From a virus (lineage: Duplodnaviria; Caudoviricetes): DNA of 58,117 bases. Below, one piece after another: positions 1 through 58,117 of the stretch. How positions within the stretch are numbered: the first letter of the stretch is position 1; the number at the start of each line of letters is the position of its first letter. The position numbers and the translations under genes were made by a program. Location of the stretch: positions 1-58,117 of IMG/VR virus record IMGVR_UViG_3300027007_000030, one strand, 5' to 3'. The notes beneath the pieces are model-generated. The model did not search any database, was not told where the DNA came from, and worked only from the letters and a program-made list of their open reading frames with translations.

Positions 1-528
1 ACAGACACCGGCGTTCAGTTTTTCCAAGCTGCGATGATGGCCGACGTCGGCGGTGGGTACACCGCTGAGTACGAGGCCGAGGTAACCTCCCCGGCGTATG
101 CCGAGGACTTCCAGCAGGGACTGATGATCGGTGGTGACTACGGCGTCTCGATCGGGATCACCGCTCGGGACGAGGATGCCATCTGTTCAATCGATGGCGA
201 TGTCTTCGCGGAGTGCAAGCACTTCCGCGGAGAGGAAGTCGACGGCAAGATCGCTGGCCCACTCTACGATGCTGGGGAAGCCGACCACCTCGCGGTGGTC
301 TACGTCCCGGCATGGGAGGAGGCCGATTCCGAGGTAACTGACGACGCGAACGCAGCGATGCTCGCGTCGACTGCTGATGAGTTCTTCGGAGAGCCGTTCG
401 ACGCCAAACACCAGCAAGCGGACGCGAGCGCCGACACCGGCACCGCAGATTCCACCGAGGAGACCTGCACCGATGATCGGTATCGTGTCCAGGTCACACC
501 TGACCCAGCGTTCACACTGAGACTCTAA
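1..528 (+). CDS. Probable prohead protease/head maturation protein, 5'-truncated by the window edge
   Basis: Frame is open from base 1 (TDTGVQFFQAAMMADV...). Acidic protein immediately upstream of the scaffold, decoration and capsid genes. Call is by synteny. Confidence 0.5.
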   Translation, partial: TDTGVQFFQAAMMADVGGGYTAEYEAEVTSPAYAEDFQQGLMIGGDYGVSIGITARDEDAICSIDGDVFAECKHFRGEEVDGKIAGPLYDAGEADHLAVVYVPAWEEADSEVTDDANAAMLASTADEFFGEPFDAKHQQADASADTGTADSTEETCTDDRYRVQVTPDPAFTLRL

Positions 529-530
529 CC

Positions 531-1181
531 ATGAGCGACGACAACCCGAACCAGCACACGGTCGCGCTCGCCGACCTCTCCGTTCCCAAGATCCGGTCTG
601 AGAACGAGCAGGTCGCCGAGGAGCTCGACCGACTGGAGGGCCGTGTCGAGGAACTTCAGGCTGCGAAGGCCGAGGCGGAAGCCCGTGCCGACCAGCTCGA
701 GGAGGAAGCAGAGAGCTTCGAAGCGGAGAAGCAGGATGCCCTCGACGACACAGCGGCCGAGTACGAGGAACAGATCGACGACCTCGAGACGGAACTCGAG
801 GCGAAAGACGAAATCATCGAGGACATCCGCGAGGCCGAGCGCCAGCAGGCCCTCGACCGCTTCAGCGAGGCATTCGCCGCCGCGACCGGCGCGGACGAGG
901 AAGCAGTCGAGGAGAAGCTGGCCGAGTTCGACGACGCGCCCAAGGCGACGGTGGAAGCCGCCGCAGAGGGCTACGAAGTCGCAGCCGAGCGCGCCGAATC
1001 CGCAGCCAACGTCGAGTCCACCGAGGAGAACCTCGGCAACACCGGCGAGACCACGACGGTCGAGGCTTCGGAGGAGCGCAAGCAGGAGATCGCCCGCGAG
1101 ATGGGCGTCCTCGAACAGCTCGAAGCCGCTGACAACCTCAAACCGCAGGGGTTCGAGGTCGGCAACGAGGGGGGAGCATAG
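531..1181 (+). CDS. Capsid scaffolding protein (acidic coiled coil)
   Basis: Long E/A-rich heptad region, located between the putative protease and the capsid genes. Confidence 0.7.
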   Translation: MSDDNPNQHTVALADLSVPKIRSENEQVAEELDRLEGRVEELQAAKAEAEARADQLEEEAESFEAEKQDALDDTAAEYEEQIDDLETELEAKDEIIEDIREAERQQALDRFSEAFAAATGADEEAVEEKLAEFDDAPKATVEAAAEGYEVAAERAESAANVESTEENLGNTGETTTVEASEERKQEIAREMGVLEQLEAADNLKPQGFEVGNEGGA

Positions 1182-1625
1182 ATGAGCCGAGCAGCAGAGG
1201 TCGGCGACAACCTGAACTTCACCTCGGACGACGCCGCTGACGGCGGCTTCGACTCCGAGGGGTACGTTCTGGAACCGGGAGACGACAGCGGCCGGACGGT
1301 CAAGAAGGCCGGTGCCGCTTCCTCGAACGCCTTCCTGGGCGTCAACCACAAGAGCACGTACAACTACGACGAATCGGTCGTCCAGCAGGGTGTCCCCGTC
1401 GGGGTCATCCAGGACGGCGTCGCGATGGTGCTCTGCAAGGGCGGGGTCAACTACGGCCTCGGCGACCTGGTGTACTTCCCCGCGTCCGGGGACGACGCCG
1501 GTGTCGCACAATCTGGCGACAACTCGACCACGGAGGTCGGCAAGGTCGTCGAAGACCACGATGACAGCGGTGGCCAGGCGAGCGACCCGGTGCTCGTCAA
1601 GGTCCGCGTCGACGGGAGGGTCTAA
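1182..1625 (+). CDS. Capsid decoration/cement protein
   Basis: 147 aa beta-rich protein (FLGV...VGVIQDGVAMV...GDLVY...VGKVV) directly upstream of the major capsid gene. Confidence 0.65.
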   Translation: MSRAAEVGDNLNFTSDDAADGGFDSEGYVLEPGDDSGRTVKKAGAASSNAFLGVNHKSTYNYDESVVQQGVPVGVIQDGVAMVLCKGGVNYGLGDLVYFPASGDDAGVAQSGDNSTTEVGKVVEDHDDSGGQASDPVLVKVRVDGRV

Positions 1626-1627
1626 CC

Positions 1628-2575
1628 ATGGCAAAGCAGACAATCACTGAGATCGCCGCAGACGGCGAAGCGACAGAAGACGACGTGCTCCGTCGCCAGG
1701 TCGTGCGCGAGCTGCTCTACAAGCAGGCCGGGAACCTCTCGGTCGGCACGCAGATCGTCGACACGACCTCGTTCGACGTGCTCGACGTGAAGTTCGAGTA
1801 CCCCGGCGAGATGTCGGCGGAGTACCCGGTGGCACAAGACACCACCGTGGACCGACAGAAGATCACCTGGAACGAGTTCGACATGTCCCTCCAGCAGGGC
1901 GAAGGGCGATACTTCATCGCCGACTCCGCCAAGCTGCGGGGCATGGGCGACCTCCAGCAGCGGTTCACCCAGCAGCGCCAGGGCGAGGCCCTCGCGCGCC
2001 GGAAAGACGAGAACATCCTCTCGGCTCTCCTGAACGGCTCCCCTTCCGCCAACGACGACACCGCGTCGGCCGGCGACGAGTGGGACCAGGCAAACGTGGA
2101 CATGGTGGACGAGCTCCACGGCATGTGGACGGACATCCTCACGAACGCGCCGATCAACAACGCGAACGTCGGCAACTTCAGCGTCGTCCTCCCCATCGAG
2201 ATCTGGGCGGAGATCAACCAGGTCGAGCTGATCAACAACGTGCAGCAGCAGATCCGAGACTACCTCGGAACCACGTTCGGCTTCAGCATCTACCCGACCA
2301 AGCTCGGGCTCCACGACGACGACCAGGTGGACCTCCAGGACGAGGCCATCATGCTGATCCCCGGCGACGAGACCGCCATCCACGGCATGCTCTCGGACGG
2401 CGCGGCCGCCTCGGCTGGCGTCCCACTCGTCGAGGAAGAACGCATCGCGGGCCGCGGCGACGAGTACATCGTCAGCCAGTGGTTCAACACCGCGATCGTT
2501 GAGCACGAGGGTGCCGGCACTGGCGAGAGCCCGCGCATCGCCACCCGGAAGAACGTCAACAGCAACCGGAGCTAA
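1628..2575 (+). CDS. Major capsid protein (HK97-fold likely)
   Basis: 315 aa with strong GC3 codon bias; position after scaffold and decoration genes; GEALARRKDENIL spine-helix-like segment. Confidence 0.8.
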   Translation: MAKQTITEIAADGEATEDDVLRRQVVRELLYKQAGNLSVGTQIVDTTSFDVLDVKFEYPGEMSAEYPVAQDTTVDRQKITWNEFDMSLQQGEGRYFIADSAKLRGMGDLQQRFTQQRQGEALARRKDENILSALLNGSPSANDDTASAGDEWDQANVDMVDELHGMWTDILTNAPINNANVGNFSVVLPIEIWAEINQVELINNVQQQIRDYLGTTFGFSIYPTKLGLHDDDQVDLQDEAIMLIPGDETAIHGMLSDGAAASAGVPLVEEERIAGRGDEYIVSQWFNTAIVEHEGAGTGESPRIATRKNVNSNRS

Positions 2576-2605
2576 ACGCTCCGGCAACGAGTAGGTGAAG
2601 ACATC

Positions 2606-2980
2606 ATGATCGACATCGGCGAGACATTCGCCGCCCGACGGTTCGGTACGCTCTCGTACGTCCTCCACGGGGCCCTCGCAGCCCAGGACTACCTGGGCGA
2701 CACGGCCGGGGACAGCGGCGTCCCCATGCCGGACTGCACGCTCAACCACGTGCACTACCACCTCGGGTCCGCTGACGACGGGAACACAGACGTCGTGTTC
2801 CACAACGAGACGCAAGGCACGAGCGCCACCGTGACGCTCAGCACCAACACGGAAGACGATGCTGACCTCGACCTCGGCTTCAACGAGGGAGACGAGTTCG
2901 CCATCGAGGTGGACTCGGTCACCACCCCCGGGAGCGACCTGTCGCTCCTCGTCGAGTACGAGCAGCGGGAGATCGTCTAA
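2606..2980 (+). CDS. Hypothetical virion protein
   Basis: Acidic beta-rich ORF preceded by a GTAGGTGA SD-like sequence. Confidence 0.6.
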   Translation: MIDIGETFAARRFGTLSYVLHGALAAQDYLGDTAGDSGVPMPDCTLNHVHYHLGSADDGNTDVVFHNETQGTSATVTLSTNTEDDADLDLGFNEGDEFAIEVDSVTTPGSDLSLLVEYEQREIV

Positions 2981-3008
2981 CCGGGGGTTCGTTCCCCACC
3001 CAACGCCA

Positions 3009-3515
3009 ATGGTTGATTTTATCGACGATTACGACGCTCTGACAGTGGACGAGATAGTCGAGCGGCTCGCGGACAGGAACGCAGACGAACTCGTCGAACT
3101 CAGAGACCATGAATCAGACCACAAAGCACGGGTGACGCTACTCGATGAACTCGAAACACGACTCGATCAACACGGAAGCGGACATCGTGAGAGTGATCGA
3201 GAAAAAACAGAGGATAGCACCGGGCTCGTCGGTGAGTCCGACGACGAACGCCGCGATCCAGACGATGGGCCTGTTCAGGGAACTGGACTCCCAGATGGAA
3301 CGGGTACACAGGACGACGAAGGAACTGAAGACGGTGGTCCCGTGGGAGTGAACGAGCCCGACTCCGGTGACGAGGTACTGGTCAGGTACATGGGACGCGG
3401 CCGCGGGTACGCCGCAGGCCACTGGTTCGACCATGCCTACGACGAACGTACCGTCCCGTACAACACGCGGATCGAGGACGCCGTAGAAAACGGGGACCTG
3501 CAACTCCTCCCCTGA
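3009..3515 (+). CDS. Hypothetical protein, paralogue of 3548-4186
   Basis: ATG at 3009 (MVDFIDDYDALTVDEI); shares N- and C-terminal motifs with the next ORF. Confidence 0.65.
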   Translation: MVDFIDDYDALTVDEIVERLADRNADELVELRDHESDHKARVTLLDELETRLDQHGSGHRESDREKTEDSTGLVGESDDERRDPDDGPVQGTGLPDGTGTQDDEGTEDGGPVGVNEPDSGDEVLVRYMGRGRGYAAGHWFDHAYDERTVPYNTRIEDAVENGDLQLLP

Positions 3516-3522
3516 CCACATC

Positions 3523-3533
3523 GATGCCACCAG
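3523..3533 (+). repeat. Dispersed 11-mer GATGCCACCAG (first of at least 16 copies)
   Basis: + strand: 3523, 9425, 16048, 23818, 31490, 38569, 40246, 45314, 56277. - strand: 13173, 18545, 19600, 25749, 41918, 45415, 54895. Confidence 0.9.
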
Positions 3534-3547
3534 CAACGGATTAACAC

Positions 3548-4186
3548 ATGGAAGACTGTCCAATCGACAACTACGACCAGATGACCGTCAGCGAAGTTGG
3601 GTCGGCTATCGAGCCATACACCAACGGGCTCGAGCAACTCTCCGACTCCGACCTCGTCGAGCGACTCGAACTGGTCACAGCGGTACTGGAATACGAACGC
3701 GCCCACAAAGACCGGAAGACGGCCAAGTCTTCTGTGAGCGAAGTCCGTGACGCCCTCGTCGCCGAGGCGCGACCACGCGGCCTGCTGACCCCGGATGAAG
3801 AAGCCGAGACTGAGAGCGACAACGACGATGACGACCCGGTCGACGACGAAGGCGACGAGAACGATGTGGCTACTGACCCTGATGATGGCGAAGATCGTGG
3901 GGATGGGGATGATCCTGAGCGCGACGCTTCTGAAGACGAGGATGAAGCAGAGACTGCTGAAGTAGCCCCCTCCTCGGGCCCGATGCAACAGCGTGACAAC
4001 GAGACGGCTGATGCATCGTTCACTGGGGCGGATCGTCGACAGCGCGTCCTCGTGCGAAACCACCTGAAAGAATCGAGGAACGTTGCTGGCCACTCGTTCG
4101 AGGCCGGTGAAGTCAAAGAGATCGTCCTCGACGACAAACTCCGATCGTCAATCCGACGCAACCAACTCCAGGTGGTGCGAGGGTAA
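3548..4186 (+). CDS. Hypothetical protein, paralogue of 3009-3515
   Basis: IDNYDQMTVSEV...HKDRKT, an acidic linker, then VLVRNH...AGHSF...QLQVV. Confidence 0.65.
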   Translation: MEDCPIDNYDQMTVSEVGSAIEPYTNGLEQLSDSDLVERLELVTAVLEYERAHKDRKTAKSSVSEVRDALVAEARPRGLLTPDEEAETESDNDDDDPVDDEGDENDVATDPDDGEDRGDGDDPERDASEDEDEAETAEVAPSSGPMQQRDNETADASFTGADRRQRVLVRNHLKESRNVAGHSFEAGEVKEIVLDDKLRSSIRRNQLQVVRG

Positions 4187-4572
4187 TGGTTCGCAAGAGT
4201 ACCCACGTCTTCAAGGCCGAGATACGCGACTCAGACGACCACTACTCTGACGACGATGGATCGGACCCGGAGTTCAATATCATCCAGGATGACTTTCCCG
4301 CGTCGTGGACATCGATGGACGCGATCAGAGTGTATGTCCGAGACGACCACAACCAGGCGATAGACGTCGACGTGGAACACACTGGACCAGGAGATACAGA
4401 GTACGAGGCGGTGTCGAGTAACAAGACCATCTCGATCGAGTCCGGGAAAGATGGTGGAACAGCATACCTGGACGGACCGGTTGGGAACATGCGGTTCCGG
4501 TTCTACGGGATCGCATCGGCACCAACAGAAGGGTCGATCACGGTGACAGTTCTCGGACTCGGTCGGGAGTAA
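4186..4572 (+). CDS. Hypothetical virion protein
   Basis: TAATG overlap with the previous stop; acidic and beta-rich. Confidence 0.6.
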   Translation: MVRKSTHVFKAEIRDSDDHYSDDDGSDPEFNIIQDDFPASWTSMDAIRVYVRDDHNQAIDVDVEHTGPGDTEYEAVSSNKTISIESGKDGGTAYLDGPVGNMRFRFYGIASAPTEGSITVTVLGLGRE

Positions 4573-4574
4573 TC

Positions 4575-4973
4575 ATGGTCGTCGAAGTGCGTGACGTCAG
4601 GACGGCGCTGAACGAGATCGACGAGGACGCCATTTCGAACGCGGTGATCACACAGAAGATTGGACAGGCCAAAGCCATCGTCGACGACCACGGAATCGAT
4701 GAGTCAGAAGCCCAGTACGACTACGCAGTGATCCAGACAGCGGCATACCTGTCGTTCACAGCCAGTCCGCCGATGGAACAGAAACGAGCACTCGACGCCG
4801 AAGCACACTGGAACGTCACCTCGTACCTGGAGAACCTGAAATGGCAAATGGACCTCGCTCTGGAATCCGCTGGCGGCGCTACTGGTGGCACCTCGGCGGC
4901 TCTCATCGACTCGACGGATAGCATCTACGACGACGTGACGAGCGACACCGACGACACGCAGTTCTCGCGATGA
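4575..4973 (+). CDS. Head-tail adaptor (neck) protein
   Basis: Helical 132 aa protein (V..VR..L...IS...I...I..A...V pattern) in the neck-gene position. Confidence 0.6.
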   Translation: MVVEVRDVRTALNEIDEDAISNAVITQKIGQAKAIVDDHGIDESEAQYDYAVIQTAAYLSFTASPPMEQKRALDAEAHWNVTSYLENLKWQMDLALESAGGATGGTSAALIDSTDSIYDDVTSDTDDTQFSR

Positions 4974-5062
4974 TGTGTGAGGCGGCGTTCGCTGTCGGGA
5001 TCTGGGCGATCGTGCTGTGTGTCGTCGTCCTGTTTACATGGATAGTGCTCGCAGATCGATAG
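4970..5062 (+). CDS. Small single-pass membrane peptide (30 aa)
   Basis: Manual translation MMCEAAFAVGIWAIVLCVVVLFTWIVLADR; ATGA overlap with the upstream stop. Confidence 0.4.
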   Translation: MMCEAAFAVGIWAIVLCVVVLFTWIVLADR

Positions 5063-5106
5063 CGTCACCAAACCTGGTATCAAGTACGTGAGACATACCG
5101 ATACCC

Positions 5107-5541
5107 ATGGCGAGTGAAGTCGTCGATATCAACAGAATCCCCCAGCTCATTCTGGCGCTTGACGAGGCCCAGGAGGAGTACCTCGAACACATGGGGAAAG
5201 CGATTCTCAAGCAGATCGACATGGGGTTCGAGAAGGGAACTGACCCCCTCGGGCGGACGTGGGAGCCTCTCGACCCCGAAACGGTCGCGAGAAAGGGTCA
5301 CGACGACATCCTGATCGAATCCGGCGACCTTCGTGACTCGTTCGTCTACGAGGTCGACGAGACTGAGAACGCCGTCGCAATCGGGTCCAACTCCCCGCTC
5401 ATCGACTTCCACGAGTTTGGGACTGCTGATATTCCCCGGCGCCCGATCCTTCAGCCAGCGTCGATCTGGGCGGAGGAAAAGCTGATCGTCCCGATGGGAA
5501 AAGACGTGATCGGTGACAAAATCGACAAGGTGACGTTCTGA
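5107..5541 (+). CDS. Virion morphogenesis/tail completion protein (Mu gpG/P2 gpS-like)
   Basis: F...TDP.G..W.PL...T..RK...IL..SG.LR.S and HEFGT..IPRRP motifs typical of this family. Confidence 0.8.
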   Translation: MASEVVDINRIPQLILALDEAQEEYLEHMGKAILKQIDMGFEKGTDPLGRTWEPLDPETVARKGHDDILIESGDLRDSFVYEVDETENAVAIGSNSPLIDFHEFGTADIPRRPILQPASIWAEEKLIVPMGKDVIGDKIDKVTF

Positions 5542-5891
5542 TGCCGGACTTCTCGGCGGCGGACGCGATCATGAACGACGGTCGTTGGCGGGCGGTCGTC
5601 GAAGTCACCCCACGTGGGACCGTCACGAACACCAACGGCTACGCGACGCACACGACCGGTGACCCCGTCGAGATTGAGGCGGTTATCCGACCAGCCACAG
5701 CGACCCGATACGCGAGGATAGCCGAAGGGCTCTCGGACGGCGCGGAATACGTCATGTTCGTTCGACACGACGCAGAGGTTGTATCGGGAGACCAACTCGA
5801 CTACCTGGGAGACACCTTCGAAGTACGAGGGCTCGAGGCTGACCCATACGACGGGCTCAAGATCTTCGAGCTCGTCCAGGAGCTGACCTAA
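5541..5891 (+). CDS. Head-closure (head-tail joining) protein
   Basis: 116 aa beta-rich protein with IEAVIRP...GDQLDYLGDTFEV; synteny. Confidence 0.6.
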   Translation: MPDFSAADAIMNDGRWRAVVEVTPRGTVTNTNGYATHTTGDPVEIEAVIRPATATRYARIAEGLSDGAEYVMFVRHDAEVVSGDQLDYLGDTFEVRGLEADPYDGLKIFELVQELT

Positions 5892-6509
5892 ATGCTGACC
5901 TTCGACGAACAACAGCGCATCTACGACTCCGTGCCGACGTCCTATTCTGTGGGATGGGATGGGGCGACGTACACGTACAGCGATGTCCCCGTCTGGTGGG
6001 ATGGACAGGATCACGATATCGACCTCCCCGAGATCGTCCTTGCCTGGAACGCACAGGGAGTCGAGAAAGACGGACAGCAACCGATGAACCAGGTGCTCGA
6101 CTACGACCTCAAACCGAACGTCCCTGACGTAGACATCACGCGTGGGACTCGCGTGTACGACGAGATGCAGGTTACGTTCGCCGTCGAACACGACCAGAAC
6201 GCCGACGGGGTACCGGCCGAGGTACGCTCGAACGCCTTTGCCGGGGTGTTACTCGACCACTTCCGGTATGCGTTCGATCAGAACGATGATGGGCCGAACG
6301 ATGAGCGACCTGTCCTTGCTCGTGTGATTGGTGAGCCGACGGTCGTACCCGCTGAGATAGACGGGGACCGAGGGCTTCGGGCCGCGTTCCCGGTTCGATT
6401 CCACTACACGGACAGACACGTCGATACCGAACCCACGGTCGAAACCGTCGAGGGTGACGTCGACGTCGACGGCGACTCGAACACGAGCAACCCGTTTTCG
6501 ACCAGCTAA
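5892..6509 (+). CDS. Tail terminator/neck protein
   Basis: Position immediately before the tail sheath gene; size 205 aa. Confidence 0.55.
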   Translation: MLTFDEQQRIYDSVPTSYSVGWDGATYTYSDVPVWWDGQDHDIDLPEIVLAWNAQGVEKDGQQPMNQVLDYDLKPNVPDVDITRGTRVYDEMQVTFAVEHDQNADGVPAEVRSNAFAGVLLDHFRYAFDQNDDGPNDERPVLARVIGEPTVVPAEIDGDRGLRAAFPVRFHYTDRHVDTEPTVETVEGDVDVDGDSNTSNPFSTS

Positions 6510-6518
6510 CGGCGCCCG

Positions 6519-6576
6519 CCGGCGGGATTGCGTAGCCACAACCCCACCCTCTCGGGCCCGAAAACGGGTCTCCGAG
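6519..6576 (+). repeat. ~60-bp intergenic repeat family, copy A (degenerate)
   Basis: CCGGCG...CACAACCCCACCC...GAAAACGGGTCTCCGAG aligns with copies at 26436, 35458, 45335 and 56187. Confidence 0.45.
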
Positions 6577-6663
6577 ACCGTACGACCGCCGAGGATCGTT
6601 TACTAACGTATTTTGAGAGTTCCCACGTATAACCCCCATACGTCTACGGGGTAGAACATTAGC

Positions 6664-6678
6664 GAAAACTGGTATATA
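6664..6678 (+). promoter_or_regulatory. Putative late promoter GAAAACTGGTATATA upstream of the sheath gene
   Basis: Same motif at 9956 and 16131; variants at 5069, 8487, 25335, 26632 and 56312; usually 37-46 nt upstream of an ATG. Confidence 0.65.
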
Positions 6679-6709
6679 CGCCAGATTGTGTCTATTCTGA
6701 TGAAACGAT

Positions 6710-8071
6710 ATGCCAACCAGTGTAGTCGACATCAGCCTGTCGTCGAGCACTGGTGCCACGGCCCAAGAGACGTACAACGACATCTGCGTCATCGGCCATG
6801 CCACCAGCGCGCCGTCGGCTGGGTTCAACACGGTCAAGTCCTACACGTCCGCATCGGACGTGGAATCGGACTTCGGGGCCAATTCCGACGTTCACACCGC
6901 CTCAGAAGCCCTCGCGGAGATGGGCGTCTCGGAATGGTCCGTCATCGTAGCAGAAGAAAAAACCGTCACGGACGAGGTGATCGATGGGTCCGACAGCTCG
7001 GCGCTGACGAACGGGGCTGTCGATAACGTTCCCGTCCACGACGACGCCTCGACTCTGACTGTGTCGGTCGACGGGTCGGACATCACTGCGTCCAACTTGA
7101 TGTTCACCGTCGACGACCCCAGTTCGAAGTCGCCCGGGGCGGGAGAAGCGTACTTCAACACCGACACGGGTGAGGTCGAGGTCGGCGACGCGACGTCCGG
7201 CTCTGGCGACGGGATTGAGGTGGACTACCACCACCTCGACTGGTCGCCGGTCAAGACGGAGATCGAGCCCCTGGGGTTCGACCTCGTGTTACTCGCAGAC
7301 ACCCACTTCGACGTGCCTGGCTTCGGCAACCTCGACGAGATCGTCAGCTGGGCGAGCTCGAACGACGCCGGCGTCGTCGGGGCCTCGGTCAACGGCGACA
7401 ACGAGTCCACCGAGCAGGACGCGATGGACATCGCCCACGAGGTGGGCGGTGCCGTCTCCTCGGGCCACTACATGCAGGTTGCCCACAAGTCGACCGACGA
7501 CGTGGCGGCCTACATCGTCGGCCAGCTCGGCGTGAACGAAGCCTGGTTCGACCCGTTCTGGGACGGCGACGGCTACCCGTTCGCAACGAACTACTACAGC
7601 CGCGCCAACGTCGGCGACCCGTCCTCGGCGGGAACGTTCGAGGGTGGGGACGCCAGCAACCAGGAAGGAGCGACCAACGTCGTGATCAGCGTCGACGGGA
7701 CGAAAGTCCTCTCGAACAGCCTGACCACGGCCGGCTCGTCGTCGAACTACCAGTTCTTCGACGTTGCCCGAACTGAGTCGTTCGTCGCGAGCGAGATCGA
7801 GAACGCACTCACCTCGCTGCGTCTGTCGAGCGACCAGATCCCGTACACGCCCCAGGGGCGCTCGGCGATCATCGGCGCGATCCAAGGCCAGCTCCAGGAG
7901 TACGTCTCGGGTCAGGGAGCCCCGCTCTCTGAGCTGGACATCAGCGCACCCACGATCGACCAGATCTCGGACTCTGACAAGGCGAACCGTGTGTTCCCCA
8001 ACATCAGCGTCACCGGCACGCTGGCCGGGAACGTCCACGAGTTCAGCGTCGATCTGAACGTGCAGGTATAA
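6710..8071 (+). CDS. Tail sheath protein (contractile tail)
   Basis: 453 aa; C-terminal FFDVARTESFV...IPYTPQGRSAI...DKANRVFPNISVTGTLAGNVH resembles DUF3383-type sheaths. Confidence 0.85.
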   Translation: MPTSVVDISLSSSTGATAQETYNDICVIGHATSAPSAGFNTVKSYTSASDVESDFGANSDVHTASEALAEMGVSEWSVIVAEEKTVTDEVIDGSDSSALTNGAVDNVPVHDDASTLTVSVDGSDITASNLMFTVDDPSSKSPGAGEAYFNTDTGEVEVGDATSGSGDGIEVDYHHLDWSPVKTEIEPLGFDLVLLADTHFDVPGFGNLDEIVSWASSNDAGVVGASVNGDNESTEQDAMDIAHEVGGAVSSGHYMQVAHKSTDDVAAYIVGQLGVNEAWFDPFWDGDGYPFATNYYSRANVGDPSSAGTFEGGDASNQEGATNVVISVDGTKVLSNSLTTAGSSSNYQFFDVARTESFVASEIENALTSLRLSSDQIPYTPQGRSAIIGAIQGQLQEYVSGQGAPLSELDISAPTIDQISDSDKANRVFPNISVTGTLAGNVHEFSVDLNVQV

Positions 8072-8086
8072 AGGAGGTGACATAAG

Positions 8087-8476
8087 ATGCCAAAATCAGA
8101 GTACGACGCCCGCGAAGTCTCGATCATGGTCAATGGGGTCGCAGTCGCAGACCTCGACTCGTTCGGATACGACCAGAGCAAAGCCCACGAGCTCGAACGC
8201 ACCCTCGACGAGGGGAGCGTTTGGGTGAAGGGAACCGGTGAGTTCACTGGGACAGTGGTCATGAAGGCCACGTCCGACAACATCCCGGACGTCGAAGACC
8301 TGTTCCAGAACGACGAGATCTTCGACATCACGATCCAGTACGCCAGCACGGAGCCACGCTCCCAGAGCGTGTTCACCCGAGTCATGCTACAGGACTGGGG
8401 CCCATCGGACTACGAGCTCGATGGACTCCCGACGTTCGAAGGGTCCTGGGAAGCCGACGAGGTCGCACACAGCTAA
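8087..8476 (+). CDS. Tail tube protein
   Basis: 129 aa after the sheath gene; YDAREVSIMVNG N-terminus; AGGAGGTGA SD. Confidence 0.8.
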   Translation: MPKSEYDAREVSIMVNGVAVADLDSFGYDQSKAHELERTLDEGSVWVKGTGEFTGTVVMKATSDNIPDVEDLFQNDEIFDITIQYASTEPRSQSVFTRVMLQDWGPSDYELDGLPTFEGSWEADEVAHS

Positions 8477-8522
8477 CCTCGGCGGCAAAACTGTTATAGC
8501 GTCGGAATCAGTATTCTGATAT

Positions 8523-9131
8523 ATGTCGGATACCGACAAGTCTGAACAAGAAGTCACCGAGCGTCGCGACGTTACGGACCTCACAACCAACGAGGAAGTG
8601 GAGGAAGCTGTCGACGACATGCTCGGAATCCCCGAGGAAGAACGTCCAGACCGTAATCTCGCGGTCCCCGACGACGAGGAAGACCTCAAAGCGGAAGCGA
8701 ACGAGCCCGAAGTGCGGCCCGAAGTTGAGGCCCACATGGAAGCGGCCAAACAACAGCAGTCCGAGCAAGAGGAAGAAGGATCGACGGCGGTCACGGTGAG
8801 CTCGCTTGAGGAGCCCGACGAGTGGGAAGACTTCGACTTCGAGGGCCAGGAGTGGACGCTCGACGACGCCAAAGAGCCCGAGGTCCGAGAGGTCCGCGGT
8901 ATGGTGTTCAAGTTCGCAGAGCCGGAGAACGACGACGAGATCCTCAACCAGCTCGAACTGGCCAGTGGTGGCGACCGATGGGACCAGATGTACGCGCTGG
9001 TCGGGCTCGTGGTGGAAGGACCGGAGGTCACCGAAGAACGATGGGACAACATGAGCTTCGCCTCCAAGCTCGCACTCGGGTCGGCCGCCGCTGACTACCT
9101 GGGGCTCGACGAGGGTTTTCTCGACGAATAA
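8523..9131 (+). CDS. Tail assembly chaperone (short form)
   Basis: Between tube and tape-measure genes; G-GGT-TTT slippery site just before the stop. Confidence 0.75.
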   Translation: MSDTDKSEQEVTERRDVTDLTTNEEVEEAVDDMLGIPEEERPDRNLAVPDDEEDLKAEANEPEVRPEVEAHMEAAKQQQSEQEEEGSTAVTVSSLEEPDEWEDFDFEGQEWTLDDAKEPEVREVRGMVFKFAEPENDDEILNQLELASGGDRWDQMYALVGLVVEGPEVTEERWDNMSFASKLALGSAAADYLGLDEGFLDE

Positions 9132-9418
9132 GGGGCTGGGCACAGTCCCCTGCTGGCCAGATCACGGTCAGCATCGCCCTGAGATTCAACAAAGAAATCG
9201 AGGAAGTCGACGCATGGCCCTGGCGCCGTAAGATCGCCTACGCGCTGTCGATCGGCGCAGTGGAAAACCAGGAACGAGCACAAACGGACATCCCGAACGT
9301 AAACACGTCACAACTCCCCGCTGGCACGAACGTCAACACGAAGATGCCCTCCGGCAAGGATGTCCACCCATCGGTGGCGAAGCACGACCACGTGTTCCAC
9401 GTCGAGAACGGCAACTAA
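9113..9418 (+). CDS. -1 frameshift extension of the tail assembly chaperone (G-T-like fusion, ~298 aa)
   Basis: The -1 frame is open from GGGTTTT (9113-9119) to TAA at 9418: SRRIRGWAQSPAGQITVSIALRFNKEIEEVDAWPWRRKIAYALS...; no nearby ATG. Confidence 0.75.
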   Translation, partial: GFSRRIRGWAQSPAGQITVSIALRFNKEIEEVDAWPWRRKIAYALSIGAVENQERAQTDIPNVNTSQLPAGTNVNTKMPSGKDVHPSVAKHDHVFHVENGN

Positions 9419-9483
9419 CCTCTCGATGCCACCAGCAGCGGTTTGCGCGAACACTTATTACCGTTTACTGTCAATATCTATAT

Positions 9484-9936
9484 ATGGAAACACGTAGAAC
9501 GACTGGTATGAGCATCCCAGAAGACGAGGTATCGAGCTGGATCGGGACGCCCCGAGAAGACATCCCGGAGAGCATCACCCGGATGTTCGACGCGTTCGAC
9601 TCCCCCTGTCCAGAGTGTAACGCAGACATGGTCACGTTCGCCCCCTCGGACATCGACAGCGAGTGTGTCTGCTTCGCATGTGGCTCCGAGTTCCGAACGA
9701 AGGACGTTGACGACATGGTTGAAGTCGCCGGCCAGAAGGTACAGCAACACATCGAGAACCGGAAAGAGCGAAAGGAGCAGATGGAGGCCGGGGAGTACAA
9801 GCGTAAAGGGAACAAGAACCTCGCGAAGATGCTCACCGTCATCGGGTTCATGTTCTGTCTCACTATCATCGGGCTCCCAATCGGCGCGATCCTGATCTAC
9901 CTGGCGTCACGGATCGCACCAGACCCCGAGGACTGA
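9484..9936 (+). CDS. Zinc-ribbon membrane protein (moron-like)
   Basis: CPEC...CFAC ribbon and C-terminal hydrophobic hairpin; own promoter-like GAACACTTATTA ~35 nt upstream. Confidence 0.65.
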   Translation: METRRTTGMSIPEDEVSSWIGTPREDIPESITRMFDAFDSPCPECNADMVTFAPSDIDSECVCFACGSEFRTKDVDDMVEVAGQKVQQHIENRKERKEQMEAGEYKRKGNKNLAKMLTVIGFMFCLTIIGLPIGAILIYLASRIAPDPED

Positions 9937-9955
9937 GCTTTTCTAACCCTGTAGA

Positions 9956-9969
9956 AAAACTGGTATATA
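9956..9969 (+). promoter_or_regulatory. Putative late promoter upstream of the tape measure gene
   Basis: AAAACTGGTATATA, identical core to the copies at 6664 and 16131. Confidence 0.6.
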
Positions 9970-10078
9970 GGGCAAATCGTCTTCGTTTAGGTAGCCGGCG
10001 GTAGTGGTGCCGCCGACACTGGTCATGAGAGTATCCGCGTCAGTCCCTCCAGAGCGTCTGTTCGAGGTGTCCAAGTAG

Positions 10079-13072
10079 ATGGTTTTCCAGCAGATTCGAC
10101 ACCTGTTCATCACGCTCGACGCGACCGACCAGGCGACACGAAAACTAAAACAGGTCGACCGAACCACGGATAACCTCACACAAACACAGTTAGCGGCGGC
10201 TGAGGCGGCGCAAACATATCGTCGACGGCTTGTCGCAGCTGGGTTCGGTGCGGCGATTCTTACCGGCGCGATGGCCCGCATGGTCGTGATGACCTCTGAG
10301 GTCGACCGGACGTTCGCTCGTATCCAGGGGACCAGTGGGGCGACCGCAGATGAGATGCGTCGGATTCGCGATGAAGCAGAAGCGATCGGTGCCGGGATGC
10401 CGGTCCTCATGTCCGACGCCGCCCAATCCTTCGAACAGCTCAGCTACGCTGGGTTTACCGTCGAAGAACAGCTCGCTGCTGCGAATGCCGTCACTGAGCT
10501 CGCGATCGCCGGCAACCTCGGTATGGCGACGTCTGCTCGGACAGCGGCCTCGGCGATACGCGCGTTCAACATGGAAGCGACGGAGATCTCGCAGGTGACG
10601 GAGACGATGGCGGCGACGTTCACCAACAGCGCCTTCGAGATGGAGGAGTTGACACAGTCGCTCGAATACGCGATGACAACGGCCGCACAAGCGAACCAGT
10701 CCTTCCAGCAGGTGACTGCGGCACTCGGTGTGCTCGCCGACGTCGGCCTCCGTGGGTCGAAAGCAGGGACCGCTCTCGAACGCGTGTTCACTCGTATCGC
10801 CAAGCGGAACGGTGAGGCGGCCGACGCTATGGCGCGGCTGAACGTAACGATAGAGGACTTCACTGACGCAGAGGGCGATTTCTTGAAGCTCAGCGACATC
10901 ATCCAGATCGTCGAGCAAAGAATCGAGTCTCTGGGCGTCGGCGGTGCTGAAACACTGAAGATCCTCCAGGAGATGTTCGGCGCTCGCGGTGGCCGAGCGG
11001 CGGCCGCACTCGTGGCCAACTCCGAGGAGTTCCTCGAGAACATCGGCGACATTGCTCGTGCAGAAATCGGCGCAACGATGGCCATGCTCGACGAGATGAA
11101 CAAAGAACAGCTTCAGCAGGCCAACGCCACGCTGAACATGCTGGTCGAGGACTTCGACAACCTCTCGTTCGACGTGGGTGGGGGAACGTCGACAGCTGAC
11201 TTCCTGAACCAGTTGCTCGCAACTGCACAGGTCGTCGAGGAGGCTGATATGGCCCGAGCCATAGACATGGCGTTCGAAGGCATCTCGACGGAGTCTGCGG
11301 CGATCCTCGCTGACGACATCGTCGCGCTCCGCGAGCTCCAGGCCCAGGCGTCAGCACTCTCGGATTCGGAGCTTCAGCAGCGGGTGACTGAGGAGTTCAA
11401 CCTCGAAGGCGACGGAGCACTCCAGATGGCTGAGGCGATCCGTGCTGGACGCGGAACCCAGTACCTCGCCCGATCCATCGAGGACATGACGACATCTGGG
11501 GAGCTCGCGGAAGCACAGGTCAAGTCTCTCTGGGGCGAGATCGAATACCTCCAGGGGTCGGTCGAGTCGCTGATCCTCAAGATGGTCGGTGGGATGAAGC
11601 CCGCACTGGACGTGTTCTTTGCCGGCGCAAAGGGCCTGCTGGACCTGCTCAACTCGAACCGGGCCGTCGTCAAGGGGCTCGGGCTGGGGATGGCGTTCCT
11701 CACGGCAACGCTCATCGCGCTCACTCTCGTGTACGCGAAACTCGCAGTGTCCGCTCACCTCACGGCCATCGGCTTCTGGGACCAGACCGCAGCAATGAAC
11801 GCGAACACGCTTGCGACGAAAGCCAACTCCATCGCGAAGGGTATCAACGAGGCCGCGTCGCTGGCGCTCGTGCTGGCACAGCTCGCCCTCGGGAGGACGA
11901 CCCGGTGGAACGCCATGCAGCGGCTGGGCTACAACAACATGATGCGTCTGTCGGCGATCCTGAAGGCCAAGGACGCCGCCGCGTCGACCATCCTCGCCGT
12001 CGCAGAAGGCTCGCTCGGCGTCGCTGCTGCGGCGGCCGCGTTCGCTCAGGGACTCCTGAACGCTGCACTCGAATACTTCGAAACCATGACCGTCGTGGGT
12101 CAGATCATCTCGATCGTGGTCGGCCTCATCCTCCTGGGTATCACGATAGCCATGGTGACGGAGAGGTTCATCGGCTTTGGAGACGCAGCTGACGCCGCTG
12201 GTGGTGCCCTCGCCGACATCATGGAACCGCTGAACCCGTTGATAGACGCCATGTGGGTCCTCGTCGACGTGACGGCATGGACGCTCAAGCTGATGTACGA
12301 GGTCACAGCCCTCGGCATTGTGTGGTGGTTCCGACGCTTCGGTGAGACGATCATGTGGGTGGTTGACCGGATCGTCGACTTCTACGTGTGGACAGAAAGC
12401 CTTGGGCTGGTCGGGAAGGCGGTCCTCGGTACGTTCTTCCCTGTGTTGTGGCTCCTGTGGGGACTCTCGTGGGCGCTCGAAGTCGCAGGCATCCACATCG
12501 AAAACCTGGCCGAGCAGTGGGACTGGTTTACGATGGTGATGTCCCGTGGCTGGAAGCGTCTCGGTCTCGCGATCGGTGACGAGATCCGAAAGATACTGGG
12601 ATGGCTCGGTATCGCCGGCGACGGCTTTGATACCTTCAGTGCCGACGTGAACGAGACGATCGGCGGCATCGCCGACTTCCTGCGCGAGCTCTCGACCATC
12701 AAGTTCTGGGCCGACGCCCTGAGAGACCTTGGTCGCAACGGCGGGGAGGCGTTCGTCGATGGGTTCGTCGAGGGTATCAAAGCGACCATCCCCGGTATCG
12801 ATATACTCGACGGCCTCCTCGGGGGAGGTAGTGGCGTCGGTATCTCTGGTGGCTTCAGTAGTGGTGTCGCAGCCGGGACTGGCACTGGTCGACGCGTCAC
12901 CCAGCAGAACCAGAACACGATCATCTTCGAAGGAGAGGTCCACGACGCGAAAGAGGTTGAGAGAATGGTCAACCAGGGCATGAACAACGCAATCGACGAG
13001 GCACAGGACGTGATTCAAGACGGATTAGACATGGCGTCTGACGCCGACATGGACCTGGGAGGGTTGTTCTAA
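10079..13072 (+). CDS. Tail tape measure protein
   Basis: 997 aa, Ala-rich and helical; TP901-type core (GAT.DEM..IR..A...GLRGSKAGTAL); hydrophobic C-terminal half. Confidence 0.92.
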   Translation: MVFQQIRHLFITLDATDQATRKLKQVDRTTDNLTQTQLAAAEAAQTYRRRLVAAGFGAAILTGAMARMVVMTSEVDRTFARIQGTSGATADEMRRIRDEAEAIGAGMPVLMSDAAQSFEQLSYAGFTVEEQLAAANAVTELAIAGNLGMATSARTAASAIRAFNMEATEISQVTETMAATFTNSAFEMEELTQSLEYAMTTAAQANQSFQQVTAALGVLADVGLRGSKAGTALERVFTRIAKRNGEAADAMARLNVTIEDFTDAEGDFLKLSDIIQIVEQRIESLGVGGAETLKILQEMFGARGGRAAAALVANSEEFLENIGDIARAEIGATMAMLDEMNKEQLQQANATLNMLVEDFDNLSFDVGGGTSTADFLNQLLATAQVVEEADMARAIDMAFEGISTESAAILADDIVALRELQAQASALSDSELQQRVTEEFNLEGDGALQMAEAIRAGRGTQYLARSIEDMTTSGELAEAQVKSLWGEIEYLQGSVESLILKMVGGMKPALDVFFAGAKGLLDLLNSNRAVVKGLGLGMAFLTATLIALTLVYAKLAVSAHLTAIGFWDQTAAMNANTLATKANSIAKGINEAASLALVLAQLALGRTTRWNAMQRLGYNNMMRLSAILKAKDAAASTILAVAEGSLGVAAAAAAFAQGLLNAALEYFETMTVVGQIISIVVGLILLGITIAMVTERFIGFGDAADAAGGALADIMEPLNPLIDAMWVLVDVTAWTLKLMYEVTALGIVWWFRRFGETIMWVVDRIVDFYVWTESLGLVGKAVLGTFFPVLWLLWGLSWALEVAGIHIENLAEQWDWFTMVMSRGWKRLGLAIGDEIRKILGWLGIAGDGFDTFSADVNETIGGIADFLRELSTIKFWADALRDLGRNGGEAFVDGFVEGIKATIPGIDILDGLLGGGSGVGISGGFSSGVAAGTGTGRRVTQQNQNTIIFEGEVHDAKEVERMVNQGMNNAIDEAQDVIQDGLDMASDADMDLGGLF

Positions 13073-13615
13073 ATGTCCGTCTCTCCCATGTCGTTCGGGC
13101 CCGGCGGTGGCGGTGGCACGAGCCTCCGCGTTGGCCCGGTGATCCTCGAAAACGCAATCAAGGTCAACGAGTCTGGTGGCATCAACGCGCCGTCCAAGCG
13201 AACTGAGGAGGGGTTCGATTGGACCACAAAAGTCCACGCAGAGCGCCGTACGGCCGAGTTCGAGGCTTGGGCCGAACTGGACGACGTCACCTCGATCACG
13301 TCGCTTCGGGACTCAAGCGAACCCATCTCGGTTGCGTTCGACTTCGTGACGATGGGGAAGTGCAAGATAGACGACCTCAATATCGACCACGAGGCCGCAC
13401 ACCCCGAGCACGTCTACGTTCGCATCTCCGTCAGCGAGGTGTACACGCCGAGTACAGAGACGGCGATTCTTCGTGTATCGTCGTCCGATGGGTCGGTCCG
13501 GTCGTCAGGCCCCGAACTATCGGACCCCTCACTCGCCCGCCCGGAGGAGCGCAGAACGATCGGTGGGAGTGGGTCTGCGATCGACGACGTACTCGGCTGG
13601 CTGGGGTTCGACTGA
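13073..13615 (+). CDS. Baseplate tube-initiator-like protein
   Basis: Follows the tape measure gene; PSKRTEEGFDWTTKVH motif typical of myovirus post-TMP proteins. Confidence 0.6.
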   Translation: MSVSPMSFGPGGGGGTSLRVGPVILENAIKVNESGGINAPSKRTEEGFDWTTKVHAERRTAEFEAWAELDDVTSITSLRDSSEPISVAFDFVTMGKCKIDDLNIDHEAAHPEHVYVRISVSEVYTPSTETAILRVSSSDGSVRSSGPELSDPSLARPEERRTIGGSGSAIDDVLGWLGFD

Positions 13616-13617
13616 TC

Positions 13618-13944
13618 ATGACGTTAGAAGTCATCCCTATAGACCAGGAGAATGCGCGGCGGAAAGAGCCCATGCGTCTGGAAGTCTACGACATCGACCT
13701 GTTCCCCAACGAGCGGTTCGAAGTTACGTTCGACTGGAACGAGTTCATGGACCGGTGGATCGTGACGTTCACCCACCTCGGAACGGATACGAGATTCTTC
13801 AAGGGGCCGGCCGACCTGTATCAGGACTACGCCTACGACGACATCGTCGCGTTCATGTTCATCGACCCGGCGAGACAGGAGACGATGGTCACGCCGCGGA
13901 ACCTGGGCGACACGGTTTGGTTGACCATCCTCGAGGTAAGCTAA
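13618..13944 (+). CDS. Small baseplate protein
   Basis: ATG at 13618 (MTLEVIPI...FEVTFDWNEFMDRW...NLGDTVWL); synteny. Confidence 0.6.
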   Translation: MTLEVIPIDQENARRKEPMRLEVYDIDLFPNERFEVTFDWNEFMDRWIVTFTHLGTDTRFFKGPADLYQDYAYDDIVAFMFIDPARQETMVTPRNLGDTVWLTILEVS

Positions 13945-14801
13945 TGGTCTGGAAGCAATACCGACGGGTAGAAGCGGGGAACGTCTCGATCGAGGAGCTC
14001 GACATGGACATCACGATCGTCTACAGTAAGAGCTCGGGCCTCGAGTTCGACGTGATCATCTGGAACCTCGCCGACGACACATGGTCGCGTATCGAAGAAG
14101 GCGACCCATGTCGAATCACACTCGGGTGGGAAGACGGGCCCACGAAAACAGTCCTGTTCGGGACTATCGAGAAGATGCTCAAAACGCCCGACGAGAACGA
14201 CGTCTCGTTCCGGCTCAAAGGAAAAGACGAGACGGACCGAACGCTCCGCTTTGGCTTCTCGAAGACATACGTCGACAAAACGTTCTCCGATATCGCCCGA
14301 TCGATAGCGGGTGAAATCGGCCTCACTGTCGGCGAGGTCGAATCGACGAGCGCCGGCCCCGAGCGCGAGTTTACCGTCCAGAAGGACCGGCCAGCCCGAC
14401 ACTGGCTCAACCAGTTGATCGCGAAGACACAGGATAAGACCGACACCCCATGGGAGTGGTTCGTCGACGCCGGCAAGTTCTACTTCGTCAAGAAAGACGG
14501 TCGAAAAGAGGAGGCTGTCAGGCTGAGCTTCGAGAACACGTTGATCACGATCGGTGAGTCGGAAGGGGAGAAAGAAGCCGAGCAGTCCGGCCTCGACTTT
14601 ACTGCGCTGTGTGAACCACGCATCCGGAAAGGTGCCGCCGTTGCTGTCGAGACACCGGACTACACGGGCGCGTACAAGGTCACAGAGTACCGGTTCAACT
14701 CGAATACGATCTCGGGTGATCACGAAGTGACTGGTAAACTCGTCCCACTCGGAGCGAGCTACGAAATAGCGCCCGCCGGTGCCAGGGAGTTGCTCAACTA
14801 A
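13944..14801 (+). CDS. Baseplate hub protein
   Basis: ATG at 13944 overlapping the upstream TAA; IIWNLA...ITLGW...LFGTI...EWFVDAGKFYF...EPRIRKG pattern. Confidence 0.75.
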   Translation: MVWKQYRRVEAGNVSIEELDMDITIVYSKSSGLEFDVIIWNLADDTWSRIEEGDPCRITLGWEDGPTKTVLFGTIEKMLKTPDENDVSFRLKGKDETDRTLRFGFSKTYVDKTFSDIARSIAGEIGLTVGEVESTSAGPEREFTVQKDRPARHWLNQLIAKTQDKTDTPWEWFVDAGKFYFVKKDGRKEEAVRLSFENTLITIGESEGEKEAEQSGLDFTALCEPRIRKGAAVAVETPDYTGAYKVTEYRFNSNTISGDHEVTGKLVPLGASYEIAPAGARELLN

Positions 14802-15619
14802 TGTCGGACATCCCTGGGAAGATCAAACAGATCATTCGAGAGGAGCTTCGTGGCGTGTACACGGTATCGATCTGTATCGTCGAGGAGTTCGACGCTGAGG
14901 AAATGCGCGTCAGGGTGAGCCTCAAGCGGGACAGCGAGGCGATCATGACCGTCCCGGTCGCGACACCATTTGCCCAGACTGACGGATACGGCATGGTCGT
15001 CCCCATCGCGAGCGGCGACGAAGGGCTCTTGCTCCATACGAAAGAGGAGATCGAGGACCTGACTGTCAACGCCGGTCACCAGGATGTCGACCTCGGGCAC
15101 GTCGCGTTCGACATCAACGACGCACTGTTCTTCCCGCGGTACTGGAACGACAACGACGACAAGCCCGTCGACGTGTATACCGAGTACAAGAAAGGCGACC
15201 TCCTGATCGCCCACGGTGCGGATACGTTCATCCACATCAAGGGAGACGAACACGACGACCCCGGGACGACAACGATCATGACCGCATCGGGGCCGAAGAT
15301 CACACTCGACGAGACGACGAGCGAGGAAAACGTCACGGTCGAAACGGATAACCTCTCGCTCACTCTCGACGACACACCAGGTGTAGAGAACATCACAGCG
15401 CAGACGGATATGCTCACGCTGGTCCTCGACGATACATCGGGGGCGGAGACCATCACGGCGGAAACAGCGTCCGGGGCCGGCATCAAGATAGAGCACCTGA
15501 GCGGCGTGTTCAAACTGCTCGACAAGAGCGGCCACGGATTCGTCTCTGACGGCGCCGGGAACATCACGGCATACGCGGCGACGTTCGACATCAACGACCA
15601 GAGTACGACCTCGCTATGA
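14801..15619 (+). CDS. Baseplate central spike protein (gpV/gp138-like)
   Basis: N-terminal OB-like VPVATP...PIASGDEGLL...FDINDALFFP, then repeated LTLDDT..E.IT beta-helix units. Confidence 0.75.
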   Translation: MSDIPGKIKQIIREELRGVYTVSICIVEEFDAEEMRVRVSLKRDSEAIMTVPVATPFAQTDGYGMVVPIASGDEGLLLHTKEEIEDLTVNAGHQDVDLGHVAFDINDALFFPRYWNDNDDKPVDVYTEYKKGDLLIAHGADTFIHIKGDEHDDPGTTTIMTASGPKITLDETTSEENVTVETDNLSLTLDDTPGVENITAQTDMLTLVLDDTSGAETITAETASGAGIKIEHLSGVFKLLDKSGHGFVSDGAGNITAYAATFDINDQSTTSL

Positions 15620-15993
15620 GCCTGTACCTGACGCTGATCGGCGCGAACTGCGAAGCCGACGGACATCCGGGTCAGTGTCAGAACCCGGCCCCTGGGACTG
15701 TCCAGTCGACGAGCTCGTGTTCGTTCACGGTCAACGGGACAGAGGTGGCAACAGAAACGACAGCGGATATGCACTTCCCGTCCCACGCCCACGATCACGA
15801 CTCCGAGAACGGGTGTCACGAAAATCAGAGTCACAATCTCGACCCAGACACGGGGAAACTCAGCGACTCGGTCACGGTCAACGGAAGCCCGGTCTACCTG
15901 ACGGACACGGGTGTCGCATCCGACCCGGGATCGGGCGGAGCTATCGATATCGTGGACGCTGGCGGCAACGCGTTTGTCACGGAGAGCCCATAA
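15616..15993 (+). CDS. PAAR-like spike tip protein
   Basis: Cys/His-rich, two TVNG repeats (FTVNGTEVA, VTVNGSPV), directly after the spike gene. Confidence 0.65.
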   Translation: MSLYLTLIGANCEADGHPGQCQNPAPGTVQSTSSCSFTVNGTEVATETTADMHFPSHAHDHDSENGCHENQSHNLDPDTGKLSDSVTVNGSPVYLTDTGVASDPGSGGAIDIVDAGGNAFVTESP

Positions 15994-16064
15994 AATAATA
16001 GATACTTTTACAGTCGTAGTAGTGTAATAGTATCAGACCGCGCACTGGATGCCACCAGAAACGT

Positions 16065-16101
16065 TGTACGTACATATGTGCACGCCCATATGTACGTGCA
16101 G
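16065..16101 (+). repeat. 37-bp imperfect palindrome (14-8-14), copy 1
   Basis: TGTACGTACATATG-TGCACGCC-CATATGTACGTGCA-G; identical copy at 50594, variant at 27105. Confidence 0.9.
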
Positions 16102-16130
16102 CCATTTTGGACCCTCGACAATACCTTTCC

Positions 16131-16145
16131 GAAAACTGGTATATA
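16131..16145 (+). promoter_or_regulatory. Putative late promoter upstream of the baseplate wedge operon
   Basis: GAAAACTGGTATATA 40 nt upstream of the ATG at 16171. Confidence 0.65.
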
Positions 16146-16170
16146 TTCGAGAAGGTGTTTGTACGAGTGA

Positions 16171-16545
16171 ATGGGAGAGTCCGGGTACGGCAAAACATGG
16201 GCCCTGCAAGCTAACGGTGACATCAAGCTCACCGAGCTGAACAGCCCCGAGTTCATCGAGGGGACACGTGCCGTCGTCCAGGACATGAAAGTGACCCTGG
16301 CGACGATTCGTGGAGAAGACCCGTTCGACGAGAACCACGGGCTGGACATGTTCACGGTCGCCGGTGGGTCTGACGAGGAGCTTCGCTTCGCAATCACGGA
16401 AGCACTTCTCGACGACTACTCGGATGTCATTCAGGAGATCAACGAGATCGAGATTAACGACCCCGATGAGAACAGAGAGCGAGACGTCTCGATAGACCTC
16501 ACGCTTGTCGATAACGAACGGTACACCTTCGGGGTAATCGTATGA
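16171..16545 (+). CDS. Baseplate wedge/sheath initiator (gp25-like)
   Basis: L..NGDI...Q.....L.T.RGE.PFD..HGLD motif; precedes the baseplate J gene. Confidence 0.7.
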   Translation: MGESGYGKTWALQANGDIKLTELNSPEFIEGTRAVVQDMKVTLATIRGEDPFDENHGLDMFTVAGGSDEELRFAITEALLDDYSDVIQEINEIEINDPDENRERDVSIDLTLVDNERYTFGVIV

Positions 16546-17828
16546 GCTTCGGCGTCCAGAGTGACGGGTCGTTCAACCGAAAGCACGTCGACGACATCGT
16601 CGAAGACCTCGAAACGAAACTCAAGCAAGAGGCCGGGAACGACATCGACCTCCGCCAGGGTTCGCCGCTCAAGCAGGTCATCGACATGGTGGCCATCGAG
16701 CTTGCCGAGCAGTGGGAGGCGCAGGAAGACAACTACTACGCCTCATACTACGAGGATGCGTTTGGGATTCAACTCGACCGCCTCCTCGCAATCGCTGGCA
16801 TCAGTCGTATCCCACGGAGAGGGGCAACTGGCGAGGTGACGTTCTCGACAGACAGTGTGAACGGCAACGACGTTTCGATCCCTGCGGGGACGCAGGTGAC
16901 GACCGAATTGACCGATACGAAGCCTGCGATACCGTTCGAGACAACCGAGAGTGCGACCCTTCTGGCCGGTGATACAGACGTGACCGGTGTCGAGATCGCG
17001 GCGCTGGAGCCCCACGAGACAAGTGTCGACGAGGAGTGGCTGGGAGAGGAGACGAACGTCGCGGCTGATACGGTCAAAGTTATCTCGAATCCCATCTCGG
17101 GCGTCGACTCCGTGACGAACCCCAACCCTACTGGAGACGTCAACCAGAACTACGTGGAGGGGCGTGACGAGGAAACAGACGCCGAGCTCAAGCTCCGATA
17201 CGAGAACGTTCTCTCGAAGTCCGGGTCTGCAACGCTGGATGCTATCCACTCGCAGATCTACAACGCCCACGAAGACATCACGAGCGTGAAGATGGAGGAG
17301 AACGTCGATCTGGTCGACAACACCGGGTCGGGCGGTCTCCCACCGAAATCGTTCCGCGCAACCGTCCACTACACGGGGAGCCACGATGACGATATTGCCC
17401 AGGCGATTCTTGACTCCCGACCGGCCGGCATCCAGTCGTACGGTTCTCAATCGGCCACGGCCGAAACAGACGATGGGGCCGAGTACACGGAATACTGGGA
17501 CAACTCGACAGAGACAGACGTGTACGTCGATGTTACGGTGACGACGACAGAGACATTCCCCGGTAACGGGAGCGAGCTCGTCGAAGACGAGATCATCAAG
17601 TACATCGGCGGGACCGACAACAACGGGACTGAATATCCCGGCACAGACATCGGCGACGACATCATCTACGACCAGGTGTTCGCCGCGGCCATGCGCGTCG
17701 AGGGCGTCCAGGAAGCCGACTTGACCATCGGCACCTCCGATAACCCCAGCGGGACAGCGAACATCTCGATTGGGACGGCTGAGGTTGCACACACAGATAC
17801 GGGCAAGATCGACGTCACGACGAACTGA
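16542..17828 (+). CDS. Baseplate J-like wedge protein
   Basis: AFGIQLDRL...GISR..RRGATG.V.F; GVDSVTNP...GRDEETDAELKLR. Confidence 0.9.
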   Translation: MSFGVQSDGSFNRKHVDDIVEDLETKLKQEAGNDIDLRQGSPLKQVIDMVAIELAEQWEAQEDNYYASYYEDAFGIQLDRLLAIAGISRIPRRGATGEVTFSTDSVNGNDVSIPAGTQVTTELTDTKPAIPFETTESATLLAGDTDVTGVEIAALEPHETSVDEEWLGEETNVAADTVKVISNPISGVDSVTNPNPTGDVNQNYVEGRDEETDAELKLRYENVLSKSGSATLDAIHSQIYNAHEDITSVKMEENVDLVDNTGSGGLPPKSFRATVHYTGSHDDDIAQAILDSRPAGIQSYGSQSATAETDDGAEYTEYWDNSTETDVYVDVTVTTTETFPGNGSELVEDEIIKYIGGTDNNGTEYPGTDIGDDIIYDQVFAAAMRVEGVQEADLTIGTSDNPSGTANISIGTAEVAHTDTGKIDVTTN

Positions 17829-17839
17829 GGTGAATAGAA

Positions 17840-18469
17840 ATGGCACACGGAGGCTCGACTGAGACGCCCGAAGAACGGCTCGAGGAGAACCTCAAATCGC
17901 CGTACCCACACCACGACGGAACGAACTGGTCGTCGCTCATCAACACGTTCGCGACAGAGTTCACCGCCTTAGAGACGACACGTGACACAGTTCTCGACTC
18001 GGTAGTCGTCGATAGAGCCACGGGTGCTCAACTCGACCGTCTCGGTGAAGTTGTTCAACTTCCTCGCCAGACGAACGAGACGGACCCCCACTACCGGGGC
18101 CGGCTCAAAGTCCAGCTCAAGAAGTACATCGGAGGTGCCACCATAGACGAGATCAAGGAGACGGCGGCGATCTTGCTCGATACGAATGCGAGTGAGATCG
18201 CTATCGAGGAGGATTTCGCGACCGAGGCGGCGCGGTTCACGATCCAGATATCCGACAACGCCCTCGACGAGGCCGAGGTGACAGCCAACGACTTCAGGAC
18301 GTTCGTCGACGAGGTTCGTGGGGCTGGAATCAAGGCGCTGGCCGAGGAGAGAGGAACCTTTACATATCGGTCAGCACAAGATTACAGTAACGGGACAAAT
18401 GACCCGACGAAAGGGTACTACGACTCGACAGACGGCGTCGAGAACGGCACGTACTCGGGTCTACTGTAA
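17840..18469 (+). CDS. Baseplate wedge protein (gpI-like)
   Basis: DRATGAQLDRLGEVV..PR...ETD..YR.RLK motif, after the baseplate J gene. Confidence 0.75.
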   Translation: MAHGGSTETPEERLEENLKSPYPHHDGTNWSSLINTFATEFTALETTRDTVLDSVVVDRATGAQLDRLGEVVQLPRQTNETDPHYRGRLKVQLKKYIGGATIDEIKETAAILLDTNASEIAIEEDFATEAARFTIQISDNALDEAEVTANDFRTFVDEVRGAGIKALAEERGTFTYRSAQDYSNGTNDPTKGYYDSTDGVENGTYSGLL

Positions 18470-18477
18470 CCGAGTAA

Positions 18478-19032
18478 ATGACAATGTCCGAAAACAACAG
18501 AGAAGTAGACGTTGACCTGACCGGCGACGAGGAGCCGGACGCTGCTGGTGGCATCGAGTTGGTCGAGGCTGATGACCTCGCTGACCCCGAGTTCGACGCC
18601 GTCGCTGAGGGGAAAGAGGAGGCCAAGCGCGTTCTCAACGCGGTCGGTGGAGATAGCGAGTACGACCGTGCAACGAGCGCGCTTGTGCAGAAACAGCAGA
18701 GCGTCGAGTCGATGTCCCAGCAGTACGAGACGGCGATTCGTAACATCTCGTCGATGGAGCAGCGAGTAGACGGGCTGGACCTCACGATCAGCCGACTTGA
18801 GGATGTCGACGATGAGACGACCGTCTTCCAGCAACTGGAGGGTGGCGTGATCATCGAGGTCGTCGACGACGACACCGAGGGCGTCAAAGAGAGTCTGGAG
18901 ACCGCACGCGAACAGCTAACCGAACAGATAGAAGACCTGCGCGGACAGTCCGAGGCGCTCGAACGCGGGGTGCAGAAGAACCACGCCGCGATCCAGTACC
19001 TCGAGATGTACCGCGACATGAACGAAGAATAG
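18478..19032 (+). CDS. Prefoldin beta-subunit-like protein
   Basis: Coiled coil, then LEDVDDETTVFQQLEGGVIIE hairpin, then coiled coil, as in archaeal prefoldin beta. Confidence 0.65.
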   Translation: MTMSENNREVDVDLTGDEEPDAAGGIELVEADDLADPEFDAVAEGKEEAKRVLNAVGGDSEYDRATSALVQKQQSVESMSQQYETAIRNISSMEQRVDGLDLTISRLEDVDDETTVFQQLEGGVIIEVVDDDTEGVKESLETAREQLTEQIEDLRGQSEALERGVQKNHAAIQYLEMYRDMNEE

Positions 19033-19058
19033 CTCGCTAACAACGACCCACTCCAAAC

Positions 19059-20012
19059 ATGGCCGACGCAATTACACTGCAATCCTGGACCTGGACCGAT
19101 TCCGGCACCGAGCCCACGCAAGGTGACGAGAGCTACGCGGCCGGCGAACAGCCGATCGCGGAATACGACAACTGGGCGATGTGGGCGGTGACGACCGACG
19201 TCGACGCCCTGAACGCCGAGCTCGGTGAACACGTCGATAACCACGAGGCCGGCGGCCAGGACGAGATCAACTTGGACGGCCTGAACATCGGCTCAGCCGG
19301 TCAACTCGCCGAAGCTGCTGGCGATGTCGCTATTGAGACGACGGGTGGGACGACCGTTGTAGGGGTCGACACGAGTGCCGCCGACTGGACGACCTTCCCC
19401 GACATCAACGACGCGTTCACTCTCAAGCAGGACATGATACTCGGTGGCGGTCGGACAATCCAGATGAGCGCAGACTCGGGAGAACAGACGCTCGTAGACA
19501 TGTCTGTGACATCCTCGCCGGTAAATGGGTCCGAACAGTCGTACCTGATGGCTCTCGATGGGTCGTCGTACCTGAAAGCCTACGCTGAAGCCGACGGGTC
19601 TGGTGGCATCACGAATACACGGCTCGAATCCCACGTCGACCTACTGGTCGCGACCGGGAACGACCTCACACTCGGCGCTGACCTGGTCGCAGACGACGGC
19701 GAAGTCATCTGGGACGAATCGGCCGGCCACCTCGATCAGGACAGGCTGGAGAACGACAGTCTCACGATCAACGGCGGGAACGCGATCTCTGCGGGTGCGG
19801 TATCACTCGGCGGGTCGGTGACGGTCGGCGTCGAATCCAACTCGATCCAGACAGACGAGCTCGACCTCAGCATCTCGCCGACGTGGACCGGGATGCACAC
19901 GTTCAACGGCGGGGTCACGATGGGCGGCACGCTCGACCTGAACGGGAACGCCCTGGAAGGGACGGACGGCGTCGTCCTCCCGGTTGGGACAGACAAGTAC
20001 GTCACCCAGTAA
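19059..20012 (+). CDS. Tail fibre protein
   Basis: N-terminal W.DSGTEP....Y..GEQP.AEYDNW baseplate-anchor-like motif; Gly/Asp/Thr-rich; PTWTG.HTF segment; position after the baseplate genes. Confidence 0.7.
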   Translation: MADAITLQSWTWTDSGTEPTQGDESYAAGEQPIAEYDNWAMWAVTTDVDALNAELGEHVDNHEAGGQDEINLDGLNIGSAGQLAEAAGDVAIETTGGTTVVGVDTSAADWTTFPDINDAFTLKQDMILGGGRTIQMSADSGEQTLVDMSVTSSPVNGSEQSYLMALDGSSYLKAYAEADGSGGITNTRLESHVDLLVATGNDLTLGADLVADDGEVIWDESAGHLDQDRLENDSLTINGGNAISAGAVSLGGSVTVGVESNSIQTDELDLSISPTWTGMHTFNGGVTMGGTLDLNGNALEGTDGVVLPVGTDKYVTQ

Positions 20013-20013
20013 A

Positions 20014-21276
20014 ATGTCGGCACAGCCAGGCTCTGTATGGGTCGAAGGCGACGCGCTCCACTTCATCGACGGGGGTGGTACCGAGTGGCGCTACACGGGA
20101 GCACTGGAAGGGACGCCATCGGGAGCAGTGCCTGGATCGATCTGGATCGAGTCGACAGACAACCGGATTCACTACATCGATTCATCTGGAGAGGAACGAT
20201 CGACACCCCGGACTGTGGGTGGGTCGGTCGCTGGTGTCAACGGGTCTATCTGGATAGAGAACTCACTGATCAAGTACGTCGACTCAGGGTCGTTCAAGTC
20301 GACCGCACACGACGACGTCGCCCACAGTAACGTCGCACACAATGACAAGTCCTATTCGGACAAGTCCCACTCCGACGACAGTCACAACGACGTCGCCCAC
20401 AGCAATGTCGATCATGGCGACAAATCCTATTCGGATAAGTCCCACTCTGATGACACGCACGACGATATAGCCCACAATAACGCACACACTGACGTTGCTC
20501 ACGGTGATACTGCGCATAGCGACGATACCCACTCTGACGATGCGCATACGGACGACGCGCACGATAACTCACATTCAGACGATAGTCACAACGACAAGTC
20601 GCACGACGACGACGGGCACGACGACGTGTCACACGACAACTCACACTCGGACGATAATCACAATAACTCACACTCAGACGACAGCCACGACGATAGTGAA
20701 CACGACGACGTTTCCGGTAGCACCCCTCACGAGGATAAAGCACACGACGACCTCTCCCACGGCGATCACCAGGACAGTATATTCGCACCACCGGACGACC
20801 ACCACGATTGGTCGCACGAAGACGATGCTCACAACGACGCCCCGTCGTTCAGCGACCACGGAGACATAGCACACGACGATAAATCTCACAGCAACAATCA
20901 CTCGGATAAATCCCACAGCAACAACCACGATAACTGGGCACACCTGAACAAAGTACACGACGACGATTCGCACAACGACAAGAGCCACGGGAACTCGCAC
21001 TCGGATAACCCGTATTCGGACAAATCGCACGACGACAAAGCCCACGACGATACCGCTCACTCAGACGCGAACCACGACAATTCGCACACAGACGGAGCTC
21101 ACTCAGACAAGGCGCACTCCGACGATGCCCACTCTGACGATAGCCACGAAGACGGAAACCATAGTGACACGGCGCACACGGACAAGGCGCACTCTGACGA
21201 TTCGCACTCCGACGATAGCCATCAGGACGGGAGCCACAGTGACACACAGCACACAGATCAACCACAACAGGTATAA
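20014..21276 (+). CDS. His-x-Asp/Asn repeat protein; putative distal fibre/adhesin and radical SAM substrate
   Basis: ATG 1 nt after the fibre-gene stop; three GS(V/I)W(V/I)E..I/L..(I/V)D repeats, then ~64 (H/Y/F)-x-(D/N) units. Confidence 0.8.
   Translation: MSAQPGSVWVEGDALHFIDGGGTEWRYTGALEGTPSGAVPGSIWIESTDNRIHYIDSSGEERSTPRTVGGSVAGVNGSIWIENSLIKYVDSGSFKSTAHDDVAHSNVAHNDKSYSDKSHSDDSHNDVAHSNVDHGDKSYSDKSHSDDTHDDIAHNNAHTDVAHGDTAHSDDTHSDDAHTDDAHDNSHSDDSHNDKSHDDDGHDDVSHDNSHSDDNHNNSHSDDSHDDSEHDDVSGSTPHEDKAHDDLSHGDHQDSIFAPPDDHHDWSHEDDAHNDAPSFSDHGDIAHDDKSHSNNHSDKSHSNNHDNWAHLNKVHDDDSHNDKSHGNSHSDNPYSDKSHDDKAHDDTAHSDANHDNSHTDGAHSDKAHSDDAHSDDSHEDGNHSDTAHTDKAHSDDSHSDDSHQDGSHSDTQHTDQPQQV
20308..21258 (+). 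repeat. Coding degenerate tandem repeat (mostly 15-nt units encoding H-x-D/N-x-x)
   Basis: Direct reading of the translation: HSDDS, HNDKS, HSDKA, HDNS and similar units. Confidence 0.9.
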
Positions 21277-21315
21277 TATCTGAGAACATCGTAATAGGTA
21301 GAGAGCGGAGTAGTC

Positions 21316-22809
21316 ATGACTATACACGTATCAAAAGACACAGGTTGTAACCTGGGGTGCAGCTACTGCTACGAGGAGCCAGATCGCGAGATCAACGAGA
21401 ACGACGTGTCCTCACAGTCACTTGACACTGACGCTGCGATTGCACAGCTCGACGAGTGGAAAGAGCAGTACCCGACAGATGTCCCTGGGCTCCATGGAGG
21501 GGAGCCGCTCCTGATAGACACTGACGACCTGGAAGTCGTGTTCAAGTGGGTCTACGACAACTACGAGTCGGTGAGAGATGGGACACAAGCGTCACACATA
21601 CAGACCAACGGGACGTTGATTAAGGAGCGTCATATCGACCTGTTCAAGCAGTACAACGTTTCTGTCGGCATTTCGTGTGACGGGCCTGTCGAGCTCAACA
21701 GGGAGCGGCTCGCCCGCCCGGAGAAGGATGAGGCCGAAGACGGCTTTACGACCACAGACAGCCTGTCGCAGATCACGAACGACAATATCACTCGGCTGGC
21801 AAACCAGGGGGTCAGCGTCGGGATCATCGTCGTCATTCACGAGACGAACGCTGGGACGGACGAGCGGTTAGAGATCCTCCTCGACTGGATGGACGATCTT
21901 GCGAAACAGGGCGTGAGCGGGCACTACAACCCCGCCCTTCCGTACGACGAGATCCAGACCGAGAACTCGCTATCAGGAGAGCGCCTGAAAGAAGTGTACC
22001 TCCGCACCTACGAGTGGATGAAAGAGGAGCAGTATCGCGAGTGGAACCCGATGAGCGACGCTCGCGACAACTTGCTTGGGAACAAACTCACCAACTGTGT
22101 CAACAACCGCTGTGACGTCTTCAATGCCGGAGCGGCAAAGATCGTCACGGGTGAGGGAGAGACGACTGGCTGTGGCAAAACATGGGGGTCTGTCGGCGAC
22201 GGTGTTCCGTTCCTCCAGGGCCCCTCGAACGAAAGTGAGTACGACGATAACGAGGAGCGGTACGAGATGTTGCAGCAAGTGCCGGGTCCGTACACGGAGG
22301 GTGAGCCGGACCTGGGTGGGTGTAAGGGCTGCAAATACTGGAACGTCTGTCAGGGCGGTTGTCCATCGGGTGCGATCGACCAGGACTTCCGCAACCGGAC
22401 GCGCTGGTGCCCCGCGAAGTACGCGATGTACGAGGCCATCGAGAACGACATGCGGACGCTGTTCCCGAACATCACGCTGATCACCGACTACCCATGGAAC
22501 GCTGAGCTCGCGAAGTACGCCAGCAAATGGGGACTGGACATCAAGCCGTTCGCAGCGATGGACCCCGGAGAAGATGGTCCATCCTCCGTCTGGGGTGGTT
22601 ATTCCCACCCGTGGGGCGGCCCACTGGACCGCGTTCCAGAGGATGTCTTCCCAGATGACTGGCGTGGTGAGAAGGAGTTCATCAAATCGATGTACGACGA
22701 GGAAGTGCTCGAGATCGACGAACACACGCACAACTGGCACGCCGACTCCGATATGGGGGACCAAAACGACGATGGATGGAAGCAGGTCGACGAGGAGACG
22801 GAAGCATGA
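21316..22809 (+). CDS. Radical SAM/SPASM-domain protein (peptide/protein maturase type)
   Basis: CNLGCSYC (CxxxCxxC), HGGEPLL, IQTNGTL, GISCDGP; SPASM cysteines CVNNRC...GC...CKGCKYWNVCQGGCP...WC. Confidence 0.92.
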   Translation: MTIHVSKDTGCNLGCSYCYEEPDREINENDVSSQSLDTDAAIAQLDEWKEQYPTDVPGLHGGEPLLIDTDDLEVVFKWVYDNYESVRDGTQASHIQTNGTLIKERHIDLFKQYNVSVGISCDGPVELNRERLARPEKDEAEDGFTTTDSLSQITNDNITRLANQGVSVGIIVVIHETNAGTDERLEILLDWMDDLAKQGVSGHYNPALPYDEIQTENSLSGERLKEVYLRTYEWMKEEQYREWNPMSDARDNLLGNKLTNCVNNRCDVFNAGAAKIVTGEGETTGCGKTWGSVGDGVPFLQGPSNESEYDDNEERYEMLQQVPGPYTEGEPDLGGCKGCKYWNVCQGGCPSGAIDQDFRNRTRWCPAKYAMYEAIENDMRTLFPNITLITDYPWNAELAKYASKWGLDIKPFAAMDPGEDGPSSVWGGYSHPWGGPLDRVPEDVFPDDWRGEKEFIKSMYDEEVLEIDEHTHNWHADSDMGDQNDDGWKQVDEETEA

Positions 22810-23747
22810 CTGTCACGCCAACGTATGTCGAGGATGCCCCGGAGAACCGTGTCGAACTTGACCCGTTCGCGCGGTTCAACTGGAAGACAGTCGAGAGCAA
22901 AGAGATGTGGAAAGACGCGCTCATCAATGCTGAGATAGCAAAGTCAGAGGCCGAGTGGCGATCGGTTCTGAGCGATAAGACCGACCGGAAGGCGGCGATC
23001 ATCCACATAAACAACTTCAACCGCGAAAAGTGGCTCCGGCGGATGGGTGAGTATGGTCTCGCCTACCGGGACATCCGATACTCGGAGCCGTATGAGGGGT
23101 TCGCACACAAGTTCCACCCGACGACGATAGACGACCCGCGGCGGAACACCTACGCGGTGATCGCGAAGGACGATGATGTCGCGGATAAGATGGAGGAAGC
23201 GGAGTTGGAGATGGAAGGGCACGAACGACATGGGACGGTGGGTAAACTCCTGGGGTTCCCTGACTGTTGCCGTTCACAGTTCAACGACATCTGGGTGGAT
23301 AACTGGGACCGAGGGCTCACGGACCCCATGTACGAGGTTGCGTGTAACACGCCCTCGGCCCGGGAGATAACTGACGCAGACAACATTCGACTCGAGGACC
23401 CCGAGGCGTACACGAACGTCATGTGGCGCTACTTCGGGTGGTCGTTCATCACGCACATCCCGTGCAGTTTCGAGTGTGAGGAGTCAGCCGCCATCGGCGA
23501 GGCGCGCCACGAGATCATGCACGAGGCTGGGTACGGCGGGGCCGCCGACATGCTCTACGGCTGGTTGGACCAGCCCTTCGTCTGGGACGCGCTCCATTCC
23601 ATCGCGAACATCCGAAACATGCACGTGACGGCCACTGCGGGAACGTCATCGTACTGGTCGAAGAAACGGGTCGAATGGCGTCGTGAGCACTTCCCGCAGA
23701 TGAAGCCGTTCTACACAGAGGAAGACCTCGCCCGAATACACTCATGA
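22806..23747 (+). CDS. Cys-rich radical SAM partner (DUF483-like)
   Basis: ATGA overlap with the rSAM stop; GKLLGFPDCC and THIPCSFECEES motifs. Confidence 0.6.
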   Translation: MTVTPTYVEDAPENRVELDPFARFNWKTVESKEMWKDALINAEIAKSEAEWRSVLSDKTDRKAAIIHINNFNREKWLRRMGEYGLAYRDIRYSEPYEGFAHKFHPTTIDDPRRNTYAVIAKDDDVADKMEEAELEMEGHERHGTVGKLLGFPDCCRSQFNDIWVDNWDRGLTDPMYEVACNTPSAREITDADNIRLEDPEAYTNVMWRYFGWSFITHIPCSFECEESAAIGEARHEIMHEAGYGGAADMLYGWLDQPFVWDALHSIANIRNMHVTATAGTSSYWSKKRVEWRREHFPQMKPFYTEEDLARIHS

Positions 23748-24154
23748 TCGACCACCTACGACCGATCGACCCCATCGAGACGGCCCTCCCTGACGACTGT
23801 ATCGACCCGACCACATCGATGCCACCAGAAACGGTTGAGCCGCCGCGTGAGACGATACTCGTCGATGACAACGTCTCTGTCGAGGTCAGGGTCAAACACG
23901 ACTACAACTGGATGCACGTCGATGTGCCCCGGTTTGAGGGGTGTGATAGCCGCGAGGCGATCTGGACGACTGTCTGGTTTGCCCGAGCAATCGGTGTCCC
24001 AGGAACGTGGAAAGAACAGTTGCGAATCGTCGTCGATGACAACGAACTGGAAGCGTACCGTCTGGGTGCGTTGTATCGATATGCGGAGTTCCCACTGCGT
24101 GAACGCGAGACGAACTACGCCGAGTACGGTGAGAACCCAGAGTACGACACATGA
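23744..24154 (+). CDS. Hypothetical protein
   Basis: ATGA-coupled, acidic ORF. Confidence 0.55.
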   Translation: MIDHLRPIDPIETALPDDCIDPTTSMPPETVEPPRETILVDDNVSVEVRVKHDYNWMHVDVPRFEGCDSREAIWTTVWFARAIGVPGTWKEQLRIVVDDNELEAYRLGALYRYAEFPLRERETNYAEYGENPEYDT

Positions 24155-24660
24155 CACACACACGGAACATACTGGACGCCCTGAACAACGCCGACATAGA
24201 TGAACAGCTCGTCGATCGGGTACGGGAAGCAACCATCGATGACTCAGCGTACGACGAGTTGGAATGGTACTACGATGAGATTCAGTACGACGACCTACTC
24301 CAGGTCAGCGACGGATACGTCGTCCACGCCCGCGGGTTCACGGTTGAAGACCAGGTCGTCGTCGACCAGTACGCACTGAACGGGGGACATAAGCGATGGT
24401 GGCAACAGAAACTTGTCGACGAGTTCGACCGCGACTGGAGAGATGACGATCCAAATCAGGTCCTGTACTGGTCGGTTACCGGGAGTGGGACGTTCACGAT
24501 ACAGTACCCTGGGCTCGCAATTGCGTCCGTCGAAAGTATCGGTCGCATCAAGCAGACGTGGGAAGCGATGGAAGTCCCGGATGATATGCAAATCGGTTGG
24601 CTTCTGGAGATCGATAGAGAGGCGACTTGGAGAGGATCGCTCGACGAACTACATGAGTAA
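24151..24660 (+). CDS. Hypothetical protein
   Basis: ATGA-coupled, acidic ORF. Confidence 0.6.
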   Translation: MTHTRNILDALNNADIDEQLVDRVREATIDDSAYDELEWYYDEIQYDDLLQVSDGYVVHARGFTVEDQVVVDQYALNGGHKRWWQQKLVDEFDRDWRDDDPNQVLYWSVTGSGTFTIQYPGLAIASVESIGRIKQTWEAMEVPDDMQIGWLLEIDREATWRGSLDELHE

Positions 24661-25330
24661 GGTTCAGGTCAGCGGCGTCATGACCCTCCGGAACGCGGAG
24701 GAGGTAGGGTATCCATATATTCCATCGATCCTGTCGATCCTCCCGATCGTAGACGAGTTTCTCATCAACGATGGTGGGAGTGACGACGGGACGTGGGAAA
24801 CACTCTGCACACTGGCTGACTCGTTCGACGAGATCGAGCTCTACCAGATCCCAGATGGTGAGCCAGGCGCGCAGTGGGATGTGGTAGACAGACAACTCGA
24901 CGAGCTGATCGACGTTGCTGGAGGAGAGTGGTTGATCGAATCGCAGTGTGACGAGGTGTGGCCGCGGTCGAGTCTGCATACAGTGAACGAGATCATGCGT
25001 TCCGACACCGAGTATGCGTCTATCAGACAGCCCCGACTGAGCAGTAGCGAGTGGGATGGCGTGTCGAGCTATGACTACTGGACAGTTCGTTGCGTCAAGA
25101 ATACTCCTGACCTCGAGAGCCACGAGGGTGGCGACTCGTTCCACACAGGAGGGTATTCGAGCCCGACTGAGGGATACACCAGCCACAACGTACCACCAGA
25201 AACGAAGGTGGATGCCCCGTTTTGGCACGTCCACGACTTCGACCGGGTCGCTCACGCGGAACGCCATGCGTTCTGGTTAGCGACAGAAAGCGACCTTCGC
25301 CGAGAGGTGTATGAGCGCACGGTCGAGTGA
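24653..25330 (+). CDS. Glycosyltransferase, GT-A fold (GT2-like)
   Basis: ATG at 24653; VSGVMTLRNAEEVGYP...VDEFLINDGGSDDGT...GEWLIESQCDE. Confidence 0.8.
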   Translation: MSKVQVSGVMTLRNAEEVGYPYIPSILSILPIVDEFLINDGGSDDGTWETLCTLADSFDEIELYQIPDGEPGAQWDVVDRQLDELIDVAGGEWLIESQCDEVWPRSSLHTVNEIMRSDTEYASIRQPRLSSSEWDGVSSYDYWTVRCVKNTPDLESHEGGDSFHTGGYSSPTEGYTSHNVPPETKVDAPFWHVHDFDRVAHAERHAFWLATESDLRREVYERTVE

Positions 25331-25372
25331 ACGGGAAAACTCGTATGAAGTGATTATTGTGTACATGAGGTA

Positions 25373-25807
25373 ATGAACGGTGAGTTCGAGCCGTCGACGA
25401 GACGGAGAGACACCTCCTGGGTGCAGGGGGAGTTGGCAACCGCGTTCGAGAACTTCCCGACTGGCGGCCTCCAGCGTCTCTCGCTGGACTCGCGCTACTA
25501 CCTGACGACACCGGAGGACTTCGATCACATCGTAGCGGAAGATGCGCTCTCACACCGATACTACCGACGGGGGAAGTTCGACTGTGAAAACTTCGCGTTT
25601 GCGTTCAAGAGCATCTGTGACGGTCGATATGGACTGAACAGTGTTGGTGTTCTTCTCGACTACCGGACTCGTGACACCTACAACGTGGTCGTCTACGAGG
25701 AGGGTGGCGTCGACGTGTTCGACCCGGACGCCAGCGAGCTCATCGTTGCTGGTGGCATCGGCATGGAGTCGGCATACAAGATCGACCTCGGTGTGATCAT
25801 TTTATGA
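25373..25807 (+). CDS. Papain/transglutaminase-like (agglutinin C-terminal-like) protein
   Basis: FDCENFAFAF...GLNSVG...TYNVVV...FDP pattern. Confidence 0.5.
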   Translation: MNGEFEPSTRRRDTSWVQGELATAFENFPTGGLQRLSLDSRYYLTTPEDFDHIVAEDALSHRYYRRGKFDCENFAFAFKSICDGRYGLNSVGVLLDYRTRDTYNVVVYEEGGVDVFDPDASELIVAGGIGMESAYKIDLGVIIL

Positions 25808-26394
25808 CGGTCACGGAGCTGATAGTGCTCGCGACGATCGTGGCGTTTGTCATCTGGTCCCGATCCCTGTACGGTGCTGACGACGCATGGTGGCAAGAGG
25901 TTCGTCGACGCTGGTGGCCGGTGCTACACAATCCGTTGAAATCGTTTGGCGGGTTCGCACTCTCCGGGGTTGGAGGACGGGCATACGTCGGTGTGGTCAA
26001 GATGTCGGAAGACGACCTCGAAGCGACGCTTGAACGGATCGGATTCGTCCGCAACCCATGGGCTGCACTCAAAACCAGGCTCGACGGACAGGATGTGTCG
26101 GAGGGGTCGTGGGTCTACCGGAAGTCAGACGTCTGGTATCGACCGGACGATCTCGCACCGATGCAACTCCACGTGACCGTGTTCGAGCGAGCTGACGGGA
26201 TCGGATACGACCTCTACGCCCACTGGGAAGACAACTACTGGGTGAGCCCGTTCGACCACCTCGACGGGGCGAATCTTTCGGCTCCACGCGGCGTCGAAAT
26301 GATGCACGAGCGATTGGATGAGAATCGGGTGTCCTATTTCACGGACCTCGAACCGGACCCGATCATCGAACAGGACTCAAACGCTTACAAGTGA
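25804..26394 (+). CDS. Membrane-anchored hypothetical protein
   Basis: N-terminal TM helix; GSW...QLHVTVF...DLYAHWE motif. Confidence 0.65.
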   Translation: MTVTELIVLATIVAFVIWSRSLYGADDAWWQEVRRRWWPVLHNPLKSFGGFALSGVGGRAYVGVVKMSEDDLEATLERIGFVRNPWAALKTRLDGQDVSEGSWVYRKSDVWYRPDDLAPMQLHVTVFERADGIGYDLYAHWEDNYWVSPFDHLDGANLSAPRGVEMMHERLDENRVSYFTDLEPDPIIEQDSNAYK

Positions 26395-26435
26395 CAGCAT
26401 CGAGGTAAGATAGACGGATGAGACGATTTCGACGT

Positions 26436-26497
26436 GCGGCGACCCTGTTTCCAGACCCCAACCCCCACCCCCTGGACGGTGCAAACGTACTTCCGGG
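26436..26497 (+). repeat. ~60-bp intergenic repeat family, copy B
   Basis: CGGCGACCCTGTTTCCAGACCCCAACCCCCACCC...GGTGCAAACGTACTTCCGGG. Confidence 0.7.
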
Positions 26498-26668
26498 AGA
26501 TGCACCCGATTTAGGGCTCTCAGAAGGCTCTACGCGAGGTTTCCAGCGGTTCTCAGACCGCATTAGCGACACTATGAGCGACACCACTCCCCAACAACAA
26601 CGTCTCACGGCCACACACAGCAAAGATGCAGGAAAACAGGTATATCTGGCATTCCGTGTAGTAACAGA

Positions 26669-27067
26669 ATGATGCTCGCCATTATCGATCTCGGACCAAT
26701 GGGTTCGTTTATCAGTGGGGTAGTGGCGGCACTCACACTTCTCGGCGGAGCCATGTACTGGGCAATTCGAAGCGTGGTCGGGATCGCCACGAAGGACTAC
26801 GTGCGGCGACATATCGAGCGGAAGGTCGTCCCACTGGAGGACCGGGTGAACAGAGTCGCGGTCGAGACAGAGGAGAACGGGGATGACCTGCGGGCGCTTC
26901 GTGATCTGCTGGAAGGTGGCAACTCGCAGTTCGAGAAGGGTATGATGGACTTCCTCGACGACAACATCAACCGAACGGTCGAGATACAGGCTGACCTCGA
27001 CGAGATAAAAGTCGGCTTGAGACAGCTCAGAGATGAGGTTGAGGAAACATCCGGCGAGAGCGACTGA
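26669..27067 (+). CDS. Single-TM coiled-coil protein (holin/lysis candidate)
   Basis: N-terminal TM plus coiled coil at the end of the structural module; late-promoter variant GAAAACAGGTATAT at 26632. Confidence 0.5.
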   Translation: MMLAIIDLGPMGSFISGVVAALTLLGGAMYWAIRSVVGIATKDYVRRHIERKVVPLEDRVNRVAVETEENGDDLRALRDLLEGGNSQFEKGMMDFLDDNINRTVEIQADLDEIKVGLRQLRDEVEETSGESD

Positions 27068-27104
27068 TCGGCTCTATCCACTTCGCTATCGTACCAAATA
27101 CCAG

Positions 27105-27141
27105 CGCACGTACATACGTACACGCCCATATGTACGTACAG
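27105..27141 (+). repeat. 37-bp imperfect palindrome, copy 2 (variant)
   Basis: CGCACGTACATACG-TACACGCC-CATATGTACGTACA-G. Confidence 0.85.
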
Positions 27142-27319
27142 CTATATGCCGAAATCGGCGGTTAGAAGACCGTACAATAGGAAATCTTATAACCCAATGG
27201 TGACTACAATAAAAGTACCCTCAAACACCCGGCATGAATAGTAGCAGGTTTCAGACGACTCGGTCGTGTGTGGAACGGAGTGTTCGGGGGTCTCTCCCGC
27301 AAGGGAAGTGAAACGAAAA

Positions 27320-28246
27320 ATGGTAAGCGAACAAAAAGCAGAGGACATGCTGAGCTTCCTCACAGAGACCATCGGTATGGACGAGGAAGAAGTCGAGGAG
27401 AAGGCCCAGGAGATGAAGGACAGCGGCGAAGTCCTCCTCATCGTCAACGCCTACGAGAAGATCAAGGAGGAGAACGTCGCCCAGCCCCAGGAAGCGGTCG
27501 ACCTGGAGGGCGCGTATCTCGGTCAGCACGCCCGCACCCGAGACGGTGAAGTCACGGGCTACGTGACCTGGCTGTTCTCGGAGGCCGACCACGCAGTCGT
27601 GCGAGTCAACTCCGACGAGCCCATCGTCGACGGCGACCACCAGCAGTTCACCGAAGTGACCGTCACCGAGGTCGAACGCTGGGAGAACCTCGAGACAGAG
27701 TACCAGTGGCTCCAGGCCACCGACGACACCGAGACCGAGTTCGGCGACGAGCTCGCACTCGACCTGGTTCTTGACTTCGCCCAGACGGTGGGCGAGGTCG
27801 ACGAAGACGAGTCCTACCTCGTGATCGCGGACATCGCGGACGTCGACACGCTCGGCGAGTTCCACGAGGACACGGGCGACTACCTCGGACGGAAGCCCGT
27901 CATCGAGGACGAGGACACGGCCAACATCCGACTCGTGCTGGAGGAAGCACGCTCGGGTGAGCAGGCCACGATCAAGCTCCAGAACCCGCGCGACATCGCG
28001 CGTCTCTCGGGCATCGAGTTCGAGCGACTCATGAAAGCGGCCGCGCAGATGGACGTTCAGGAGCTCGCCCAGCAGCTCTACACGGCGCTCGAGGGCGAGG
28101 AGGTCGTCGTCTTCGGTCGCGGTTCCGCCTACGTCAACGGCGAAGAAGTCACCGACGGCGACGGCAACCGCCGCCCGTGGCTCACCCTGTCGAACTTCGA
28201 CGTCGGCTTCATCACGTCACTGGACGAACTGGAAGCTGACGCGTGA
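27320..28246 (+). CDS. Acidic replication-module protein, possibly OB-fold ssDNA-binding
   Basis: ATG at 27320; strong codon bias; first gene of the RadB/MCM operon. Function inferred from position only. Confidence 0.45.
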   Translation: MVSEQKAEDMLSFLTETIGMDEEEVEEKAQEMKDSGEVLLIVNAYEKIKEENVAQPQEAVDLEGAYLGQHARTRDGEVTGYVTWLFSEADHAVVRVNSDEPIVDGDHQQFTEVTVTEVERWENLETEYQWLQATDDTETEFGDELALDLVLDFAQTVGEVDEDESYLVIADIADVDTLGEFHEDTGDYLGRKPVIEDEDTANIRLVLEEARSGEQATIKLQNPRDIARLSGIEFERLMKAAAQMDVQELAQQLYTALEGEEVVVFGRGSAYVNGEEVTDGDGNRRPWLTLSNFDVGFITSLDELEADA

Positions 28247-28266
28247 GCACCCGGAGGTGATCACGC

Positions 28267-28443
28267 ATGGGATCGTCCAATAAGACGCGGGCGAACCATG
28301 CTTTCGTCGTTAGAGGGACGCTGGAAGCCAGTGACGACCTGATCGAGATGATCGACGATCATCCCGACGCAGAACTGGTCTACCAGAAACACTCGACGGC
28401 AAAGTTGTTCATCCGCGCAGAAGACGACGAGGGGGGCGAATAG
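28267..28443 (+). CDS. Small hypothetical protein (58 aa)
   Basis: GGAGGTGA SD at 28253; MGSSNKTRANHAFVVRGTLEASDDLIEMIDDHPDAELVYQKH... Confidence 0.6.
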   Translation: MGSSNKTRANHAFVVRGTLEASDDLIEMIDDHPDAELVYQKHSTAKLFIRAEDDEGGE

Positions 28444-28447
28444 CCCC

Positions 28448-29275
28448 ATGGCCCGTGGGAAACCCGTCAGCGGGAAGGCGAAGAAACGCTACGATCTCGG
28501 CTCGTTCTTCCAGTACGAACGAGACAAGGTCGAGAAGCGTGTGGTCACCGGCGACGAAGGGCGAGGGGAGTACCCCCGTCTGGAGCTCTACGGCGACCTG
28601 AACGACGCCTTCGGTGGCGGACTCCCGTACGGGCTCACCACGTTCTACGGCGAAGGCGGCTCGGGGAAGTCGAAGATCTGTCGCGAGATCGCGTCCTCCG
28701 TGGCGAACATCCACGAAGACAAAGGTCCCGTGATCTACGTGGCCGCAGAAGCGGTCACCGACATCCCGGAGCACAAGAACGTCGTGGGACTCAAATACAC
28801 CGAGAACAAGCCGAAGTACAACAAGGCGGTGGACGAGGTACTCGGCTTCTGTCAGGAGCAGCAACCGGTGATGCTCGTGATAGACAGTGCCACCAAGATG
28901 TTCTCGAAGACGGACAAAGCCGTCGAGGAGGCTGACGTCCGTTCCGCGCTGAGTCAAATCGAAGAACGCGCCGAGGGCAACCTCCCGGTCATTTGCACGA
29001 GCGAAGTCCGGGGGAGCCCGGGGTACACATACCCTGCTGGCGGCCAGGCTGTCGCACACGCCTGTGCCATGCTGGTTCGGATGCGCCGACACGAGGCGAC
29101 CACCAAGCGCGAGTCCGAGGAACTCGGTGAGCCCATCGGGACGATCACGTGGACGATGAGTATCGAGAAGGACCGAGAGAACCAGGCCGATACAGCCCAT
29201 CTGTTCAAACCAGAGTACACCCGTCGTGGACTCAATCTGAGCAAGTGGGAGGCCGACACGGACGTGGACCAGTAA
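28448..29275 (+). CDS. RecA-superfamily (RadB/KaiC-like) ATPase
   Basis: LNDAFGGGLPYG, Walker A GEGGSGKS, Walker B MLVIDS, PAGGQAVAH. Confidence 0.85.
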   Translation: MARGKPVSGKAKKRYDLGSFFQYERDKVEKRVVTGDEGRGEYPRLELYGDLNDAFGGGLPYGLTTFYGEGGSGKSKICREIASSVANIHEDKGPVIYVAAEAVTDIPEHKNVVGLKYTENKPKYNKAVDEVLGFCQEQQPVMLVIDSATKMFSKTDKAVEEADVRSALSQIEERAEGNLPVICTSEVRGSPGYTYPAGGQAVAHACAMLVRMRRHEATTKRESEELGEPIGTITWTMSIEKDRENQADTAHLFKPEYTRRGLNLSKWEADTDVDQ

Positions 29276-29377
29276 GATGGAGACGCCGCGATCACTCATA
29301 GGGTGGCGTATCCCTCTCGCTGGCTCGCTCACGGTCGATCAACAGATGCGGTTCGGAGAATCAACGGAGTGTCAAGA

Positions 29378-31483
29378 ATGACAAAGATCGACCTATTCAC
29401 CGACTACGTCGAATATCTCCAGTCAAAGGAGATAGCGTACGCGGAGACGTACATCCCGTACTACCTGTGTAGTGTGGGGTGTCACATGCTGAACATCAGG
29501 CAACAGAGCCTCAAACGGAGCGGTGAGCGCGGCATCTATGCCGAGCTCGGGTCGTACCCGAACCTCCGCCTGAACACCATGATGGTCGCGCCACCCGGCT
29601 TCTGTATGTCCCCGTCGACGAAGATCAAGACGGCGGACGGCGTCAAGAAGGCGGCTGACGTCGAGGTGGGAGAACGACTCCTCTCGGCGAACGGCGAGGA
29701 GAACGTGCTCACGAACAAGTGGAGCACGCGAAACAACATCCTCGTGTTCCGACCACTCGACCTGCGGGTGAGCCCGGAGCACAAGGTGAAGACCACCACC
29801 GGCTGGCTTCCAGCCGGTGAGATCGATGTAGGCGAAAAGATCGAGGCACAGTACACGAGAGAAGACATCGAACTACTTGCCTGGTGGCTCACCGAGGGCC
29901 GCTGGGAGAACAAGTACGACGACAGCCGTAACTCCGGACTCGTCATCTCGAACGGTGACGACGAGGAGGTAGAGCGACTCCGTGAAATCGCCGACCACTT
30001 CGGTTGCACGATGACCGAGATGGGCAAGCGAGAGTACCGGTTCGCGATGAAACCCGACCGCGAGAAGAACAGCGCGAGCGAACTACTCCGCGAGTTCGGT
30101 CTGGGCAACGTAGAGGGAGCACTCGACAAGTTCCTACCCGAACGGGTCTTCGACATGGAACCCGAGGCGAGGCGGCTCCTGTTCAAGACGATGGTCGACG
30201 GCGACGGTTGGGTTATCGACAGCGGTGATGTCTGGTACTCCACGTCGTCGCCGGACCTCGTCGAAGGACTCGGGCGGTTACTCGACGGCTTCGGGGTAGA
30301 GTACAGCGTGTACGAGCACGAGGTTGACGACTACCCCGTCAACTACCGACTCCGGGTCAAGAGTGAATACCGAGAGTGGTTCCACGAACCGGTCACGAAG
30401 GACCAGTTCAGTGCGACCGTCACCGTAGACGCCATCGAGGCGAAGAAGGGCAAGTTCCATACGATCGACTTCGAGACGACGCAGAGTCACTTCATCGCGA
30501 ACAACGCGGTGATCCACAACAGCAAGACGTTCTTCATGGAACTGATGCTGGACCCGGACATCGGCATCATCGGCGGGACGACGATCCCGACGAAGATGGT
30601 CCAGAACATGACCGAGGCGGCGTTCGTCGGCTCCGACGGTGGGGGCGACGACGACGACTACGACATGGGCCTCGCCGAGAAGTACAAGGAGGGTATTCTC
30701 GGCTGTGAGGAGTTCGACTCCCTGGCGAAGGTCATGCAGACCGACCACTCGGGGAACCTCGACAACATGCTCCTGACGGCACTCGACTCCGGTCGCGTCC
30801 GGAAAGACATGGCCCACGCGAACATCAACTACGACACCGACGTGACGCTGTTCGCGGCCACACAGCCAATGCGGATGGACCTGACGTCCGGGTTCGCCCG
30901 GCGGTTCATCTTCATGAAGTTCTACCCGTCGCCTGAGCAGATCACCGAGATGCGCCAGTCTCGACGGCGTGGACGGGGTCGAGATGCTGACTTCGATCAG
31001 CTCCAGAAGTTCAAGAACGAGCTCGGGATGAAGTTCGACTCGAAGGTTGTCAACATCGACCAGGTCCGTGGCCTCGAAAAGCTCGACAAGATCTTCGACG
31101 ACGTGCGAGTGCCGCACTTCGAGGAGAAGGTCTACGAGCGGATGGCGATGGGCTATTCCGTTCTCAAGGAGGGGTCGGTCGAGCAGGACGCGGACACGAC
31201 CTACCTGGAGATACAGCCGACACGCGAGCTACGGCACCTGCTCCGACAGTCGATGGAGTGGCGGGAGTCCCTCATGCAGGGCGTCGAGGGCGACCAGGTG
31301 ATCTCGGTCCTGCGCAACACGGAGGAGAAGTCGATGCCCAAGGACGAGCTACAATCGTTCCTCCAGATGTACTCGATGTCCGGTCCGCAGGTGAACAAAA
31401 TAATCCACGACATGCGCCGCAATCGGATGATCGACACGGAGGTAGACGACAACCAGACAACACACGTCCTCCTGAAGGAATAG
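29378..31483 (+). CDS. MCM-like AAA+ helicase with an intein
   Basis: Spliced Walker A APPGF/SKT, TEAAFVGS, GILGCEEFD (Walker B), LFAATQP, ARRF (Arg finger), C-terminal wHTH-like region. Confidence 0.8.
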   Translation: MTKIDLFTDYVEYLQSKEIAYAETYIPYYLCSVGCHMLNIRQQSLKRSGERGIYAELGSYPNLRLNTMMVAPPGFCMSPSTKIKTADGVKKAADVEVGERLLSANGEENVLTNKWSTRNNILVFRPLDLRVSPEHKVKTTTGWLPAGEIDVGEKIEAQYTREDIELLAWWLTEGRWENKYDDSRNSGLVISNGDDEEVERLREIADHFGCTMTEMGKREYRFAMKPDREKNSASELLREFGLGNVEGALDKFLPERVFDMEPEARRLLFKTMVDGDGWVIDSGDVWYSTSSPDLVEGLGRLLDGFGVEYSVYEHEVDDYPVNYRLRVKSEYREWFHEPVTKDQFSATVTVDAIEAKKGKFHTIDFETTQSHFIANNAVIHNSKTFFMELMLDPDIGIIGGTTIPTKMVQNMTEAAFVGSDGGGDDDDYDMGLAEKYKEGILGCEEFDSLAKVMQTDHSGNLDNMLLTALDSGRVRKDMAHANINYDTDVTLFAATQPMRMDLTSGFARRFIFMKFYPSPEQITEMRQSRRRGRGRDADFDQLQKFKNELGMKFDSKVVNIDQVRGLEKLDKIFDDVRVPHFEEKVYERMAMGYSVLKEGSVEQDADTTYLEIQPTRELRHLLRQSMEWRESLMQGVEGDQVISVLRNTEEKSMPKDELQSFLQMYSMSGPQVNKIIHDMRRNRMIDTEVDDNQTTHVLLKE
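29603..30520 (+). mobile_element. Intein (306 aa) with LAGLIDADG-type homing endonuclease
   Basis: Starts CMSPSTKIKTADG, block B VSPEHKV, LAWWLTEG and TMVDGDG motifs, ends HFIANNAVIHN followed by Ser. Confidence 0.92.
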
Positions 31484-31548
31484 CACCTGGATGCCACCAG
31501 CAGCGTCAGAAGACCACCCGTAGCCCGGGTTACCAGCCACGCAATCGA

Positions 31549-32361
31549 ATGAACACCGTAGCAATCGACATCGAAACAACCGGATTAGCAGCGACCGACC
31601 AGGTTACCGTCGTCGGGATCGGCGACGAGGACCGGTACGAGATACACTACAACGCAGACGAAGGTCGAACCCACTTCGAACACGACGAGTTCGAATGGGA
31701 ATCGAACGACAGAGAGATAGTGCTGTACGGATGGCCGAACGAGGAGCGTCTCCTCACTCGCCTGTCGGCGGCGACGAACCGATTCGGCCTGAACCACGAG
31801 GGACGGATGCTCGTCGGCTTCAACGCAGACGGCTTCGACTTCCCCATGTTACGGACGAGGAAACTCGCCTGTAGCGTCCCATGGGCGTTTCGCGGGGTGA
31901 ACTACCTCGACATCCAGGGGACGTACAAGTACAACTACCAGACGACGGCGATGGACATCCGCGGCTTCAACAAGAGCCCGCTCAAGAAGTTCGGCGACCA
32001 CCTCGGCATCGACGTCAAATCGTCGTGGCGCAAACACGAGATCCACGACGCCATCGAGGACCACGGGTACGACTCGAACGAGGTGATGGAGTACGCGGGA
32101 AAGATCGGACACGACACGCCGACCAAGTCGATCTCGACGCTCTCTGGCACACACAAGCTATACGTCGACATGGACATCGTCGATGAAACACCGCACGACC
32201 CACTCGGTGGTGACTCGTCGCTGTGTTGCAAGCTGTGGTCCGAGGGAGACATGGAGCCGGTGGTCAAACACAACCTGTCAGATCTGAAAATGACTCTGGA
32301 CCTTGTCGGGTTGGTCCCAGAATACGTGCATGAGGGCGAGTTACGAATAACTCGACTCTGA
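31549..32361 (+). CDS. DEDD 3'-5' exonuclease (RNase H-like)
   Basis: IDIETTGL, LVGFNADGFDFP, HNLSDL. Confidence 0.85.
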   Translation: MNTVAIDIETTGLAATDQVTVVGIGDEDRYEIHYNADEGRTHFEHDEFEWESNDREIVLYGWPNEERLLTRLSAATNRFGLNHEGRMLVGFNADGFDFPMLRTRKLACSVPWAFRGVNYLDIQGTYKYNYQTTAMDIRGFNKSPLKKFGDHLGIDVKSSWRKHEIHDAIEDHGYDSNEVMEYAGKIGHDTPTKSISTLSGTHKLYVDMDIVDETPHDPLGGDSSLCCKLWSEGDMEPVVKHNLSDLKMTLDLVGLVPEYVHEGELRITRL

Positions 32362-32441
32362 TATGTGGGCGAAATGCTTATGGATGTATCATAACAACTA
32401 TCGGATACAAAGCGGTAGACGGAACCGCTCCACCCGATACC

Positions 32442-32882
32442 ATGAGCAGCCCAGACGACATCGAAGTCGCCTATCAAAGCGACGACAGGACAGACAACCC
32501 AACCGAAATCGCAGACATCACGATCCTGCACCCCGACGACTTCGCAGGCCGGCTGAACGACGCGACCCTGTTTCAGCTGACCGTGCTACTGGCGATTCAG
32601 AACCTCGCCGTCCGCGGCGAAGAAACATACGGCCTCGCTATCAAAGGCGAGCTCGAACGTATCTACCGGACGGCCGAGATCCACCATGGCCGGCTGTACC
32701 CGAACCTGGATACGCTCAAAGAGCGCGACCTGATCGTGAAGAAGCCCATCGACGACCGGGCCAACTCCTACCAGCTGACGCCAGCCGGCAAGGGGATGCT
32801 GAAGCGGTACGCCGAGATGGTCGTTGGACTGATCAACGGCGTCGAGTACGACGAGATAACCAAAGAAGGCCGAGTCGCGTAG
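32442..32882 (+). CDS. PadR-family winged-helix regulator
   Basis: YGLAIKGELE...IHHGRLYPNLDTL...K..IDDRANSYQLT. Confidence 0.85.
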   Translation: MSSPDDIEVAYQSDDRTDNPTEIADITILHPDDFAGRLNDATLFQLTVLLAIQNLAVRGEETYGLAIKGELERIYRTAEIHHGRLYPNLDTLKERDLIVKKPIDDRANSYQLTPAGKGMLKRYAEMVVGLINGVEYDEITKEGRVA

Positions 32883-32949
32883 ACCCGCCAGGGCGAAGCA
32901 CGGCCCGCCAGCGAATGCGGTGTTTTCCGACTGATGTGATTGAGAGACT

Positions 32950-33480
32950 ATGACAACGAGATACGAACGTGCGAAAGAAATCGGATTCCAGGAGTCGGAG
33001 TCGAGCCAGGGGCTACTCTGGTGGTTCGTGAGCGACGGCGAGTTCAAGATCTTCATGGACTTCCGAGTCAAAGACGACCAGGGAAACTGGGACGGCTTCA
33101 ACCCGGACATGCCGCCGCGTATGTACGGCGCCGACGAAGACGACGAGGGGAACACGGTCTGGATAAACTCGTCGGGCGATACACGCGATCGCTGGAAGGA
33201 AGATATCAAGAATAGCTGGGTCGTCAAGAAAGTCGAGCGAGAGAGTGGCCTCGACCAGGACAGGGGTCAGACCGGCCTCGACTGGTTCACTGGCGGAGAG
33301 ATGTCCGAGCAGCAGTGTGCCTCGTGTGGAGACACGTTCCCTGTCTCAGAGCTCGAGGACGGCCTTTGCTTCGGCGAAGACACAGAAGGATGTTACTTCG
33401 ACGAGAACCCCGCTGAGCTGTTTCGACAGGCACGGCGACGGAAGAACGAGATCCGGAGTGACCGGCGACAAGAAAACTAA
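32950..33480 (+). CDS. Hypothetical protein with C-terminal Cys cluster
   Basis: Acidic ORF; CASC...C...C. Confidence 0.55.
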   Translation: MTTRYERAKEIGFQESESSQGLLWWFVSDGEFKIFMDFRVKDDQGNWDGFNPDMPPRMYGADEDDEGNTVWINSSGDTRDRWKEDIKNSWVVKKVERESGLDQDRGQTGLDWFTGGEMSEQQCASCGDTFPVSELEDGLCFGEDTEGCYFDENPAELFRQARRRKNEIRSDRRQEN

Positions 33481-33534
33481 TATCAGCTCAATGTCTAACA
33501 AGCAATACAACTCCCGTGGAACGGAGTGGTAGAG

Positions 33535-34695
33535 ATGAGTATCGCCAGTGACGAAGACTTAGAGGTCAGTGTGCCGCTCTATATCGAGCTGTTCAAGACG
33601 CGAGACGACTGCTTTGCTATGCAGCGTCCAGACGGAGCGTACAGCCCGATACACAAAGAGTTCGGCGAGAAGGAGGTGAATCAGCACGTCTCGGGAGAGC
33701 GAACGTTCGGCCAGTACCTCGTCAAACCGGTCAAGAACACCGTTCGGTTCGCCGCGATCGATAACGACATCGATGACGATTCGGACGCCCCGCTCGAAAA
33801 CGCACTTGCAGCGGCCGTCCTGGAGAAGAAGCGCGCGATCAACTGGGGACTCCGTCCGAACCAAGTGTGGATAGAGTTCTCTGGCCGACGAGGCTATCAC
33901 ACGTGGTTCTTTTTCGATCCACCGGTACAGGCTGCTCTCGCCAAGCAGTTCCTCGAACGACTGGTCGGCGGAAACGAAGGTGAGAACAGAATGTCCGTCG
34001 CCATCGATGGTGGGCACCACGAGGTGTTTCCCAAGCAGACGGCACTGATAGAGGGTGAGTACGGCAACCTGATCAAAACACCGTTCGGATTCCACCAGAA
34101 GACAGGCAACCGAATGCTGTTCGTCGACGATGACGGTACCCCTGTCGACGACCAGAACGCGATCCTCCGGGCGGCGCTTCGTAATCGCATCGAGCCAGAC
34201 GTTGTTGGTGGCATCCTGGAGGAGTTCGGTGATGATACGGAGGAGCTCGTCGCCAAATCGAAAGCAGATGCAGCTAATCGGGGCCAACGGATCGAAGACG
34301 TCGTCGACTCCGCGCTCGACATACGCCCGTGTATCGAGCGGGCACTCCGCGGAGAGGCGACCACCCCCGATGATCAGCGTGGTCAACTACGGGGTGTCAC
34401 TGGGCACCAGATGAGACTGGCGGCTGCGACGGAGTTGCTGAACAACGGCGTCTCAGTCGACGACGCGGTCGAGTATTTCAGTCACTTCGAGAACTTCGAC
34501 GAGCAGATCACGAGAGAGAAGCTGGAGGAGATCAAGCGTCTCGGATACAAACCGTGGCGATGCGAGACGCTGCGCGATAAGTGTGGCGCGTACGTCGATG
34601 GATGTGCGTGCCCAAAGACGTCGGAAATCGACCCGGTTCGCTCGATGGAGCTGAACCACGAACGATATAGCGACAAATGGAGACACAATGAGTAA
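33535..34695 (+). CDS. Archaeo-eukaryotic primase with PriL-CTD-like Cys domain
   Basis: AAIDND, EFSGRRGYH, GNLIKTPFG.H.KTG; C-terminal RPCI...H..R...FDEQIT...YKPWRCETL..KC..C. Confidence 0.8.
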   Translation: MSIASDEDLEVSVPLYIELFKTRDDCFAMQRPDGAYSPIHKEFGEKEVNQHVSGERTFGQYLVKPVKNTVRFAAIDNDIDDDSDAPLENALAAAVLEKKRAINWGLRPNQVWIEFSGRRGYHTWFFFDPPVQAALAKQFLERLVGGNEGENRMSVAIDGGHHEVFPKQTALIEGEYGNLIKTPFGFHQKTGNRMLFVDDDGTPVDDQNAILRAALRNRIEPDVVGGILEEFGDDTEELVAKSKADAANRGQRIEDVVDSALDIRPCIERALRGEATTPDDQRGQLRGVTGHQMRLAAATELLNNGVSVDDAVEYFSHFENFDEQITREKLEEIKRLGYKPWRCETLRDKCGAYVDGCACPKTSEIDPVRSMELNHERYSDKWRHNE

Positions 34696-35179
34696 CGACG
34701 ACGCGACAAAGACGGTGAACATGCGAGTGAGTGCGACGACCTGGGACGATCTCTCGGGGGAGAACAGGTCCGAAATCTGTCGAGAGGCACTTCGAGCGGC
34801 CTCGCAGATGAAGCGTGATGCAGGGAAGTCGATGCGATACGCAAACGAGTACGAGGCCGCCCTCGAGGAACTGGACGAGGCGCAGGCGACGGTCGATGTC
34901 AAAAAGCAGATGATGACGAACGAGCTCGAGTCGTACAACTACGACGAGCTGATCCTCGCAGACGAGCTCCCGGACCCGTTCTCCACGTTCGAAGAAACGT
35001 TGTTCTACTCAGCGAAGTACGCACGTACATACCTCGAATCCGGTCGCGACCACCAGTGGGTGGTCAACGCGATCATGCAGGATATGCGTGACGAGGGAAA
35101 GATGCTCCCGGTCGGCATCGCGCAGTGGGTCGTCGAGACGGTCGACGACGACATCGACTACGACGAAGTTACCAACTAA
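34688..35179 (+). CDS. Ribbon-helix-helix-like regulator
   Basis: KTVNMRVS...W...NRSEICREAL at the N-terminus. Confidence 0.55.
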   Translation: MSNDDATKTVNMRVSATTWDDLSGENRSEICREALRAASQMKRDAGKSMRYANEYEAALEELDEAQATVDVKKQMMTNELESYNYDELILADELPDPFSTFEETLFYSAKYARTYLESGRDHQWVVNAIMQDMRDEGKMLPVGIAQWVVETVDDDIDYDEVTN

Positions 35180-35218
35180 CGGATAGCTTTTGATCGCTGG
35201 ATACGTACTCACTGGTGC

Positions 35219-35413
35219 GTGAGTGGTCAGTTTCAAAAACTTATCATCGCACATGAATCCGTCCCCCACAGAGGAGCCTACGCGATCCTCTGCTACGGTT
35301 GCGGGTCGCCACTCAAGATCAACTGGGGAAATAACTCGACCGGGTTCGCCCAGTGTTCATGTGGACACCGTTTCGCCTACAAACAGGTCTACAATAAGTT
35401 TGTTCGAGCATAA
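35219..35413 (+). CDS. Small zinc-ribbon protein
   Basis: CYGCG...CSCG; GTG start; basic and AT-richer than neighbours. Confidence 0.45.
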   Translation: MSGQFQKLIIAHESVPHRGAYAILCYGCGSPLKINWGNNSTGFAQCSCGHRFAYKQVYNKFVRA

Positions 35414-35457
35414 TACGGGCATTTCAGAGCACCTCACAGCGTTTTCAAGGACTCTCT

Positions 35458-35519
35458 CCGGCGATAGTGTTCTCGGGACACAACCCCTACCCTGTAGGTG
35501 GTGCAAACGTACCTCCGGG
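35458..35519 (+). repeat. ~60-bp intergenic repeat family, copy C
   Basis: CCGGCGATAGTGTTCTCGGGACACAACCCCTACCC...GGTGCAAACGTACCTCCGGG. Confidence 0.7.
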
Positions 35520-35709
35520 TCTTTATTCGGAGGTTGTCAGGTACGATGAAAGCTGTTCGACACCCTATAAACCGCTATACTGTAGCTCTTTTGTACACTA
35601 ATGTATTCCAAAAGAAACACTTAATACACCATTCTGCATACTAAATACTACCCACAACCCCTGGACTTGGAACGGCTGGGGGAGGATGTGGGACGGAGTG
35701 ATTCGGTCA

Positions 35710-38634
35710 ATGAGTAAGAACGAAACCGAAGCAGACGTTGGTCCCGAGGGCGTGGAGGACGCCCCGGGCGGTTCGATGCTTGACACCATCGAGCCAGTAG
35801 ATGGAGAGTTGGGACCAGCCCAGCCGGAACCCGCGCCGGAGTTTCAGAAGGCTCGCCACGAGGTGGGCCAGAAGAACCTTCAGGCCGCCGATGAAGGGCA
35901 CGCGCTCAACATCGCGTCGGGTTCAACGGGCTCGATCAAACAGAAAGTCGACGATGAGGTCGTTCTCGACTATCTGTCGGACAAGATCTACGGCGGTCCC
36001 GATTCCACACTTCGCGAGTATCTCGCGAACGCAGAAACCGCTGTCATCCGCGGCGGTGAAGAAGAACTGAAGAACGAAGCGGGGTTCACGGATGACGACT
36101 TCTACGTGGTCGACGACGAGCACCCGGAGTACGACCCCGCCAAGTCAGACGACGAGCAGCCAACGCGGCGACTCTACCCGAGTGAGATCATCGAGCTTGC
36201 CCGGGAGCTCACTGGCTTCGAGCCGACCATCGAGATCGAGTGGCACGAGGGCGACAACCTCCTCGTGATCCAGGATAACGGTATCGGCTTCACGCCACGC
36301 GAAGTGACGGACGTGCTGGCGGTCACGGGCCACAGCGGGGTTCGAGACCGAGGCGACGTCTCCGGTCAGTTCGGCATGGGCGTGATGTCAGCCCACAAGA
36401 TGGTCGGCAAAGAAGGCGCGTACACGCTGATCACCCGGACCCGGAGACAGAACGTCCCGGACTGGGCACAGCAATCGTTCGCGGCCTACTGCTACCTGGG
36501 CGGCTACGACCCCATCGAGGGCGGCCTCCCCGAGGGAAGTTACGGGACGCGGTTCGAGCTCCCGATTCAGGAGGACCTCGACGACAACTACGGGTCGCGA
36601 TACTCGGACACGCCCGTGGTCACAGAGTGGGTCGAGAAGTACGCCGAGTGGATGCGGGTGCCGGTCCTGTATCACCACTTCAAGGATGGCGATACGGTCC
36701 ACGACGACGAGTTTGGGGAGCAGGAGTTCACCGATGGATACAACGGTGCGGTCCTCACGATCGACCGCCCGGAGTTCCTCGCCAAGTCCTACCCCAAATC
36801 AAGCAACGAGACGCTGTTGCTGTCGATGCCCATCAAGCGGAACTACAGCTACTCGCCGCCGGATGCCCCGTGGAGCGTGGACATCCGACTTCGGAACGAG
36901 GGCGGCATCGTGGTCGAGGGGCCGAACCACGGGCTCATGCCGGTCGACGATGCCGAGTACGACCGGATGGACGCAGAGCGACGCGAGAAGTTCGTCCGGA
37001 AGTCTGAGTTGGAAGACACAGACGTGACGCTCCCGGAACCGACGGCGTCACGTGACGAGCTACAGAAGAACGAGACGTTCTGGAAATGGATCGGCGCTGA
37101 GTTCGACTCGCTCTACAAGTCCGAGATCGCGCGGTTCATCGACCTGGTCGACGACATCGACGACCTGGAGAAGCTCGCGGTCGACGACCCGAACGGATTC
37201 AGCTTCCTGATGGTGGGGCTGAAGAACATCAAGCACTACGCCATCGACGACGCAGCGGACCTTCAGGAAGAACTGGAGAAGTCCCTCGACGCGACCAAGA
37301 GCGAGGAGCTGTGCGAGCAACTTCTGGTCCTCCTGGGAAGCGTACAGCTGGCCCCGCGTGGCCAGTCCGGTGTCTCTCGCAAGCGCAACAGGAAGGCGGA
37401 GAAGACGTGGCGTATCTTCCGTGACGCGGCCGAGGGCGGCGACGTCTACATGGGCGTCAACATCAACCAGAAGCGCGCCGAGGTTGCCTGGGAGACGCAC
37501 GATAACAACCAGGTTGCCCGCGTGGACAAAGCCGCCGAGTACCCGACGTTCGAGAAGTTGGGCTGGAAGATGCTCAAAGACGTCCCGATCACCAAGAGCT
37601 CGAAAGACGCGAGCAACTACAAGATCCCGGACAAGGTCACGCAGAGTCAGGCCAAATCCAACGCTGGACTCGCGGCACCAGATCGCGAGCTCACGGTCCG
37701 GCGAGATTCGGGACAGGACAACACGAAGAACTACGACGTGGAGACGATTGAGCGAGAGCTCAGCGCGTACCACAAGTACGGGAAGGGAGACGGGCTCTAT
37801 CTGGGCTACAAGAAGTATGCCACGGAGCTTGTCCTGTTCCCCAGTTCCACCGACCGGAACATGACGGACTGGTACAAAGTAATCAAGCCCCACGAGGGCC
37901 GGGCCTGCGCCACCTGCATCAACGGCGTGTACGACTACCTCAAGAGCGTTCCCGGAGTCATGCACATAGACGACCTAATCTCAGACGCGGCCGACGTACA
38001 GCTCACGACCAGCGAAGGCGACATGACTGTCGAAGACGCTGGCGACGAACTACTGATCCACCTGGTGACCGACGAGTACCTGGACGAGTTCCGGGACCCT
38101 GCGATCATGACCCGGCTGGCCGAGTGGCTCCACGACTATTTCCAGGAGGACGACCGCTGGGATGACTTCAGCTGGGACTACAGCAAGGACATGTACCCGG
38201 ACAAGTTCATCTACGCACCCGTGGACCGCGATGCGTGGCGCCGTATCCAGCCCGGATCGTTCGACCACGACTTCGTGGTGATCGGCGGCGATCTCCGAGC
38301 TCGTAACTGCGGGTCGGACCACTACCACGAGTTCCAGTCGGACGCGATGATCTACACGGTCGGCCGACTGTACGAGTGGGACGAGGACACGCCGGAAGTC
38401 GTCTCGCTCCAGTCGCTGGCGGTGAGCCGCGACCCCGAACAGGCGTTCGCACTGATCAACTCGTTGGCGATGCTCCACGACAACGGCGTCAAGCCCGCGT
38501 CCGAGCAGAACGGCCAGGCTGTCAAACTCGCTGTCGAACAGCAGGCGAATCTCAGCGACACCGCACTGGATGCCACCAGCGACGACAGCCAGGACGTCCC
38601 CGAACACGAGGCGCTGACCGACGGCGGCGAGTGA
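35710..38634 (+). CDS. Large GHKL (Hsp90/rIIA-like) ATPase
   Basis: LSDKIY...LREYLANA, IQDNGIGF, GQFGMG, GTRFELP Bergerat-fold motifs. Confidence 0.8.
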   Translation: MSKNETEADVGPEGVEDAPGGSMLDTIEPVDGELGPAQPEPAPEFQKARHEVGQKNLQAADEGHALNIASGSTGSIKQKVDDEVVLDYLSDKIYGGPDSTLREYLANAETAVIRGGEEELKNEAGFTDDDFYVVDDEHPEYDPAKSDDEQPTRRLYPSEIIELARELTGFEPTIEIEWHEGDNLLVIQDNGIGFTPREVTDVLAVTGHSGVRDRGDVSGQFGMGVMSAHKMVGKEGAYTLITRTRRQNVPDWAQQSFAAYCYLGGYDPIEGGLPEGSYGTRFELPIQEDLDDNYGSRYSDTPVVTEWVEKYAEWMRVPVLYHHFKDGDTVHDDEFGEQEFTDGYNGAVLTIDRPEFLAKSYPKSSNETLLLSMPIKRNYSYSPPDAPWSVDIRLRNEGGIVVEGPNHGLMPVDDAEYDRMDAERREKFVRKSELEDTDVTLPEPTASRDELQKNETFWKWIGAEFDSLYKSEIARFIDLVDDIDDLEKLAVDDPNGFSFLMVGLKNIKHYAIDDAADLQEELEKSLDATKSEELCEQLLVLLGSVQLAPRGQSGVSRKRNRKAEKTWRIFRDAAEGGDVYMGVNINQKRAEVAWETHDNNQVARVDKAAEYPTFEKLGWKMLKDVPITKSSKDASNYKIPDKVTQSQAKSNAGLAAPDRELTVRRDSGQDNTKNYDVETIERELSAYHKYGKGDGLYLGYKKYATELVLFPSSTDRNMTDWYKVIKPHEGRACATCINGVYDYLKSVPGVMHIDDLISDAADVQLTTSEGDMTVEDAGDELLIHLVTDEYLDEFRDPAIMTRLAEWLHDYFQEDDRWDDFSWDYSKDMYPDKFIYAPVDRDAWRRIQPGSFDHDFVVIGGDLRARNCGSDHYHEFQSDAMIYTVGRLYEWDEDTPEVVSLQSLAVSRDPEQAFALINSLAMLHDNGVKPASEQNGQAVKLAVEQQANLSDTALDATSDDSQDVPEHEALTDGGE

Positions 38635-38640
38635 CAGGCC

Positions 38641-39603
38641 ATGTCCACAGACCTATCAGAGTCTTTAACATCGCCTAACACCAATAAAGGTCAACAACAA
38701 GGCTCAGACATGACAGACTCCGACACTTCCGATGAGACGGCTATCGCGCCTGCAAACGACGGCGCGTCACTGGTCGTGGAGGAAGGGCGGAGCGTGGAAA
38801 TCATCGACGAGACACCCGTGAACATGCTGATTCGCGTCTACGAGGACGATGGGTCAGCCAGTACGACCAACGTGTCGAAGAACGCCCGGAACGAGCTCCT
38901 GTACAAGCACGGCCTGTACGACCTGGTCTACGGCCAGGGCGAGCAGGTGCTGGTGCTGAACCAGGACCCCTACGCGGCGATCGCTTCGCATGAACAGAAG
39001 GCTACGTTCACGGTGTGGGTTAACGACGACCCGCCGATAGAGACGCCCCCCGGAATGGAGGAGGACGTGCTCGGGGCGGTCCGTGACATGAAGGTCAGCG
39101 ACGGCGATTCGATCGCCCCGTTGACGGCCATTCACGCGACCATCCTCGATACGCAGGTCCGCCGACACGTCATCAAATGCCTCCTCGACGTCGCCCCGTT
39201 CTCGGCCTTCGCCGAGCGCGGGTCGATCCAAGAGGACGAGCGCGGCTGGCTACTCCACGATCAGCTCCTGCTGACGTGGGAAGGCGAGTTCCGCAACCAG
39301 TCCAACGAGGAACGGCGCTACGAAGTGTCGGGTTCCGGGGTGCGCGAAGTAGAGAGTGTCAACGAAGCGTTCCAGCTGTCGCGGCGGTCGGGTCAACAGG
39401 ACGTGACCAGCTACGACAGCGACGAGCCATCCACAGACCCGGACGATCACGTCACCGTAGAGTTCGAGGGTGTCACGCACACCTTCGGCAAGAAGGAAGT
39501 CGAGTTCGTCTCACGAGTGGTCTGGGCGCTCAAGAACGTCCGCCCACGCGGTCCCGCTGGCGATGCGGCCCTCCCGTCACCTGATCAGGAGACAACCGAA
39601 TGA
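38641..39603 (+). CDS. Hypothetical protein following the GHKL ATPase
   Basis: Long acidic ORF; alternative start at 38710. Confidence 0.65.
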   Translation: MSTDLSESLTSPNTNKGQQQGSDMTDSDTSDETAIAPANDGASLVVEEGRSVEIIDETPVNMLIRVYEDDGSASTTNVSKNARNELLYKHGLYDLVYGQGEQVLVLNQDPYAAIASHEQKATFTVWVNDDPPIETPPGMEEDVLGAVRDMKVSDGDSIAPLTAIHATILDTQVRRHVIKCLLDVAPFSAFAERGSIQEDERGWLLHDQLLLTWEGEFRNQSNEERRYEVSGSGVREVESVNEAFQLSRRSGQQDVTSYDSDEPSTDPDDHVTVEFEGVTHTFGKKEVEFVSRVVWALKNVRPRGPAGDAALPSPDQETTE

Positions 39604-40133
39604 GCTACGATTTCATCGACGACGGCGCGCGCCGAGACGACCACCGATACGGGCACGAAGTGCAGGATCCGTCCTGGTGGGGCCTCGGCCAGCACAGAGA
39701 GGAAGACAACACGGACTGGGACGAAGTGATCGCAGAGGTCGAAGACGCGGTCGCCGACGTCCCCGGCATGGAGTCCCTGCTCGACGAGGCTGAATCGATC
39801 GCCTCGTCCTACAGAGACTTCGGCTTCGAGTGTCCCGTGTGCGGACTCCGCCACGGGCACTCGACGGACAAGCACGACGTTCGCGATTTCTTCGCCGTGC
39901 GCGAAGACTTCGTGGACAAGATGAACTACACGCCGTACTGTCACTGCGGCGTGCACGAGCTCGCGCGACTGCTCAACTACTGGCGCTCCATCGAGATCGA
40001 CGTGTTCGAAGACCAGGACGATGCTGGCTTCGACATCGACTCGCGTAAGCGCAAGGTCAAGCAGGCCGCCGGATCGGCCCCGATCCCCGACAGTGTGCGC
40101 AACGAGCTCGACGACACCCTGGGATCAGCGTAA
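39600..40133 (+). CDS. Hypothetical Cys/His metal-binding protein
   Basis: CPVCGLRHGH...H...CHCG; ATGA-coupled. Confidence 0.65.
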   Translation: MSYDFIDDGARRDDHRYGHEVQDPSWWGLGQHREEDNTDWDEVIAEVEDAVADVPGMESLLDEAESIASSYRDFGFECPVCGLRHGHSTDKHDVRDFFAVREDFVDKMNYTPYCHCGVHELARLLNYWRSIEIDVFEDQDDAGFDIDSRKRKVKQAAGSAPIPDSVRNELDDTLGSA

Positions 40134-40299
40134 CTCCGTCCCACGCGGTCCCCAACGCGTTCCTTTTGTTAGATTACTCAATCTCCCCATAGTCACATCT
40201 CAATCGTCTCTCCGACGATCCTACGGCCTCCTGTGACCGCCTCTCGATGCCACCAGAAACGGGTCCGGATTTCCGCATTGACGCACCGCCCGCGTGCCA

Positions 40300-40686
40300 T
40301 CACACTGGAGACGCGGCGGCGGGAACCTCGACGGCCCCAGGCTCGATATAACAGACGTCACAGGACTCGATAGGTCGCTTGGTCCCGGAGAAGACGAAGT
40401 GATTGTAGACGTACGGATTGTAGACGACGAACCGCGTCGGTTCGCCGGCCAGAAACGCACTGTCCCGTCCCTGCTCGTCGTACCAGTTGCCACGAACGAA
40501 CGCATGTACGTTCCGTCGGCCCTCGTCACGAGCGCGCTTGAGACCGGCCGGCTGCACGACAAACTCCACGTCATGGACGACGATCGAATCGACGTGTGCG
40601 ATCACGCGACCGTACCGCTCGTAGGGCTCGCGTGACCGGACGCTGAGACAGTCCTGGTGAAGGTTCTGGTAAATGTCCACCTTCAT
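40300..40686 (-). CDS. Conserved phage-type hypothetical protein (YxNLH...SV...GRV..H...RNVHA family)
   Basis: MKVDIYQNLHQDCLSVRS...GRVIAH...GRRNVHAFVRG...YNPY recalls a widespread bacteriophage protein; divergent from 40748. Confidence 0.65.
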   Translation of the reverse strand: MKVDIYQNLHQDCLSVRSREPYERYGRVIAHVDSIVVHDVEFVVQPAGLKRARDEGRRNVHAFVRGNWYDEQGRDSAFLAGEPTRFVVYNPYVYNHFVFSGTKRPIESCDVCYIEPGAVEVPAAASPV

Positions 40687-40747
40687 ATGCTCTACCAATG
40701 CACATGGGGCCGGAAGCTATAAAATGAGCGTCTGCTTATAATACCAT

Positions 40748-41779
40748 ATGCCTGAAACCGAGGGCACAGAACCGGAAGACACAGACGACATTGACTTCGA
40801 CGAGATAGAAGACATGTCAATAGAAGATCTGCAAGCAGACGTCGAGGGCGATGTCGACATCGGGTTCGACTCGGGCGTCGACATCTACGAGCCAGTAAAG
40901 CTCCCGCTCAACGAGCTGACCGCGAACAACTGGAACCCGAACGAGATGTCCTCGGACGAGTTCAACCGGCTGTGTGAGAACATCGAAGACGACGGGTTCC
41001 TCGCGCCGATCCAGGCCGTTCCCGTCGACGAGGATGGGGAAAACATCCAGTTCGACGAGGATGTCTCCCCGGCGGACATGGTCGAGGAGATGGACCACGC
41101 ACGTATCGTCGGTGGAGAACACCGATGGAGCGCGTCCAAAGTCGTCGGACTGACCGAGCTTCCCGTCATCCTGGTCCCCAACAAGGACGAGGAGTGGGAG
41201 AAACTCGCGACCGTCAGGATGAACGCGATCAGCGGGTCGATGGACCCGATCCAGTTCGCTGAGCTCGTCGAGGAGCAGCGAGAGAAGTATGACGATGACC
41301 GACTCAAGCACATGCTCGGGTTCGCTGGTGACGATACGTTGTTCGACAACGTTCTGGACGACATCAAAGAGAACGTCCCGGAGGAAGTCAAAGAGGAGCT
41401 CGAGGAAGCCGAGGACGAGATCGAGACGATAGAGGACCTCTCCGAAGTGCTGAATCGTATCTTCCGCGAGCACGGTGAGGAGCTCGACTACCACTTCATC
41501 ACGTTCGCCTACGGTGGGAAAGACAACGTGCTGTACCAGACAGACGACGACCTGTGGTCCAAGGTGATCGACATCAACGACCGCATGAAGTCACTCGACG
41601 CGAGTGCAACGGAGTTCTGGCGCCACATGCTCCGTAACGGCCCCGTCGACGAGGCGCTCGAGGAGGCTGAGGGGACAGCCGACGTGGACATGGGCGACGT
41701 CGCTGACGACCCGGATGACCAGATGGGCGACCTGGAGCCCGGCGACCTGGACCACTCTGTCGACGATGTCGATGCCTGA
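40748..41779 (+). CDS. ParB/Srx N-terminal domain protein
   Basis: NNWNPNEM...L..NI..DGFLAPI...IVGGEHRWSA. Confidence 0.85.
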   Translation: MPETEGTEPEDTDDIDFDEIEDMSIEDLQADVEGDVDIGFDSGVDIYEPVKLPLNELTANNWNPNEMSSDEFNRLCENIEDDGFLAPIQAVPVDEDGENIQFDEDVSPADMVEEMDHARIVGGEHRWSASKVVGLTELPVILVPNKDEEWEKLATVRMNAISGSMDPIQFAELVEEQREKYDDDRLKHMLGFAGDDTLFDNVLDDIKENVPEEVKEELEEAEDEIETIEDLSEVLNRIFREHGEELDYHFITFAYGGKDNVLYQTDDDLWSKVIDINDRMKSLDASATEFWRHMLRNGPVDEALEEAEGTADVDMGDVADDPDDQMGDLEPGDLDHSVDDVDA

Positions 41780-41906
41780 GTGCTGGGTCTGCGGCGAGAC
41801 GGCGACTCACCGCGAGACGAAGCCACCGTACGAGTATCTCTGCTCGGACCACGCAATCAGCATCGACGCGAACCCCATCAAGGACATGCCACCAGACGCG
41901 AAGTAG
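41772..41906 (+). CDS. Zinc-finger microprotein (44 aa)
   Basis: MPECWVCG...YLCSDH. Confidence 0.5.
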   Translation: MPECWVCGETATHRETKPPYEYLCSDHAISIDANPIKDMPPDAK

Positions 41907-42063
41907 ACATGGCGTTGCTGGTGGCATCGAGCTGGTTTTGGTAACTGTTCTGACCTATAAGATAACAGAAAACTTCATTACCCTAAACCGCCTACATAAC
42001 ACTATCCAACCTTCCGTGGTTGGAGTGTCGCGTAATGAACTATAAGCAAATGGAGGAGAACCG

Positions 42064-42222
42064 ATGAGCCGTGCGGCCGCCGAGTCCGGCTCGGACGGGA
42101 ACTTCGAGTGTGGGGCGCCGCGTGAGGACGGCAAGCCCTGCGAGTTCCCTGTCGCCGCCGCGGGCGTACGGTGCGCCCACCACCGGAACATCCCCAACTG
42201 GATTCTGGAGATTGACCTATGA
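42064..42222 (+). CDS. Zinc-finger microprotein (52 aa)
   Basis: GGAGGAG SD; CGAPREDGKPC...RCAHH. Confidence 0.55.
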   Translation: MSRAAAESGSDGNFECGAPREDGKPCEFPVAAAGVRCAHHRNIPNWILEIDL

Positions 42223-42728
42223 ACCGCTACCGCAAGGGTGGCCCGATGGACGACGTCGCGAACAACATCCGTGCTGAGCAGATGGCGGACGCTGCGCCGT
42301 CAGCAGCTGAAGCCGAGCAGATGCATCGAGACTTTCTCCGAGAGGAGGGGTGTCGAGTGTGTGGCGAGAGCGACCCGGACGAACTGACCGTGGTGATGGC
42401 CTCGACCGGCCATAACTGCAAGGCACACCAGCACCCGGGCATCCCGGACCCACAGGTGTTCTGTATGGAGCACGAGCGCCCAGGGAGTGTTCTCGGTCGA
42501 GCGAAACTCGTCCAGCGTGCTCGGAACAATGGCGCGGTGGCGATGGCGATATTCGACTGCGGGATGGTCGACTACGCTCAGAGGCCCGAGGTTCCAGAGA
42601 GTCGGAAAGGACCCGGGTTCGAGAGTTGGAGCGACGTTCCGCCGACCCACCGACCGATTCCCGACGTGGGCGTCCGATGCCGGTGTGGTGCCGAGATTGA
42701 CGAGGTCGTCTACCTGGAGGACGCATGA
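42219..42728 (+). CDS. Cys-rich hypothetical protein
   Basis: CRVCG...FCMEH...CRCG; ATGA-coupled. Confidence 0.6.
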   Translation: MNRYRKGGPMDDVANNIRAEQMADAAPSAAEAEQMHRDFLREEGCRVCGESDPDELTVVMASTGHNCKAHQHPGIPDPQVFCMEHERPGSVLGRAKLVQRARNNGAVAMAIFDCGMVDYAQRPEVPESRKGPGFESWSDVPPTHRPIPDVGVRCRCGAEIDEVVYLEDA

Positions 42729-43087
42729 AGGCCGTCACGGAGATCATCCAGGCCAACGGGTTCGAGTCGGTCGACGACATGGAACTCGGCGACCACATCT
42801 CGGTCAAGGTTCCGGGACTCATGGAGCTCGTGGTCGAGAAGGTCCTCGACGACACGGTCAGTGTCGCTCACTACTGGGAACAGAACCGCGATCTGATGCG
42901 CGACCCGGAGATCGTCTTCAAGGTCGAGGACGGAGAGTGGACGCCAGTCGAGTACATCCAGGACCCTCGCGTCCACCGACACGATCCGGACGGTCTCGAC
43001 CTCGGCATCTTCCCCGGCGAGTGGGACAAGACGCTCCGCGACCAGGGCTTCGTCGACGCCGCCCAGGAGGAGCCTGTCGATGGTTGA
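42725..43087 (+). CDS. DUF6908-like protein
   Basis: M.LVVE...SVAHYWEQNRDLMRDPEIVF...W...L..QGF. Confidence 0.65.
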   Translation: MKAVTEIIQANGFESVDDMELGDHISVKVPGLMELVVEKVLDDTVSVAHYWEQNRDLMRDPEIVFKVEDGEWTPVEYIQDPRVHRHDPDGLDLGIFPGEWDKTLRDQGFVDAAQEEPVDG

Positions 43088-43640
43088 TCTCGACCGCATC
43101 GACTACGGCGAGCTCTCGATGATCAAACTCTCCCGAGCTCTGACCGACCCGATCATGGTCGACAGGCGCGGGACCGGGAACGGATACGGGCCGGACAGCG
43201 CAGTGGTCGCCGACATCCGACAGGCCCGGATGCTCCAGAACATGGAGACTGACGTCGACGTGCCGATCAAGCGAGCGACATGGCCCGAGACGTGCTCGGT
43301 CTTCAGCTCGCTCTCGCTGGCGGTACCGCTCACCGCTGACGCGACGGACATGTACATGTGGGCGTTCTACAAGTACCTCACCGGCGTCCGCGGACTCGAC
43401 GAAGACGAGCTTCCAGAGCCGGCGGCCTCGGCCGAACCGCCAGACGAGCACCTCCGTGAGAAGCTGGAGTCGCTTCGCAAGCAGATCAAAGTCGATCGGG
43501 ATACGTGGTTCATCGAGAACGCGTATGACCCGGAGTGGTCGGTCCCGAAGGCGTTCTGGACGGAGTGGCATTCTGGCGGCGCGTTCGACTACGACGATGT
43601 CGACTACGAGGCATCTCCCCTGGGAGCATTCGATGAGTGA
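43080..43640 (+). CDS. Hypothetical protein
   Basis: Acidic ORF overlapping both neighbours. Confidence 0.6.
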   Translation: MVDLDRIDYGELSMIKLSRALTDPIMVDRRGTGNGYGPDSAVVADIRQARMLQNMETDVDVPIKRATWPETCSVFSSLSLAVPLTADATDMYMWAFYKYLTGVRGLDEDELPEPAASAEPPDEHLREKLESLRKQIKVDRDTWFIENAYDPEWSVPKAFWTEWHSGGAFDYDDVDYEASPLGAFDE

Positions 43641-43863
43641 CGACACCTGTCGCTTCCCGAGGTGCGACAAGCCGCGACGGGAACGCGGTGAAATCGAGTA
43701 CCCGGATAGCGACGTAACGGCAAGCAACGGAGAACCGACCCGCGTCTCACTGTTCGGAGCGAAGTTCTGCTCGATCTACCACGAGCTGAAGTTCGAGAAA
43801 CTCCGCGACGAGGCGCGCGAAATAGAGTACGAAGAACGGGAGGCTGAACGCAATGGGTGGTAG
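43633..43863 (+). CDS. Small Cys/His protein
   Basis: MSDDTCRFPRC...FCSIYH. Confidence 0.5.
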   Translation: MSDDTCRFPRCDKPRRERGEIEYPDSDVTASNGEPTRVSLFGAKFCSIYHELKFEKLRDEAREIEYEEREAERNGW

Positions 43864-44080
43864 CCACCTCGGGTGTCCACACTGTAAGACCCAGTCGTTC
43901 ACGATCCTCGAGATCGAGGGCTGGCAAGAGAAGGCATCGTTCGCGCAGACGGAGGACGGTGCGAGCTACTGTCTCGAAGCGAATAGCGTCACCGTTACGG
44001 GATACAACGAAGACCGTCTCCGATGTAACGGCTGTGAGAAGGTCGTCTCCGAGGAGGAGCTGGTGGAGGTGGGCCGATGA
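43853..44080 (+). CDS. Zinc-ribbon microprotein
   Basis: CPHC...CNGC. Confidence 0.55.
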   Translation: MGGSHLGCPHCKTQSFTILEIEGWQEKASFAQTEDGASYCLEANSVTVTGYNEDRLRCNGCEKVVSEEELVEVGR

Positions 44081-44205
44081 GAGTGCTTCGCTGCATCAGC
44101 TGCGGGTTCCTCGACGCATCGACCCCGACGACGCACGCGGACGGCGACGAATGTTCGCAGTGTGGGTCGACGAACACGAGAGGAACGATACTGAGGGAGC
44201 TATGA
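44077..44205 (+). CDS. Zinc-ribbon microprotein (42 aa)
   Basis: MRVLRCISCG...CSQCGS; ATGA overlaps at both ends. Confidence 0.55.
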   Translation: MRVLRCISCGFLDASTPTTHADGDECSQCGSTNTRGTILREL

Positions 44206-44591
44206 GAGAGAACTCGGAGCCGAAGACGATGCTTCAGTCCTACTGGGAGCGCGGCGAGTTGTACATGAAGAACCCGCTCGCGTACGAGGCGACGCAGGTG
44301 TTTCACTACTACGCTCGGAAGGTCCACGACGACTTTTTCGACGAACAGAAACACCGGGCGGTGACGAATCTCGCACTCAGTGCGTCGAACGGGTTTCACG
44401 AAGACGGCGTCCTCGCCGAACACGTCCGCGTCCCATTCGCCAAAGATCAGCAGATGGTCGCACTCGCCGTTGAGTTGCTGACAGAGAAGCTCGAACTGTA
44501 CGACGACACCGAGGCTGGAATCCCCTACCGGATTGAGATGTACCGCGACGAACTACTGCGCCAGCACAAGAAGGTGAGTATTGGTGAGTGA
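44202..44591 (+). CDS. Hypothetical protein
   Basis: ATG at 44202 (MRENSEPK...). Confidence 0.55.
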   Translation: MRENSEPKTMLQSYWERGELYMKNPLAYEATQVFHYYARKVHDDFFDEQKHRAVTNLALSASNGFHEDGVLAEHVRVPFAKDQQMVALAVELLTEKLELYDDTEAGIPYRIEMYRDELLRQHKKVSIGE

Positions 44592-44835
44592 CCACGACGC
44601 GGAGGTACTGGTCAAGAAACCCGACGACTCACGAGTCCCCGACACGGGACTGGTCGTCTGGAGTTGGACGGACGGAAGGCGGACGGTGACACCCACGGAA
44701 CACGAAGAAATGACACGCGTGATAGCAACAGCAGAGGGGCGGTTCGATCTGACCGAGCTGGCGTCTGGCGATGTTCTGGCTCGCGTCTGGATGGACTCGA
44801 ACGAGCGTATACGCGACGTTGACTGGTTACGATGA
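44581..44835 (+). CDS. Hypothetical protein
   Basis: Fills the gap in a coupled operon; start codon uncertain (TTG/GTG). Confidence 0.45.
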   Translation: MVSDHDAEVLVKKPDDSRVPDTGLVVWSWTDGRRTVTPTEHEEMTRVIATAEGRFDLTELASGDVLARVWMDSNERIRDVDWLR

Positions 44836-45128
44836 TCAACCTCGAGTTGATCAACCTCCGGGTGATCTATCGCTGTCTCGACTGCAATCACGAACAGGAC
44901 CTGTACCTCCCGGACCCCGACCTGAAATCGATGTTCCCCGACCACGAAACGTGGATGATCGATGGCGGAGCACATGGAGCGTCGATAGTGGTCAAGTTGA
45001 ACTGTCCGGAATGTGCGTCAGGGTCGTTCTACGCGATGGAAGGGAACCCTGGCGAAGACGTTCTCGTGGACGAGTTCGGCATCGTCAGCGACCTCGAGTG
45101 TTTCGAAGAAAAGCGCCACCTGTCCTAA
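44832..45128 (+). CDS. Zinc-ribbon protein
   Basis: CLDC...CPEC. Confidence 0.55.
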   Translation: MINLELINLRVIYRCLDCNHEQDLYLPDPDLKSMFPDHETWMIDGGAHGASIVVKLNCPECASGSFYAMEGNPGEDVLVDEFGIVSDLECFEEKRHLS

Positions 45129-45334
45129 CTAACGATAGACGAGCAGTAAGGAGAGTATTAGTTAGGACAGTGCGCTCCCCGGCCCGACAGTCACACATAC
45201 AATCATTGATACAATAGACCATGATCTGTGCGGAAAGCGGGTACCTCGGACGAATAGGAGAATAGCTTATGGTTCTCGATTTGTTATATGTTGGTAATGC
45301 AGAACGCGCACTCGATGCCACCAGAAACGACCGC

Positions 45335-45396
45335 CCGGCGACAGTGTTCCCGGGCCATGGCCCCTACCCCGTGGAGTGTTCATACGAGGTTCCGGG
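45335..45396 (+). repeat. ~60-bp intergenic repeat family, copy E
   Basis: CCGGCGACAGTGTTCCCGGGCCATGGCCCCTACCCC...TCCGGG, flanked by inverted GATGCCACCAG motifs. Confidence 0.65.
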
Positions 45397-45447
45397 CACT
45401 GCTGGCACACGCTACTGGTGGCATCGGGTTCATCGGGGGGAATACGG

Positions 45448-47025
45448 GTGTCTACTGAGGAAATCGACCTGAAATCGGACGCTCAATGGAGCTTCGACAA
45501 CGGTCTCAGAATCCTCCACATGCCCGTACTGTCGGCCTCGAACATGATCGAGGCGTCGCCGGCGTTCAACTGGCTCCGACAGGCCACACGGTGGATGGAC
45601 AGGTACTACGATTTCCCGGTGTACTGGCATATCCTCTGGGCCGACACCGACCAGGACGAAGCCCGGTATCGATACAAGTGGGAGAACCTCGACGAGATGG
45701 CCTGGATTCACAACCGGGACGACATGGAGCTGATCAAGATACCCTTCCACGCGACCCAGTCGACCGACTCGGGGATGTGTACCCGGGAGATGCGTGAAGT
45801 GCTGAACATGGGCGAGGGTGAGCGGTTCTACGATGTGATCTGGAATCAGCGGCCGGCGAACACGGTCGAGCTCATGGGTCAGGTCAAATCGCGGCGCGAG
45901 GAAGACGATGTCCTCCCACCGATCGTCAACACGGCGCAGATCGCCCCGAAGACCAGCAAGACGTTCTCTCACTACGACCAGCTCAGACTCGCGTCTGGAA
46001 TGCTCGGGCCGTCGACCTGGAACATCTACGAGTCCGAACACCAGCTCATGTGGACGCTGGACGTCCTGCGGAAATACTTCAACGGGAAGACCCTACAGAA
46101 GTTCCGCGAGCGATCGAGCGTCGTGCAGCCCGGGATCGACATCGACTATATCGACGAGGTGACCGGCGACGTCGAGCCCCAGGATGACCCGGTGATCATC
46201 ACGTTCAACGGGAAGGTGTACACGGACCGCAACGTCGACGAGGCGTGGGAGATCATGGACATCGCCTACTCGAGTCCGTTCAACATCGAGCTCCAGGTCG
46301 TCACACCTGGGCTCGGCATCTCTGCTCGCCACACAGAGGTCGAGTTCAGTAGCAACACGGAGCACTTCAACTTCTACGAGGCACTCCCGAAGGAGGGCTA
46401 TCTGCGTCAGTCGGCGAAGGCGAAGATCATGGTCAACTCGGTGATCGACACCGACTTCAACCAGACTCTCGGGGAGGTCGTCTACGCAGGGGCGCTCCCT
46501 GTCGTCAGGGACGGCGCGTGGTCGCGACTCATGTACGGCGAGGACTACCCGTACCGCTACAATGGCAAGAAGAACGGCGCGAAGATGCTCCTCTACGTGA
46601 TCAACAACCTCGACGAGATCCGTGCGGAGTGGATGCCCAAACTCCAGGAGCGCCTCCGGACGCAGTTCCACTCGGCCCGGTGGATGTACGAGATCCTCGA
46701 CCAGTGGAACCGACTCCGCGAAGACGTCACCTGGGGAGACGAGTGGTATGACATCCCGAAATACTCCGACCGATACACGTCGGGACGACGCGAGAAAGCC
46801 ATCCTGAAGGCGCTTCATCGGTGTGACGACGTCTTCACGATGCAGGACTTCCGCGACGAGTTCAAACGCATCAGCGACAACGACACCGACATCCTCATCC
46901 CGAACGACGGTCGCTCGCCAACGCCCCACGTGCGCTACTACTGGGCGCTGAAGAAAGCGGGCGTAGTGGACCTCTGTGACGGACCGAACCCCCGCCTCGA
47001 CAAGTCGGAGTGTGACCTGTTTTGA
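45448..47025 (+). CDS. Putative GT-B-fold glycosyltransferase (divergent)
   Basis: LRILHMP...YDVIW...VVQPGID...IMVNS...FNQTLGEVVYAGALPV...Y.EMYGEDYPY-like C-terminal half; similar layout to 47270; GTG start uncertain. Confidence 0.55.
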   Translation: MSTEEIDLKSDAQWSFDNGLRILHMPVLSASNMIEASPAFNWLRQATRWMDRYYDFPVYWHILWADTDQDEARYRYKWENLDEMAWIHNRDDMELIKIPFHATQSTDSGMCTREMREVLNMGEGERFYDVIWNQRPANTVELMGQVKSRREEDDVLPPIVNTAQIAPKTSKTFSHYDQLRLASGMLGPSTWNIYESEHQLMWTLDVLRKYFNGKTLQKFRERSSVVQPGIDIDYIDEVTGDVEPQDDPVIITFNGKVYTDRNVDEAWEIMDIAYSSPFNIELQVVTPGLGISARHTEVEFSSNTEHFNFYEALPKEGYLRQSAKAKIMVNSVIDTDFNQTLGEVVYAGALPVVRDGAWSRLMYGEDYPYRYNGKKNGAKMLLYVINNLDEIRAEWMPKLQERLRTQFHSARWMYEILDQWNRLREDVTWGDEWYDIPKYSDRYTSGRREKAILKALHRCDDVFTMQDFRDEFKRISDNDTDILIPNDGRSPTPHVRYYWALKKAGVVDLCDGPNPRLDKSECDLF

Positions 47026-47270
47026 CCCGAACGATACCGCTCCCGCTCGACGACAAGACCTATCGAAAAGTGCTCATCCCGATCCTGAGCGACTATGGGT
47101 ACGGATACGGCATCTTCCAGTACGACGAGTACATGTTCTCTGACGAGGTCGACCTGAAGGTGGTCAGAGACGCGCTCTACACCAAGCACGTTGTTTACGA
47201 CGACCGGGGGTACGACGACAAGAGTCGGGCGGCCAAGCAGCTGTACGAGTGGGTCGAGGAGATCTGCTGA
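47022..47270 (+). CDS. Hypothetical protein
   Basis: TTG start overlapping the upstream stop; bridges the two GT genes. Confidence 0.5.
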   Translation: MTRTIPLPLDDKTYRKVLIPILSDYGYGYGIFQYDEYMFSDEVDLKVVRDALYTKHVVYDDRGYDDKSRAAKQLYEWVEEIC

Positions 47271-48703
47271 TGGTGCGCGTCCTCGTCGTCCCGGAGATCT
47301 ACAAGCGCAACTATCTAAGCGCCAACGGCAACCTGAAAGACGTCCTCTCGTGGATCGACGACTGGATCGAGCGCGACCCCACGACACACGTCTACCTGAT
47401 GCTCCCCCGGCGAAAAGACGTCGAGTGGGACATCGACGTGTTCGAGAACAGCCCGAACGTGACGGTCATCGCGACCCGCCGGTTCCTCCACGGCACAAAG
47501 TGGGGGTCGTTCATGTCCTTCGGGAGCTGGCGCGAGGAGCAACTAAAACAACTCGACGAGACGATCAGCGGGAACCTCGGCTACGTTGACGCGATCATCG
47601 ACCAGCAGCCCACCGGGAACGTCGAGATCTTCAAGTTCTGGAACGAGAACTGCGACTTCCGCTACGCGAAGGTCAAGCCGTTCGACTACATCCGATGCAT
47701 CCACGACCTGCGGGTCCCGTACAAGGCCCACGGGTCGCTCTATCGCAACGATTTCGACCTGCTCGGCGAGATGCTCTCGACGGCCTACGCCGATGGGACC
47801 TGGTTTCAGGCGGGGATCGACTACGACGAGTTCGTGCAGTATGGGAAGAAGCACTTCCAGTTCGCACTACTCGACGAGGTCCGAGACAACGCGATCCACA
47901 GTCTCGCTCCCATCGAGTTCGAGAAGTACGACGAGCAGTACAACGATGCGCCCAAGTACGTCCATGTCGCCGGGTCGATCCTTCCCAAGAAGAATCGGAA
48001 GGCTGTCTTCGAGACGTGTGAGTTCCTCCATCAGCGATACGATATCGAGACGATCGTGACCTCGATGGCGACCGTCGAAGACTGGTGGCACGGCGCTGAG
48101 TTCGCAGAGGTGCACGAGAAGTGCCCATACGATACCTACCAGAGCGCCCTCGCACGCGGCGACCTGGTGATTTCGGCGACCAGTCACGAGACGATGGGTC
48201 GGACGATCTTCGAGCAAGCGGCTTCGGGACAGGTGCTGGTGGCATGGTCGCGACCGTGGCTGTACGACCAGGTGCCCGAAGACTACAAGTTCGCGACCGA
48301 TTCGAAGAACGCACTCAAGAAGGTGGCCGCCTGGGTCATCCAGAACTGGGACCAGGCTGTTAGAGAGAACCGTCGCATGGTCGCTCACGCCCGCGAGGTG
48401 CGCGACAAGCCCGTCGTGGGGAAGAAGACGTATGACGATCTTGCTCGTCGCGTCGAGGAGCGCGTCGACGAATACGAGTTCCACTGGGACGAGGATGTCC
48501 TCACACAGGCCATCGGCTACATCGGTGACGACGAGTTCGGCCTCGACGAGATCAACAGCGCGACTCGTCACTTCACCGAGAGTGGGAAGCCGATCCTCGA
48601 CAACCACTTCTACCCGCTCAGTGACCTGGCACTGGCGCTGCGGAAGCTGGGATACGAGGATACCGGGACGACCCTCACACCGACGTTTAGACCAGCCAGA
48701 TGA
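47270..48703 (+). CDS. GT-B-fold (GT4-like) glycosyltransferase
   Basis: MVRVLVVP; KKN; DLVISATSHETMGRTIFEQAASG carries the Ex7E motif. Confidence 0.75.
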   Translation: MVRVLVVPEIYKRNYLSANGNLKDVLSWIDDWIERDPTTHVYLMLPRRKDVEWDIDVFENSPNVTVIATRRFLHGTKWGSFMSFGSWREEQLKQLDETISGNLGYVDAIIDQQPTGNVEIFKFWNENCDFRYAKVKPFDYIRCIHDLRVPYKAHGSLYRNDFDLLGEMLSTAYADGTWFQAGIDYDEFVQYGKKHFQFALLDEVRDNAIHSLAPIEFEKYDEQYNDAPKYVHVAGSILPKKNRKAVFETCEFLHQRYDIETIVTSMATVEDWWHGAEFAEVHEKCPYDTYQSALARGDLVISATSHETMGRTIFEQAASGQVLVAWSRPWLYDQVPEDYKFATDSKNALKKVAAWVIQNWDQAVRENRRMVAHAREVRDKPVVGKKTYDDLARRVEERVDEYEFHWDEDVLTQAIGYIGDDEFGLDEINSATRHFTESGKPILDNHFYPLSDLALALRKLGYEDTGTTLTPTFRPAR

Positions 48704-48799
48704 AGTATTGAAATCGACGTACAGAGGCCGTCTCGAAGCCGTTCCTGTCCGATTTCGGTAACACCTATACTTGTCCACTGTCTAAAGTATAATGCAACA

Positions 48800-49582
48800 A
48801 TGGCGGATGAAAAGCAAATGCGTCTCGACGGCACTGTCGACGAGAACGCAGAAACAGACGGTGGAGACGACGACGATGATGGGCTCGACGACTTTGGAAA
48901 CGAGCTCGGAAAGTACGACACGAAGGGTGGTCAGGACATGTACATCATGGGGTCCGTCCTTCAGAAAGCTGTTCGCCGGTCGAACGAGGAACAGGCGGCC
49001 TGGGCCGCGTGGGAGTTGGTCCGGTCAGGATACAGCTGGTGGTTCTGGCAACGAATGAAGATGATCGTGATCGAGGAGGCTGTCTCAGAGGACCAGACGA
49101 TCGTGCTCGTCGACCACCTGTTCGACTGGATAAAATCGAGCAAGTATTCGATGGAGTCGTGGGAGGGGACGATCACCGCGATTCGAGCGGCGCTGGCGGC
49201 GGCACGGATGCCCAAGTCACGAGAGTACGCTGGGGCCGACGCCTGGTTCACGGCCATCGCGAACGAACAGTCGGCCGCCCACGAAGAAGGGCGCGAGCCC
49301 GAGTTCGAATGGCCGGACATCCCAGACGAAGCCTACGACAAACACACGATGGCTGGCCGCAAGCAGGGGCGCGGGTTCAAACACTTCATGGTCCATTCAG
49401 GTCGACTGGCCGGTAACACAGACATCGGCCGCGAGTGGAAACGAAAGGCGCTCGAGAACGCGGAAGTAGCGTGGCCCTGGGACGACTCAGGCACCCACGA
49501 CCTGACTGACGAGGAGATCGACCTGGCCGTGTCGGACGTCGAACCCTGCGAGCACGACGAACGCTACCACGACCAGGACTGA
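48800..49582 (+). CDS. MgsA/RarA C-terminal-like helical protein lacking the ATPase domain
   Basis: SVLQKAVRRS...W.R......EE...IPDEAYDKHT.AGRK.GRG..HF. Confidence 0.65.
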   Translation: MADEKQMRLDGTVDENAETDGGDDDDDGLDDFGNELGKYDTKGGQDMYIMGSVLQKAVRRSNEEQAAWAAWELVRSGYSWWFWQRMKMIVIEEAVSEDQTIVLVDHLFDWIKSSKYSMESWEGTITAIRAALAAARMPKSREYAGADAWFTAIANEQSAAHEEGREPEFEWPDIPDEAYDKHTMAGRKQGRGFKHFMVHSGRLAGNTDIGREWKRKALENAEVAWPWDDSGTHDLTDEEIDLAVSDVEPCEHDERYHDQD

Positions 49583-49591
49583 TCGACCGTC

Positions 49592-50578
49592 ATGGATGCA
49601 GTAGTCGTCGGCGCAGATGCACTCGATTCCCGTGCAGTCCAGGCGTACCTCCCGTCGCAGCTCCTCTCACGCACCCGTACCGAACGAGACGCGGGGAGAC
49701 TTCGCATCGACGCTGTCGACTCGTACAAGAGCGCGAATCTCGACTACCCCTGGACAGGACAGGCGTGGACGTCGATCTACACTGGTGCCGGCAAGAAGTA
49801 CCACGGCGTAACGAAACAGGGCTTCATGCTCGGTGACGTCAACTTCGCGACCGATGTCCCGGATACGATCTTCGACGACATCAGCCACGCGGGACTCACA
49901 CTCGGGTCGTTCAGGATGCCGATCACCTACCCCGCTCGTCCCGTGAATGGGTGGATGGTCTCGGGATTCCCGACACCGACAGACGTGACCGACAACGAAG
50001 TGTGGGGGCTCGACGTAGACTCACTCCCTGACGGATACGAACGGGTCAAAGAGCGATTGATCAAGCAGCGGAAGAACGACACACCGCTGGAACTCGTCCG
50101 GCGAGAGCGAGAGCGGGTGAAGCTCGTCGACGAGCTCCTGGTCGAGCAGGGTGAGCCCGACGTCCTGTTCTACGGTACCCAACTCCCGGACAAGATGGCC
50201 CATCTGTATCACCAGCGCCACGCAGACGAGGCGGCGTCCCTCTTTGACTGGCGGATGATCAAGATGGCGTACACGGCCGTCGACGAATCGATCGCGCACT
50301 TCCTCGACGAGTACGACCCCGAGTACCTCTTGCTGGTCAGCGACCACGGGTTCCTGGAGGACGACGACCACCACTCGATGCACGCGACGGCCATGGAATA
50401 TCATCGGGATGGGGCTGACACGGATGCGATGGGCTCGATCCTCGACATCCGTGACCGCCTATGTGGTGCCCTCAATATCGACCGACGGCGAGAGGTGTTT
50501 GGTGGAAGCGAGCGCGATCTCACAGAGGGTGAGCGCGATCAGATCACCGACCACCTGGAAGATCTCGGCTACTTCTGA
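49592..50578 (+). CDS. Alkaline phosphatase-superfamily (nucleotide pyrophosphatase/phosphodiesterase-like) protein
   Basis: VVGADAL, WTGQAWTSIYTG..HG, PDKMAH, LLVSDHGF, HLEDLGY. Confidence 0.85.
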   Translation: MDAVVVGADALDSRAVQAYLPSQLLSRTRTERDAGRLRIDAVDSYKSANLDYPWTGQAWTSIYTGAGKKYHGVTKQGFMLGDVNFATDVPDTIFDDISHAGLTLGSFRMPITYPARPVNGWMVSGFPTPTDVTDNEVWGLDVDSLPDGYERVKERLIKQRKNDTPLELVRRERERVKLVDELLVEQGEPDVLFYGTQLPDKMAHLYHQRHADEAASLFDWRMIKMAYTAVDESIAHFLDEYDPEYLLLVSDHGFLEDDDHHSMHATAMEYHRDGADTDAMGSILDIRDRLCGALNIDRRREVFGGSERDLTEGERDQITDHLEDLGYF

Positions 50579-50593
50579 CCGGTCCAAAACCCC

Positions 50594-50630
50594 TGTACGT
50601 ACATATGTGCACGCCCATATGTACGTGCAG
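50594..50630 (+). repeat. 37-bp imperfect palindrome, copy 3
   Basis: Identical to 16065-16101. Confidence 0.9.
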
Positions 50631-50726
50631 TACAACCTGACATGTTTTGCCCGTGCGTTTATACTATCAGAACCTGAATAGGTAGGTGAGTGACAGCCGC
50701 GTCTGTGCGCGGTTCGCACCTGATAG

Positions 50727-51134
50727 ATGCCAGAGAGACCGCCCAACTATCCGTTCGTCGATGACGAGATTCTGTACACGAGCCTACTCCCTGATGAGTT
50801 CGACCCGACAAGCGACTCGTACTTCGCCCTGGGCCGGATGACTGAGCCGATCGAGCGGGACATGAACGGGAAGATTCACACGAACGACTACCGCCTCGTC
50901 TTCGCGACACCAGCGAAAGGCGTTGTCTCGTTCGAGATCAACGACCGCGACGCCGAATCGCTGTTTTGCCTGCTGACGACGCTGTTCGACGACGCGAATC
51001 GATCGATCAGCCTCGACTGGGCGAACCTCGTGACGGGGACGAGCTCGACAGTCTGGGCCGGACTCTCCGCCCTCGACGTGACGAGTAGCGTGGACACGAG
51101 TGAGAAAGAATCGGACGAGGTAGACACCACATGA
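50727..51134 (+). CDS. Hypothetical protein
   Basis: Acidic ORF downstream of a TTTATA promoter-like sequence near 50658. Confidence 0.55.
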   Translation: MPERPPNYPFVDDEILYTSLLPDEFDPTSDSYFALGRMTEPIERDMNGKIHTNDYRLVFATPAKGVVSFEINDRDAESLFCLLTTLFDDANRSISLDWANLVTGTSSTVWAGLSALDVTSSVDTSEKESDEVDTT

Positions 51135-51694
51135 AGACACTGAAAGCAGCACAACGACACGACGACGGCGAACCGACCGGGATCTGGGACTACGTCTCGA
51201 TCCGGAAGCGTCGCGGCCGACCGATCGGCTACTGTGCCGGGGTGCCCGCGACCACGAAAGAAGAAGTAGAGGAGCGATTCGGTCCGAACGCCCCCGACGA
51301 CTGGGATGACGAAGAAGGTGTCTGGGCGCGCGACTTCCTCGACATGATCGACCGGAACAGGGAAAAAGTAGAGCAGTTCGGCCACAAGTATCACGACGAC
51401 GGCCACGACTCGAAAGAGGCGGCCGAGGAGTGCTACGGCCAATACCTGTGGGACCAGCGCACGACGCTCCACGACCCAGAGGAGGCACACGCGACCAGTC
51501 TCGACGACGTCAAAGGGACGAAGCAAACGTTCGAGTGTCAGGCCGACGAGTGTGAGGAGGTGCTGCTCGCCCCGACAGTGACGATGAACATCTACCTCGG
51601 TGCGGAGTTCTACTACTGTCCTGATCACCACGACGAGGACCGTATCAAAGAGCGGGTCATGTCATATGCTCGTGGGACCAGCTGGCAATCGTAG
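51131..51694 (+). CDS. Hypothetical protein with C-terminal Cys/His cluster
   Basis: ATGA-coupled; C....C...CPDH. Confidence 0.6.
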   Translation: MKTLKAAQRHDDGEPTGIWDYVSIRKRRGRPIGYCAGVPATTKEEVEERFGPNAPDDWDDEEGVWARDFLDMIDRNREKVEQFGHKYHDDGHDSKEAAEECYGQYLWDQRTTLHDPEEAHATSLDDVKGTKQTFECQADECEEVLLAPTVTMNIYLGAEFYYCPDHHDEDRIKERVMSYARGTSWQS

Positions 51695-51709
51695 TAGTAG
51701 TAGTAGTAG
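51692..51709 (+). repeat. (TAG)6 microsatellite starting at the stop codon
   Basis: TAGTAGTAGTAGTAGTAG read directly. Confidence 0.85.
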
Positions 51710-51927
51710 CACCCATGCAAGCTACCTGGACTTCTCAAAGTCTTATTCTAACGAACCCCATTTTACATTACTAAGGGCCTGAAATAAAGTCCTAAGTGAA
51801 CTCATGGGGCTATACGTAGACATACAGACCGACCATCCCCACTTGAGCACTCGTGGATACGCGTGAGATAAAAAAAACGTTGCGATATACTTAAGTTCTG
51901 ATATTGCGTCTTTTCTGATAGATAGAC

Positions 51928-52398
51928 GTGGCGAACAAGCTCGATATCTGGGTGGACGACCGGGAACCGCCGAGGGTCAAGGACATGGCCCCGACGGTGT
52001 TCGGAGAGGAGAAGACGACGGTAAAGCGGATGAAGGCCGGAGACTTCGTGGCCGCCGGTGCGAACGCGGCCGCCGAGCGCAAAGAGGTCTCTGACTTTCT
52101 CGGGTCCATCGGTGACAATCGTATCTGGAAGCAGACCGAAGGGATGAGTAAACAGTATGACCACAACTGTGTCGTCGTCGAGGGGTCCCATATCGAGACC
52201 TTCGTGGCCGACATCTACGGCGGCCATGCGGCGTCTATCCGGAAAGTCATCGGCGTCGTCGCCTGGCTCAACCACCAGGACGGATGGTCGGCGATGTGGT
52301 TCCCGCAGGACGGAGACGAGGGGACACGTCTCCTACTTGAGTACCTATCGTGCTGGTTCCGACAGGCGCAAAAGAAGAACCAGAATGATACGACCTAA
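51928..52398 (+). CDS. ERCC4/XPF-family nuclease
   Basis: VDDREP, GDF, ERKEVSDFLGSI...R...Q, VVVEG. Confidence 0.85.
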   Translation: MANKLDIWVDDREPPRVKDMAPTVFGEEKTTVKRMKAGDFVAAGANAAAERKEVSDFLGSIGDNRIWKQTEGMSKQYDHNCVVVEGSHIETFVADIYGGHAASIRKVIGVVAWLNHQDGWSAMWFPQDGDEGTRLLLEYLSCWFRQAQKKNQNDTT

Positions 52399-52493
52399 CC
52401 GCTATAGGTAGGCCCTTCGAGTTGCGACCTATCAGAAACACTTATACTATCACCACGTCTATCTATTAGTTACCCTATCAGAGGGTTGATAGA

Positions 52494-52751
52494 ATGAAAC
52501 AGGAGGAAACGGAGTTTGAACTGGAGGCGGCGTTGACGTACAACGATCCTGTCGGCGGCGCACGTGTTCGCGCCCAGGGAATCAACTGTACGCTCGCCGC
52601 GACGATGTTCGAGCTCGTCGACGCGAAGGGTCCACTCAGCATCACGAAGGACGTCCCACGATACGACCTGGAGGCGTTGTTCGACGTTGAGTTGGACAAG
52701 TCGTACCGCGTGGAAATCACTGTCTCCCCGGTCGAGGGTGCGGAACGATGA
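52494..52751 (+). CDS. Hypothetical protein
   Basis: Promoter-like GAAACACTTATA at 52435; acidic ORF. Confidence 0.55.
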   Translation: MKQEETEFELEAALTYNDPVGGARVRAQGINCTLAATMFELVDAKGPLSITKDVPRYDLEALFDVELDKSYRVEITVSPVEGAER

Positions 52752-52945
52752 ACAGTTCTGACGTCGGTGAGATCCACGACATCGTCCGTCGAAAGGGGCC
52801 GCTCACCTACCACGAGCTGATGGCGAAGGCGCCACCGTACGCTCCCGACGAGGTATTCGAGGCGCTGGAGGAACTCGAAGCAGACGGGAAGGTGCGCCGA
52901 CGAGAGGACCGTGCGTGGGTCGCCGTGGATGGAGAGTGGGCATGA
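52748..52945 (+). CDS. Small winged-helix-like protein
   Basis: GPLTYHEL...EVFEALEELEADGKV...W. Confidence 0.55.
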   Translation: MNSSDVGEIHDIVRRKGPLTYHELMAKAPPYAPDEVFEALEELEADGKVRRREDRAWVAVDGEWA

Positions 52946-53592
52946 CGCGCGGACAGAAGACCAGCTACACGGGTAAGGACACGTCAGTCTCGATCACGCA
53001 GACACAGGCCGCTGACCAGTCCCAGCTCACGATCACGAACGACCGCCTTCGCGGCGAGTGGTCGCCCCGGGCGATCGTCGAGCGACGCTACAAGAAGATG
53101 AAAGGCCGTGGTGCCACGACGGCGTTCCTTCCCATCAGCCCGCGTAGTGCGCTTCGTGGGATATCGGAGGAGTACGGAGAGGCGTTCATCATCGGCTACG
53201 CGCTGGTCAGGCCGAAAGTCAAAACGCGTACAACCCGTGACGACAAGGACGCTGTTTTCGAGCAGTTCGAGGACAAGGACGAAGCGTACGTCTGGAAGAA
53301 GCGCCGGCCGACGTACATCCCGAAGGACCGCCTCACGACCCGGTTCATCATCGAGGGCTACGGCTACAACTGGAACCAACCGACCGACTCGAAGTGGGGC
53401 GGGATGTTCTACGTCCTCGATGCCAACAGTATGCTCTCGGCAAGAGATGGGTTCCGCGTCGTCGCTGTCGCCGAAGTGCCACCAGGAACGGAGTTTGCGT
53501 ACCCGTTCAAGAGCTCTGCTCGACTGAAGGAACGGCTCGAAGACGACGCTGTCGACTACACGTTCGACCCCGACTTCGAGAGGGTCGCATGA
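52942..53592 (+). CDS. Hypothetical protein
   Basis: ATGA-coupled at both ends. Confidence 0.55.
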   Translation: MTRGQKTSYTGKDTSVSITQTQAADQSQLTITNDRLRGEWSPRAIVERRYKKMKGRGATTAFLPISPRSALRGISEEYGEAFIIGYALVRPKVKTRTTRDDKDAVFEQFEDKDEAYVWKKRRPTYIPKDRLTTRFIIEGYGYNWNQPTDSKWGGMFYVLDANSMLSARDGFRVVAVAEVPPGTEFAYPFKSSARLKERLEDDAVDYTFDPDFERVA

Positions 53593-54101
53593 GTCAGACA
53601 GACTACGTGGAGATCACGAAAGACGCGTTCGATGAGTTCATCGAGACCCTCCCACTCAAGTTCGAAGAACGCGATTGGAACTGGACGCAGGAGGCCGTCT
53701 ACGACTGCGAAGCGAAGTACATCCACAACGTGTACGTGTTCCGCATCTGGTCGAGCGTCGACGTGAGAGACGGGTACGGACGTAAGAAGGGCGAGGATGC
53801 CATCCGCGTCCAGGCGCTCGTGAAAGAGGACCACAAGGGCCCTGGCCAGTGGAAACCAGCCGTCCATCACAGTCAACTTCCCGACGACGTCGGGTCGCAC
53901 ATCAAGCGAACGAAGGGCTGGCGCGACCGAGTGAAGCGCCACCTCGTCGCGATGGAGGCGTTCCTCGGCGGTGAGCTGAACAAGACCTGTATCTGGTGCG
54001 ACCGCCCGATGGTCGTCAGAGAGCGCAAGTCCGACGGTAAGGAGTTCTGGGGTTGTTCAGGGTTCCCCGACTGTCGACACAGCGAAGACCTGGAGGAGTA
54101 G
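53589..54101 (+). CDS. Protein with C-terminal topoisomerase-type C4 zinc finger
   Basis: CIWCDRPMVVR....GKEFWGCSGFPDCR. Confidence 0.7.
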   Translation: MSQTDYVEITKDAFDEFIETLPLKFEERDWNWTQEAVYDCEAKYIHNVYVFRIWSSVDVRDGYGRKKGEDAIRVQALVKEDHKGPGQWKPAVHHSQLPDDVGSHIKRTKGWRDRVKRHLVAMEAFLGGELNKTCIWCDRPMVVRERKSDGKEFWGCSGFPDCRHSEDLEE

Positions 54102-54103
54102 CC

Positions 54104-54328
54104 ATGACAGAAGAAGCACGAAGACAGATGAGAGCAGATGAAGTAGAGAACCACGACGCGTACGTCGCGATGGGAGAAGTGAGTCACGACCCGATCTTCG
54201 ACGTTGACGCAGTCCTGGAAGCCAAAGAAGTGCTGGAGAGCGGAGAGACTGACTGGGAGTACCTCGGCGGAGAGGAGCGACACGGAACTGTTGTCCAGGC
54301 ACTCCAACTGCTCGAACAGGTGGTCTGA
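54104..54328 (+). CDS. Hypothetical protein
   Basis: GGAGGAG SD; acidic. Confidence 0.5.
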   Translation: MTEEARRQMRADEVENHDAYVAMGEVSHDPIFDVDAVLEAKEVLESGETDWEYLGGEERHGTVVQALQLLEQVV

Positions 54329-54660
54329 TGCCCGGGCCGATCAGCTTCAGTCACCCACTCGCCTGGGACTTCCTGTACACACACGGCTACGTCGCAACGT
54401 TCCGAAAACGACGTCGTACGTCTGGTACGTGTGACACGTGGTGTAACCGGGGTCGCGGCGAGGAGAAGGAGTTCGACGTCCACGTCCAGGAGGTCGGCGA
54501 GGTCGACTTCGACAATGGCGGCACCAAGATGCTTCGACACTTCTCGTCGATCAGCGGGATGGAGACGAGTTCCTGTTGGCGACGGGCCATCGAGGAAGTA
54601 AACGGGGAGCTCCCCGAGAGCGGGTGGCTCTACGTCGTCACGAAGGCGACGGAGGAATAG
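54328..54660 (+). CDS. Hypothetical protein (possibly ASCH/PUA-like)
   Basis: ISFS...G.VATFR...SG.....W...WLYVV pattern. Confidence 0.45.
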   Translation: MPGPISFSHPLAWDFLYTHGYVATFRKRRRTSGTCDTWCNRGRGEEKEFDVHVQEVGEVDFDNGGTKMLRHFSSISGMETSSCWRRAIEEVNGELPESGWLYVVTKATEE

Positions 54661-54885
54661 ATGGACGTTCGACCGTGCCCCTGCTACAAGTGCGCTGGTC
54701 CCATCTACGACTACGACAGTAACGGCAATCGCATCATCGTGAACAACGTTCACGGCCGCCTCCAACCCTGCGACACCTGCGGGCAACCGAAGACAGAGTA
54801 CGTCGATCTTGGTCGCAAGGGCTACTACGAGTGCTGGTGGTGTACACGCCGGGCTGGACCAGACGATGCGAGGGCGTTCCCATGA
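54661..54885 (+). CDS. Cys-rich zinc-finger microprotein
   Basis: CYKC, CDTC, CWWC. Confidence 0.55.
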   Translation: MDVRPCPCYKCAGPIYDYDSNGNRIIVNNVHGRLQPCDTCGQPKTEYVDLGRKGYYECWWCTRRAGPDDARAFP

Positions 54886-55424
54886 CTGACGCTGCTGGTG
54901 GCATCCAGTTCGACTTCGCGGAGGTCGTCCCTCGTGATCGGGATGTGTACACGGCGACCGACCACCTGATGAAGCGCGTTCGAATGTCCGGCCGGTTCAT
55001 CACGGAGGAACTCGTCCGCGACCTGATCGCGACCGGCGAGATCAAGGGCAACCGGCCCGGGAAAGGCGGGTGGGTGTTCGAAAAGCAGTACGACGGCGTC
55101 CTGTTCAAGTTGATCTGCGACATCGGCGCGGACCTTGAACCTCGCATCGTCACCGGCGTCTCCGAGATCGTCGACCGAGATGCGGCGCTGGACTCCGACC
55201 GCTGGTCAGAATCGACTGTCCATCAAGTGGAGCTACGGACGGCACTGAGCCGCGATACACACGAGGTGCCCCAGGAGAAGATGCTTACTCTCGAGTGCCT
55301 CACTCCGATAGCGGTGAAAGGCCATCAGGTGATCACCGACGCCGAGTGGGGCCACGTCCGCTGCATCGACTGTGGCCTGGAGACCAGATCGAAAGCCGAG
55401 CTCTCGACGACGGCCTGCAACTGA
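54882..55424 (+). CDS. Hypothetical protein with C-terminal zinc motif
   Basis: TDHLMKRVR.....IT (DUF4258-like start); H...CIDCG...C. Confidence 0.55.
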   Translation: MTDAAGGIQFDFAEVVPRDRDVYTATDHLMKRVRMSGRFITEELVRDLIATGEIKGNRPGKGGWVFEKQYDGVLFKLICDIGADLEPRIVTGVSEIVDRDAALDSDRWSESTVHQVELRTALSRDTHEVPQEKMLTLECLTPIAVKGHQVITDAEWGHVRCIDCGLETRSKAELSTTACN

Positions 55425-55432
55425 TCCCACTG

Positions 55433-56134
55433 ATGAATCGAGAACTTTATACGCCGAGTGGCAACGCCGATGACTGTTCATGCCCGATCCATCGCGATGG
55501 ACAGGCCCCGACCGTCCCACTGGGGATCGAGTTTCATCGTCGAGTGACGATCAGTGAAATCGACAGGGAGACAGCACTCGCGATCTACGAGGCACACCAC
55601 TCGTACTGCAAGACGGTCGCGAAGACGAACATCGTCCACCACGGAATCGAGTTTGACGGCCAGGTAGTCGGCGCCGTCACCTGGCGACAGCCCCTGCTGA
55701 ACGAGCTCCGACTGTGGGTCACTCCCGGTGGCGGCCTCACCCGCGACCCCGACCGGGGCGTAGACTCGTTCAAAGTCTCGGGCGGCGCTGTCGCCGAAGC
55801 CAACCGCATCTGTCTCGGTGTCCCGACGAAGAACCTCGCCTCGTGTGGCTTCGCCCGGTCGATGAACCGCTTCGTCGACGACCACGCATCCCGCCTCGAT
55901 CTCGACTGGTTACTCACGTTCATCCGGGTCGACCACGTTGGGTCGATGCTCCGTGCACTCCTCGACAAAGGGTGGGAGCTCGTTGGTATCAGCGAACCGA
56001 AAGAACCCGGTAACCGGCCGACTGAGGAAATCCATTCATGGGCGAAACAGCGGTGGTTGTGCCCGCTCACGGACTACATGACCCACTTCCCTACCCAACA
56101 AGCACCTCTCGCACGGGTTCACGGGGGTCTATAA
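55433..56134 (+). CDS. Mom-like (GNAT-fold) DNA modification protein
   Basis: A..IYEAHHSY...G.VVGAVTW.QP...EANRICL....KNLAS...LLTF....H.GS..RA...GW layout matches Mu Mom-family proteins. Confidence 0.65.
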   Translation: MNRELYTPSGNADDCSCPIHRDGQAPTVPLGIEFHRRVTISEIDRETALAIYEAHHSYCKTVAKTNIVHHGIEFDGQVVGAVTWRQPLLNELRLWVTPGGGLTRDPDRGVDSFKVSGGAVAEANRICLGVPTKNLASCGFARSMNRFVDDHASRLDLDWLLTFIRVDHVGSMLRALLDKGWELVGISEPKEPGNRPTEEIHSWAKQRWLCPLTDYMTHFPTQQAPLARVHGGL

Positions 56135-56186
56135 GCCTCCTATCGCCCATATTCAGGGGTTTCAGACCCCCATTTTCGGGCGACCC

Positions 56187-56247
56187 CCGGCGACCCCCTT
56201 TCCAGACCCTAACCCTACCCTATACAGTGTGGAAACGGTCCTCCGAG
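56187..56247 (+). repeat. ~60-bp intergenic repeat family, copy D
   Basis: CCGGCGACCCCCTTTCCAGACCCTAACCCTACCC...GGAAACGGTCCTCCGAG. Confidence 0.7.
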
Positions 56248-56350
56248 AGTTTCTGATCCCTGATAACCACGCACTGGATGCCACCAGCAGCGTCTATCAC
56301 GTTTATGTACAGAAAGTGGTATATACTCCAGATGCGATATATCAGACAAG

Positions 56351-57199
56351 ATGGGCGTCGCCTACGATGTGTCGGACCGAGGGAGGATTCAACCGCCGAT
56401 GGAGCTGATTCGGAAGACAGACGCGTACTTCACCGACAAAGGCGAGGGACTGCGCGTTTACGAGCACCCCGAGACCGGTCAGGAGCTATTCTCCGTCACG
56501 TCGGTCCAGACCGTCATGAACGGCGAGGCGCAAGCCCTCAAGATATGGCGACGCCGCGATCCGGAGTGGGCCGACTACTGGACCCGCTACACACAGATTC
56601 GTGGCTCAATCATCCACGAACAGATCCTCGGCAAGTACGCCGACCGCCCGATGCCCGGCTACGACCTCCCGTCCGAGATCGACCGGGAGGCCATCATCGA
56701 AGACGACGACCCCAAAGGGGAGAACCACATGATCGACGAGAAAGACTTCGTGAAGATAGAGGCGGACCTCGAACGGGCGAAGAACATGTGGGCGAAGATC
56801 TGGAGCGCGGAAGGATATTCGTTCGGCGATGTCCAGGGTGTCGAGGTGAAGGTGTGGCGGCCGGACTACGGCTACGCCGGGACGTTCGACCTGTTGATGC
56901 GCCTGGACGGGAAGCTCACCCTGTGCGATCTCAAAACGTCGAAGGCGTACCGAGACAAATACGCCGAGCAGCTCGCCGCCTACTGGGACGCGGCCGAGGA
57001 GATGTACGACATCACCATCAAGCAAGCGTGTGTGATCCGCCTCTGTCCCGACCAACGACACAACCCCTTTCTCAAACCCGAGCTCCACTTCGTCCCTGAC
57101 GAGCGACCGGAGTGGAGAGCAAAGTGTACCGACTTCCAGGAGAACTACCTTCCGTACCTCGACACCTCGGGTGATCCGGAACCTGACACGATCCAGTAA
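56351..57199 (+). CDS. PD-(D/E)xK exonuclease (Cas4/RecB-like)
   Basis: SVTSV, RGSIIH, E...YAGTFDL...CDLKTS...QLAAY. Confidence 0.85.
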   Translation: MGVAYDVSDRGRIQPPMELIRKTDAYFTDKGEGLRVYEHPETGQELFSVTSVQTVMNGEAQALKIWRRRDPEWADYWTRYTQIRGSIIHEQILGKYADRPMPGYDLPSEIDREAIIEDDDPKGENHMIDEKDFVKIEADLERAKNMWAKIWSAEGYSFGDVQGVEVKVWRPDYGYAGTFDLLMRLDGKLTLCDLKTSKAYRDKYAEQLAAYWDAAEEMYDITIKQACVIRLCPDQRHNPFLKPELHFVPDERPEWRAKCTDFQENYLPYLDTSGDPEPDTIQ

Positions 57200-57550
57200 G
57201 CAGACCGAACCCGGTCATGTATGCGTATAAGACCGACACAGAGATAGATTATCTGCGAAGATAGTAAGTCAAGCGAAACGTTCATATCTGTGGGGTATGT
57301 ATCCTATAGCGACGTCATTCGAAGACGTCGGAACCTCCCCAGAACCTCACGAGCCGGACACGCTACCCAGTCAAGGCCGGCTCACATCGTTTCATACCAC
57401 CGAGCAACGCGACCATCTAAGAACACGTACATTACTCCCCTACCTACCAGAATCAAAGACTATGAGAATCGCAATACTTAGATGGATAGGAACATCCTTA
57501 TATCGTGTAGATGTGAATAAGAGATGCCGCCCTGTGGAACGGGTGTTGCC

Positions 57551-58117
57551 ATGATTCTGTCCGACCGGGACATCAAAGCGGAGATCGAACGCGGCTCGCT
57601 GGTCGTCACCCCGTTGACCGACCCCGATCTTCAGATACAGCCAGCCAGCGTGGATGTCCGGCTTGGTGATGAGTTGATCGAGTTCACCGGCGGTGACGCC
57701 CCGATCAACCCACATGAGACGCGACCCGAAAAAGTGACACACCGCGTCGAGTTCGAGACGTACGCCATCGATCCCGGAGAGTTCGTGTTGATGACGACAC
57801 GAGAGTACGTCTCGATCCCCGACGACCTGATCGGGTTCGTCGAGGGGCGCTCGTCCTGGGGACGGTGGGGAATCACCGTCCACAGCACAGCCGGGCTGAT
57901 AGACCCCGGGTACCAGGGGATGATCACACTCGAAGTTTCGAACGAGGGTCAGATGCCGGTCGAGCTCGTCGCTGGCGACCGTATCGCACAGCTCACGTTC
58001 CAGCGTCTCACGAGCGCCTGTGAGCGCCCGTATGGCGAGGAGCGCGGCTCGAAGTACCAAGACCAGGATGGGCCGCAAGCAGCGCGTCTCGACCGCGAGC
58101 AGGCCATCGGAGATTGA
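57551..58117 (+). CDS. dcd: dCTP deaminase
   Basis: MILSDRDI, QIQPASVDVRL, EGRSS.GR.GI.VH.TAG.IDPGYQG.ITLE, RIAQL, SKYQDQ. Confidence 0.93.
   Translation: MILSDRDIKAEIERGSLVVTPLTDPDLQIQPASVDVRLGDELIEFTGGDAPINPHETRPEKVTHRVEFETYAIDPGEFVLMTTREYVSIPDDLIGFVEGRSSWGRWGITVHSTAGLIDPGYQGMITLEVSNEGQMPVELVAGDRIAQLTFQRLTSACERPYGEERGSKYQDQDGPQAARLDREQAIGD

Follow-up and report, generated by a model that had tools for sequence, protein, structure and literature searches.

The haloarchaeal virus studied here carries a 16-bp asymmetric site, GATGCCACCAG-NNN-CG, in dozens of places along its genome, and these sites are selected at the DNA level, conserved in position and co-variant between two sister viruses. 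The window, i.e. the whole 58,117-nt stretch of DNA that was analysed, forms the right-hand 58 kb of a haloarchaeal myovirus of roughly 147 kb that carries an integrase, and we assign a second IMG/VR record (G001) as the left-hand 88.7 kb of the same virus. The two contigs both end inside one gene, with the 3'-open ORF of G001 and the 5'-open ORF of the window matching one set of 333-390-aa proteins in their N- and C-terminal portions, respectively, and leaving a gap of about 18 residues between them. They also show the same GC content, a tetranucleotide correlation of r=0.96, common accessory repeats and complementary gene sets. The virus is temperate, as indicated by a tyrosine integrase gene adjoining a tRNA array and by its 'provirus' class in IMG/VR, and its host is a salt-loving archaeon.

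A sharply defined word in one provirus

An exact match search on both strands of the window (58 kb) yielded 16 copies of GATGCCACCAG, 9 forward and 7 reverse, reproducing all the coordinates given in the original prediction. This word is the commonest 11-mer of the window by k-mer count; no match at all occurred in any of 100 dinucleotide-preserving shuffles, and 0.06 copies are expected on both strands under a third-order Markov model. The word is sharply defined, because only 8 one-mismatch copies exist in the window. With 25 further exact copies in G001, the total reaches 41 in 146.8 kb (about one per 3.5 kb), at almost equal densities in the two halves (0.275 and 0.282 per kb). In neither half is the evenness of the spacing significantly above random (P about 0.13 each). 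The longest part of G001 without the motif, at 18.0-30.6 kb, is an island of low GC content (0.555 vs 0.597), which carries a methylase/SNF2-PLD gene pair and resembles a recent arrival.

A logo built from the 41 copies defined the site as 16 bp long, in which 13 positions are fixed or almost fixed (high information); position +14 is C in 41/41 copies and +15 is G in 39/41. The extended consensus proposed earlier was essentially right, but is refined here to GATGCCACCAG-NNN-CG, preceded by a weaker A/C-rich 5' side, 'CAC(T/A)(T/C)(C/G)'. The word with its flanks is asymmetric, not palindromic, and is GC-rich with no AT-rich column or box. The copies in the window are given below, where exact copies are matches to GATGCCACCAG and gene boundaries are heuristic calls (least sure in G001).

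3523..3533, forward: exact copy between genes 2859-3515 and 3548-4186, which are 32 nt apart; begins 7 nt past the stop and ends 14 nt ahead of the next ATG
4882..4892, reverse: one-mismatch copy, GgTGCCACCAG then tagCG, with the 3' CG kept
9425..9435, forward: exact copy, intergenic, 6 nt past the stop codon that closes 9260-9418; 14 nt beyond the 16-mer comes a TTATTA box, and the next ATG stands at 9484
13173..13183, reverse: exact copy within tail gene 13073-13615, read as S-G-G-I
16048..16058, forward: exact copy in a 177-nt spacer separating two tail genes; a strong palindromic hairpin follows directly 3', then a CTGGTATATA box
18545..18555, reverse: exact copy within gene 18478-19032, peptide DAAGGIELV; 28 nt are identical to a copy in a linker of the G001 ribonucleotide reductase
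19600..19610, reverse: exact copy within gene 19059-20012, S-G-G-I frame
23818..23828, forward: exact copy within ORF 23744-24154, 74 nt from its start, peptide SMPPE
25749..25759, reverse: exact copy within gene 25373-25807, 48 nt ahead of the stop, A-G-G-I frame
31490..31500, forward: exact copy, intergenic, 6 nt past the stop codon of gene 29303-31483, which bears an intein; ATG 31549 is the most likely start of the gene on its 3' side (DEDDh-type exonuclease)
34205..34215, reverse: one-mismatch copy, GATGCCACCAa then caaCG, with the 3' CG kept; a decayed or nascent site
38569..38579, forward: exact copy within the 982-aa GHKL-ATPase gene 35686-38634, 55 nt ahead of its stop, peptide LDATS
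40246..40256, forward: exact copy, intergenic, with 39600-40133 on one side and the minus-strand gene 40300-40698 on the other
41885..41895, forward: one-mismatch copy, cATGCCACCAG then acgCG, where a small CxxC ORF ends
41918..41928, reverse: exact copy, intergenic, 138 nt past the ParB-like gene; forms an inverted pair with 41885
45314..45324, forward: exact copy, intergenic, and left-hand member of an inverted pair around a 61-nt conserved element
45415..45425, reverse: exact copy, right arm of the same pair; a glycosyltransferase gene probably begins only after it, with its true GTG start at about 45445
54895..54905, reverse: exact copy at codons 5-8 (A-G-G-I) of a gene with an ATG start at 54882
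56277..56287, forward: exact copy, intergenic, ahead of the exonuclease gene 56351-57199; TATA-like boxes follow the 16-mer at distances of 9 and 25 nt, the nearer being TTTATGTA

Of the two inverted pairs noticed earlier, 45314/45415 is exact, while the partner of 41918 lies at 41885 rather than 41886 and carries one mismatch.

Placement, conservation and selection on the DNA

By heuristic gene calls, the copies show a clear preference for intergenic DNA, in which 9/16 copies of the window are located (13% non-coding DNA, P=5e-5) as well as 15/25 copies of G001 (31% or less non-coding, P=0.003). Overall, 24 of the 41 copies are intergenic and 17 (41%) lie within genes, 9 of the latter being antisense. 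The intergenic copies are mostly co-oriented with transcription (18/24, P=0.023, with 6/24 reversed), and the figure for all copies is 26/41 (P=0.12), leaving 15/41 (37%) reversed. This orientation bias toward the direction of transcription is real but not strict, and under our conservative classification the difference between intergenic and coding copies is not significant (Fisher P=0.10). As had been noticed, many copies sit just after stop codons: half of the forward intergenic ones (9/18) start 6-20 nt past the upstream stop of the heuristic gene calls. Four forward copies have a terminator-like hairpin on their 3' side.

The copies within genes, among which the embedded peptides AAGGI, SMPPE and LDATS were indeed seen, occupy tolerant or variable protein segments, and the reverse coding copies all use one reading frame (9/9). 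In the tail gene 13073-13615, the site encodes S-G-G-I, where the relatives phiH, phiCh1 and ChaoS9 have SGGW, SGAW or QGGW; a Trp conserved in the three relatives has thus been swapped for Ile, meaning that the site at 13173 was made in place. Both copies in the reductase of G001 fall in unconserved linkers.

A sister virus from the same community (G413) is syntenic with this one, at about 80% nucleotide identity and with a PolB protein 93% identical. Its genome contains 1 exact copy of GATGCCACCAG compared with 24 copies of CTACCACCAG. In the ortholog comparison, which covered the 25 positions of the G001 half (8/25 not alignable), the site is kept at 17/17 alignable positions, each time as TACCACCAG instead of GATGCCACCAG (TA for TG). 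Such a parallel change at many sites is predicted by co-evolution with one trans-acting factor. The replaced Trp at 13173, the variable-linker placement and the 17/17 retention in the sister virus together bear out the earlier statement that selection is on the DNA. The general notion of a protein-binding site spaced every few kb is also well supported, with the binding itself being predicted from sequence.

Viruses phiH, ChaoS9 and phiCh1 and those like HVTV-1 lack the motif, and no enrichment was seen elsewhere among the matches listed for the genomes and metagenome scanned, the 401 unrelated prokaryote genomes containing at most 3 copies each. Among the matches listed, the provirus contig (154,791 bp) is the only multi-hit metagenome contig. 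Its 66.3 kb upstream of the provirus contain 0 copies, compared with 6 inside the provirus, among the 80 loci listed with names (18 further metagenome loci without contig names stand outside this count). The original prediction had named a similar density in shuffled or host DNA as evidence against it, and neither the 100 shuffles, the 401 unrelated prokaryote genomes nor, among the matches listed, the provirus flank revealed one.

A candidate regulator and the alternatives

Quite possibly, although we put it forward tentatively, these are sites for a virus-specific two-part DNA-binding regulator that acts like the stoperators of mycobacteriophages. GATGCCACCAG-NNN-CG would then be a docking site on double-stranded DNA for one lineage-specific, sequence-specific factor, which would read it in two parts, i.e. 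a constant half (CCACCAG-NNN-CG) and a specificity half (GATG in this virus and nnTA in the sister virus). A regulator or repressor seated on many sites could hold back or shape how the long, one-directional array of genes is transcribed, for instance in silencing during the integrated state and in immunity, and the one-letter switch in the sister virus would represent a changed immunity or regulatory specificity. Accepting this reading, we infer that a protein binds the sites, that the virus encodes it and that it affects transcription. Among the options of the original prediction, a regulator site is the best-fitting candidate. The reverse orientation of 15 copies, including 6 intergenic ones, argues against the stoperator reading, and the costly reverse sites in structural genes suit a need for DNA coverage no less than they suit gene regulation. 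When the window and G001 were scanned with Pfam, PHROG and NCBIfam, no cognate repressor or binding protein was recognised, although such scans may miss a distant or non-homologous binder; generic binder candidates from them are a PadR-like protein (32442-32882), numerous small proteins of the zinc-ribbon type and, below the Pfam cutoff, a 61-aa protein of G001 that resembles Ogr/Delta.

It is rather unlikely that the word serves as a signal of self-identity or coverage, marking the virus's own DNA for a translocating machine. Present every few kb on either strand, it could attenuate a viral or host helicase-nuclease, as Chi does, or confer a packaging or transfer preference in the manner of uptake sequences. 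The almost equal density in both halves is consistent with such a role, as is the coincidence of the largest motif-free stretch of G001 with an island that looks newly arrived, and a sister virus would need a mark of its own. Moreover, the copies of the tightly packed tail module were created within genes, at a cost, in tolerant frames or segments; Chi and uptake sequences likewise arise in genes, in tolerant frames or segments. The virus as a whole uses the word in both orientations. Common to Chi, DUS/USS and the present site are over-representation as oriented words on both strands, origin by point mutation, location in tolerated frames or variable segments and a frequency of one per few kb. 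However, this role does not predict the intergenic preference or the orientation bias of the intergenic copies, the evenness of the spacing does not differ significantly from chance, and the provirus flank of 66.3 kb has no host copies among the matches listed. Known Chi sites are 5-8 nt long, far shorter than the 16-bp word. Whereas Chi, DUS and USS (5-12 nt) are a property of the whole host chromosome, the 16-bp site belongs to one virus lineage, differs in the sister virus and is concentrated behind stops.

A doubtful third explanation is that the sites bind a virus-encoded transcription activator, or are promoter-proximal elements for temporal-class control, like the HF2 repeats or the Ogr/Delta system of P2/P4. 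Some copies do lie close to promoter-like boxes: TTATTA follows the copy at 9425 and TTTATGTA that at 56277 at the distances listed above, and 45314, 16048 and 41918 sit 17-39 nt downstream of AT-rich boxes. In addition, the 61-aa Ogr/Delta-like zinc-finger ORF ends 11 nt ahead of the G001 copy at 4557. Nevertheless, the distance to TATA boxes or start codons is not fixed, the logo lacks an AT-rich box, the 30-nt gene-junction copies leave too little room for a promoter, 17/41 copies are within genes (9 antisense), and the Ogr/Delta match is the sub-threshold one. The class I/II intergenic repeats of that haloarchaeal tailed virus are described as about a dozen AT-rich, strictly intergenic elements of 29-58 bp with a TATA box and a start site, which carry promoters, are conserved in position among related viruses and are thought to bind virus regulators (PMC8707807). 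Our site shares the conserved positions, but is a GC-rich 16-mer without TATA that also occurs in genes and in both orientations; a better counterpart of the HF2 repeats is found in the CTGGTATATA boxes that this virus carries.

Improbable, too, are centromere-like or KorB-like sites, at which a ParB-family clamp would be loaded for partition or global silencing. Dispersed ParB-family sites are known in plasmid RK2 (those of KorB) and prophage N15, and this virus does encode a protein with a ParB N-terminal domain (40748-41779), with the imperfect inverted pair 41885/41918 lying 138 nt downstream of its gene, which is weak support. On the other hand, dimers bind the palindromic parS and OB sites through an HTH, whereas our site is asymmetric, and only residues about 114-156 of the ParB-like protein match ParB models, with no DNA-binding HTH family detected. 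In the Atlas it lies closest to clusters of viral 'ParB N-terminal domain / ParB-like nuclease' proteins, its homologues in phiH and phiCh1 (31% identity) occur without the motif, and apart from the one imperfect pair the remaining 39 copies are scattered across 147 kb rather than clustered near parB. The ParB/parS idea raised earlier is thus not specifically supported.

Slightly less credible still is an RNA-level element, in which the forward word would act in 3' untranslated or intercistronic transcript as a signal for processing, stability or translation coupling. The position of half of the forward intergenic copies shortly past a stop, sometimes ahead of a hairpin and U-run, is compatible with this, and at 3523 and G001 4557 the AUG of the word opens 6-codon mini-ORFs ending beside the next start. 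However, 15 reverse copies are also selected, one of them costing a conserved Trp, the CUGG/CCAG mini-hairpin is broken in 21/41 copies (C at -1), Rfam gave no match, and the concerted one-letter switch in the sister virus is hard to square with a host RNA-processing signal.

Finally, it is very improbable that the sites are traces or targets left by a mobile element or used by a site-specific recombinase at gene-cassette boundaries: the word does lie at gene boundaries, site, hairpin and promoter-like box fill the 177-nt tail spacer where ChaoS9 has 11 nt, and some breaks between two co-occurring strains fall near copies (54907 and 56304), but the coding copies came from point changes rather than insertion, the positions are stable between the sister viruses, and a site-specific recombinase would scramble a genome with 41 sites in both orientations, which makes the recombination option of the earlier reading unlikely as well. 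The only apparently exact joint (45329 to 50594) has the same sequence as the 16048 locus of the window itself and most probably represents one contig aligned in two pieces.

Comparison with stoperators

Returning to the stoperator-like regulator, the system is possibly the first genome-wide silencing or immunity code of this kind in an archaeal virus, with a two-part reader, about 40 sites and a single-base flip of specificity, or else a new viral 'self' mark read by a DNA translocase. If so, the TG-to-TA flip at every retained site would be a natural experiment in the co-evolution of a recognition code and its targets.

Several features set the present sites apart from the stoperators of Cluster A mycobacteriophages (L5, Bxb1 and TipsytheTRex). 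The host here is an archaeon, so that RNA polymerase and promoters differ; the site has 16 bp instead of 13, with 37% of the copies reversed and 41% within genes; and no homologous repressor was recognised, the likeness resting on sequence features. Reversed stoperators lose function (PMC9283540), whereas strict orientation is not observed here (18/24 intergenic copies and 26/41 overall are co-oriented). The likeness is nonetheless extensive. Stoperators are described as asymmetric conserved 13-mers in more than 20 copies across a temperate genome, which are found in promoters and short intergenic spaces, follow the direction of transcription and occur as variant words in related phages (PMC9283540); the asymmetric word of this virus likewise exceeds 20 copies, prefers short intergenic spaces and the direction of transcription, and has a variant in the sister virus. 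The stoperator repressor is described there as a monomer with two DNA-binding domains, an arrangement that lets new immune specificities evolve (PMC9283540).

A 16-bp word in a provirus recovered as two records

The 11-mer GATGCCACCAG proved to be the most frequent 11-mer of the window, and the 16 copies of the original prediction (nine forward, seven reverse) were recovered exactly. No copy appeared in any of 100 dinucleotide-preserving shuffles of the window, a third-order Markov model gave an expectation of 0.06, and just 8 one-mismatch copies were found. Aligning the copies with their flanks showed that the conserved unit exceeds the 11-mer core. Among the 41 copies of the window and G001, an 88,656-bp IMG/VR record, position +14 was C in 41/41 and +15 was G in 39/41, positions +11 to +13 read M-A-R, and the 5' flank showed a weaker A/C-rich block (CAC, then T/A, T/C and C/G). 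The site is an asymmetric 16-mer, GATGCCACCAG-NNN-CG. A CTGG...CCAG mini-hairpin was rejected because it is not conserved, position -1 being C in 21/41 copies.

G001 was found by an IMG/VR scan with the extended pattern, which returned 16 stretches, seven of them within G001 and nine singletons; it contains 25 exact copies of the 11-mer. The window record itself is classed in IMG/VR as a 'provirus' fragment. Its genes, nearly all on the + strand, encode head and contractile-tail proteins (cement, sheath, tape measure, baseplate J and others), and the tail module is syntenic with those of the haloarchaeal myoviruses ChaoS9, phiH and phiCh1 (30-53% protein identity). The window further encodes a primase, a RecA-like ATPase, an intein-bearing protein, exonucleases, a PadR-like regulator, a ParB N-terminal-domain protein, two GT4 glycosyltransferases and a dCTP deaminase. 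At the nucleotide level the two records share short repeats only, and their one shared protein is a glycosyltransferase (34% identical). Their GC contents are 0.595 and 0.591, the correlation of their tetranucleotide signatures is r=0.96, compared with 0.81-0.89 for the phiH group, and both carry a palindromic hairpin element, a 61-nt element and a CTGGTATATA box, all three absent from the phiH group. Their genes complement each other: an integrase, nine tRNAs, ligase, PolB, terminase, ThyX, DpdA and ribonucleotide reductase are found in G001, which has no recognisable capsid or tail genes, and the window has capsid and tail genes without a terminase.

The two records also split one head-module protein. 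The first, 5'-open ORF of the window (1-528; 175 aa) corresponds to its C-terminal part, and the last, 3'-open ORF of G001 (positions 8433-8656 of its piece L140; 74 aa) to its N-terminal part; full-length homologues (333-390 aa) align both fragments with ~18 residues missing between them. The link rests on these homologues, since Pfam and PHROG scans gave no significant family for either fragment. Three independent contigs end within ~150 nt of the junction. GC content, tetranucleotides, accessory elements, complementary genes and the split ORF together show that the window and G001 belong to one genome, in which the window continues G001 after a gap of ~55 nt to give a provirus of ~147 kb. 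The alternative of two unrelated viruses sharing a host factor was dropped once the split protein was found. In total, the provirus carries 41 copies over ~147 kb, with densities of 0.282 per kb for the G001 half and 0.275 per kb for the window half.

On the far side of G001, a 154,791-bp metagenome contig, 100% identical to it over the six loci compared, shows the integrase preceded by 66.3 kb of other DNA. Window proteins were found on contigs of up to 87,953 bp, which suggests ~30 kb of non-viral flank past the end of the window, itself located exactly at a stop codon. Neither a sheath-protein search nor a scan with the window's last 34 nt yielded close relatives of the window.

Enrichment of the word was not seen elsewhere. 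Neither an exact copy nor a comparable dispersed word was found in the related viruses phiH, ChaoS9 and phiCh1, whose top k-mers are acidic-codon runs, and HCTV-5, HVTV-1 and HCTV-1 had 0 copies. Among 50,697 phage and 72,556 plasmid records, the extended word gave chance-level matches only, none haloarchaeal; among the matches listed for GTDB genome contigs were single, chance-like ones in bacteria. As a chance control, 401 unrelated prokaryote genomes (0.5-2.1 Mb, another phylum) contained a match in 61 cases, with at most three copies each. A metagenome scan gave 98 stretches, and no contig except the one identical to G001 had more than one match; among the 80 named loci of these 98, none lay in its 66.3-kb flank. 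Rfam and tRNA scans of the window gave no match. In the main full text of the literature, the word matched unrelated primers only, and searches on halovirus intergenic motifs turned up no main text describing such a word; the accessible portions of the ChaoS9 and phiH1 papers do not mention one.

Accessory elements and further genes of the provirus (window coordinates unless G001 or the sister-virus record G413 is named)
16065-16101, 27106-27141, 50594-50630; G001 ~2220, 30643, 55658, 65171, 87659: palindrome GTACGTACATATG-(8 nt)-CATATGTACGT, after stop codons
26437-26497, 35459-35519, 45336-45396, 56188-56248, always + strand: 61-nt element (CGGCGAC...AACCCC.ACCC...AACG...TCCGGG); ~9 weaker copies in G001
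6669, 9960, 16136, 56317; G001 6554, 7231, 88399; G413 8665, 9340, 89489: AAAACTGGTATATA box
19984-21276: 430-aa His/Asp-rich pentapeptide-type repeat protein (15-nt DNA period)
21316-22809: radical-SAM/SPASM enzyme, best matches cyclophane-forming peptide maturases
45376-47025, 47249-48703; G001 63374-64822, 74588-75817: three paralogous viral GT4 glycosyltransferases and the DpdA-type transglycosylase of G001
29303-31483; G001 55732-58491, 82041-86111: three genes with LAGLIDADG-type inteins (products: a 726-aa protein, the large terminase and ribonucleotide reductase)
40300-40698, - strand: match to Pfam 'Mycobacterium phage L5 gene 82 protein' (E=1.5e-32)
G001 21639-29163 (1639-9163 of its piece L137): Eco57I/N6-methylase (1387 aa) and PLD+SNF2 helicase (1122 aa)

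The palindrome has folding energies of -23 to -30 kcal/mol, with z values of -3.6 to -4.8 in two of its three window copies; a U-run follows it at 16101, and it looks like a terminator or stabiliser hairpin. In the 61-nt element, blocks of sequence are conserved and secondary structure is not; the inverted word pair 45314/45415 brackets one copy. A deletion joint from 45329 to 50594 turned out to be an artefact, its sequence being identical to the window's own 16048 locus. The AAAACTGGTATATA box precedes start codons by ~30 nt (sheath, tape measure, baseplate, exonuclease), is not present in phiH, ChaoS9 or phiCh1, and is likely a promoter class of this virus, comparable with the intergenic repeats of HF2.

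The repeat protein and the radical-SAM enzyme directly follow the baseplate genes, and the former may be a post-translationally cross-linked fibre protein. Structural neighbours of the GT4 proteins include tRNA-queuosine mannosyltransferase; together with DpdA, the dCTP deaminase and a weak Mom-like match in the window, they hint at hypermodified DNA, perhaps with glycosylated 7-deazaguanine. The L5 gene 82-like gene is among the few on the minus strand and is flanked by a copy of the word and the ParB-like gene. The methylase/helicase pair sits in an island of lower GC (0.555), probably a recently acquired restriction- or defence-like module; the island coincides with the longest stretch of G001 without the word, 12.6 kb. 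Over window positions 38001-58000, DNA contigs of two metagenome runs contained this virus and a more abundant strain differing at many positions; ~44261-50623 (glycosyltransferases, ATPase-like protein, phosphodiesterase) was covered at the minor strain's depth only, indicating a strain-specific segment.

Placement of the copies and selection on the DNA

Genes were called with our own GC3-based heuristic, which is weaker in G001; window calls were corrected by eye. On this basis, 24/41 copies in the provirus are intergenic: 9/16 in the window vs 13% non-coding DNA (P=5e-5) and 15/25 in G001 vs at most 31% (P=0.003). The intergenic copies are mostly co-oriented with transcription (18/24, P=0.023), and the coding copies are split into 8 forward and 9 reverse, a contrast that is not significant (Fisher P=0.10); an earlier, liberal assignment (21:6, P=0.015) was not relied on. 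Many copies had been noted just after stop codons, and indeed 9/18 forward intergenic copies start within 20 nt of the upstream stop. A strong palindromic hairpin lies directly 3' of four copies (window 16048; G001 2168, 30603 and 55655). Spacing was not significantly more even than random (P ~0.13 in each half).

Several observations on the coding copies bear out the proposal that selection acts on the DNA. The tail gene that holds reverse copy 13173 is conserved in phiH, phiCh1 and ChaoS9; at the site these relatives have SGGW, SGAW or QGGW before NAP or DAP and this virus has SGGI-NAP, so that the word was created here by replacing a conserved Trp. Both copies in the ribonucleotide reductase of G001 fall in segments unconserved among HCTV-5, HVTV-1 and HCTV-1, and all reverse coding copies (9/9) use the frame giving (A/S)-G-G-I. 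Copy 18545 shares a 28-nt identity with a copy in the reductase linker, indicating that the flanks are shaped too. Homologues of DpdA, at most 33% identical, are too divergent for an assessment of the two copies that this gene contains.

Orthologous sites in a sister virus

A search with the PolB of G001 found G413, an 89,618-bp record classed as 'provirus' whose PolB is 93% identical. Gene order matches that of G001, and alignments covering 61.8 kb show ~70-90% nucleotide identity; a further record, G414, is an identical fragment of G413 and adds no independent data. G413 contains a single exact GATGCCACCAG, at 13029. The dispersed words most frequent in it are CTACCACCAG, with 24 copies, and CACTACCACCAG, with 15, and the same MAR-CG comes after them. 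When the 25 sites of G001 were mapped onto G413, 17 were alignable across the site and 8 were not. All 17 keep CCACCAG-NNN-C(G), with TA for the TG of G001, and the first two letters of the word (GA) are free or AC; some of the sites kept lie within DpdA, the reductase and other genes. Thus, site positions are conserved although the sequences differ by ~20%, and every retained site shows the same parallel change in the specificity half of the word, which is what co-evolution with one trans-acting reader predicts. The sister word CACTACCACCAGCAGCG occurs once in G001, at ~88293-88309 near the right end; this copy and the lone G001-type word in G413 may be leftovers of the switch or cross-talk sites.

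The observation is therefore real and stronger than first reported, with 41 copies in a ~147-kb provirus, conserved positions and a concerted one-letter switch. These results establish a functional, lineage-specific recognition word that acts at the DNA level and is read in two parts; its reader and its purpose are inferred.

Candidate readers and known systems

Proteins of the virus that might read the word include the PadR-like protein (32442-32882), the zinc-ribbon proteins, the ParB-like protein and an Ogr/Delta-like ORF at G001 4360-4545. Alternatively, a translocase or nuclease might read the word as a 'self' signal of the coverage type, which would account for the costly coding copies and the equal density in the two halves and leaves the placement behind stop codons unexplained. 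Activator sites and an RNA element each fit fewer observations, as do the ParB-type and recombination sites of the original prediction. A type I-B CRISPR PAM plus seed was rejected: most copies are directly preceded by CTG, CTC or ATC, and these triplets are not known as haloarchaeal PAMs. Also discarded were an archaeal origin-recognition box, whose CCA..G.AAAC resemblance is limited to the minority AAACG variant, and a phiH-type pac site, which does not resemble the word.

How large temperate archaeal viruses silence or time ~150 kb of genes that run in one direction is, to our knowledge, hardly understood at all. The 16-bp word offers a concrete, directly testable handle, and the sister virus, with one letter changed at at least 17 orthologous sites, a built-in specificity control whose co-variation can identify the reader protein; it also shows a recognition code shifting genome-wide without loss of sites. 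If a common reader is indeed involved, TACCACCAG would be expected in the sister's right-hand part, orthologous to the window's 16 copies. If the word is a nuclease or packaging signal, it would represent a new viral self-recognition system.

Dispersed phage recognition sites are already a known kind, and for an archaeal virus we found no description of such a word. The intergenic repeats of HF2 are described as AT-rich promoters (PMC8707807), for which the CTGGTATATA boxes of this virus, not the word, are the better counterpart. The closest working model for the word is the operator/stoperator system of Cluster A mycobacteriophages. In that system, promoters and short intergenic spaces contain more than 20 asymmetric 13-mers, oriented with transcription; the repressor that binds them is a monomer with two DNA-binding domains, which is said to permit new immune specificities to evolve (PMC9283540). 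Profile scans of the window and G001 recognised no cognate repressor. Unlike strict stoperators, 15/41 copies of the word are reversed and 17/41 lie inside genes. Like stoperator phages, this virus is temperate by its genes and transcribed one way, and its word shares the intergenic and orientation preferences as well as a variant form in a sister virus; if the reader is a repressor, the stoperator principle would extend to Archaea.

Follow-up and report, generated by a model that had tools for sequence, protein, structure and literature searches.

Why would a tailed virus encode a radical SAM/SPASM enzyme directly beside a long repeat protein at the end of its tail genes? This arrangement occurs in a 58,117-nucleotide stretch of viral DNA (Duplodnaviria; Caudoviricetes; the whole of positions 1 to 58,117 of IMG/VR record IMGVR_UViG_3300027007_000030, hereafter the window), where the repeat gene is followed by the radical SAM (rSAM) gene and by a gene for a DUF483-like protein (Table 1). 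The first-pass annotation had proposed a RiPP-like system in which the enzyme crosslinks the repeats of a virion protein. Our comparative analysis raises the prospect of viruses that place chemical staples in a large protein of their own.

Table 1. Positions of the module, its parts and the preceding genes in the window
Feature	Position	Strand	Basis or remark
Baseplate_J	16542-17828		
Mu gp48-like gene	17840-18469		
Prefoldin-like gene	18478-19032		
Putative tail fibre gene, 317 aa (context only)	19059..20012	+	position only
Repeat protein, putative substrate, 420 aa	20014..21276	+	ORF
N-terminal beta domain, three 'GSxWvEGxxLHYvD..G.ER' hairpin motifs, aa 1-100	20014..20313	+	alignment A3, AlphaFold
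Repeat region, 64 (H/Y/F)-x-(D/N) units, starts aa 99	20308..21258	+	
C-terminal 'QPQQV' end, family pattern P-x-x-V	21259..21273	+	similar ends in relatives
Radical SAM/SPASM enzyme, putative maturase, 497 aa	21316..22809	+	
CX3CX2C radical SAM cluster motif, aa 11-18	21346..21369	+	C11, C15, C18 invariant in alignment A1
SPASM auxiliary-cluster Cys region, aa 261-364	22096..22407	+	C261, C266, C286, C339, C349 invariant in alignment A1
Lone H-A-D unit, rSAM C-terminal tail ('WHADSD')	22738..22746	+	
DUF483-like protein, 313 aa (alternative ATG 22776, 323 aa)	22806..23747	+	

The repeat protein and its gene neighbourhood

We counted 64 [HYF]-x-[DN] units within residues 99-420 (322 aa) of the repeat protein, matching the ~64 units in the last ~320 aa that had earlier been counted by hand. 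Position 1 was His in 60 units, Tyr in three (YSD) and Phe in one (FSD), and position 3 was Asp or Asn in all 64; both statements of the first-pass annotation held exactly. Sixty of the 61 His residues in this region had D or N at +2 (48 D and 12 N), the single exception being H264 in 'HHDW', and the non-unit aromatics were F257, W266 and W308. Successive units were mostly spaced by 5 residues (50 cases), otherwise by 4 (eight cases), 3 (two) or 6, 9 and 11 (one each), and the entire protein contained no Cys. Composition-preserving shuffling of the repeat region (10,000 shuffles) yielded 20.8 ± 3.4 H-x-[DN] units with a maximum of 33, as against the 60 observed. At the DNA level, TRF detected only patchy 15-, 30- and 75-nt periods (66-92% match) and codon usage was varied, with all six Ser codons at position 2 and GAC (39), GAT (13), AAC (10) and AAT (2) at position 3, indicating that the repeat DNA is not a recent slippage array. 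The protein matched no family in Pfam, NCBIfam (E≤0.01) or PHROG. Judged by where its homologues begin, ATG 20014 is a better start than TTG 19984, and P417 was retained by 90% or more of the 49 relatives aligned.

AlphaFold modelled the N-domain as an all-beta structure (pLDDT 94-98), for which fold comparison returned no convincing known fold. A profile of this domain matched 599 cluster representatives at E≤1e-3, and the hairpin domain was found elsewhere in proteins with CBM96, H_lectin, Laminin_G_3, PEGA, dockerin and CARDB domains. The repeat part had a pLDDT of ~40-48 and no secondary structure in the model, which is a monomer prediction only, and the last 10-residue block was again well ordered (pLDDT 85, with a strand at 418-419). 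AlphaFold therefore predicts a disordered loop rather than a fibre, and such a loop would be accessible to an enzyme.

The stop codon of the preceding gene lies 1 nt before the ATG of the repeat gene. Its product matched no Pfam family, and we call it a putative tail fibre solely from its place after the Baseplate_J and Mu gp48-like genes; a 68%-identical segment is present in locus L013. As had been noted before, the scanned neighbours included no protease or exporter/transporter family.

The radical SAM enzyme and its DUF483-like neighbour

The enzyme matched Pfam Radical_SAM at 48.5 bits (gathering score 29.5). Since its cluster motif already occupies residues 11-18, the enzyme has no N-terminal extension, and it carries the seven-Cys SPASM pattern C266-x14-G-x4-C286, C336-x2-C339-x5-C345-x3-C349, C364, so that the first-pass description of a full SPASM Cys set on an unextended enzyme was borne out. 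An H-x-D sequence was found at the aligned place of the rSAM tail in 9 of the 12 sequences of alignment A1.

Searches against NCBIfam gave a top score of 86.2 bits for the window rSAM versus a cut-off of 425. None of the cut-offs of the cyclophane families AmcB, YhhB, XyeB, GrrM/OscB and FxsB was reached (remaining scores 48-84 bits versus 310-450), and eight relatives likewise stayed below the curated cut-offs of these families. Among the four best matches, AmcB, YhhB and sulfatase maturase appeared in all nine family members scanned and DynA in seven; sulfatase maturase was the top match in four (phiLo, L014, L006 and L099). Because no named-family cut-off was reached, the product of the enzyme is unreadable from homology, and because the matches fell mainly over the generic N-terminal half, the family label is no predictor of chemistry. 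The solved relatives closest in sequence were the triceptide synthase ChlB and, second, anSME. Judged by its best-scoring families, the window rSAM resembles radical SAM enzymes of the peptide-crosslinking kind, albeit with all named-family cut-offs missed.

These scores bear on whether the same enzyme and substrate might be joined by another chemistry, namely a His-N to C-beta or ether link, epimerisation, or a sulfatase-maturase-like two-electron oxidation at the C-beta of Asp/Asn. DynA and DarE form His-N to C-beta or ether links, and both DynA and sulfatase maturase scored level with the C-C cyclophane synthases, the latter being the top match in the four members named above. Yet Phe, which offers no heteroatom for N- or O-links, replaces His or Tyr at position 1 in the relatives L090 and P0353, and a reaction at position 3 only would leave the need for an aromatic residue at position 1 unexplained. 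We thus regard another chemistry as rather unlikely, though it deserves to be kept in mind.

Homologues of the DUF483-like protein begin at ATG 22806, for which the overlap with the rSAM stop is 4 nt, whereas the first-pass start at 22776 gives a 34-nt overlap; the translational coupling suggested there fits either start. The window protein scored 20.5 bits with Pfam DUF483 (PF04467, gathering score 25), the L099 homologue 25.4 and the others 18-24, and PF04467 was found on 16-43% of the members of its atlas neighbours. Four Cys residues (C154, C155, C220 and C224) are invariant. The AlphaFold model had a pLDDT of 89, and fold comparison found no convincing known fold. Methyltransferase fusions are present in the atlas clusters of viral DUF483 proteins.

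Conservation of the module across viruses

We assembled 26 distinct rSAM genes at least 29% identical to that of the window, from 27 loci (L006 and L007, with identical DUF483-like proteins, were counted once). An aromatic-x-(D/N) repeat gene lay directly beside the rSAM/DUF483 pair in 17 of the 26 relatives; of the other nine, two showed variants, two lacked such a gene and five sit on truncated contigs, so that the adjacent gene was present in 17 of the 21 evaluable distinct loci. In the phiLo variant the tail of the rSAM itself bears nine H-x-[DN] units, and a 474-aa H-x-D protein is encoded 4.7 kb away; L014 has an upstream 850-aa protein ending in seven H-x-K units. A DUF483-like gene was located within ~2.2 kb of the rSAM gene in all 22 distinct loci with testable flanks. 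Conversely, no aromatic-x-(D/N) repeat ORF was present in any of 31 control loci whose rSAMs were 21-26% identical. The co-occurrence of rSAM and repeat genes for which the first-pass annotation had proposed a search was indeed found. Together, these gene contents support the view that the repeat, rSAM and DUF483-like genes are a module conserved in viruses of archaea and bacteria, among them some Thermus phages and many uncultured viruses. This comparative linkage is the new result.

The rSAM/DUF483 pair is also kept in L095 and on the Halorussus plasmid L179, where no repeat gene lies within a distance of at least 3.5 kb, and no hairpin domain was found on the plasmid. In a quick tree these two loci grouped closely together inside the His-type viral modules, suggesting that the orphans are derived.

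We then asked which feature of the repeats is conserved. The 1202 His residues in 89 family tails had D/N at +2 in 88% of cases versus a background of 19.5%; the corresponding values in these tails were 38% for Tyr, 39% for Phe and 32% for Trp, with 14-28% at other offsets. Position 1 in relatives is Tyr only, Phe only or a Trp-containing mix. In G055 two cassettes lie in tandem, both complete with an rSAM and a DUF483 gene; one encodes a pure Y-x-D protein (cassette 1; 24 Y-x-D units and no His) and the other an H-x-D/N protein. In addition, the repeat period is 5 in the window and ~4 in Thermus phages. This variation in position-1 residue and spacing suggests that the conserved element is a local three-residue unit and neither a solenoid period nor a group of metal-binding residues, and supports aromatic-x-(D/N), not His as such, as the conserved unit. 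The existence of Tyr-only and Phe-based relatives also strengthens the earlier argument that aromatic crosslinking fits the motif better than metal ligation.

The same comparison bears on a reading in which the repeat protein stays unmodified. Rich in His and Asp, it would be an appendage that binds metal or senses pH, and the rSAM/DUF483 pair would have another target, for instance viral DNA or a small molecule. Both His and Asp are typical metal ligands, L095 and L179 hold the pair without a repeat gene, and the viral DUF483 atlas clusters contain methyltransferase fusions. A preprint reports DUF483-methyltransferase fusions and cyanobacterial rSAM and DUF483 homologues adjoining deazapurine DNA-modification genes (bioRxiv 10.1101/2024.08.14.607894). 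Against this stand the adjacency of the repeat gene in the evaluable loci and its absence from the controls, the derived look of the orphan pair, and the Tyr-only and Phe-based variants, which metal ligation cannot explain. Moreover, the tail of the rSAM itself bears H-x-D units, and peptides or proteins are the substrates of the named rSAM families closest to it. Such an unmodified protein is, in our judgement, very improbable, and the repeat protein is most likely, from these gene-level patterns, the substrate of the rSAM.

In the window, L005, L012 and L013 the module lies downstream of Baseplate_J and gp48-like genes, and in the phage Cumys it follows annotated baseplate genes. A virion location of the repeat protein, which we deduce from gene position only, may equally prove right or wrong. 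The modified protein might instead be no part of the virion and act during infection, within the host cell or outside it, for example as a metal chelator, a released adhesin or decoy, or a fibre assembly factor. The predicted disorder of the repeat part, the hairpin domain in apparent cellular surface proteins with dockerin, PEGA and CARDB, and the existence of cellular orphan rSAM/DUF483 pairs would suit such roles, but the gene is consistently found at the distal end of baseplate/fibre blocks in unrelated viruses and, in the window, starts immediately after the preceding structural gene. We therefore deem a non-virion role unlikely.

A candidate mechanism and its relation to known systems

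The locus can be read as a module of three protein-maturation genes that ends the tail/baseplate block of a myovirus-like haloarchaeal (pro)virus. In the repeat protein, a 320-aa flexible loop of 64 aromatic-x-(Asp/Asn) units, closed by P-x-x-V, would extend from a small, ordered beta domain, and this loop would be the substrate of the adjoining radical SAM/SPASM enzyme. The enzyme would take a hydrogen from the C-beta of the position-3 Asp/Asn, and this carbon would then be bonded to the ring of the position-1 His, Tyr or Phe, giving a triceptide-like three-residue cyclophane, with a loss of 2 Da per cyclophane, many times per molecule. The DUF483-like four-Cys protein would be an obligate partner, either as an adaptor/recognition subunit or as carrier of a further metal or Fe-S site, although the case for this putative role is weak. 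Once stapled, the product would form a stiff virion appendage that tolerates proteases and heat, beside a ligand-binding beta domain. By analogy with triceptides, a three-residue aromatic-to-C-beta crosslink is a reasonable guess that could go either way, and the whole explanation, an rSAM stapling the repeat loop into a virion-displayed appendage, seems to us evenly poised. More tentatively, a tail-tip loop of archaeal and bacterial tailed viruses might receive dozens of cyclophanes, with a DUF483 adaptor bringing the rSAM or a methyltransferase and with His, Tyr and Phe cassettes diversifying the appendage.

If stapling proves true, cyclophane-forming rSAM chemistry would cover not just small secreted peptides but also large proteins that offer as many as 64 sites, as the first virus-encoded, protein-scale cousin of RiPP crosslinking. 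It would represent a new kind of post-translational modification in virus particles, including those of hot and hypersaline habitats, give a function to DUF483, which is widespread in viruses, and provide a natural template for heavily crosslinked protein materials.

Triceptide systems (HtkB, HaaB, YhhB and ChlB) share with the module aromatic-x-x substrate units, and their synthases, like the window rSAM, have a SPASM domain and no N-terminal recognition domain. According to PMC11499958, characterised synthases form His-C2 to C-beta links on HTK, HAA and HNR, HtkB tolerates His-to-Phe or His-to-Trp replacement, and His, Tyr, Phe and Trp all occur at position 1, as in the module family; position 3 is Asp/Asn throughout the module, whereas Asp does not occupy it in these His-type motifs HTK, HAA and HNR. 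In place of a short leader-core peptide, the substrate here is a protein of 190-470 aa that includes a folded domain and as many as 64 units, and the module has an obligate DUF483-like partner, no protease or exporter, and a place within virus tail modules. The 'RiPP-like' label of the first-pass annotation hence holds for the logic of the system but not for its leader-core peptide, protease or exporter.

DynA, the dynobactin maturase, makes three-residue rings, one of them from His, and was among the three best NCBIfam matches (83.9 bits versus a cut-off of 450), but it acts on a short peptide that bears just one pair of rings. The rSAM/SPASM enzyme anSME abstracts a C-beta hydrogen from a whole-protein substrate, as is proposed here for the window rSAM; its target motif, which has Cys/Ser, is absent from the Cys-free repeat protein, and the window rSAM was not assigned to the anaerobic sulfatase maturases (74.5 bits versus 349.45). 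The Hxs system likewise encodes a His-x-x repeat protein beside rSAM genes. The analogy with His-Xaa-Ser proteins drawn in the first-pass annotation was nevertheless rejected: the repeat region has no H-x-S, the repeat protein matched no NCBIfam family, there is one rSAM gene rather than an HxsB/HxsC pair, and HxsB was not among the best 25 NCBIfam families of the window rSAM, scoring 35-51 bits (cut-off 370) in the four relatives where it appeared. The tip of the phage T4 long tail fibre (gp37) is an iron-stitched H-x-H needle with an ordered trimeric beta structure, also a short His-based repeat in a tail appendage (a location taken here from gene position). A metal-stitched needle of this type was rejected, given the lack of any H-x-H, the variable spacing, the disorder predicted for the monomer only, and the Phe- and Tyr-only relatives.

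The closest counterpart is the 'rSAM module' of the Thermus phages Cumys and phiMa, which has the same three genes in the same order after baseplate genes, with identities to the window of ~30% for the rSAM, 27% for DUF483 and 41% for the N-domain, but a bacterial host and the shorter repeat period. The preprint describing it lists the third protein as 'unknown', suggests DNA modification and does not contain the words 'histidine' or 'RiPP' in its text (bioRxiv 10.1101/2024.08.14.607894). Since both phages are in culture and their host, Thermus thermophilus HB8, is genetically tractable, the system is directly testable, and the outcome would correct or confirm this published guess.

The repeat protein and its place in the window

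The first-pass annotation had assigned ~64 three-residue units to the 420-aa repeat protein, with His at position 1 in most of them and an aromatic residue in the others. The count was borne out: 64 [HYF]-x-[DN] units lie in the last 322 residues, and position 1 is His in 60, Tyr in three and Phe in one of them. In the repeat region, 60 of 61 His residues have Asp or Asn at +2 (48 D and 12 N), whereas 10,000 shuffles of the region gave 20.8 +/- 3.4 and never more than 33. The units are mostly spaced by 5 residues (range 3-11). Since only patchy 15-, 30- and 75-nt periods are left in the DNA of this region and its synonymous codons vary freely, the motif is maintained by selection on the protein and does not stem from recent slippage. 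The same bias was seen across the family in 89 tails, which were selected by the hairpin pattern and composition filters of our own making: D/N occupied +2 of 88% of 1202 His residues against a background of 19.5%, and followed Tyr, Phe and Trp at this offset in 38%, 39% and 32% of cases, respectively, compared with 14-28% at other offsets.

The window record is classed in IMG/VR as a provirus that is ~55% complete; its GC content is ~0.6, and the encoded proteins are acidic. No match to positions 16000-25000 was found in the phage collection by megablast. The three genes of the module form the end of the structural block, the repeat gene starting 1 nt past the preceding stop codon and the DUF483-like gene overlapping the stop codon of the radical SAM/SPASM enzyme (rSAM) gene. 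The coupled genes past the module were excluded from the system because they were not kept with it among the 24 loci compared. Further downstream, the 726-aa LAGLIDADG_3 protein may be an intein-containing replication protein.

Features of the window in and around the module
Feature	Position	Strand	Remark
Phage_tail_S; sheath-like DUF3383 protein; 997-aa tape-measure protein; gp25-like sheath initiator			Myovirus-type tail block, upstream of the module
Baseplate_J gene	16542-17828		Tail block
Mu gp48-like protein	17840-18469		Tail block
Prefoldin-like coiled coil	18478-19032		Tail block
317-aa protein without family	19059-20012		Last gene before the repeat gene
Repeat gene	20014-21276	+	420 aa, proposed substrate
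rSAM gene	21316-22809	+	497 aa
Single H-x-D ("WHADSD")	22738-22746		C-terminal tail of rSAM
DUF483-like gene	22806-23747	+	
Coupled genes past the module	23744-25330		
Run of overlapping small genes after the DUF483-like gene	23744-25807		Not conserved with the module elsewhere
Fringe-like match	24151-24660		Weak, below cut-off
Lectin_C_term domain	25373-25807		
726-aa protein, LAGLIDADG_3 at residues 290-363	29303-31483		Start of the replication block
AEP primase, PadR			Replication genes, downstream of the module

An AlphaFold model of the repeat protein, built on a 49-sequence alignment, comprised an all-beta N-domain (residues 1-100, pLDDT 94-98), a stretch without secondary structure (residues ~105-410, pLDDT 40-48) and a last ten-residue segment (pLDDT 85) in which positions 418-419 form a short strand. 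At least 90% of the aligned sequences share P417. We infer that the C-terminal P-x-x-V end would pack back on the N-domain, in which case the repeat part would be a closed loop. The wide VIA search with the N-domain gave LLPA, a lectin-like bacteriocin, as the best match (Z 3.7, rmsd 4.7, 95 aligned), with curculin at Z 2.4, and the PDB entries retrieved by Foldseek were hairpin repeats of the choline-binding and CROP kinds (E ~0.05); neither method found a convincing solved relative of this domain or of the DUF483-like protein. For the modeled N-domain, "lectin-like" and "cell-wall-binding-repeat-like" are therefore leads only. BFVD held one real match, A0A451ED92 (35% identity, 342 aa), which we take to be the phiMa homologue.

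The radical SAM enzyme and its DUF483-like partner

As annotated at first pass, the rSAM has a full SPASM set: it carries CX3CX2C at residues 11-18 and the complete SPASM Cys pattern. In the window enzyme and eight relatives, the top four NCBIfam matches always included AmcB, YhhB and the anaerobic sulfatase maturase, and in seven of the nine also DynA, with 45-102 bits where the cut-offs are 349-450. Among solved structures, ChlB, a triceptide synthase, and anSME came closest in sequence, both covering the first ~130 residues only. Judged from these distant matches, the clade is, at the sequence level, a separate family neighboring enzymes that abstract a C-beta hydrogen from peptides or proteins. 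The second auxiliary cluster lacks three Cys residues (C336, C345 and C364 by the numbering of the window enzyme), with the other Cys kept, in the homologues P0106 and P0113 and in the enzyme of locus L012 (6001-7416); reading the L012 enzyme as decayed was dropped since the pattern is shared by this subclade.

The single H-x-D in the C-terminal tail of the rSAM is kept in 9 of 12 aligned relatives (alignment A1), and the Thermus phage phiLo enzyme (L003 4968-6416) has nine H-x-[DN] units in its own C-terminal tail. This motif may be a pseudo-substrate or a self-modification site. Seven of the 120 rSAM homologues among the matches listed (P0009, P0037, P0042, P0050, P0076, P0081 and P0114) are 781-821 aa long and contain intein/homing-endonuclease Pfam domains (PF14890, PF14528 and PF07591); P0022 (823 aa) is similarly long and has no such Pfam match. 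The presence of inteins suggests that the gene matters to the viruses carrying it.

The DUF483-like protein scored 20.5 bits with Pfam DUF483 (cut-off 25), and the Atlas neighbors of its family are mostly viral, part of them with PF04467. Its first description as Cys-rich could be sharpened to four invariant Cys residues, CC followed by PCSxxC, across at least 85 close relatives. The gene lay within ~2.2 kb of the rSAM gene in all 22 distinct loci with testable flanks, and its product is, as far as gene content tells, an obligate partner of the enzyme. One metagenome contig (L097, 166-2012) carries two tandem DUF483-like paralogues upstream of the rSAM gene. The DUF483-like protein of locus L099 has an extra weak methyltransferase-like region, and DUF483 fusions have been reported (bioRxiv 10.1101/2024.08.14.607894); fusions to rSAM or methyltransferase domains would fit an adaptor role. 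The AlphaFold model (pLDDT 89) had no PDB match at E<=1e-3 in Foldseek. In the wide VIA-align search, the functionally uncharacterized 2guk_B ranked first (107 positions aligned over residues 41-168, Z 6.1, rmsd 3.4), followed by the cysteine methyltransferase NleE (Z 4.4); both were too weak for naming a fold or function. A three-chain prediction of rSAM, DUF483-like protein and substrate residues 1-135 scored 0.00 ("no answer"), a neutral outcome that is no evidence either way.

Linkage of the enzyme gene to repeat genes

The co-occurrence check proposed at first pass was run on viral and metagenomic contigs and linked rSAM relatives to aromatic-x-(D/N) repeat genes in 17 of 26 distinct cases. 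The relatives were drawn from viral contigs, species genomes, metagenomes, plasmids and Halobacteria-class genomes, 3 of 401 of which had the rSAM gene. Loci of at least 29% identity were counted; these 27 loci represent 26 distinct genes because the DUF483-like proteins of L006 and L007 are identical. Among the 17, the repeat gene lies just upstream of the rSAM gene in 16 and just after the DUF483 gene in L090. Applied to 31 control loci with rSAM/SPASM genes at 21-26% identity, the identical threshold (7 or more units per 40 aa) picked out no repeat ORF.

The isolated phages matched by the rSAM in tblastn were all Thermus phages, namely phiMa, Cumys and phiLo. Cumys and phiMa, which share 96% ANI (bioRxiv 10.1101/2024.08.14.607894), have the gene order baseplate genes, tail collar fibre, small ORF, 343-aa protein, rSAM and DUF483 protein. 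The 343-aa protein has three N-terminal "GSxWvEGxxLxYlD" hairpins, as in the window repeat protein, and 53-54 H-x-[DN] units that recur about every 4 residues, and it ends in "QPVRG". In phiLo, a 474-aa H-x-D protein (phiLo_137) is encoded 4.7 kb from the rSAM gene. A Bacteroidota MAG locus (L014, 3415-8762) encodes, upstream of the rSAM, an 850-aa protein with seven H-x-K units at its end, a motif type reported to be crosslinked by HtkB (PMC11499958). Downstream of this rSAM gene are those for a 252-aa protein, which contains an HExxH string and has no Pfam match, and for a DUF483 homologue that has lost the four Cys residues. Five loci (L092, L093, L094, L096 and L097) end too near the rSAM gene to judge. 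L095 and the Halorussus aquaticus plasmid locus L179 had no repeat ORF within at least 3.5 kb of the rSAM gene. Their rSAM/DUF483 pairs (L095 3477-5681 and L179 7001-9206) lie in a cellular or plasmid context beside GNAT and ribosomal-protein-like genes, and their DUF483 proteins are 62.5% identical.

A quick rSAM tree with SH-aLRT support only, from which L007, L094 and L096 were omitted, separated the 24 family rows from three outgroup rows (support 96) and a haloarchaeal group from a group of Thermus phages, L014 and other contigs. The orphan loci L095 and L179 formed a tight pair (99) nested within a His-type group, so that orphan pairs look derived. The Phe-type locus L090 was sister to the His-type L091 (98), indicating that the position-1 type switches between close relatives.

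Aromatic residues at position 1 and comparison with known systems

The N-domain profile (alignment A3) retrieved 599 cluster representatives at E<=1e-3. The 151 N-domain proteins examined, namely 150 among the matches listed plus P0210, comprised 68 His-rich proteins (at least 5 H-x-[DN] in 40 aa), 18 of at most 125 aa and 65 of other kinds, the last including tails in which Trp, Tyr or Phe units prevail (e.g., P0216, P0223, P0232, P0303 and P0349). The three-hairpin N-domain is a reusable module since in P0208, P0212, P0213, P0217, P0224, P0271 and P0289 the tail that follows it is Cys-rich and not of the aromatic-x-D/N type. In some proteins, the hairpin domain is C-terminal and accompanied by CBM96, H_lectin, Laminin_G_3, PEGA, Big_5 or CARDB/dockerin domains, companions that make it look like a surface or ligand-binding module.

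The suggestion that Tyr and Phe in place of His fit crosslinking better than metal ligation gained ground from proteins of purely Tyr or Phe type. Genome G055 (L177, G055:C1:1589000-1608000) has two tandem four-gene cassettes (~3522-8162 and 9626-14236), each encoding a Cys-rich ~580-aa protein, a repeat protein, an rSAM and a DUF483 protein; the repeat protein of the first is free of His and contains 24 Y-x-D units, and that of the second contains 20 H-x-[DN] units. The two cassettes may represent alternative appendages in one provirus. The units of L090 are F-S-D and F-K-D, and those of P0353 are Phe-x-(N/D), with H-x-[DN] absent from the latter protein. Since Phe can neither ligate metals nor form N- or O-links, these proteins argue for chemistry on the aromatic ring, which is our strongest argument. 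Together, these results make modification of the repeat protein, at the aromatic-x-(D/N) units, the most likely role of the rSAM. A triceptide-type crosslink from the ring to C-beta is the most economical chemistry for this enzyme, a reading that we hold with moderate confidence. From the position of its gene, the repeat protein has about an even chance of being a virion component.

A preprint on Thermus phages described an "rSAM module" in Cumys and phiMa consisting of the rSAM, the DUF483 protein and a third protein without assigned function; it noted that loci of this kind occur in prophages and that homologues in cyanobacteria adjoin deazapurine genes, it suggested DNA modification, and its text does not contain the words "histidine" or "RiPP" (bioRxiv 10.1101/2024.08.14.607894). 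Titles and abstract beginnings, outside most subscription journals, yielded no description of a viral substrate of this kind; with the same journal coverage, AmcB gave no literature match, and DUF483 gave mostly unrelated DUF48xx names. Cultured Thermus phages allow a direct test of the system, and the module is partly anticipated by the preprint as a gene set, not as a protein-crosslinking system.

Follow-up and report, generated by a model that had tools for sequence, protein, structure and literature searches.

The chain of the T4 fibre protein gp37 reportedly runs out to a receptor-binding tip and then returns, as is said of the structure described in 2010. Seven iron atoms, bound by histidines, are located along the gp37 needle, according to the accessible part of the source (PMC6957217). 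A second related system is the 'rSAM module' of the Thermus phages Cumys and phiMa, for which the linkage of three genes was noted and a functional connection inferred (PMC11437467, Viruses 2024). In the available text of that report, a role in DNA modifications is proposed, and homologues of the radical SAM (rSAM) and DUF483 proteins are reported beside deazapurine genes in cyanobacteria. The third system comprises the triceptide synthases, which link an aromatic residue 1 to the C-beta of residue 3; the accessible portion of PMC11499958 describes His-C2 cross-links on HTK and HAA motifs and gives YDR as the native motif of ChlB.

Here, we describe a histidine-repeat protein encoded in a viral stretch of 58,117 nucleotides (the window; IMG/VR record IMGVR_UViG_3300027007_000030), together with the enzyme gene that follows it. 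Our main reading, to which we give a probability of roughly 0.5, is that the repeat chain folds back on itself and that the neighbouring rSAM enzyme acts on it. No publication connecting a radical SAM enzyme with phage fibres turned up in a literature search.

Gene neighbourhood and fibre identity

The gene of the array protein (420 residues; 20014-21276, on the plus strand, as are all features given below) starts with an ATG at 20014 and comes after genes for sheath, tape measure, hub, baseplate J and gp48-like proteins. Just after the baseplate genes lies the gene of a fibre protein of 317 residues (19059..20012), whose TAA stop codon sits 1 nt upstream of the array-gene ATG. In fused homologues, a linker matching the C-terminal LPVG-x-DKY motif of this upstream protein stands in front of the His-array domain, and relatives of the upstream protein were found upstream in two of the related loci described below (L008 and L007). 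The upstream protein and the array protein probably belong to one fibre, the former as its proximal part. In phage Cumys, the array gene comes after baseplate and 'tail collar fiber' genes. PHROG scans of the neighbours in related loci were mostly empty, with a tail fibre match in L021 and a tape measure match in L016. A distant DNA search of a phage collection matched only baseplate J, in the Halobacterium phages phiH and ChaoS9. The array protein itself was assigned to no Pfam, PHROG or NCBIfam family by profile searches. It is best explained as the distal tail-fibre component of a myovirus of haloarchaea, present in IMG/VR as a provirus record.

Unit organization and mirror symmetry of the array

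The protein consists of an N-terminal beta domain (residues 1–98; 20014..20307), with three repeats of about 35 residues each, and a His array of 322 residues (20308-21273) that extends from residue 99 to the C-terminus. Cutting the array at every His and at three in-phase Tyr yields 64 units, in which a [H/Y]-x-[D/N] motif recurs every four to five residues (63 motifs; 48 H-x-D, 12 H-x-N and three Y-x-D). The original prediction had counted 64 units and placed a central one at 20767-20799, and both the parse and the coordinates are confirmed.

The lengths of units 1–29 are the same as those of units 63–35 in all 29 pairs. Each arm of the putative hairpin contains 145 residues: arm 1 (units 1–29) spans 20308..20742 and arm 2 (units 35–63) spans 20815..21249. 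Mirrored units differ in length solely in the stretch of units 30–34 around the centre, a 24-residue region (20743..20814) that would form the tip and that includes the central Pro/Phe/Ile unit. The last unit and a conserved QP-x-x-V end make up the C-terminal tail (21250..21276, with the stop codon). Mirrored spacings are equal in 30 of 31 pairs, a symmetry matched by none of 2000 shuffles of the spacings. The four-residue H-x-N-x units fall at 12, 18, 23 and 25 and at 39, 41, 46 and 52, exactly where they had been placed, and all pairs sum to 64; a ninth four-residue unit, unit 34, is not H-x-N-x. The Pro-containing inserts, earlier said to be 'roughly' mirrored between unit 28 and units 35–36, are indeed mirrored, but that wording needs correction: the nine-residue Pro units are 28 and 36, which is an exact mirror.

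An inverted repeat in the DNA was considered as a source of the symmetry and rejected, as a reverse complement would not encode His and no inverted repeats are present in 20290-21280; the symmetry is therefore confined to the protein level. The array DNA carries tandem repeats of 15, 30 and 75 nt. The 75-nt repeat is found in arm 1 (20308-20489, 2.4 copies) and in the mirrored place in arm 2 (21106-21245, 1.9 copies), at the base of each arm.

Mirrored units are also complementary in charge, an observation that is new here. Each of the 14 Lys residues at position 4 of a unit is opposed by the position-4 Asp of unit 64-i, and 14 such pairs were reached in 0 of 100000 shuffles. The twelve other registers tested gave 2–7 Lys-Asp pairs out of 8–13, and the full 14 of 14 was obtained only at a pair sum of 64. 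Some of these pairs are non-independent because of the two 75-nt duplications, leaving about 11 independent pairs. Among 71 homologues, the complementarity of residue classes at position 4 did not differ between the mirrored and shifted registers.

Predicted structure

The N-terminal domain is predicted by AF2 with high confidence (pLDDT 92–98), and its strands are arranged in groups of four, four and three. Its sequence weakly resembles designed 'Cake' propeller blades (E 2.3e-6). In a wide VIA-align comparison the best fold match, to a bacteriocin/lectin chain, had a Z of only 4.0, and Foldseek found no PDB match with an E of 0.001 or below, the array itself being unmodelled. The domain is accordingly assigned no fold more specific than three four-stranded repeats. 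The array has a pLDDT of 41–51 in the AF2 monomer, with no secondary structure assigned. The C-terminal tail is modelled with a pLDDT of 85 and contains a strand at residues 416–419 that returns to the N-terminal domain. A short homologue (P0010) was predicted in the same way: its array has a pLDDT of 53–66, and its last block, at 90, likewise forms a strand back at the N-terminal domain. P417 is invariant or nearly so across the homologue alignments. Monomer prediction, which had been suggested as a check on the hairpin, thus brought the C-terminal strand back to the N-terminal domain in two models but left the array unmodelled, and the hairpin itself appears in neither the model of the array protein nor that of P0010.

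Symmetry and variation among homologues

The fibre family contains 516 cluster representatives at E up to 1e-3. An ungapped mirror test was applied to 116 listed homologues with at least 16 motifs (of 120 listed, four were left out for being too short), giving p<0.05 in 51 and p<0.01 in 40. Among 15 fibre ORFs from related loci, p<0.05 was obtained in one only. In the fibre of Thermus phage Cumys, 14 of 26 mirrored pairs are equal, a value reached by 49 of 5000 shuffles. From these results, mirror symmetry is common in the family, and is not demonstrable everywhere by the ungapped test. Homologues had been expected to keep paired indels on both arms and to vary at the centre; mirrored lengths in the 51 homologues and a variable centre agree with this, and among the locus ORFs mirroring could be shown in a single case.

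Unit lengths in the fibre ORFs of related loci range from three to seven residues. In 64 of 84 relatives, the largest irregular segment is found in the central fifth of the array. The central segment is highly variable (54 distinct sequences among 60) and Pro-rich (19% Pro versus 5% elsewhere), in keeping with the variable tip that was proposed for the window protein.

Fold-back model

The length symmetry, the Lys-Asp pairing, the mirrored duplications and the AF2 tail return together give good support to an in-register fold-back. On this evidence from sequence and model, the chain very probably folds back with unit i against unit 64-i, and the original prediction of this pairing is strongly supported also by the mirrored indels and the variable central segment. 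The array would sit inserted between the last two strands of the N-terminal beta domain. The chain would leave the domain, extend 145 residues out to the 24-residue Pro/hydrophobic tip and run 145 residues back, antiparallel, and the QP-x-x-V C-terminal strand would then close the domain. Selection is envisaged to keep the register, with indels and five-unit duplications retained in mirrored pairs and a position-4 Lys always opposite a position-4 Asp. The array would adopt a beta-hairpin geometry, and the tip may serve as the host contact.

Association with a radical SAM enzyme

The gene of a radical SAM/SPASM enzyme (497 residues; 21316..22809), the proposed maturase of the array, begins 40 nt downstream of the array gene. 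The enzyme contains a CX3CX2C motif at residue 11 and a SPASM CX2CX5CX3C motif at residue 336, with more Cys at 261, 266, 286 and 365, and it matches the Pfam Radical_SAM family with 48.5 bits versus a cut-off of 29.5. The next gene (22806..23747) encodes a DUF483-like protein with Cys motifs, of 313 residues when read from an ATG overlapping the rSAM stop codon; its match to Pfam DUF483 is weak (E 5e-4, below the cut-off). Neither of these conserved downstream genes figured in the original prediction.

A single rSAM protein query retrieved no related loci; closer alignments gave eight through the rSAM and ten through the fibre. The array ORF ends just before the rSAM gene in five of the eight loci found through the rSAM, and each of the ten found through the fibre has an rSAM relative downstream (E 1e-26 to 1e-65), the G+C content of these loci ranging from 32 to 67%. 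Array and rSAM genes are adjacent in 15 of the 18 related loci and in Cumys, and every array examined (that of the window, those of the five and ten loci, and that of Cumys) adjoins an rSAM gene. Relatives of the DUF483-like protein adjoin the rSAM in 8/8 haloarchaeal-type and 7/10 bacterial-type loci. In Cumys, a cultured Thermus phage, Cumys_13, Cumys_12 and Cumys_11 are relatives of the array protein, the rSAM and the DUF483-like protein, respectively, in the same order. The third of these is annotated as a 'DUF483-domain protein', and Cumys_13 is a His-array protein of the same family.

No array relative was found in the complete genome of Thermus phage phiLo, or in three of the loci (L005, L006 and L009) and their genomes, despite the presence of an rSAM with a DUF483-like or methyltransferase partner in each. 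The rSAM family is therefore not tied to an array substrate only. The occurrence of the pair without an array in phiLo and in three cellular genomes would fit a fold-back fibre that is left unmodified and stabilized by salt bridges and hydrogen bonds; the rSAM/DUF483-like pair would then be a separate module, serving for instance to modify DNA or nucleotides, that merely travels alongside. The published proposal of DNA modification and the deazapurine neighbours in cyanobacteria (available text of PMC11437467) also favour such a module, as do some clusters of the DUF483-like protein that are fused to methyltransferases; the atlas clusters of this protein are mostly viral. We nevertheless consider an independent module unlikely. 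The dependence is one-way, an rSAM being found beside every array examined, and the linkage spans archaeal and bacterial viruses with G+C contents of 32 to 67%, for which chance synteny is hard to credit. Moreover, the closest relatives of this SPASM-type enzyme are peptide- or protein-modifying enzymes, and [H/Y/F]-x-D matches the substrate grammar of the cyclophane-enzyme clade.

Proposed cross-link and the role of the histidines

The best NCBIfam matches of the window rSAM are the cyclophane-forming maturases AmcB (86.2 bits versus a cut-off of 425), DynA (83.9 versus 450) and YhhB (83.8 versus 445), with the anaerobic sulfatase maturase nearly as high. The best solved relative is the radical SAM domain of ChlB. 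The enzyme reaches the cut-off of no characterised cyclophane synthase, and the same applies to six fibre-linked relatives. With scores far below every family cut-off, the window enzyme belongs to a separate rSAM family; for the same reason, and because the sulfatase maturase scores nearly equally, the cross-link chemistry is a guess from neighbours.

The conserved downstream rSAM/SPASM and DUF483-like genes suggest enzymatic cross-linking, instead of or besides metal binding. The rSAM/SPASM enzyme, helped by the DUF483-like protein, would modify the [His/Tyr]-x-[Asp/Asn] motifs. The likeliest chemistry would be a three-residue aromatic-to-C-beta cross-link of the triceptide type, and the modified fibre would be a long filament, stiff and chemically robust, that touches the host with its variable tip. 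The balance tips slightly towards action of the rSAM on the array, judged from the gene linkage. The nature of the product is more tentative, and a His/Tyr-to-Asp/Asn C-beta cyclophane is put forward at somewhat less than even odds. Similarly tentative is the fuller picture of the virion protein as a giant RiPP-like substrate, in which the rSAM/SPASM enzyme and its DUF483-like partner would install up to 63 aromatic-to-C-beta staples on a hairpin of 145+145 residues.

The histidines had originally been assigned to the metal-binding core of a gp37-like needle. Three fold-back chains would associate, with His and Asp (i, i+2) holding a line of metal, and the rSAM and DUF483-like genes would serve elsewhere. 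Trimers are the usual form of tail fibres, His and Asp are common and classic metal ligands, and in H-x-D the two side chains point to one side of a strand, like those of H-x-H in gp37. The fold-back topology required is supported by the unit lengths and the Lys-Asp pairs, and gp37, with its seven His-bound iron atoms (PMC6957217, accessible part), provides a precedent. However, no H-x-H motif is present in the 322-residue array, and no relation to gp37 was found by Pfam, PHROG or PDB-sequence searches, with no gp37 chain at E up to 1. In relatives, the unit motif is [His/Tyr/Phe]-x-Asp. Their in-phase non-His units carry Phe or Tyr in 54 of 61 cases (Phe 28, Tyr 26), and Phe and Tyr together account for about 1% of the remaining array positions. 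A role as metal ligand does not fit this pattern, as Phe, the commonest replacement of His, is unable to bind metal. The three- to seven-residue units of relatives are also hard to reconcile with a regular core that has each His pointing inward, and the rSAM beside each array would be left unexplained. The metal-binding core was thus not upheld, and a needle of this kind appears improbable.

A low-complexity tail that is disordered, acidic and rich in His, arose by tandem duplication and is symmetric by accident would agree with the low AF2 confidence, the lack of assigned secondary structure and the 15-, 30- and 75-nt repeats in the DNA, but is very improbable given that 0/2000 and 0/100000 shuffles reach the symmetry and the charge pairing, that the symmetry recurs in 51/116 homologues with the tip central in 64/84, and that the duplications are themselves mirrored.

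Implications

If this reading holds, the mirrored repeats, paired duplications and paired charges show growth of a long hairpin in register, so that the architecture of the fibre would be readable from sequence alone. If the fold-back and the enzymatic modification are both correct, the filament would be a covalently rigidified tail structure in archaeal and bacterial viruses from salt lakes to hot springs, with a bearing on virion survival in saturated brine or in water at 70 °C. It would be the first radical-SAM-cross-linked viral structural protein and by far the largest substrate of such chemistry, and radical SAM peptide cross-linking would reach beyond small natural products to the structural proteins of viruses. 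The 516 cluster representatives would define a widespread, unannotated fibre family outside Pfam and PHROG. The three-gene phage module, for which DNA modification has been suggested (PMC11437467, available text), would gain a concrete candidate substrate, and the array would provide a natural scaffold with dozens of enzymatic staples.

Comparison with known systems

The module of Cumys and phiMa, phages that offer a harmless cultured system on T. thermophilus HB8, has the same gene content, with a protein of unknown function, an rSAM and a DUF483 protein encoded consecutively in the same order as at 20014-21276, 21316-22809 and 22806-23747. The published account reads the module as DNA modification, whereas here the Cumys_13-type protein is regarded as a fibre and the likely substrate; in the available text of that account (PMC11437467) the word 'histidine' occurs 0 times, and no His repeats, fibre position or symmetry are described.

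T4 gp37 resembles the array protein in being a distal fibre with regularly spaced His along the shaft and a chain that runs out to the tip and back, a course that for the array protein is deduced from its sequence. The array differs in having [H/Y]-x-[D/N] every four to five residues rather than H-x-H, in its strictly mirrored arms of 145 residues, in the replacement of His by Phe or Tyr in relatives, and in that the array genes examined always adjoin an rSAM/SPASM gene.

The anaerobic sulfatase maturases (anSMEs) are also SPASM radical SAM enzymes that act on a folded or large protein, and they rank first or second among the family and PDB matches. The reaction of an anSME is the oxidation of a single Cys or Ser within a sulfatase motif. 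In contrast, no sulfatase-type motif is conserved in the array, where the conserved features are an aromatic residue 1 and an Asp or Asn at residue 3.

The triceptide systems (HtkB, HaaB, ChlB, XyeB, GrrM/OscB, YhhB and AmcB) share with the window an rSAM/SPASM gene beside a candidate substrate in which an aromatic-x-x motif recurs. In these systems, His is known to serve as residue 1 (PMC11499958, accessible portion), and the array offers 63 [H/Y]-x-[D/N] motifs. The array module differs in lacking a protease or exporter, with a DUF483-like protein as the partner, and its candidate substrate is not a short leader-core peptide but a 420-residue virion fibre with a folded domain, encoded within a block of tail genes.

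Mirror symmetry of the histidine array

The array lies in the 420-residue product of a plus-strand open reading frame (20014–21276, from an ATG at 20014) that has no match to any Pfam, PHROG or NCBIfam family. Cuts at every histidine and at three in-phase tyrosines divide the array into 64 units. In this parse, the eight four-residue H-x-N-x units fall exactly where the original prediction placed them, with every pair summing to 64, and the proposed mirror symmetry is stronger than first noted: when units 1–29 are set against units 63–35, all 29 pairs agree in length. The two arms, each exactly 145 residues long, flank an irregular centre of 24 residues. The nine-residue units are 28 and 36, and unit 34 is a further four-residue unit that had been missed. 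Mirrored spacings are equal in 30 of 31 cases, which none of 2000 shuffles reached. Inverted repeats were not found in the DNA of the array region, and the mirror is therefore present in the protein only.

Probable pairing of the two arms

Lysine at position 4 of a unit is opposite a position-4 aspartate of unit 64-i in 14 of 14 cases (about 11 of them independent, owing to duplications), compared with only 2–7 of 8–13 in the twelve registers on either side (pair sums 58–70); 14 such pairs were reached in 0 of 100,000 shuffles. Where position 4 is a hydrophobic Val or Ile, the residue opposite is Thr, Gly, Ala or Trp. Tandem Repeats Finder detected 75-nt (five-unit) tandem repeats of 2.4 copies at 20308–20489 and 1.9 copies at 21106–21245. 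Both are placed at mirrored bases of the arms, and matched duplications on both strands of the hairpin appear to have extended it.

In an AF2 model of the array protein, built from a 76-row alignment, residues 1–100 (pLDDT 92–98) fold into groups of 4, 4 and 3 strands, the array is without secondary structure (pLDDT 41–51), and the last ten residues form a strand (pLDDT up to 85). The homologue P0010 gave the same pattern. From the sequence and the AF2 output we infer that the conserved C-terminal QP-x-x-V is the fourth strand of N-domain repeat 3 and that the array, by comparison with repeat 2, is located where repeat 3 would pass into that strand. With the fourth strand supplied by QP-x-x-V, the array would be inserted between two adjacent antiparallel strands, an arrangement that would force its ends together. 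An in-register fold-back of the array is well supported, with a probability of about 0.85.

The fibre family and its proposed variable tip

The family comprises 184 protein matches in a word-indexed search and 516 cluster representatives at E values up to 1e-3 in an exhaustive search, with members that either stand alone or are joined to N-terminal portions of a fibre as long as ~1,000 residues. The mirror test, applied to the 116 of 120 homologues whose motifs were numerous enough, gave p<0.05 in 51 and p<0.01 in 40, and the spacing strings of some homologues are perfect palindromes. Of the 15 fibre ORFs taken from the retrieved loci, just one reached p<0.05 in this test, which is ungapped and handles badly the many arrays here with 3- to 7-residue units. 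In Cumys_13, the related protein of Thermus phage Cumys, 14 of 26 mirrored pairs are equal, a value reached by 49 of 5000 shuffles. No residue-class complementarity was seen across 71 homologues.

Of the 84 proteins in which one irregular segment is uniquely the largest, 64 have it in the central fifth of the array, compared with 20% expected. Tip segments are distinct in 54 of 60 cases and are enriched in Pro (19% versus 5%) and in Phe; the central segment fits a variable turn or tip. In some relatives (P0026, P0004 and others), the tip contains a Cys pair around Pro-Pro, in the pattern C-L-D-P-P-E-C, which suggests a disulfide-closed loop.

Viral context and the split fibre

The window (58,117 bases) is a provirus record from IMG/VR with a CheckV completeness estimate of 55%, a G+C content of 59.5% and acidic proteins. 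Genes for a tail sheath, tape measure, baseplate hub, baseplate J, Mu gp48-like baseplate protein and prefoldin-like protein lie 5' of the array. At the DNA level, the phage collection searched contains no relatives other than the baseplate J genes of phiH and ChaoS9, two Halobacterium phages (~65% identity). Together, the sheath-to-baseplate gene set and these matches identify a haloarchaeal-type myovirus, and the array gene occupies the site expected for distal tail-fibre genes.

The preceding fibre ORF (317 residues; 19059–20012, plus strand) ends with LPVG-x-DKY, the linker that precedes the array-protein domain in many fused homologues. The two ORFs are parted, precisely at this linker, by the stop codon TAA and one base before the ATG at 20014. 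The fibre here is therefore split into two translationally coupled genes (19059–20012 and 20014–21276). Split and fused architectures are both natural, and several homologues, too, begin directly with the first beta-domain repeat.

Between the baseplate and fibre genes, an acidic coiled-coil protein of 184 residues (18478–19032, plus strand) matches Pfam Prefoldin_2 (E 1.6e-8; 34.9 bits, cut-off 27.6) and may be a fibre assembly chaperone; the related locus L008 contains a relative at the equivalent place. On the 3' side of the three-gene module, a 144-residue ORF (25373–25807, plus strand) matches the ricin-type lectin C-terminal domain PF18022 (28.4 bits, cut-off 27.1) and may be a second host-binding protein. 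A 726-residue ORF (29303–31483, plus strand) contains a LAGLIDADG domain.

Radical SAM and DUF483-like neighbours

A radical SAM (rSAM) enzyme of 497 residues (21316–22809, plus strand) is encoded 40 nt 3' of the array gene. Its CX3CX2C motif lies at residue 11 and its SPASM motif, CX2CX5CX3C, at residue 336. The start of the next gene (22806–23747, plus strand), for a 313-residue Cys-motif protein weakly related to DUF483, overlaps the rSAM stop codon.

Eight true loci were obtained with an alignment of rSAM relatives as query. An array protein ends just 5' of the rSAM gene in five, and the other three (two nanohaloarchaeal MAGs and one Halorussus plasmid) contain rSAM and a DUF483-like gene without an array. 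An alignment of bacterial-type fibres yielded ten viral contigs (G+C 32–67%), all with an rSAM relative closely 3' of the fibre (at 3 kb in L021 and L022) and seven also with a DUF483-like gene; contig ends cut two of the remaining three. The large phage contigs L021 (242 kb) and L022 (172 kb), both of 32% G+C, have the order fibre, DUF483-like gene, two other genes and rSAM, and their arrays contain many Tyr/Phe-x-D units and many three-residue units. The order in the cultured phage Cumys is baseplate, tail collar fibre, hypothetical protein, His-array protein (itself annotated 'hypothetical'), rSAM protein and DUF483-domain protein. Phage phiLo and the three cellular genomes noted above have rSAM with a DUF483-like or methyltransferase partner, and no array relative was detected in them with this query. 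The dependence is therefore one-sided: the enzyme accompanies every array seen, whereas the array does not accompany every enzyme.

A 2024 paper on Thermus phages described the rSAM protein, the DUF483 protein and a third unknown protein as a locus common to Cumys and a second phage, phiMa, reported similar loci in prophages, and suggested a role in an unknown DNA modification (PMC11437467). The word 'histidine' is absent from its text. Nothing linking rSAM to a phage fibre, His repeat or virion-protein cyclophane was found in the literature searched, subscription-journal papers aside.

A conserved H-A-D-S, itself an H-x-D unit, forms the C-terminal end of the rSAM enzymes (22660–22806 in the window) and may be a pseudo-substrate or self-substrate. 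In the array-less locus L005 (2434–4260), this motif is repeated in the C-terminal extension of rSAM, which closes with a Cys-rich tail. Several homologues of the enzyme (P0127, P0155, P0160, P0168, P0199 and P0232) carry Pfam domains of the intein or LAGLIDADG type, making the family a frequent intein host.

Enzyme chemistry and the repeated motif

The top NCBIfam matches of rSAM are AmcB, DynA, YhhB and anaerobic sulfatase maturase, followed by GrrM/OscB, XyeB and FxsB; the first three are cyclophane-forming maturases, and every score is far under the cut-off. Six fibre-linked relatives display the same pattern. Among solved structures, ChlB, a triceptide synthase, is closest to the family profile, and a sulfatase maturase comes next. 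In aromatic-x-x motifs, triceptide synthases link residue 1, through its aromatic ring, to the C-beta of residue 3; YDR is the native motif of ChlB, and His is proven as residue 1 for HtkB on HTK and HaaB on HAA (PMC11499958).

The positions cross-linked in triceptide systems, residues 1 and 3, are exactly those that are invariant in the array (H-x-D 48, H-x-N 12, Y-x-D 3). Of 61 in-phase x-x-D units of relatives without His at residue 1, 54 have Phe (28) or Tyr (26) there, and these two make up ~1% of the remaining array positions. A change from His to Phe takes two nucleotide substitutions, and Phe is unable to bind metal, so selection at the His position is for an aromatic ring, in agreement with the substrate grammar of the triceptide-type enzyme clade. 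An aromatic residue 1 would also fit an aromatic stacking ladder. The most likely full account is a distal fibre that folds back and whose [H/Y/F]-x-[D/N] units would be substrates of the adjacent rSAM/SPASM enzyme. Within it, the enzyme-substrate linkage is somewhat favoured, and cyclophane chemistry on the array is a more tentative proposal.

Comparison with known systems

The original prediction invoked the T4 gp37 needle, in which seven iron atoms are bound by His along its length (PMC6957217). Its fold-back topology holds, and the likeness is one of topology only: the array, unlike gp37, has no H-x-H motif, and no sequence or family relation to gp37 was found. A gp37-like core of His and metal is not supported, although the array His and Asp may still bind metal ions. 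An rSAM-modified fold-back fibre is open to direct test in a cultured Thermus phage. As read here, the array system joins fold-back fibres to rSAM cross-linking, each already known, in a new combination.
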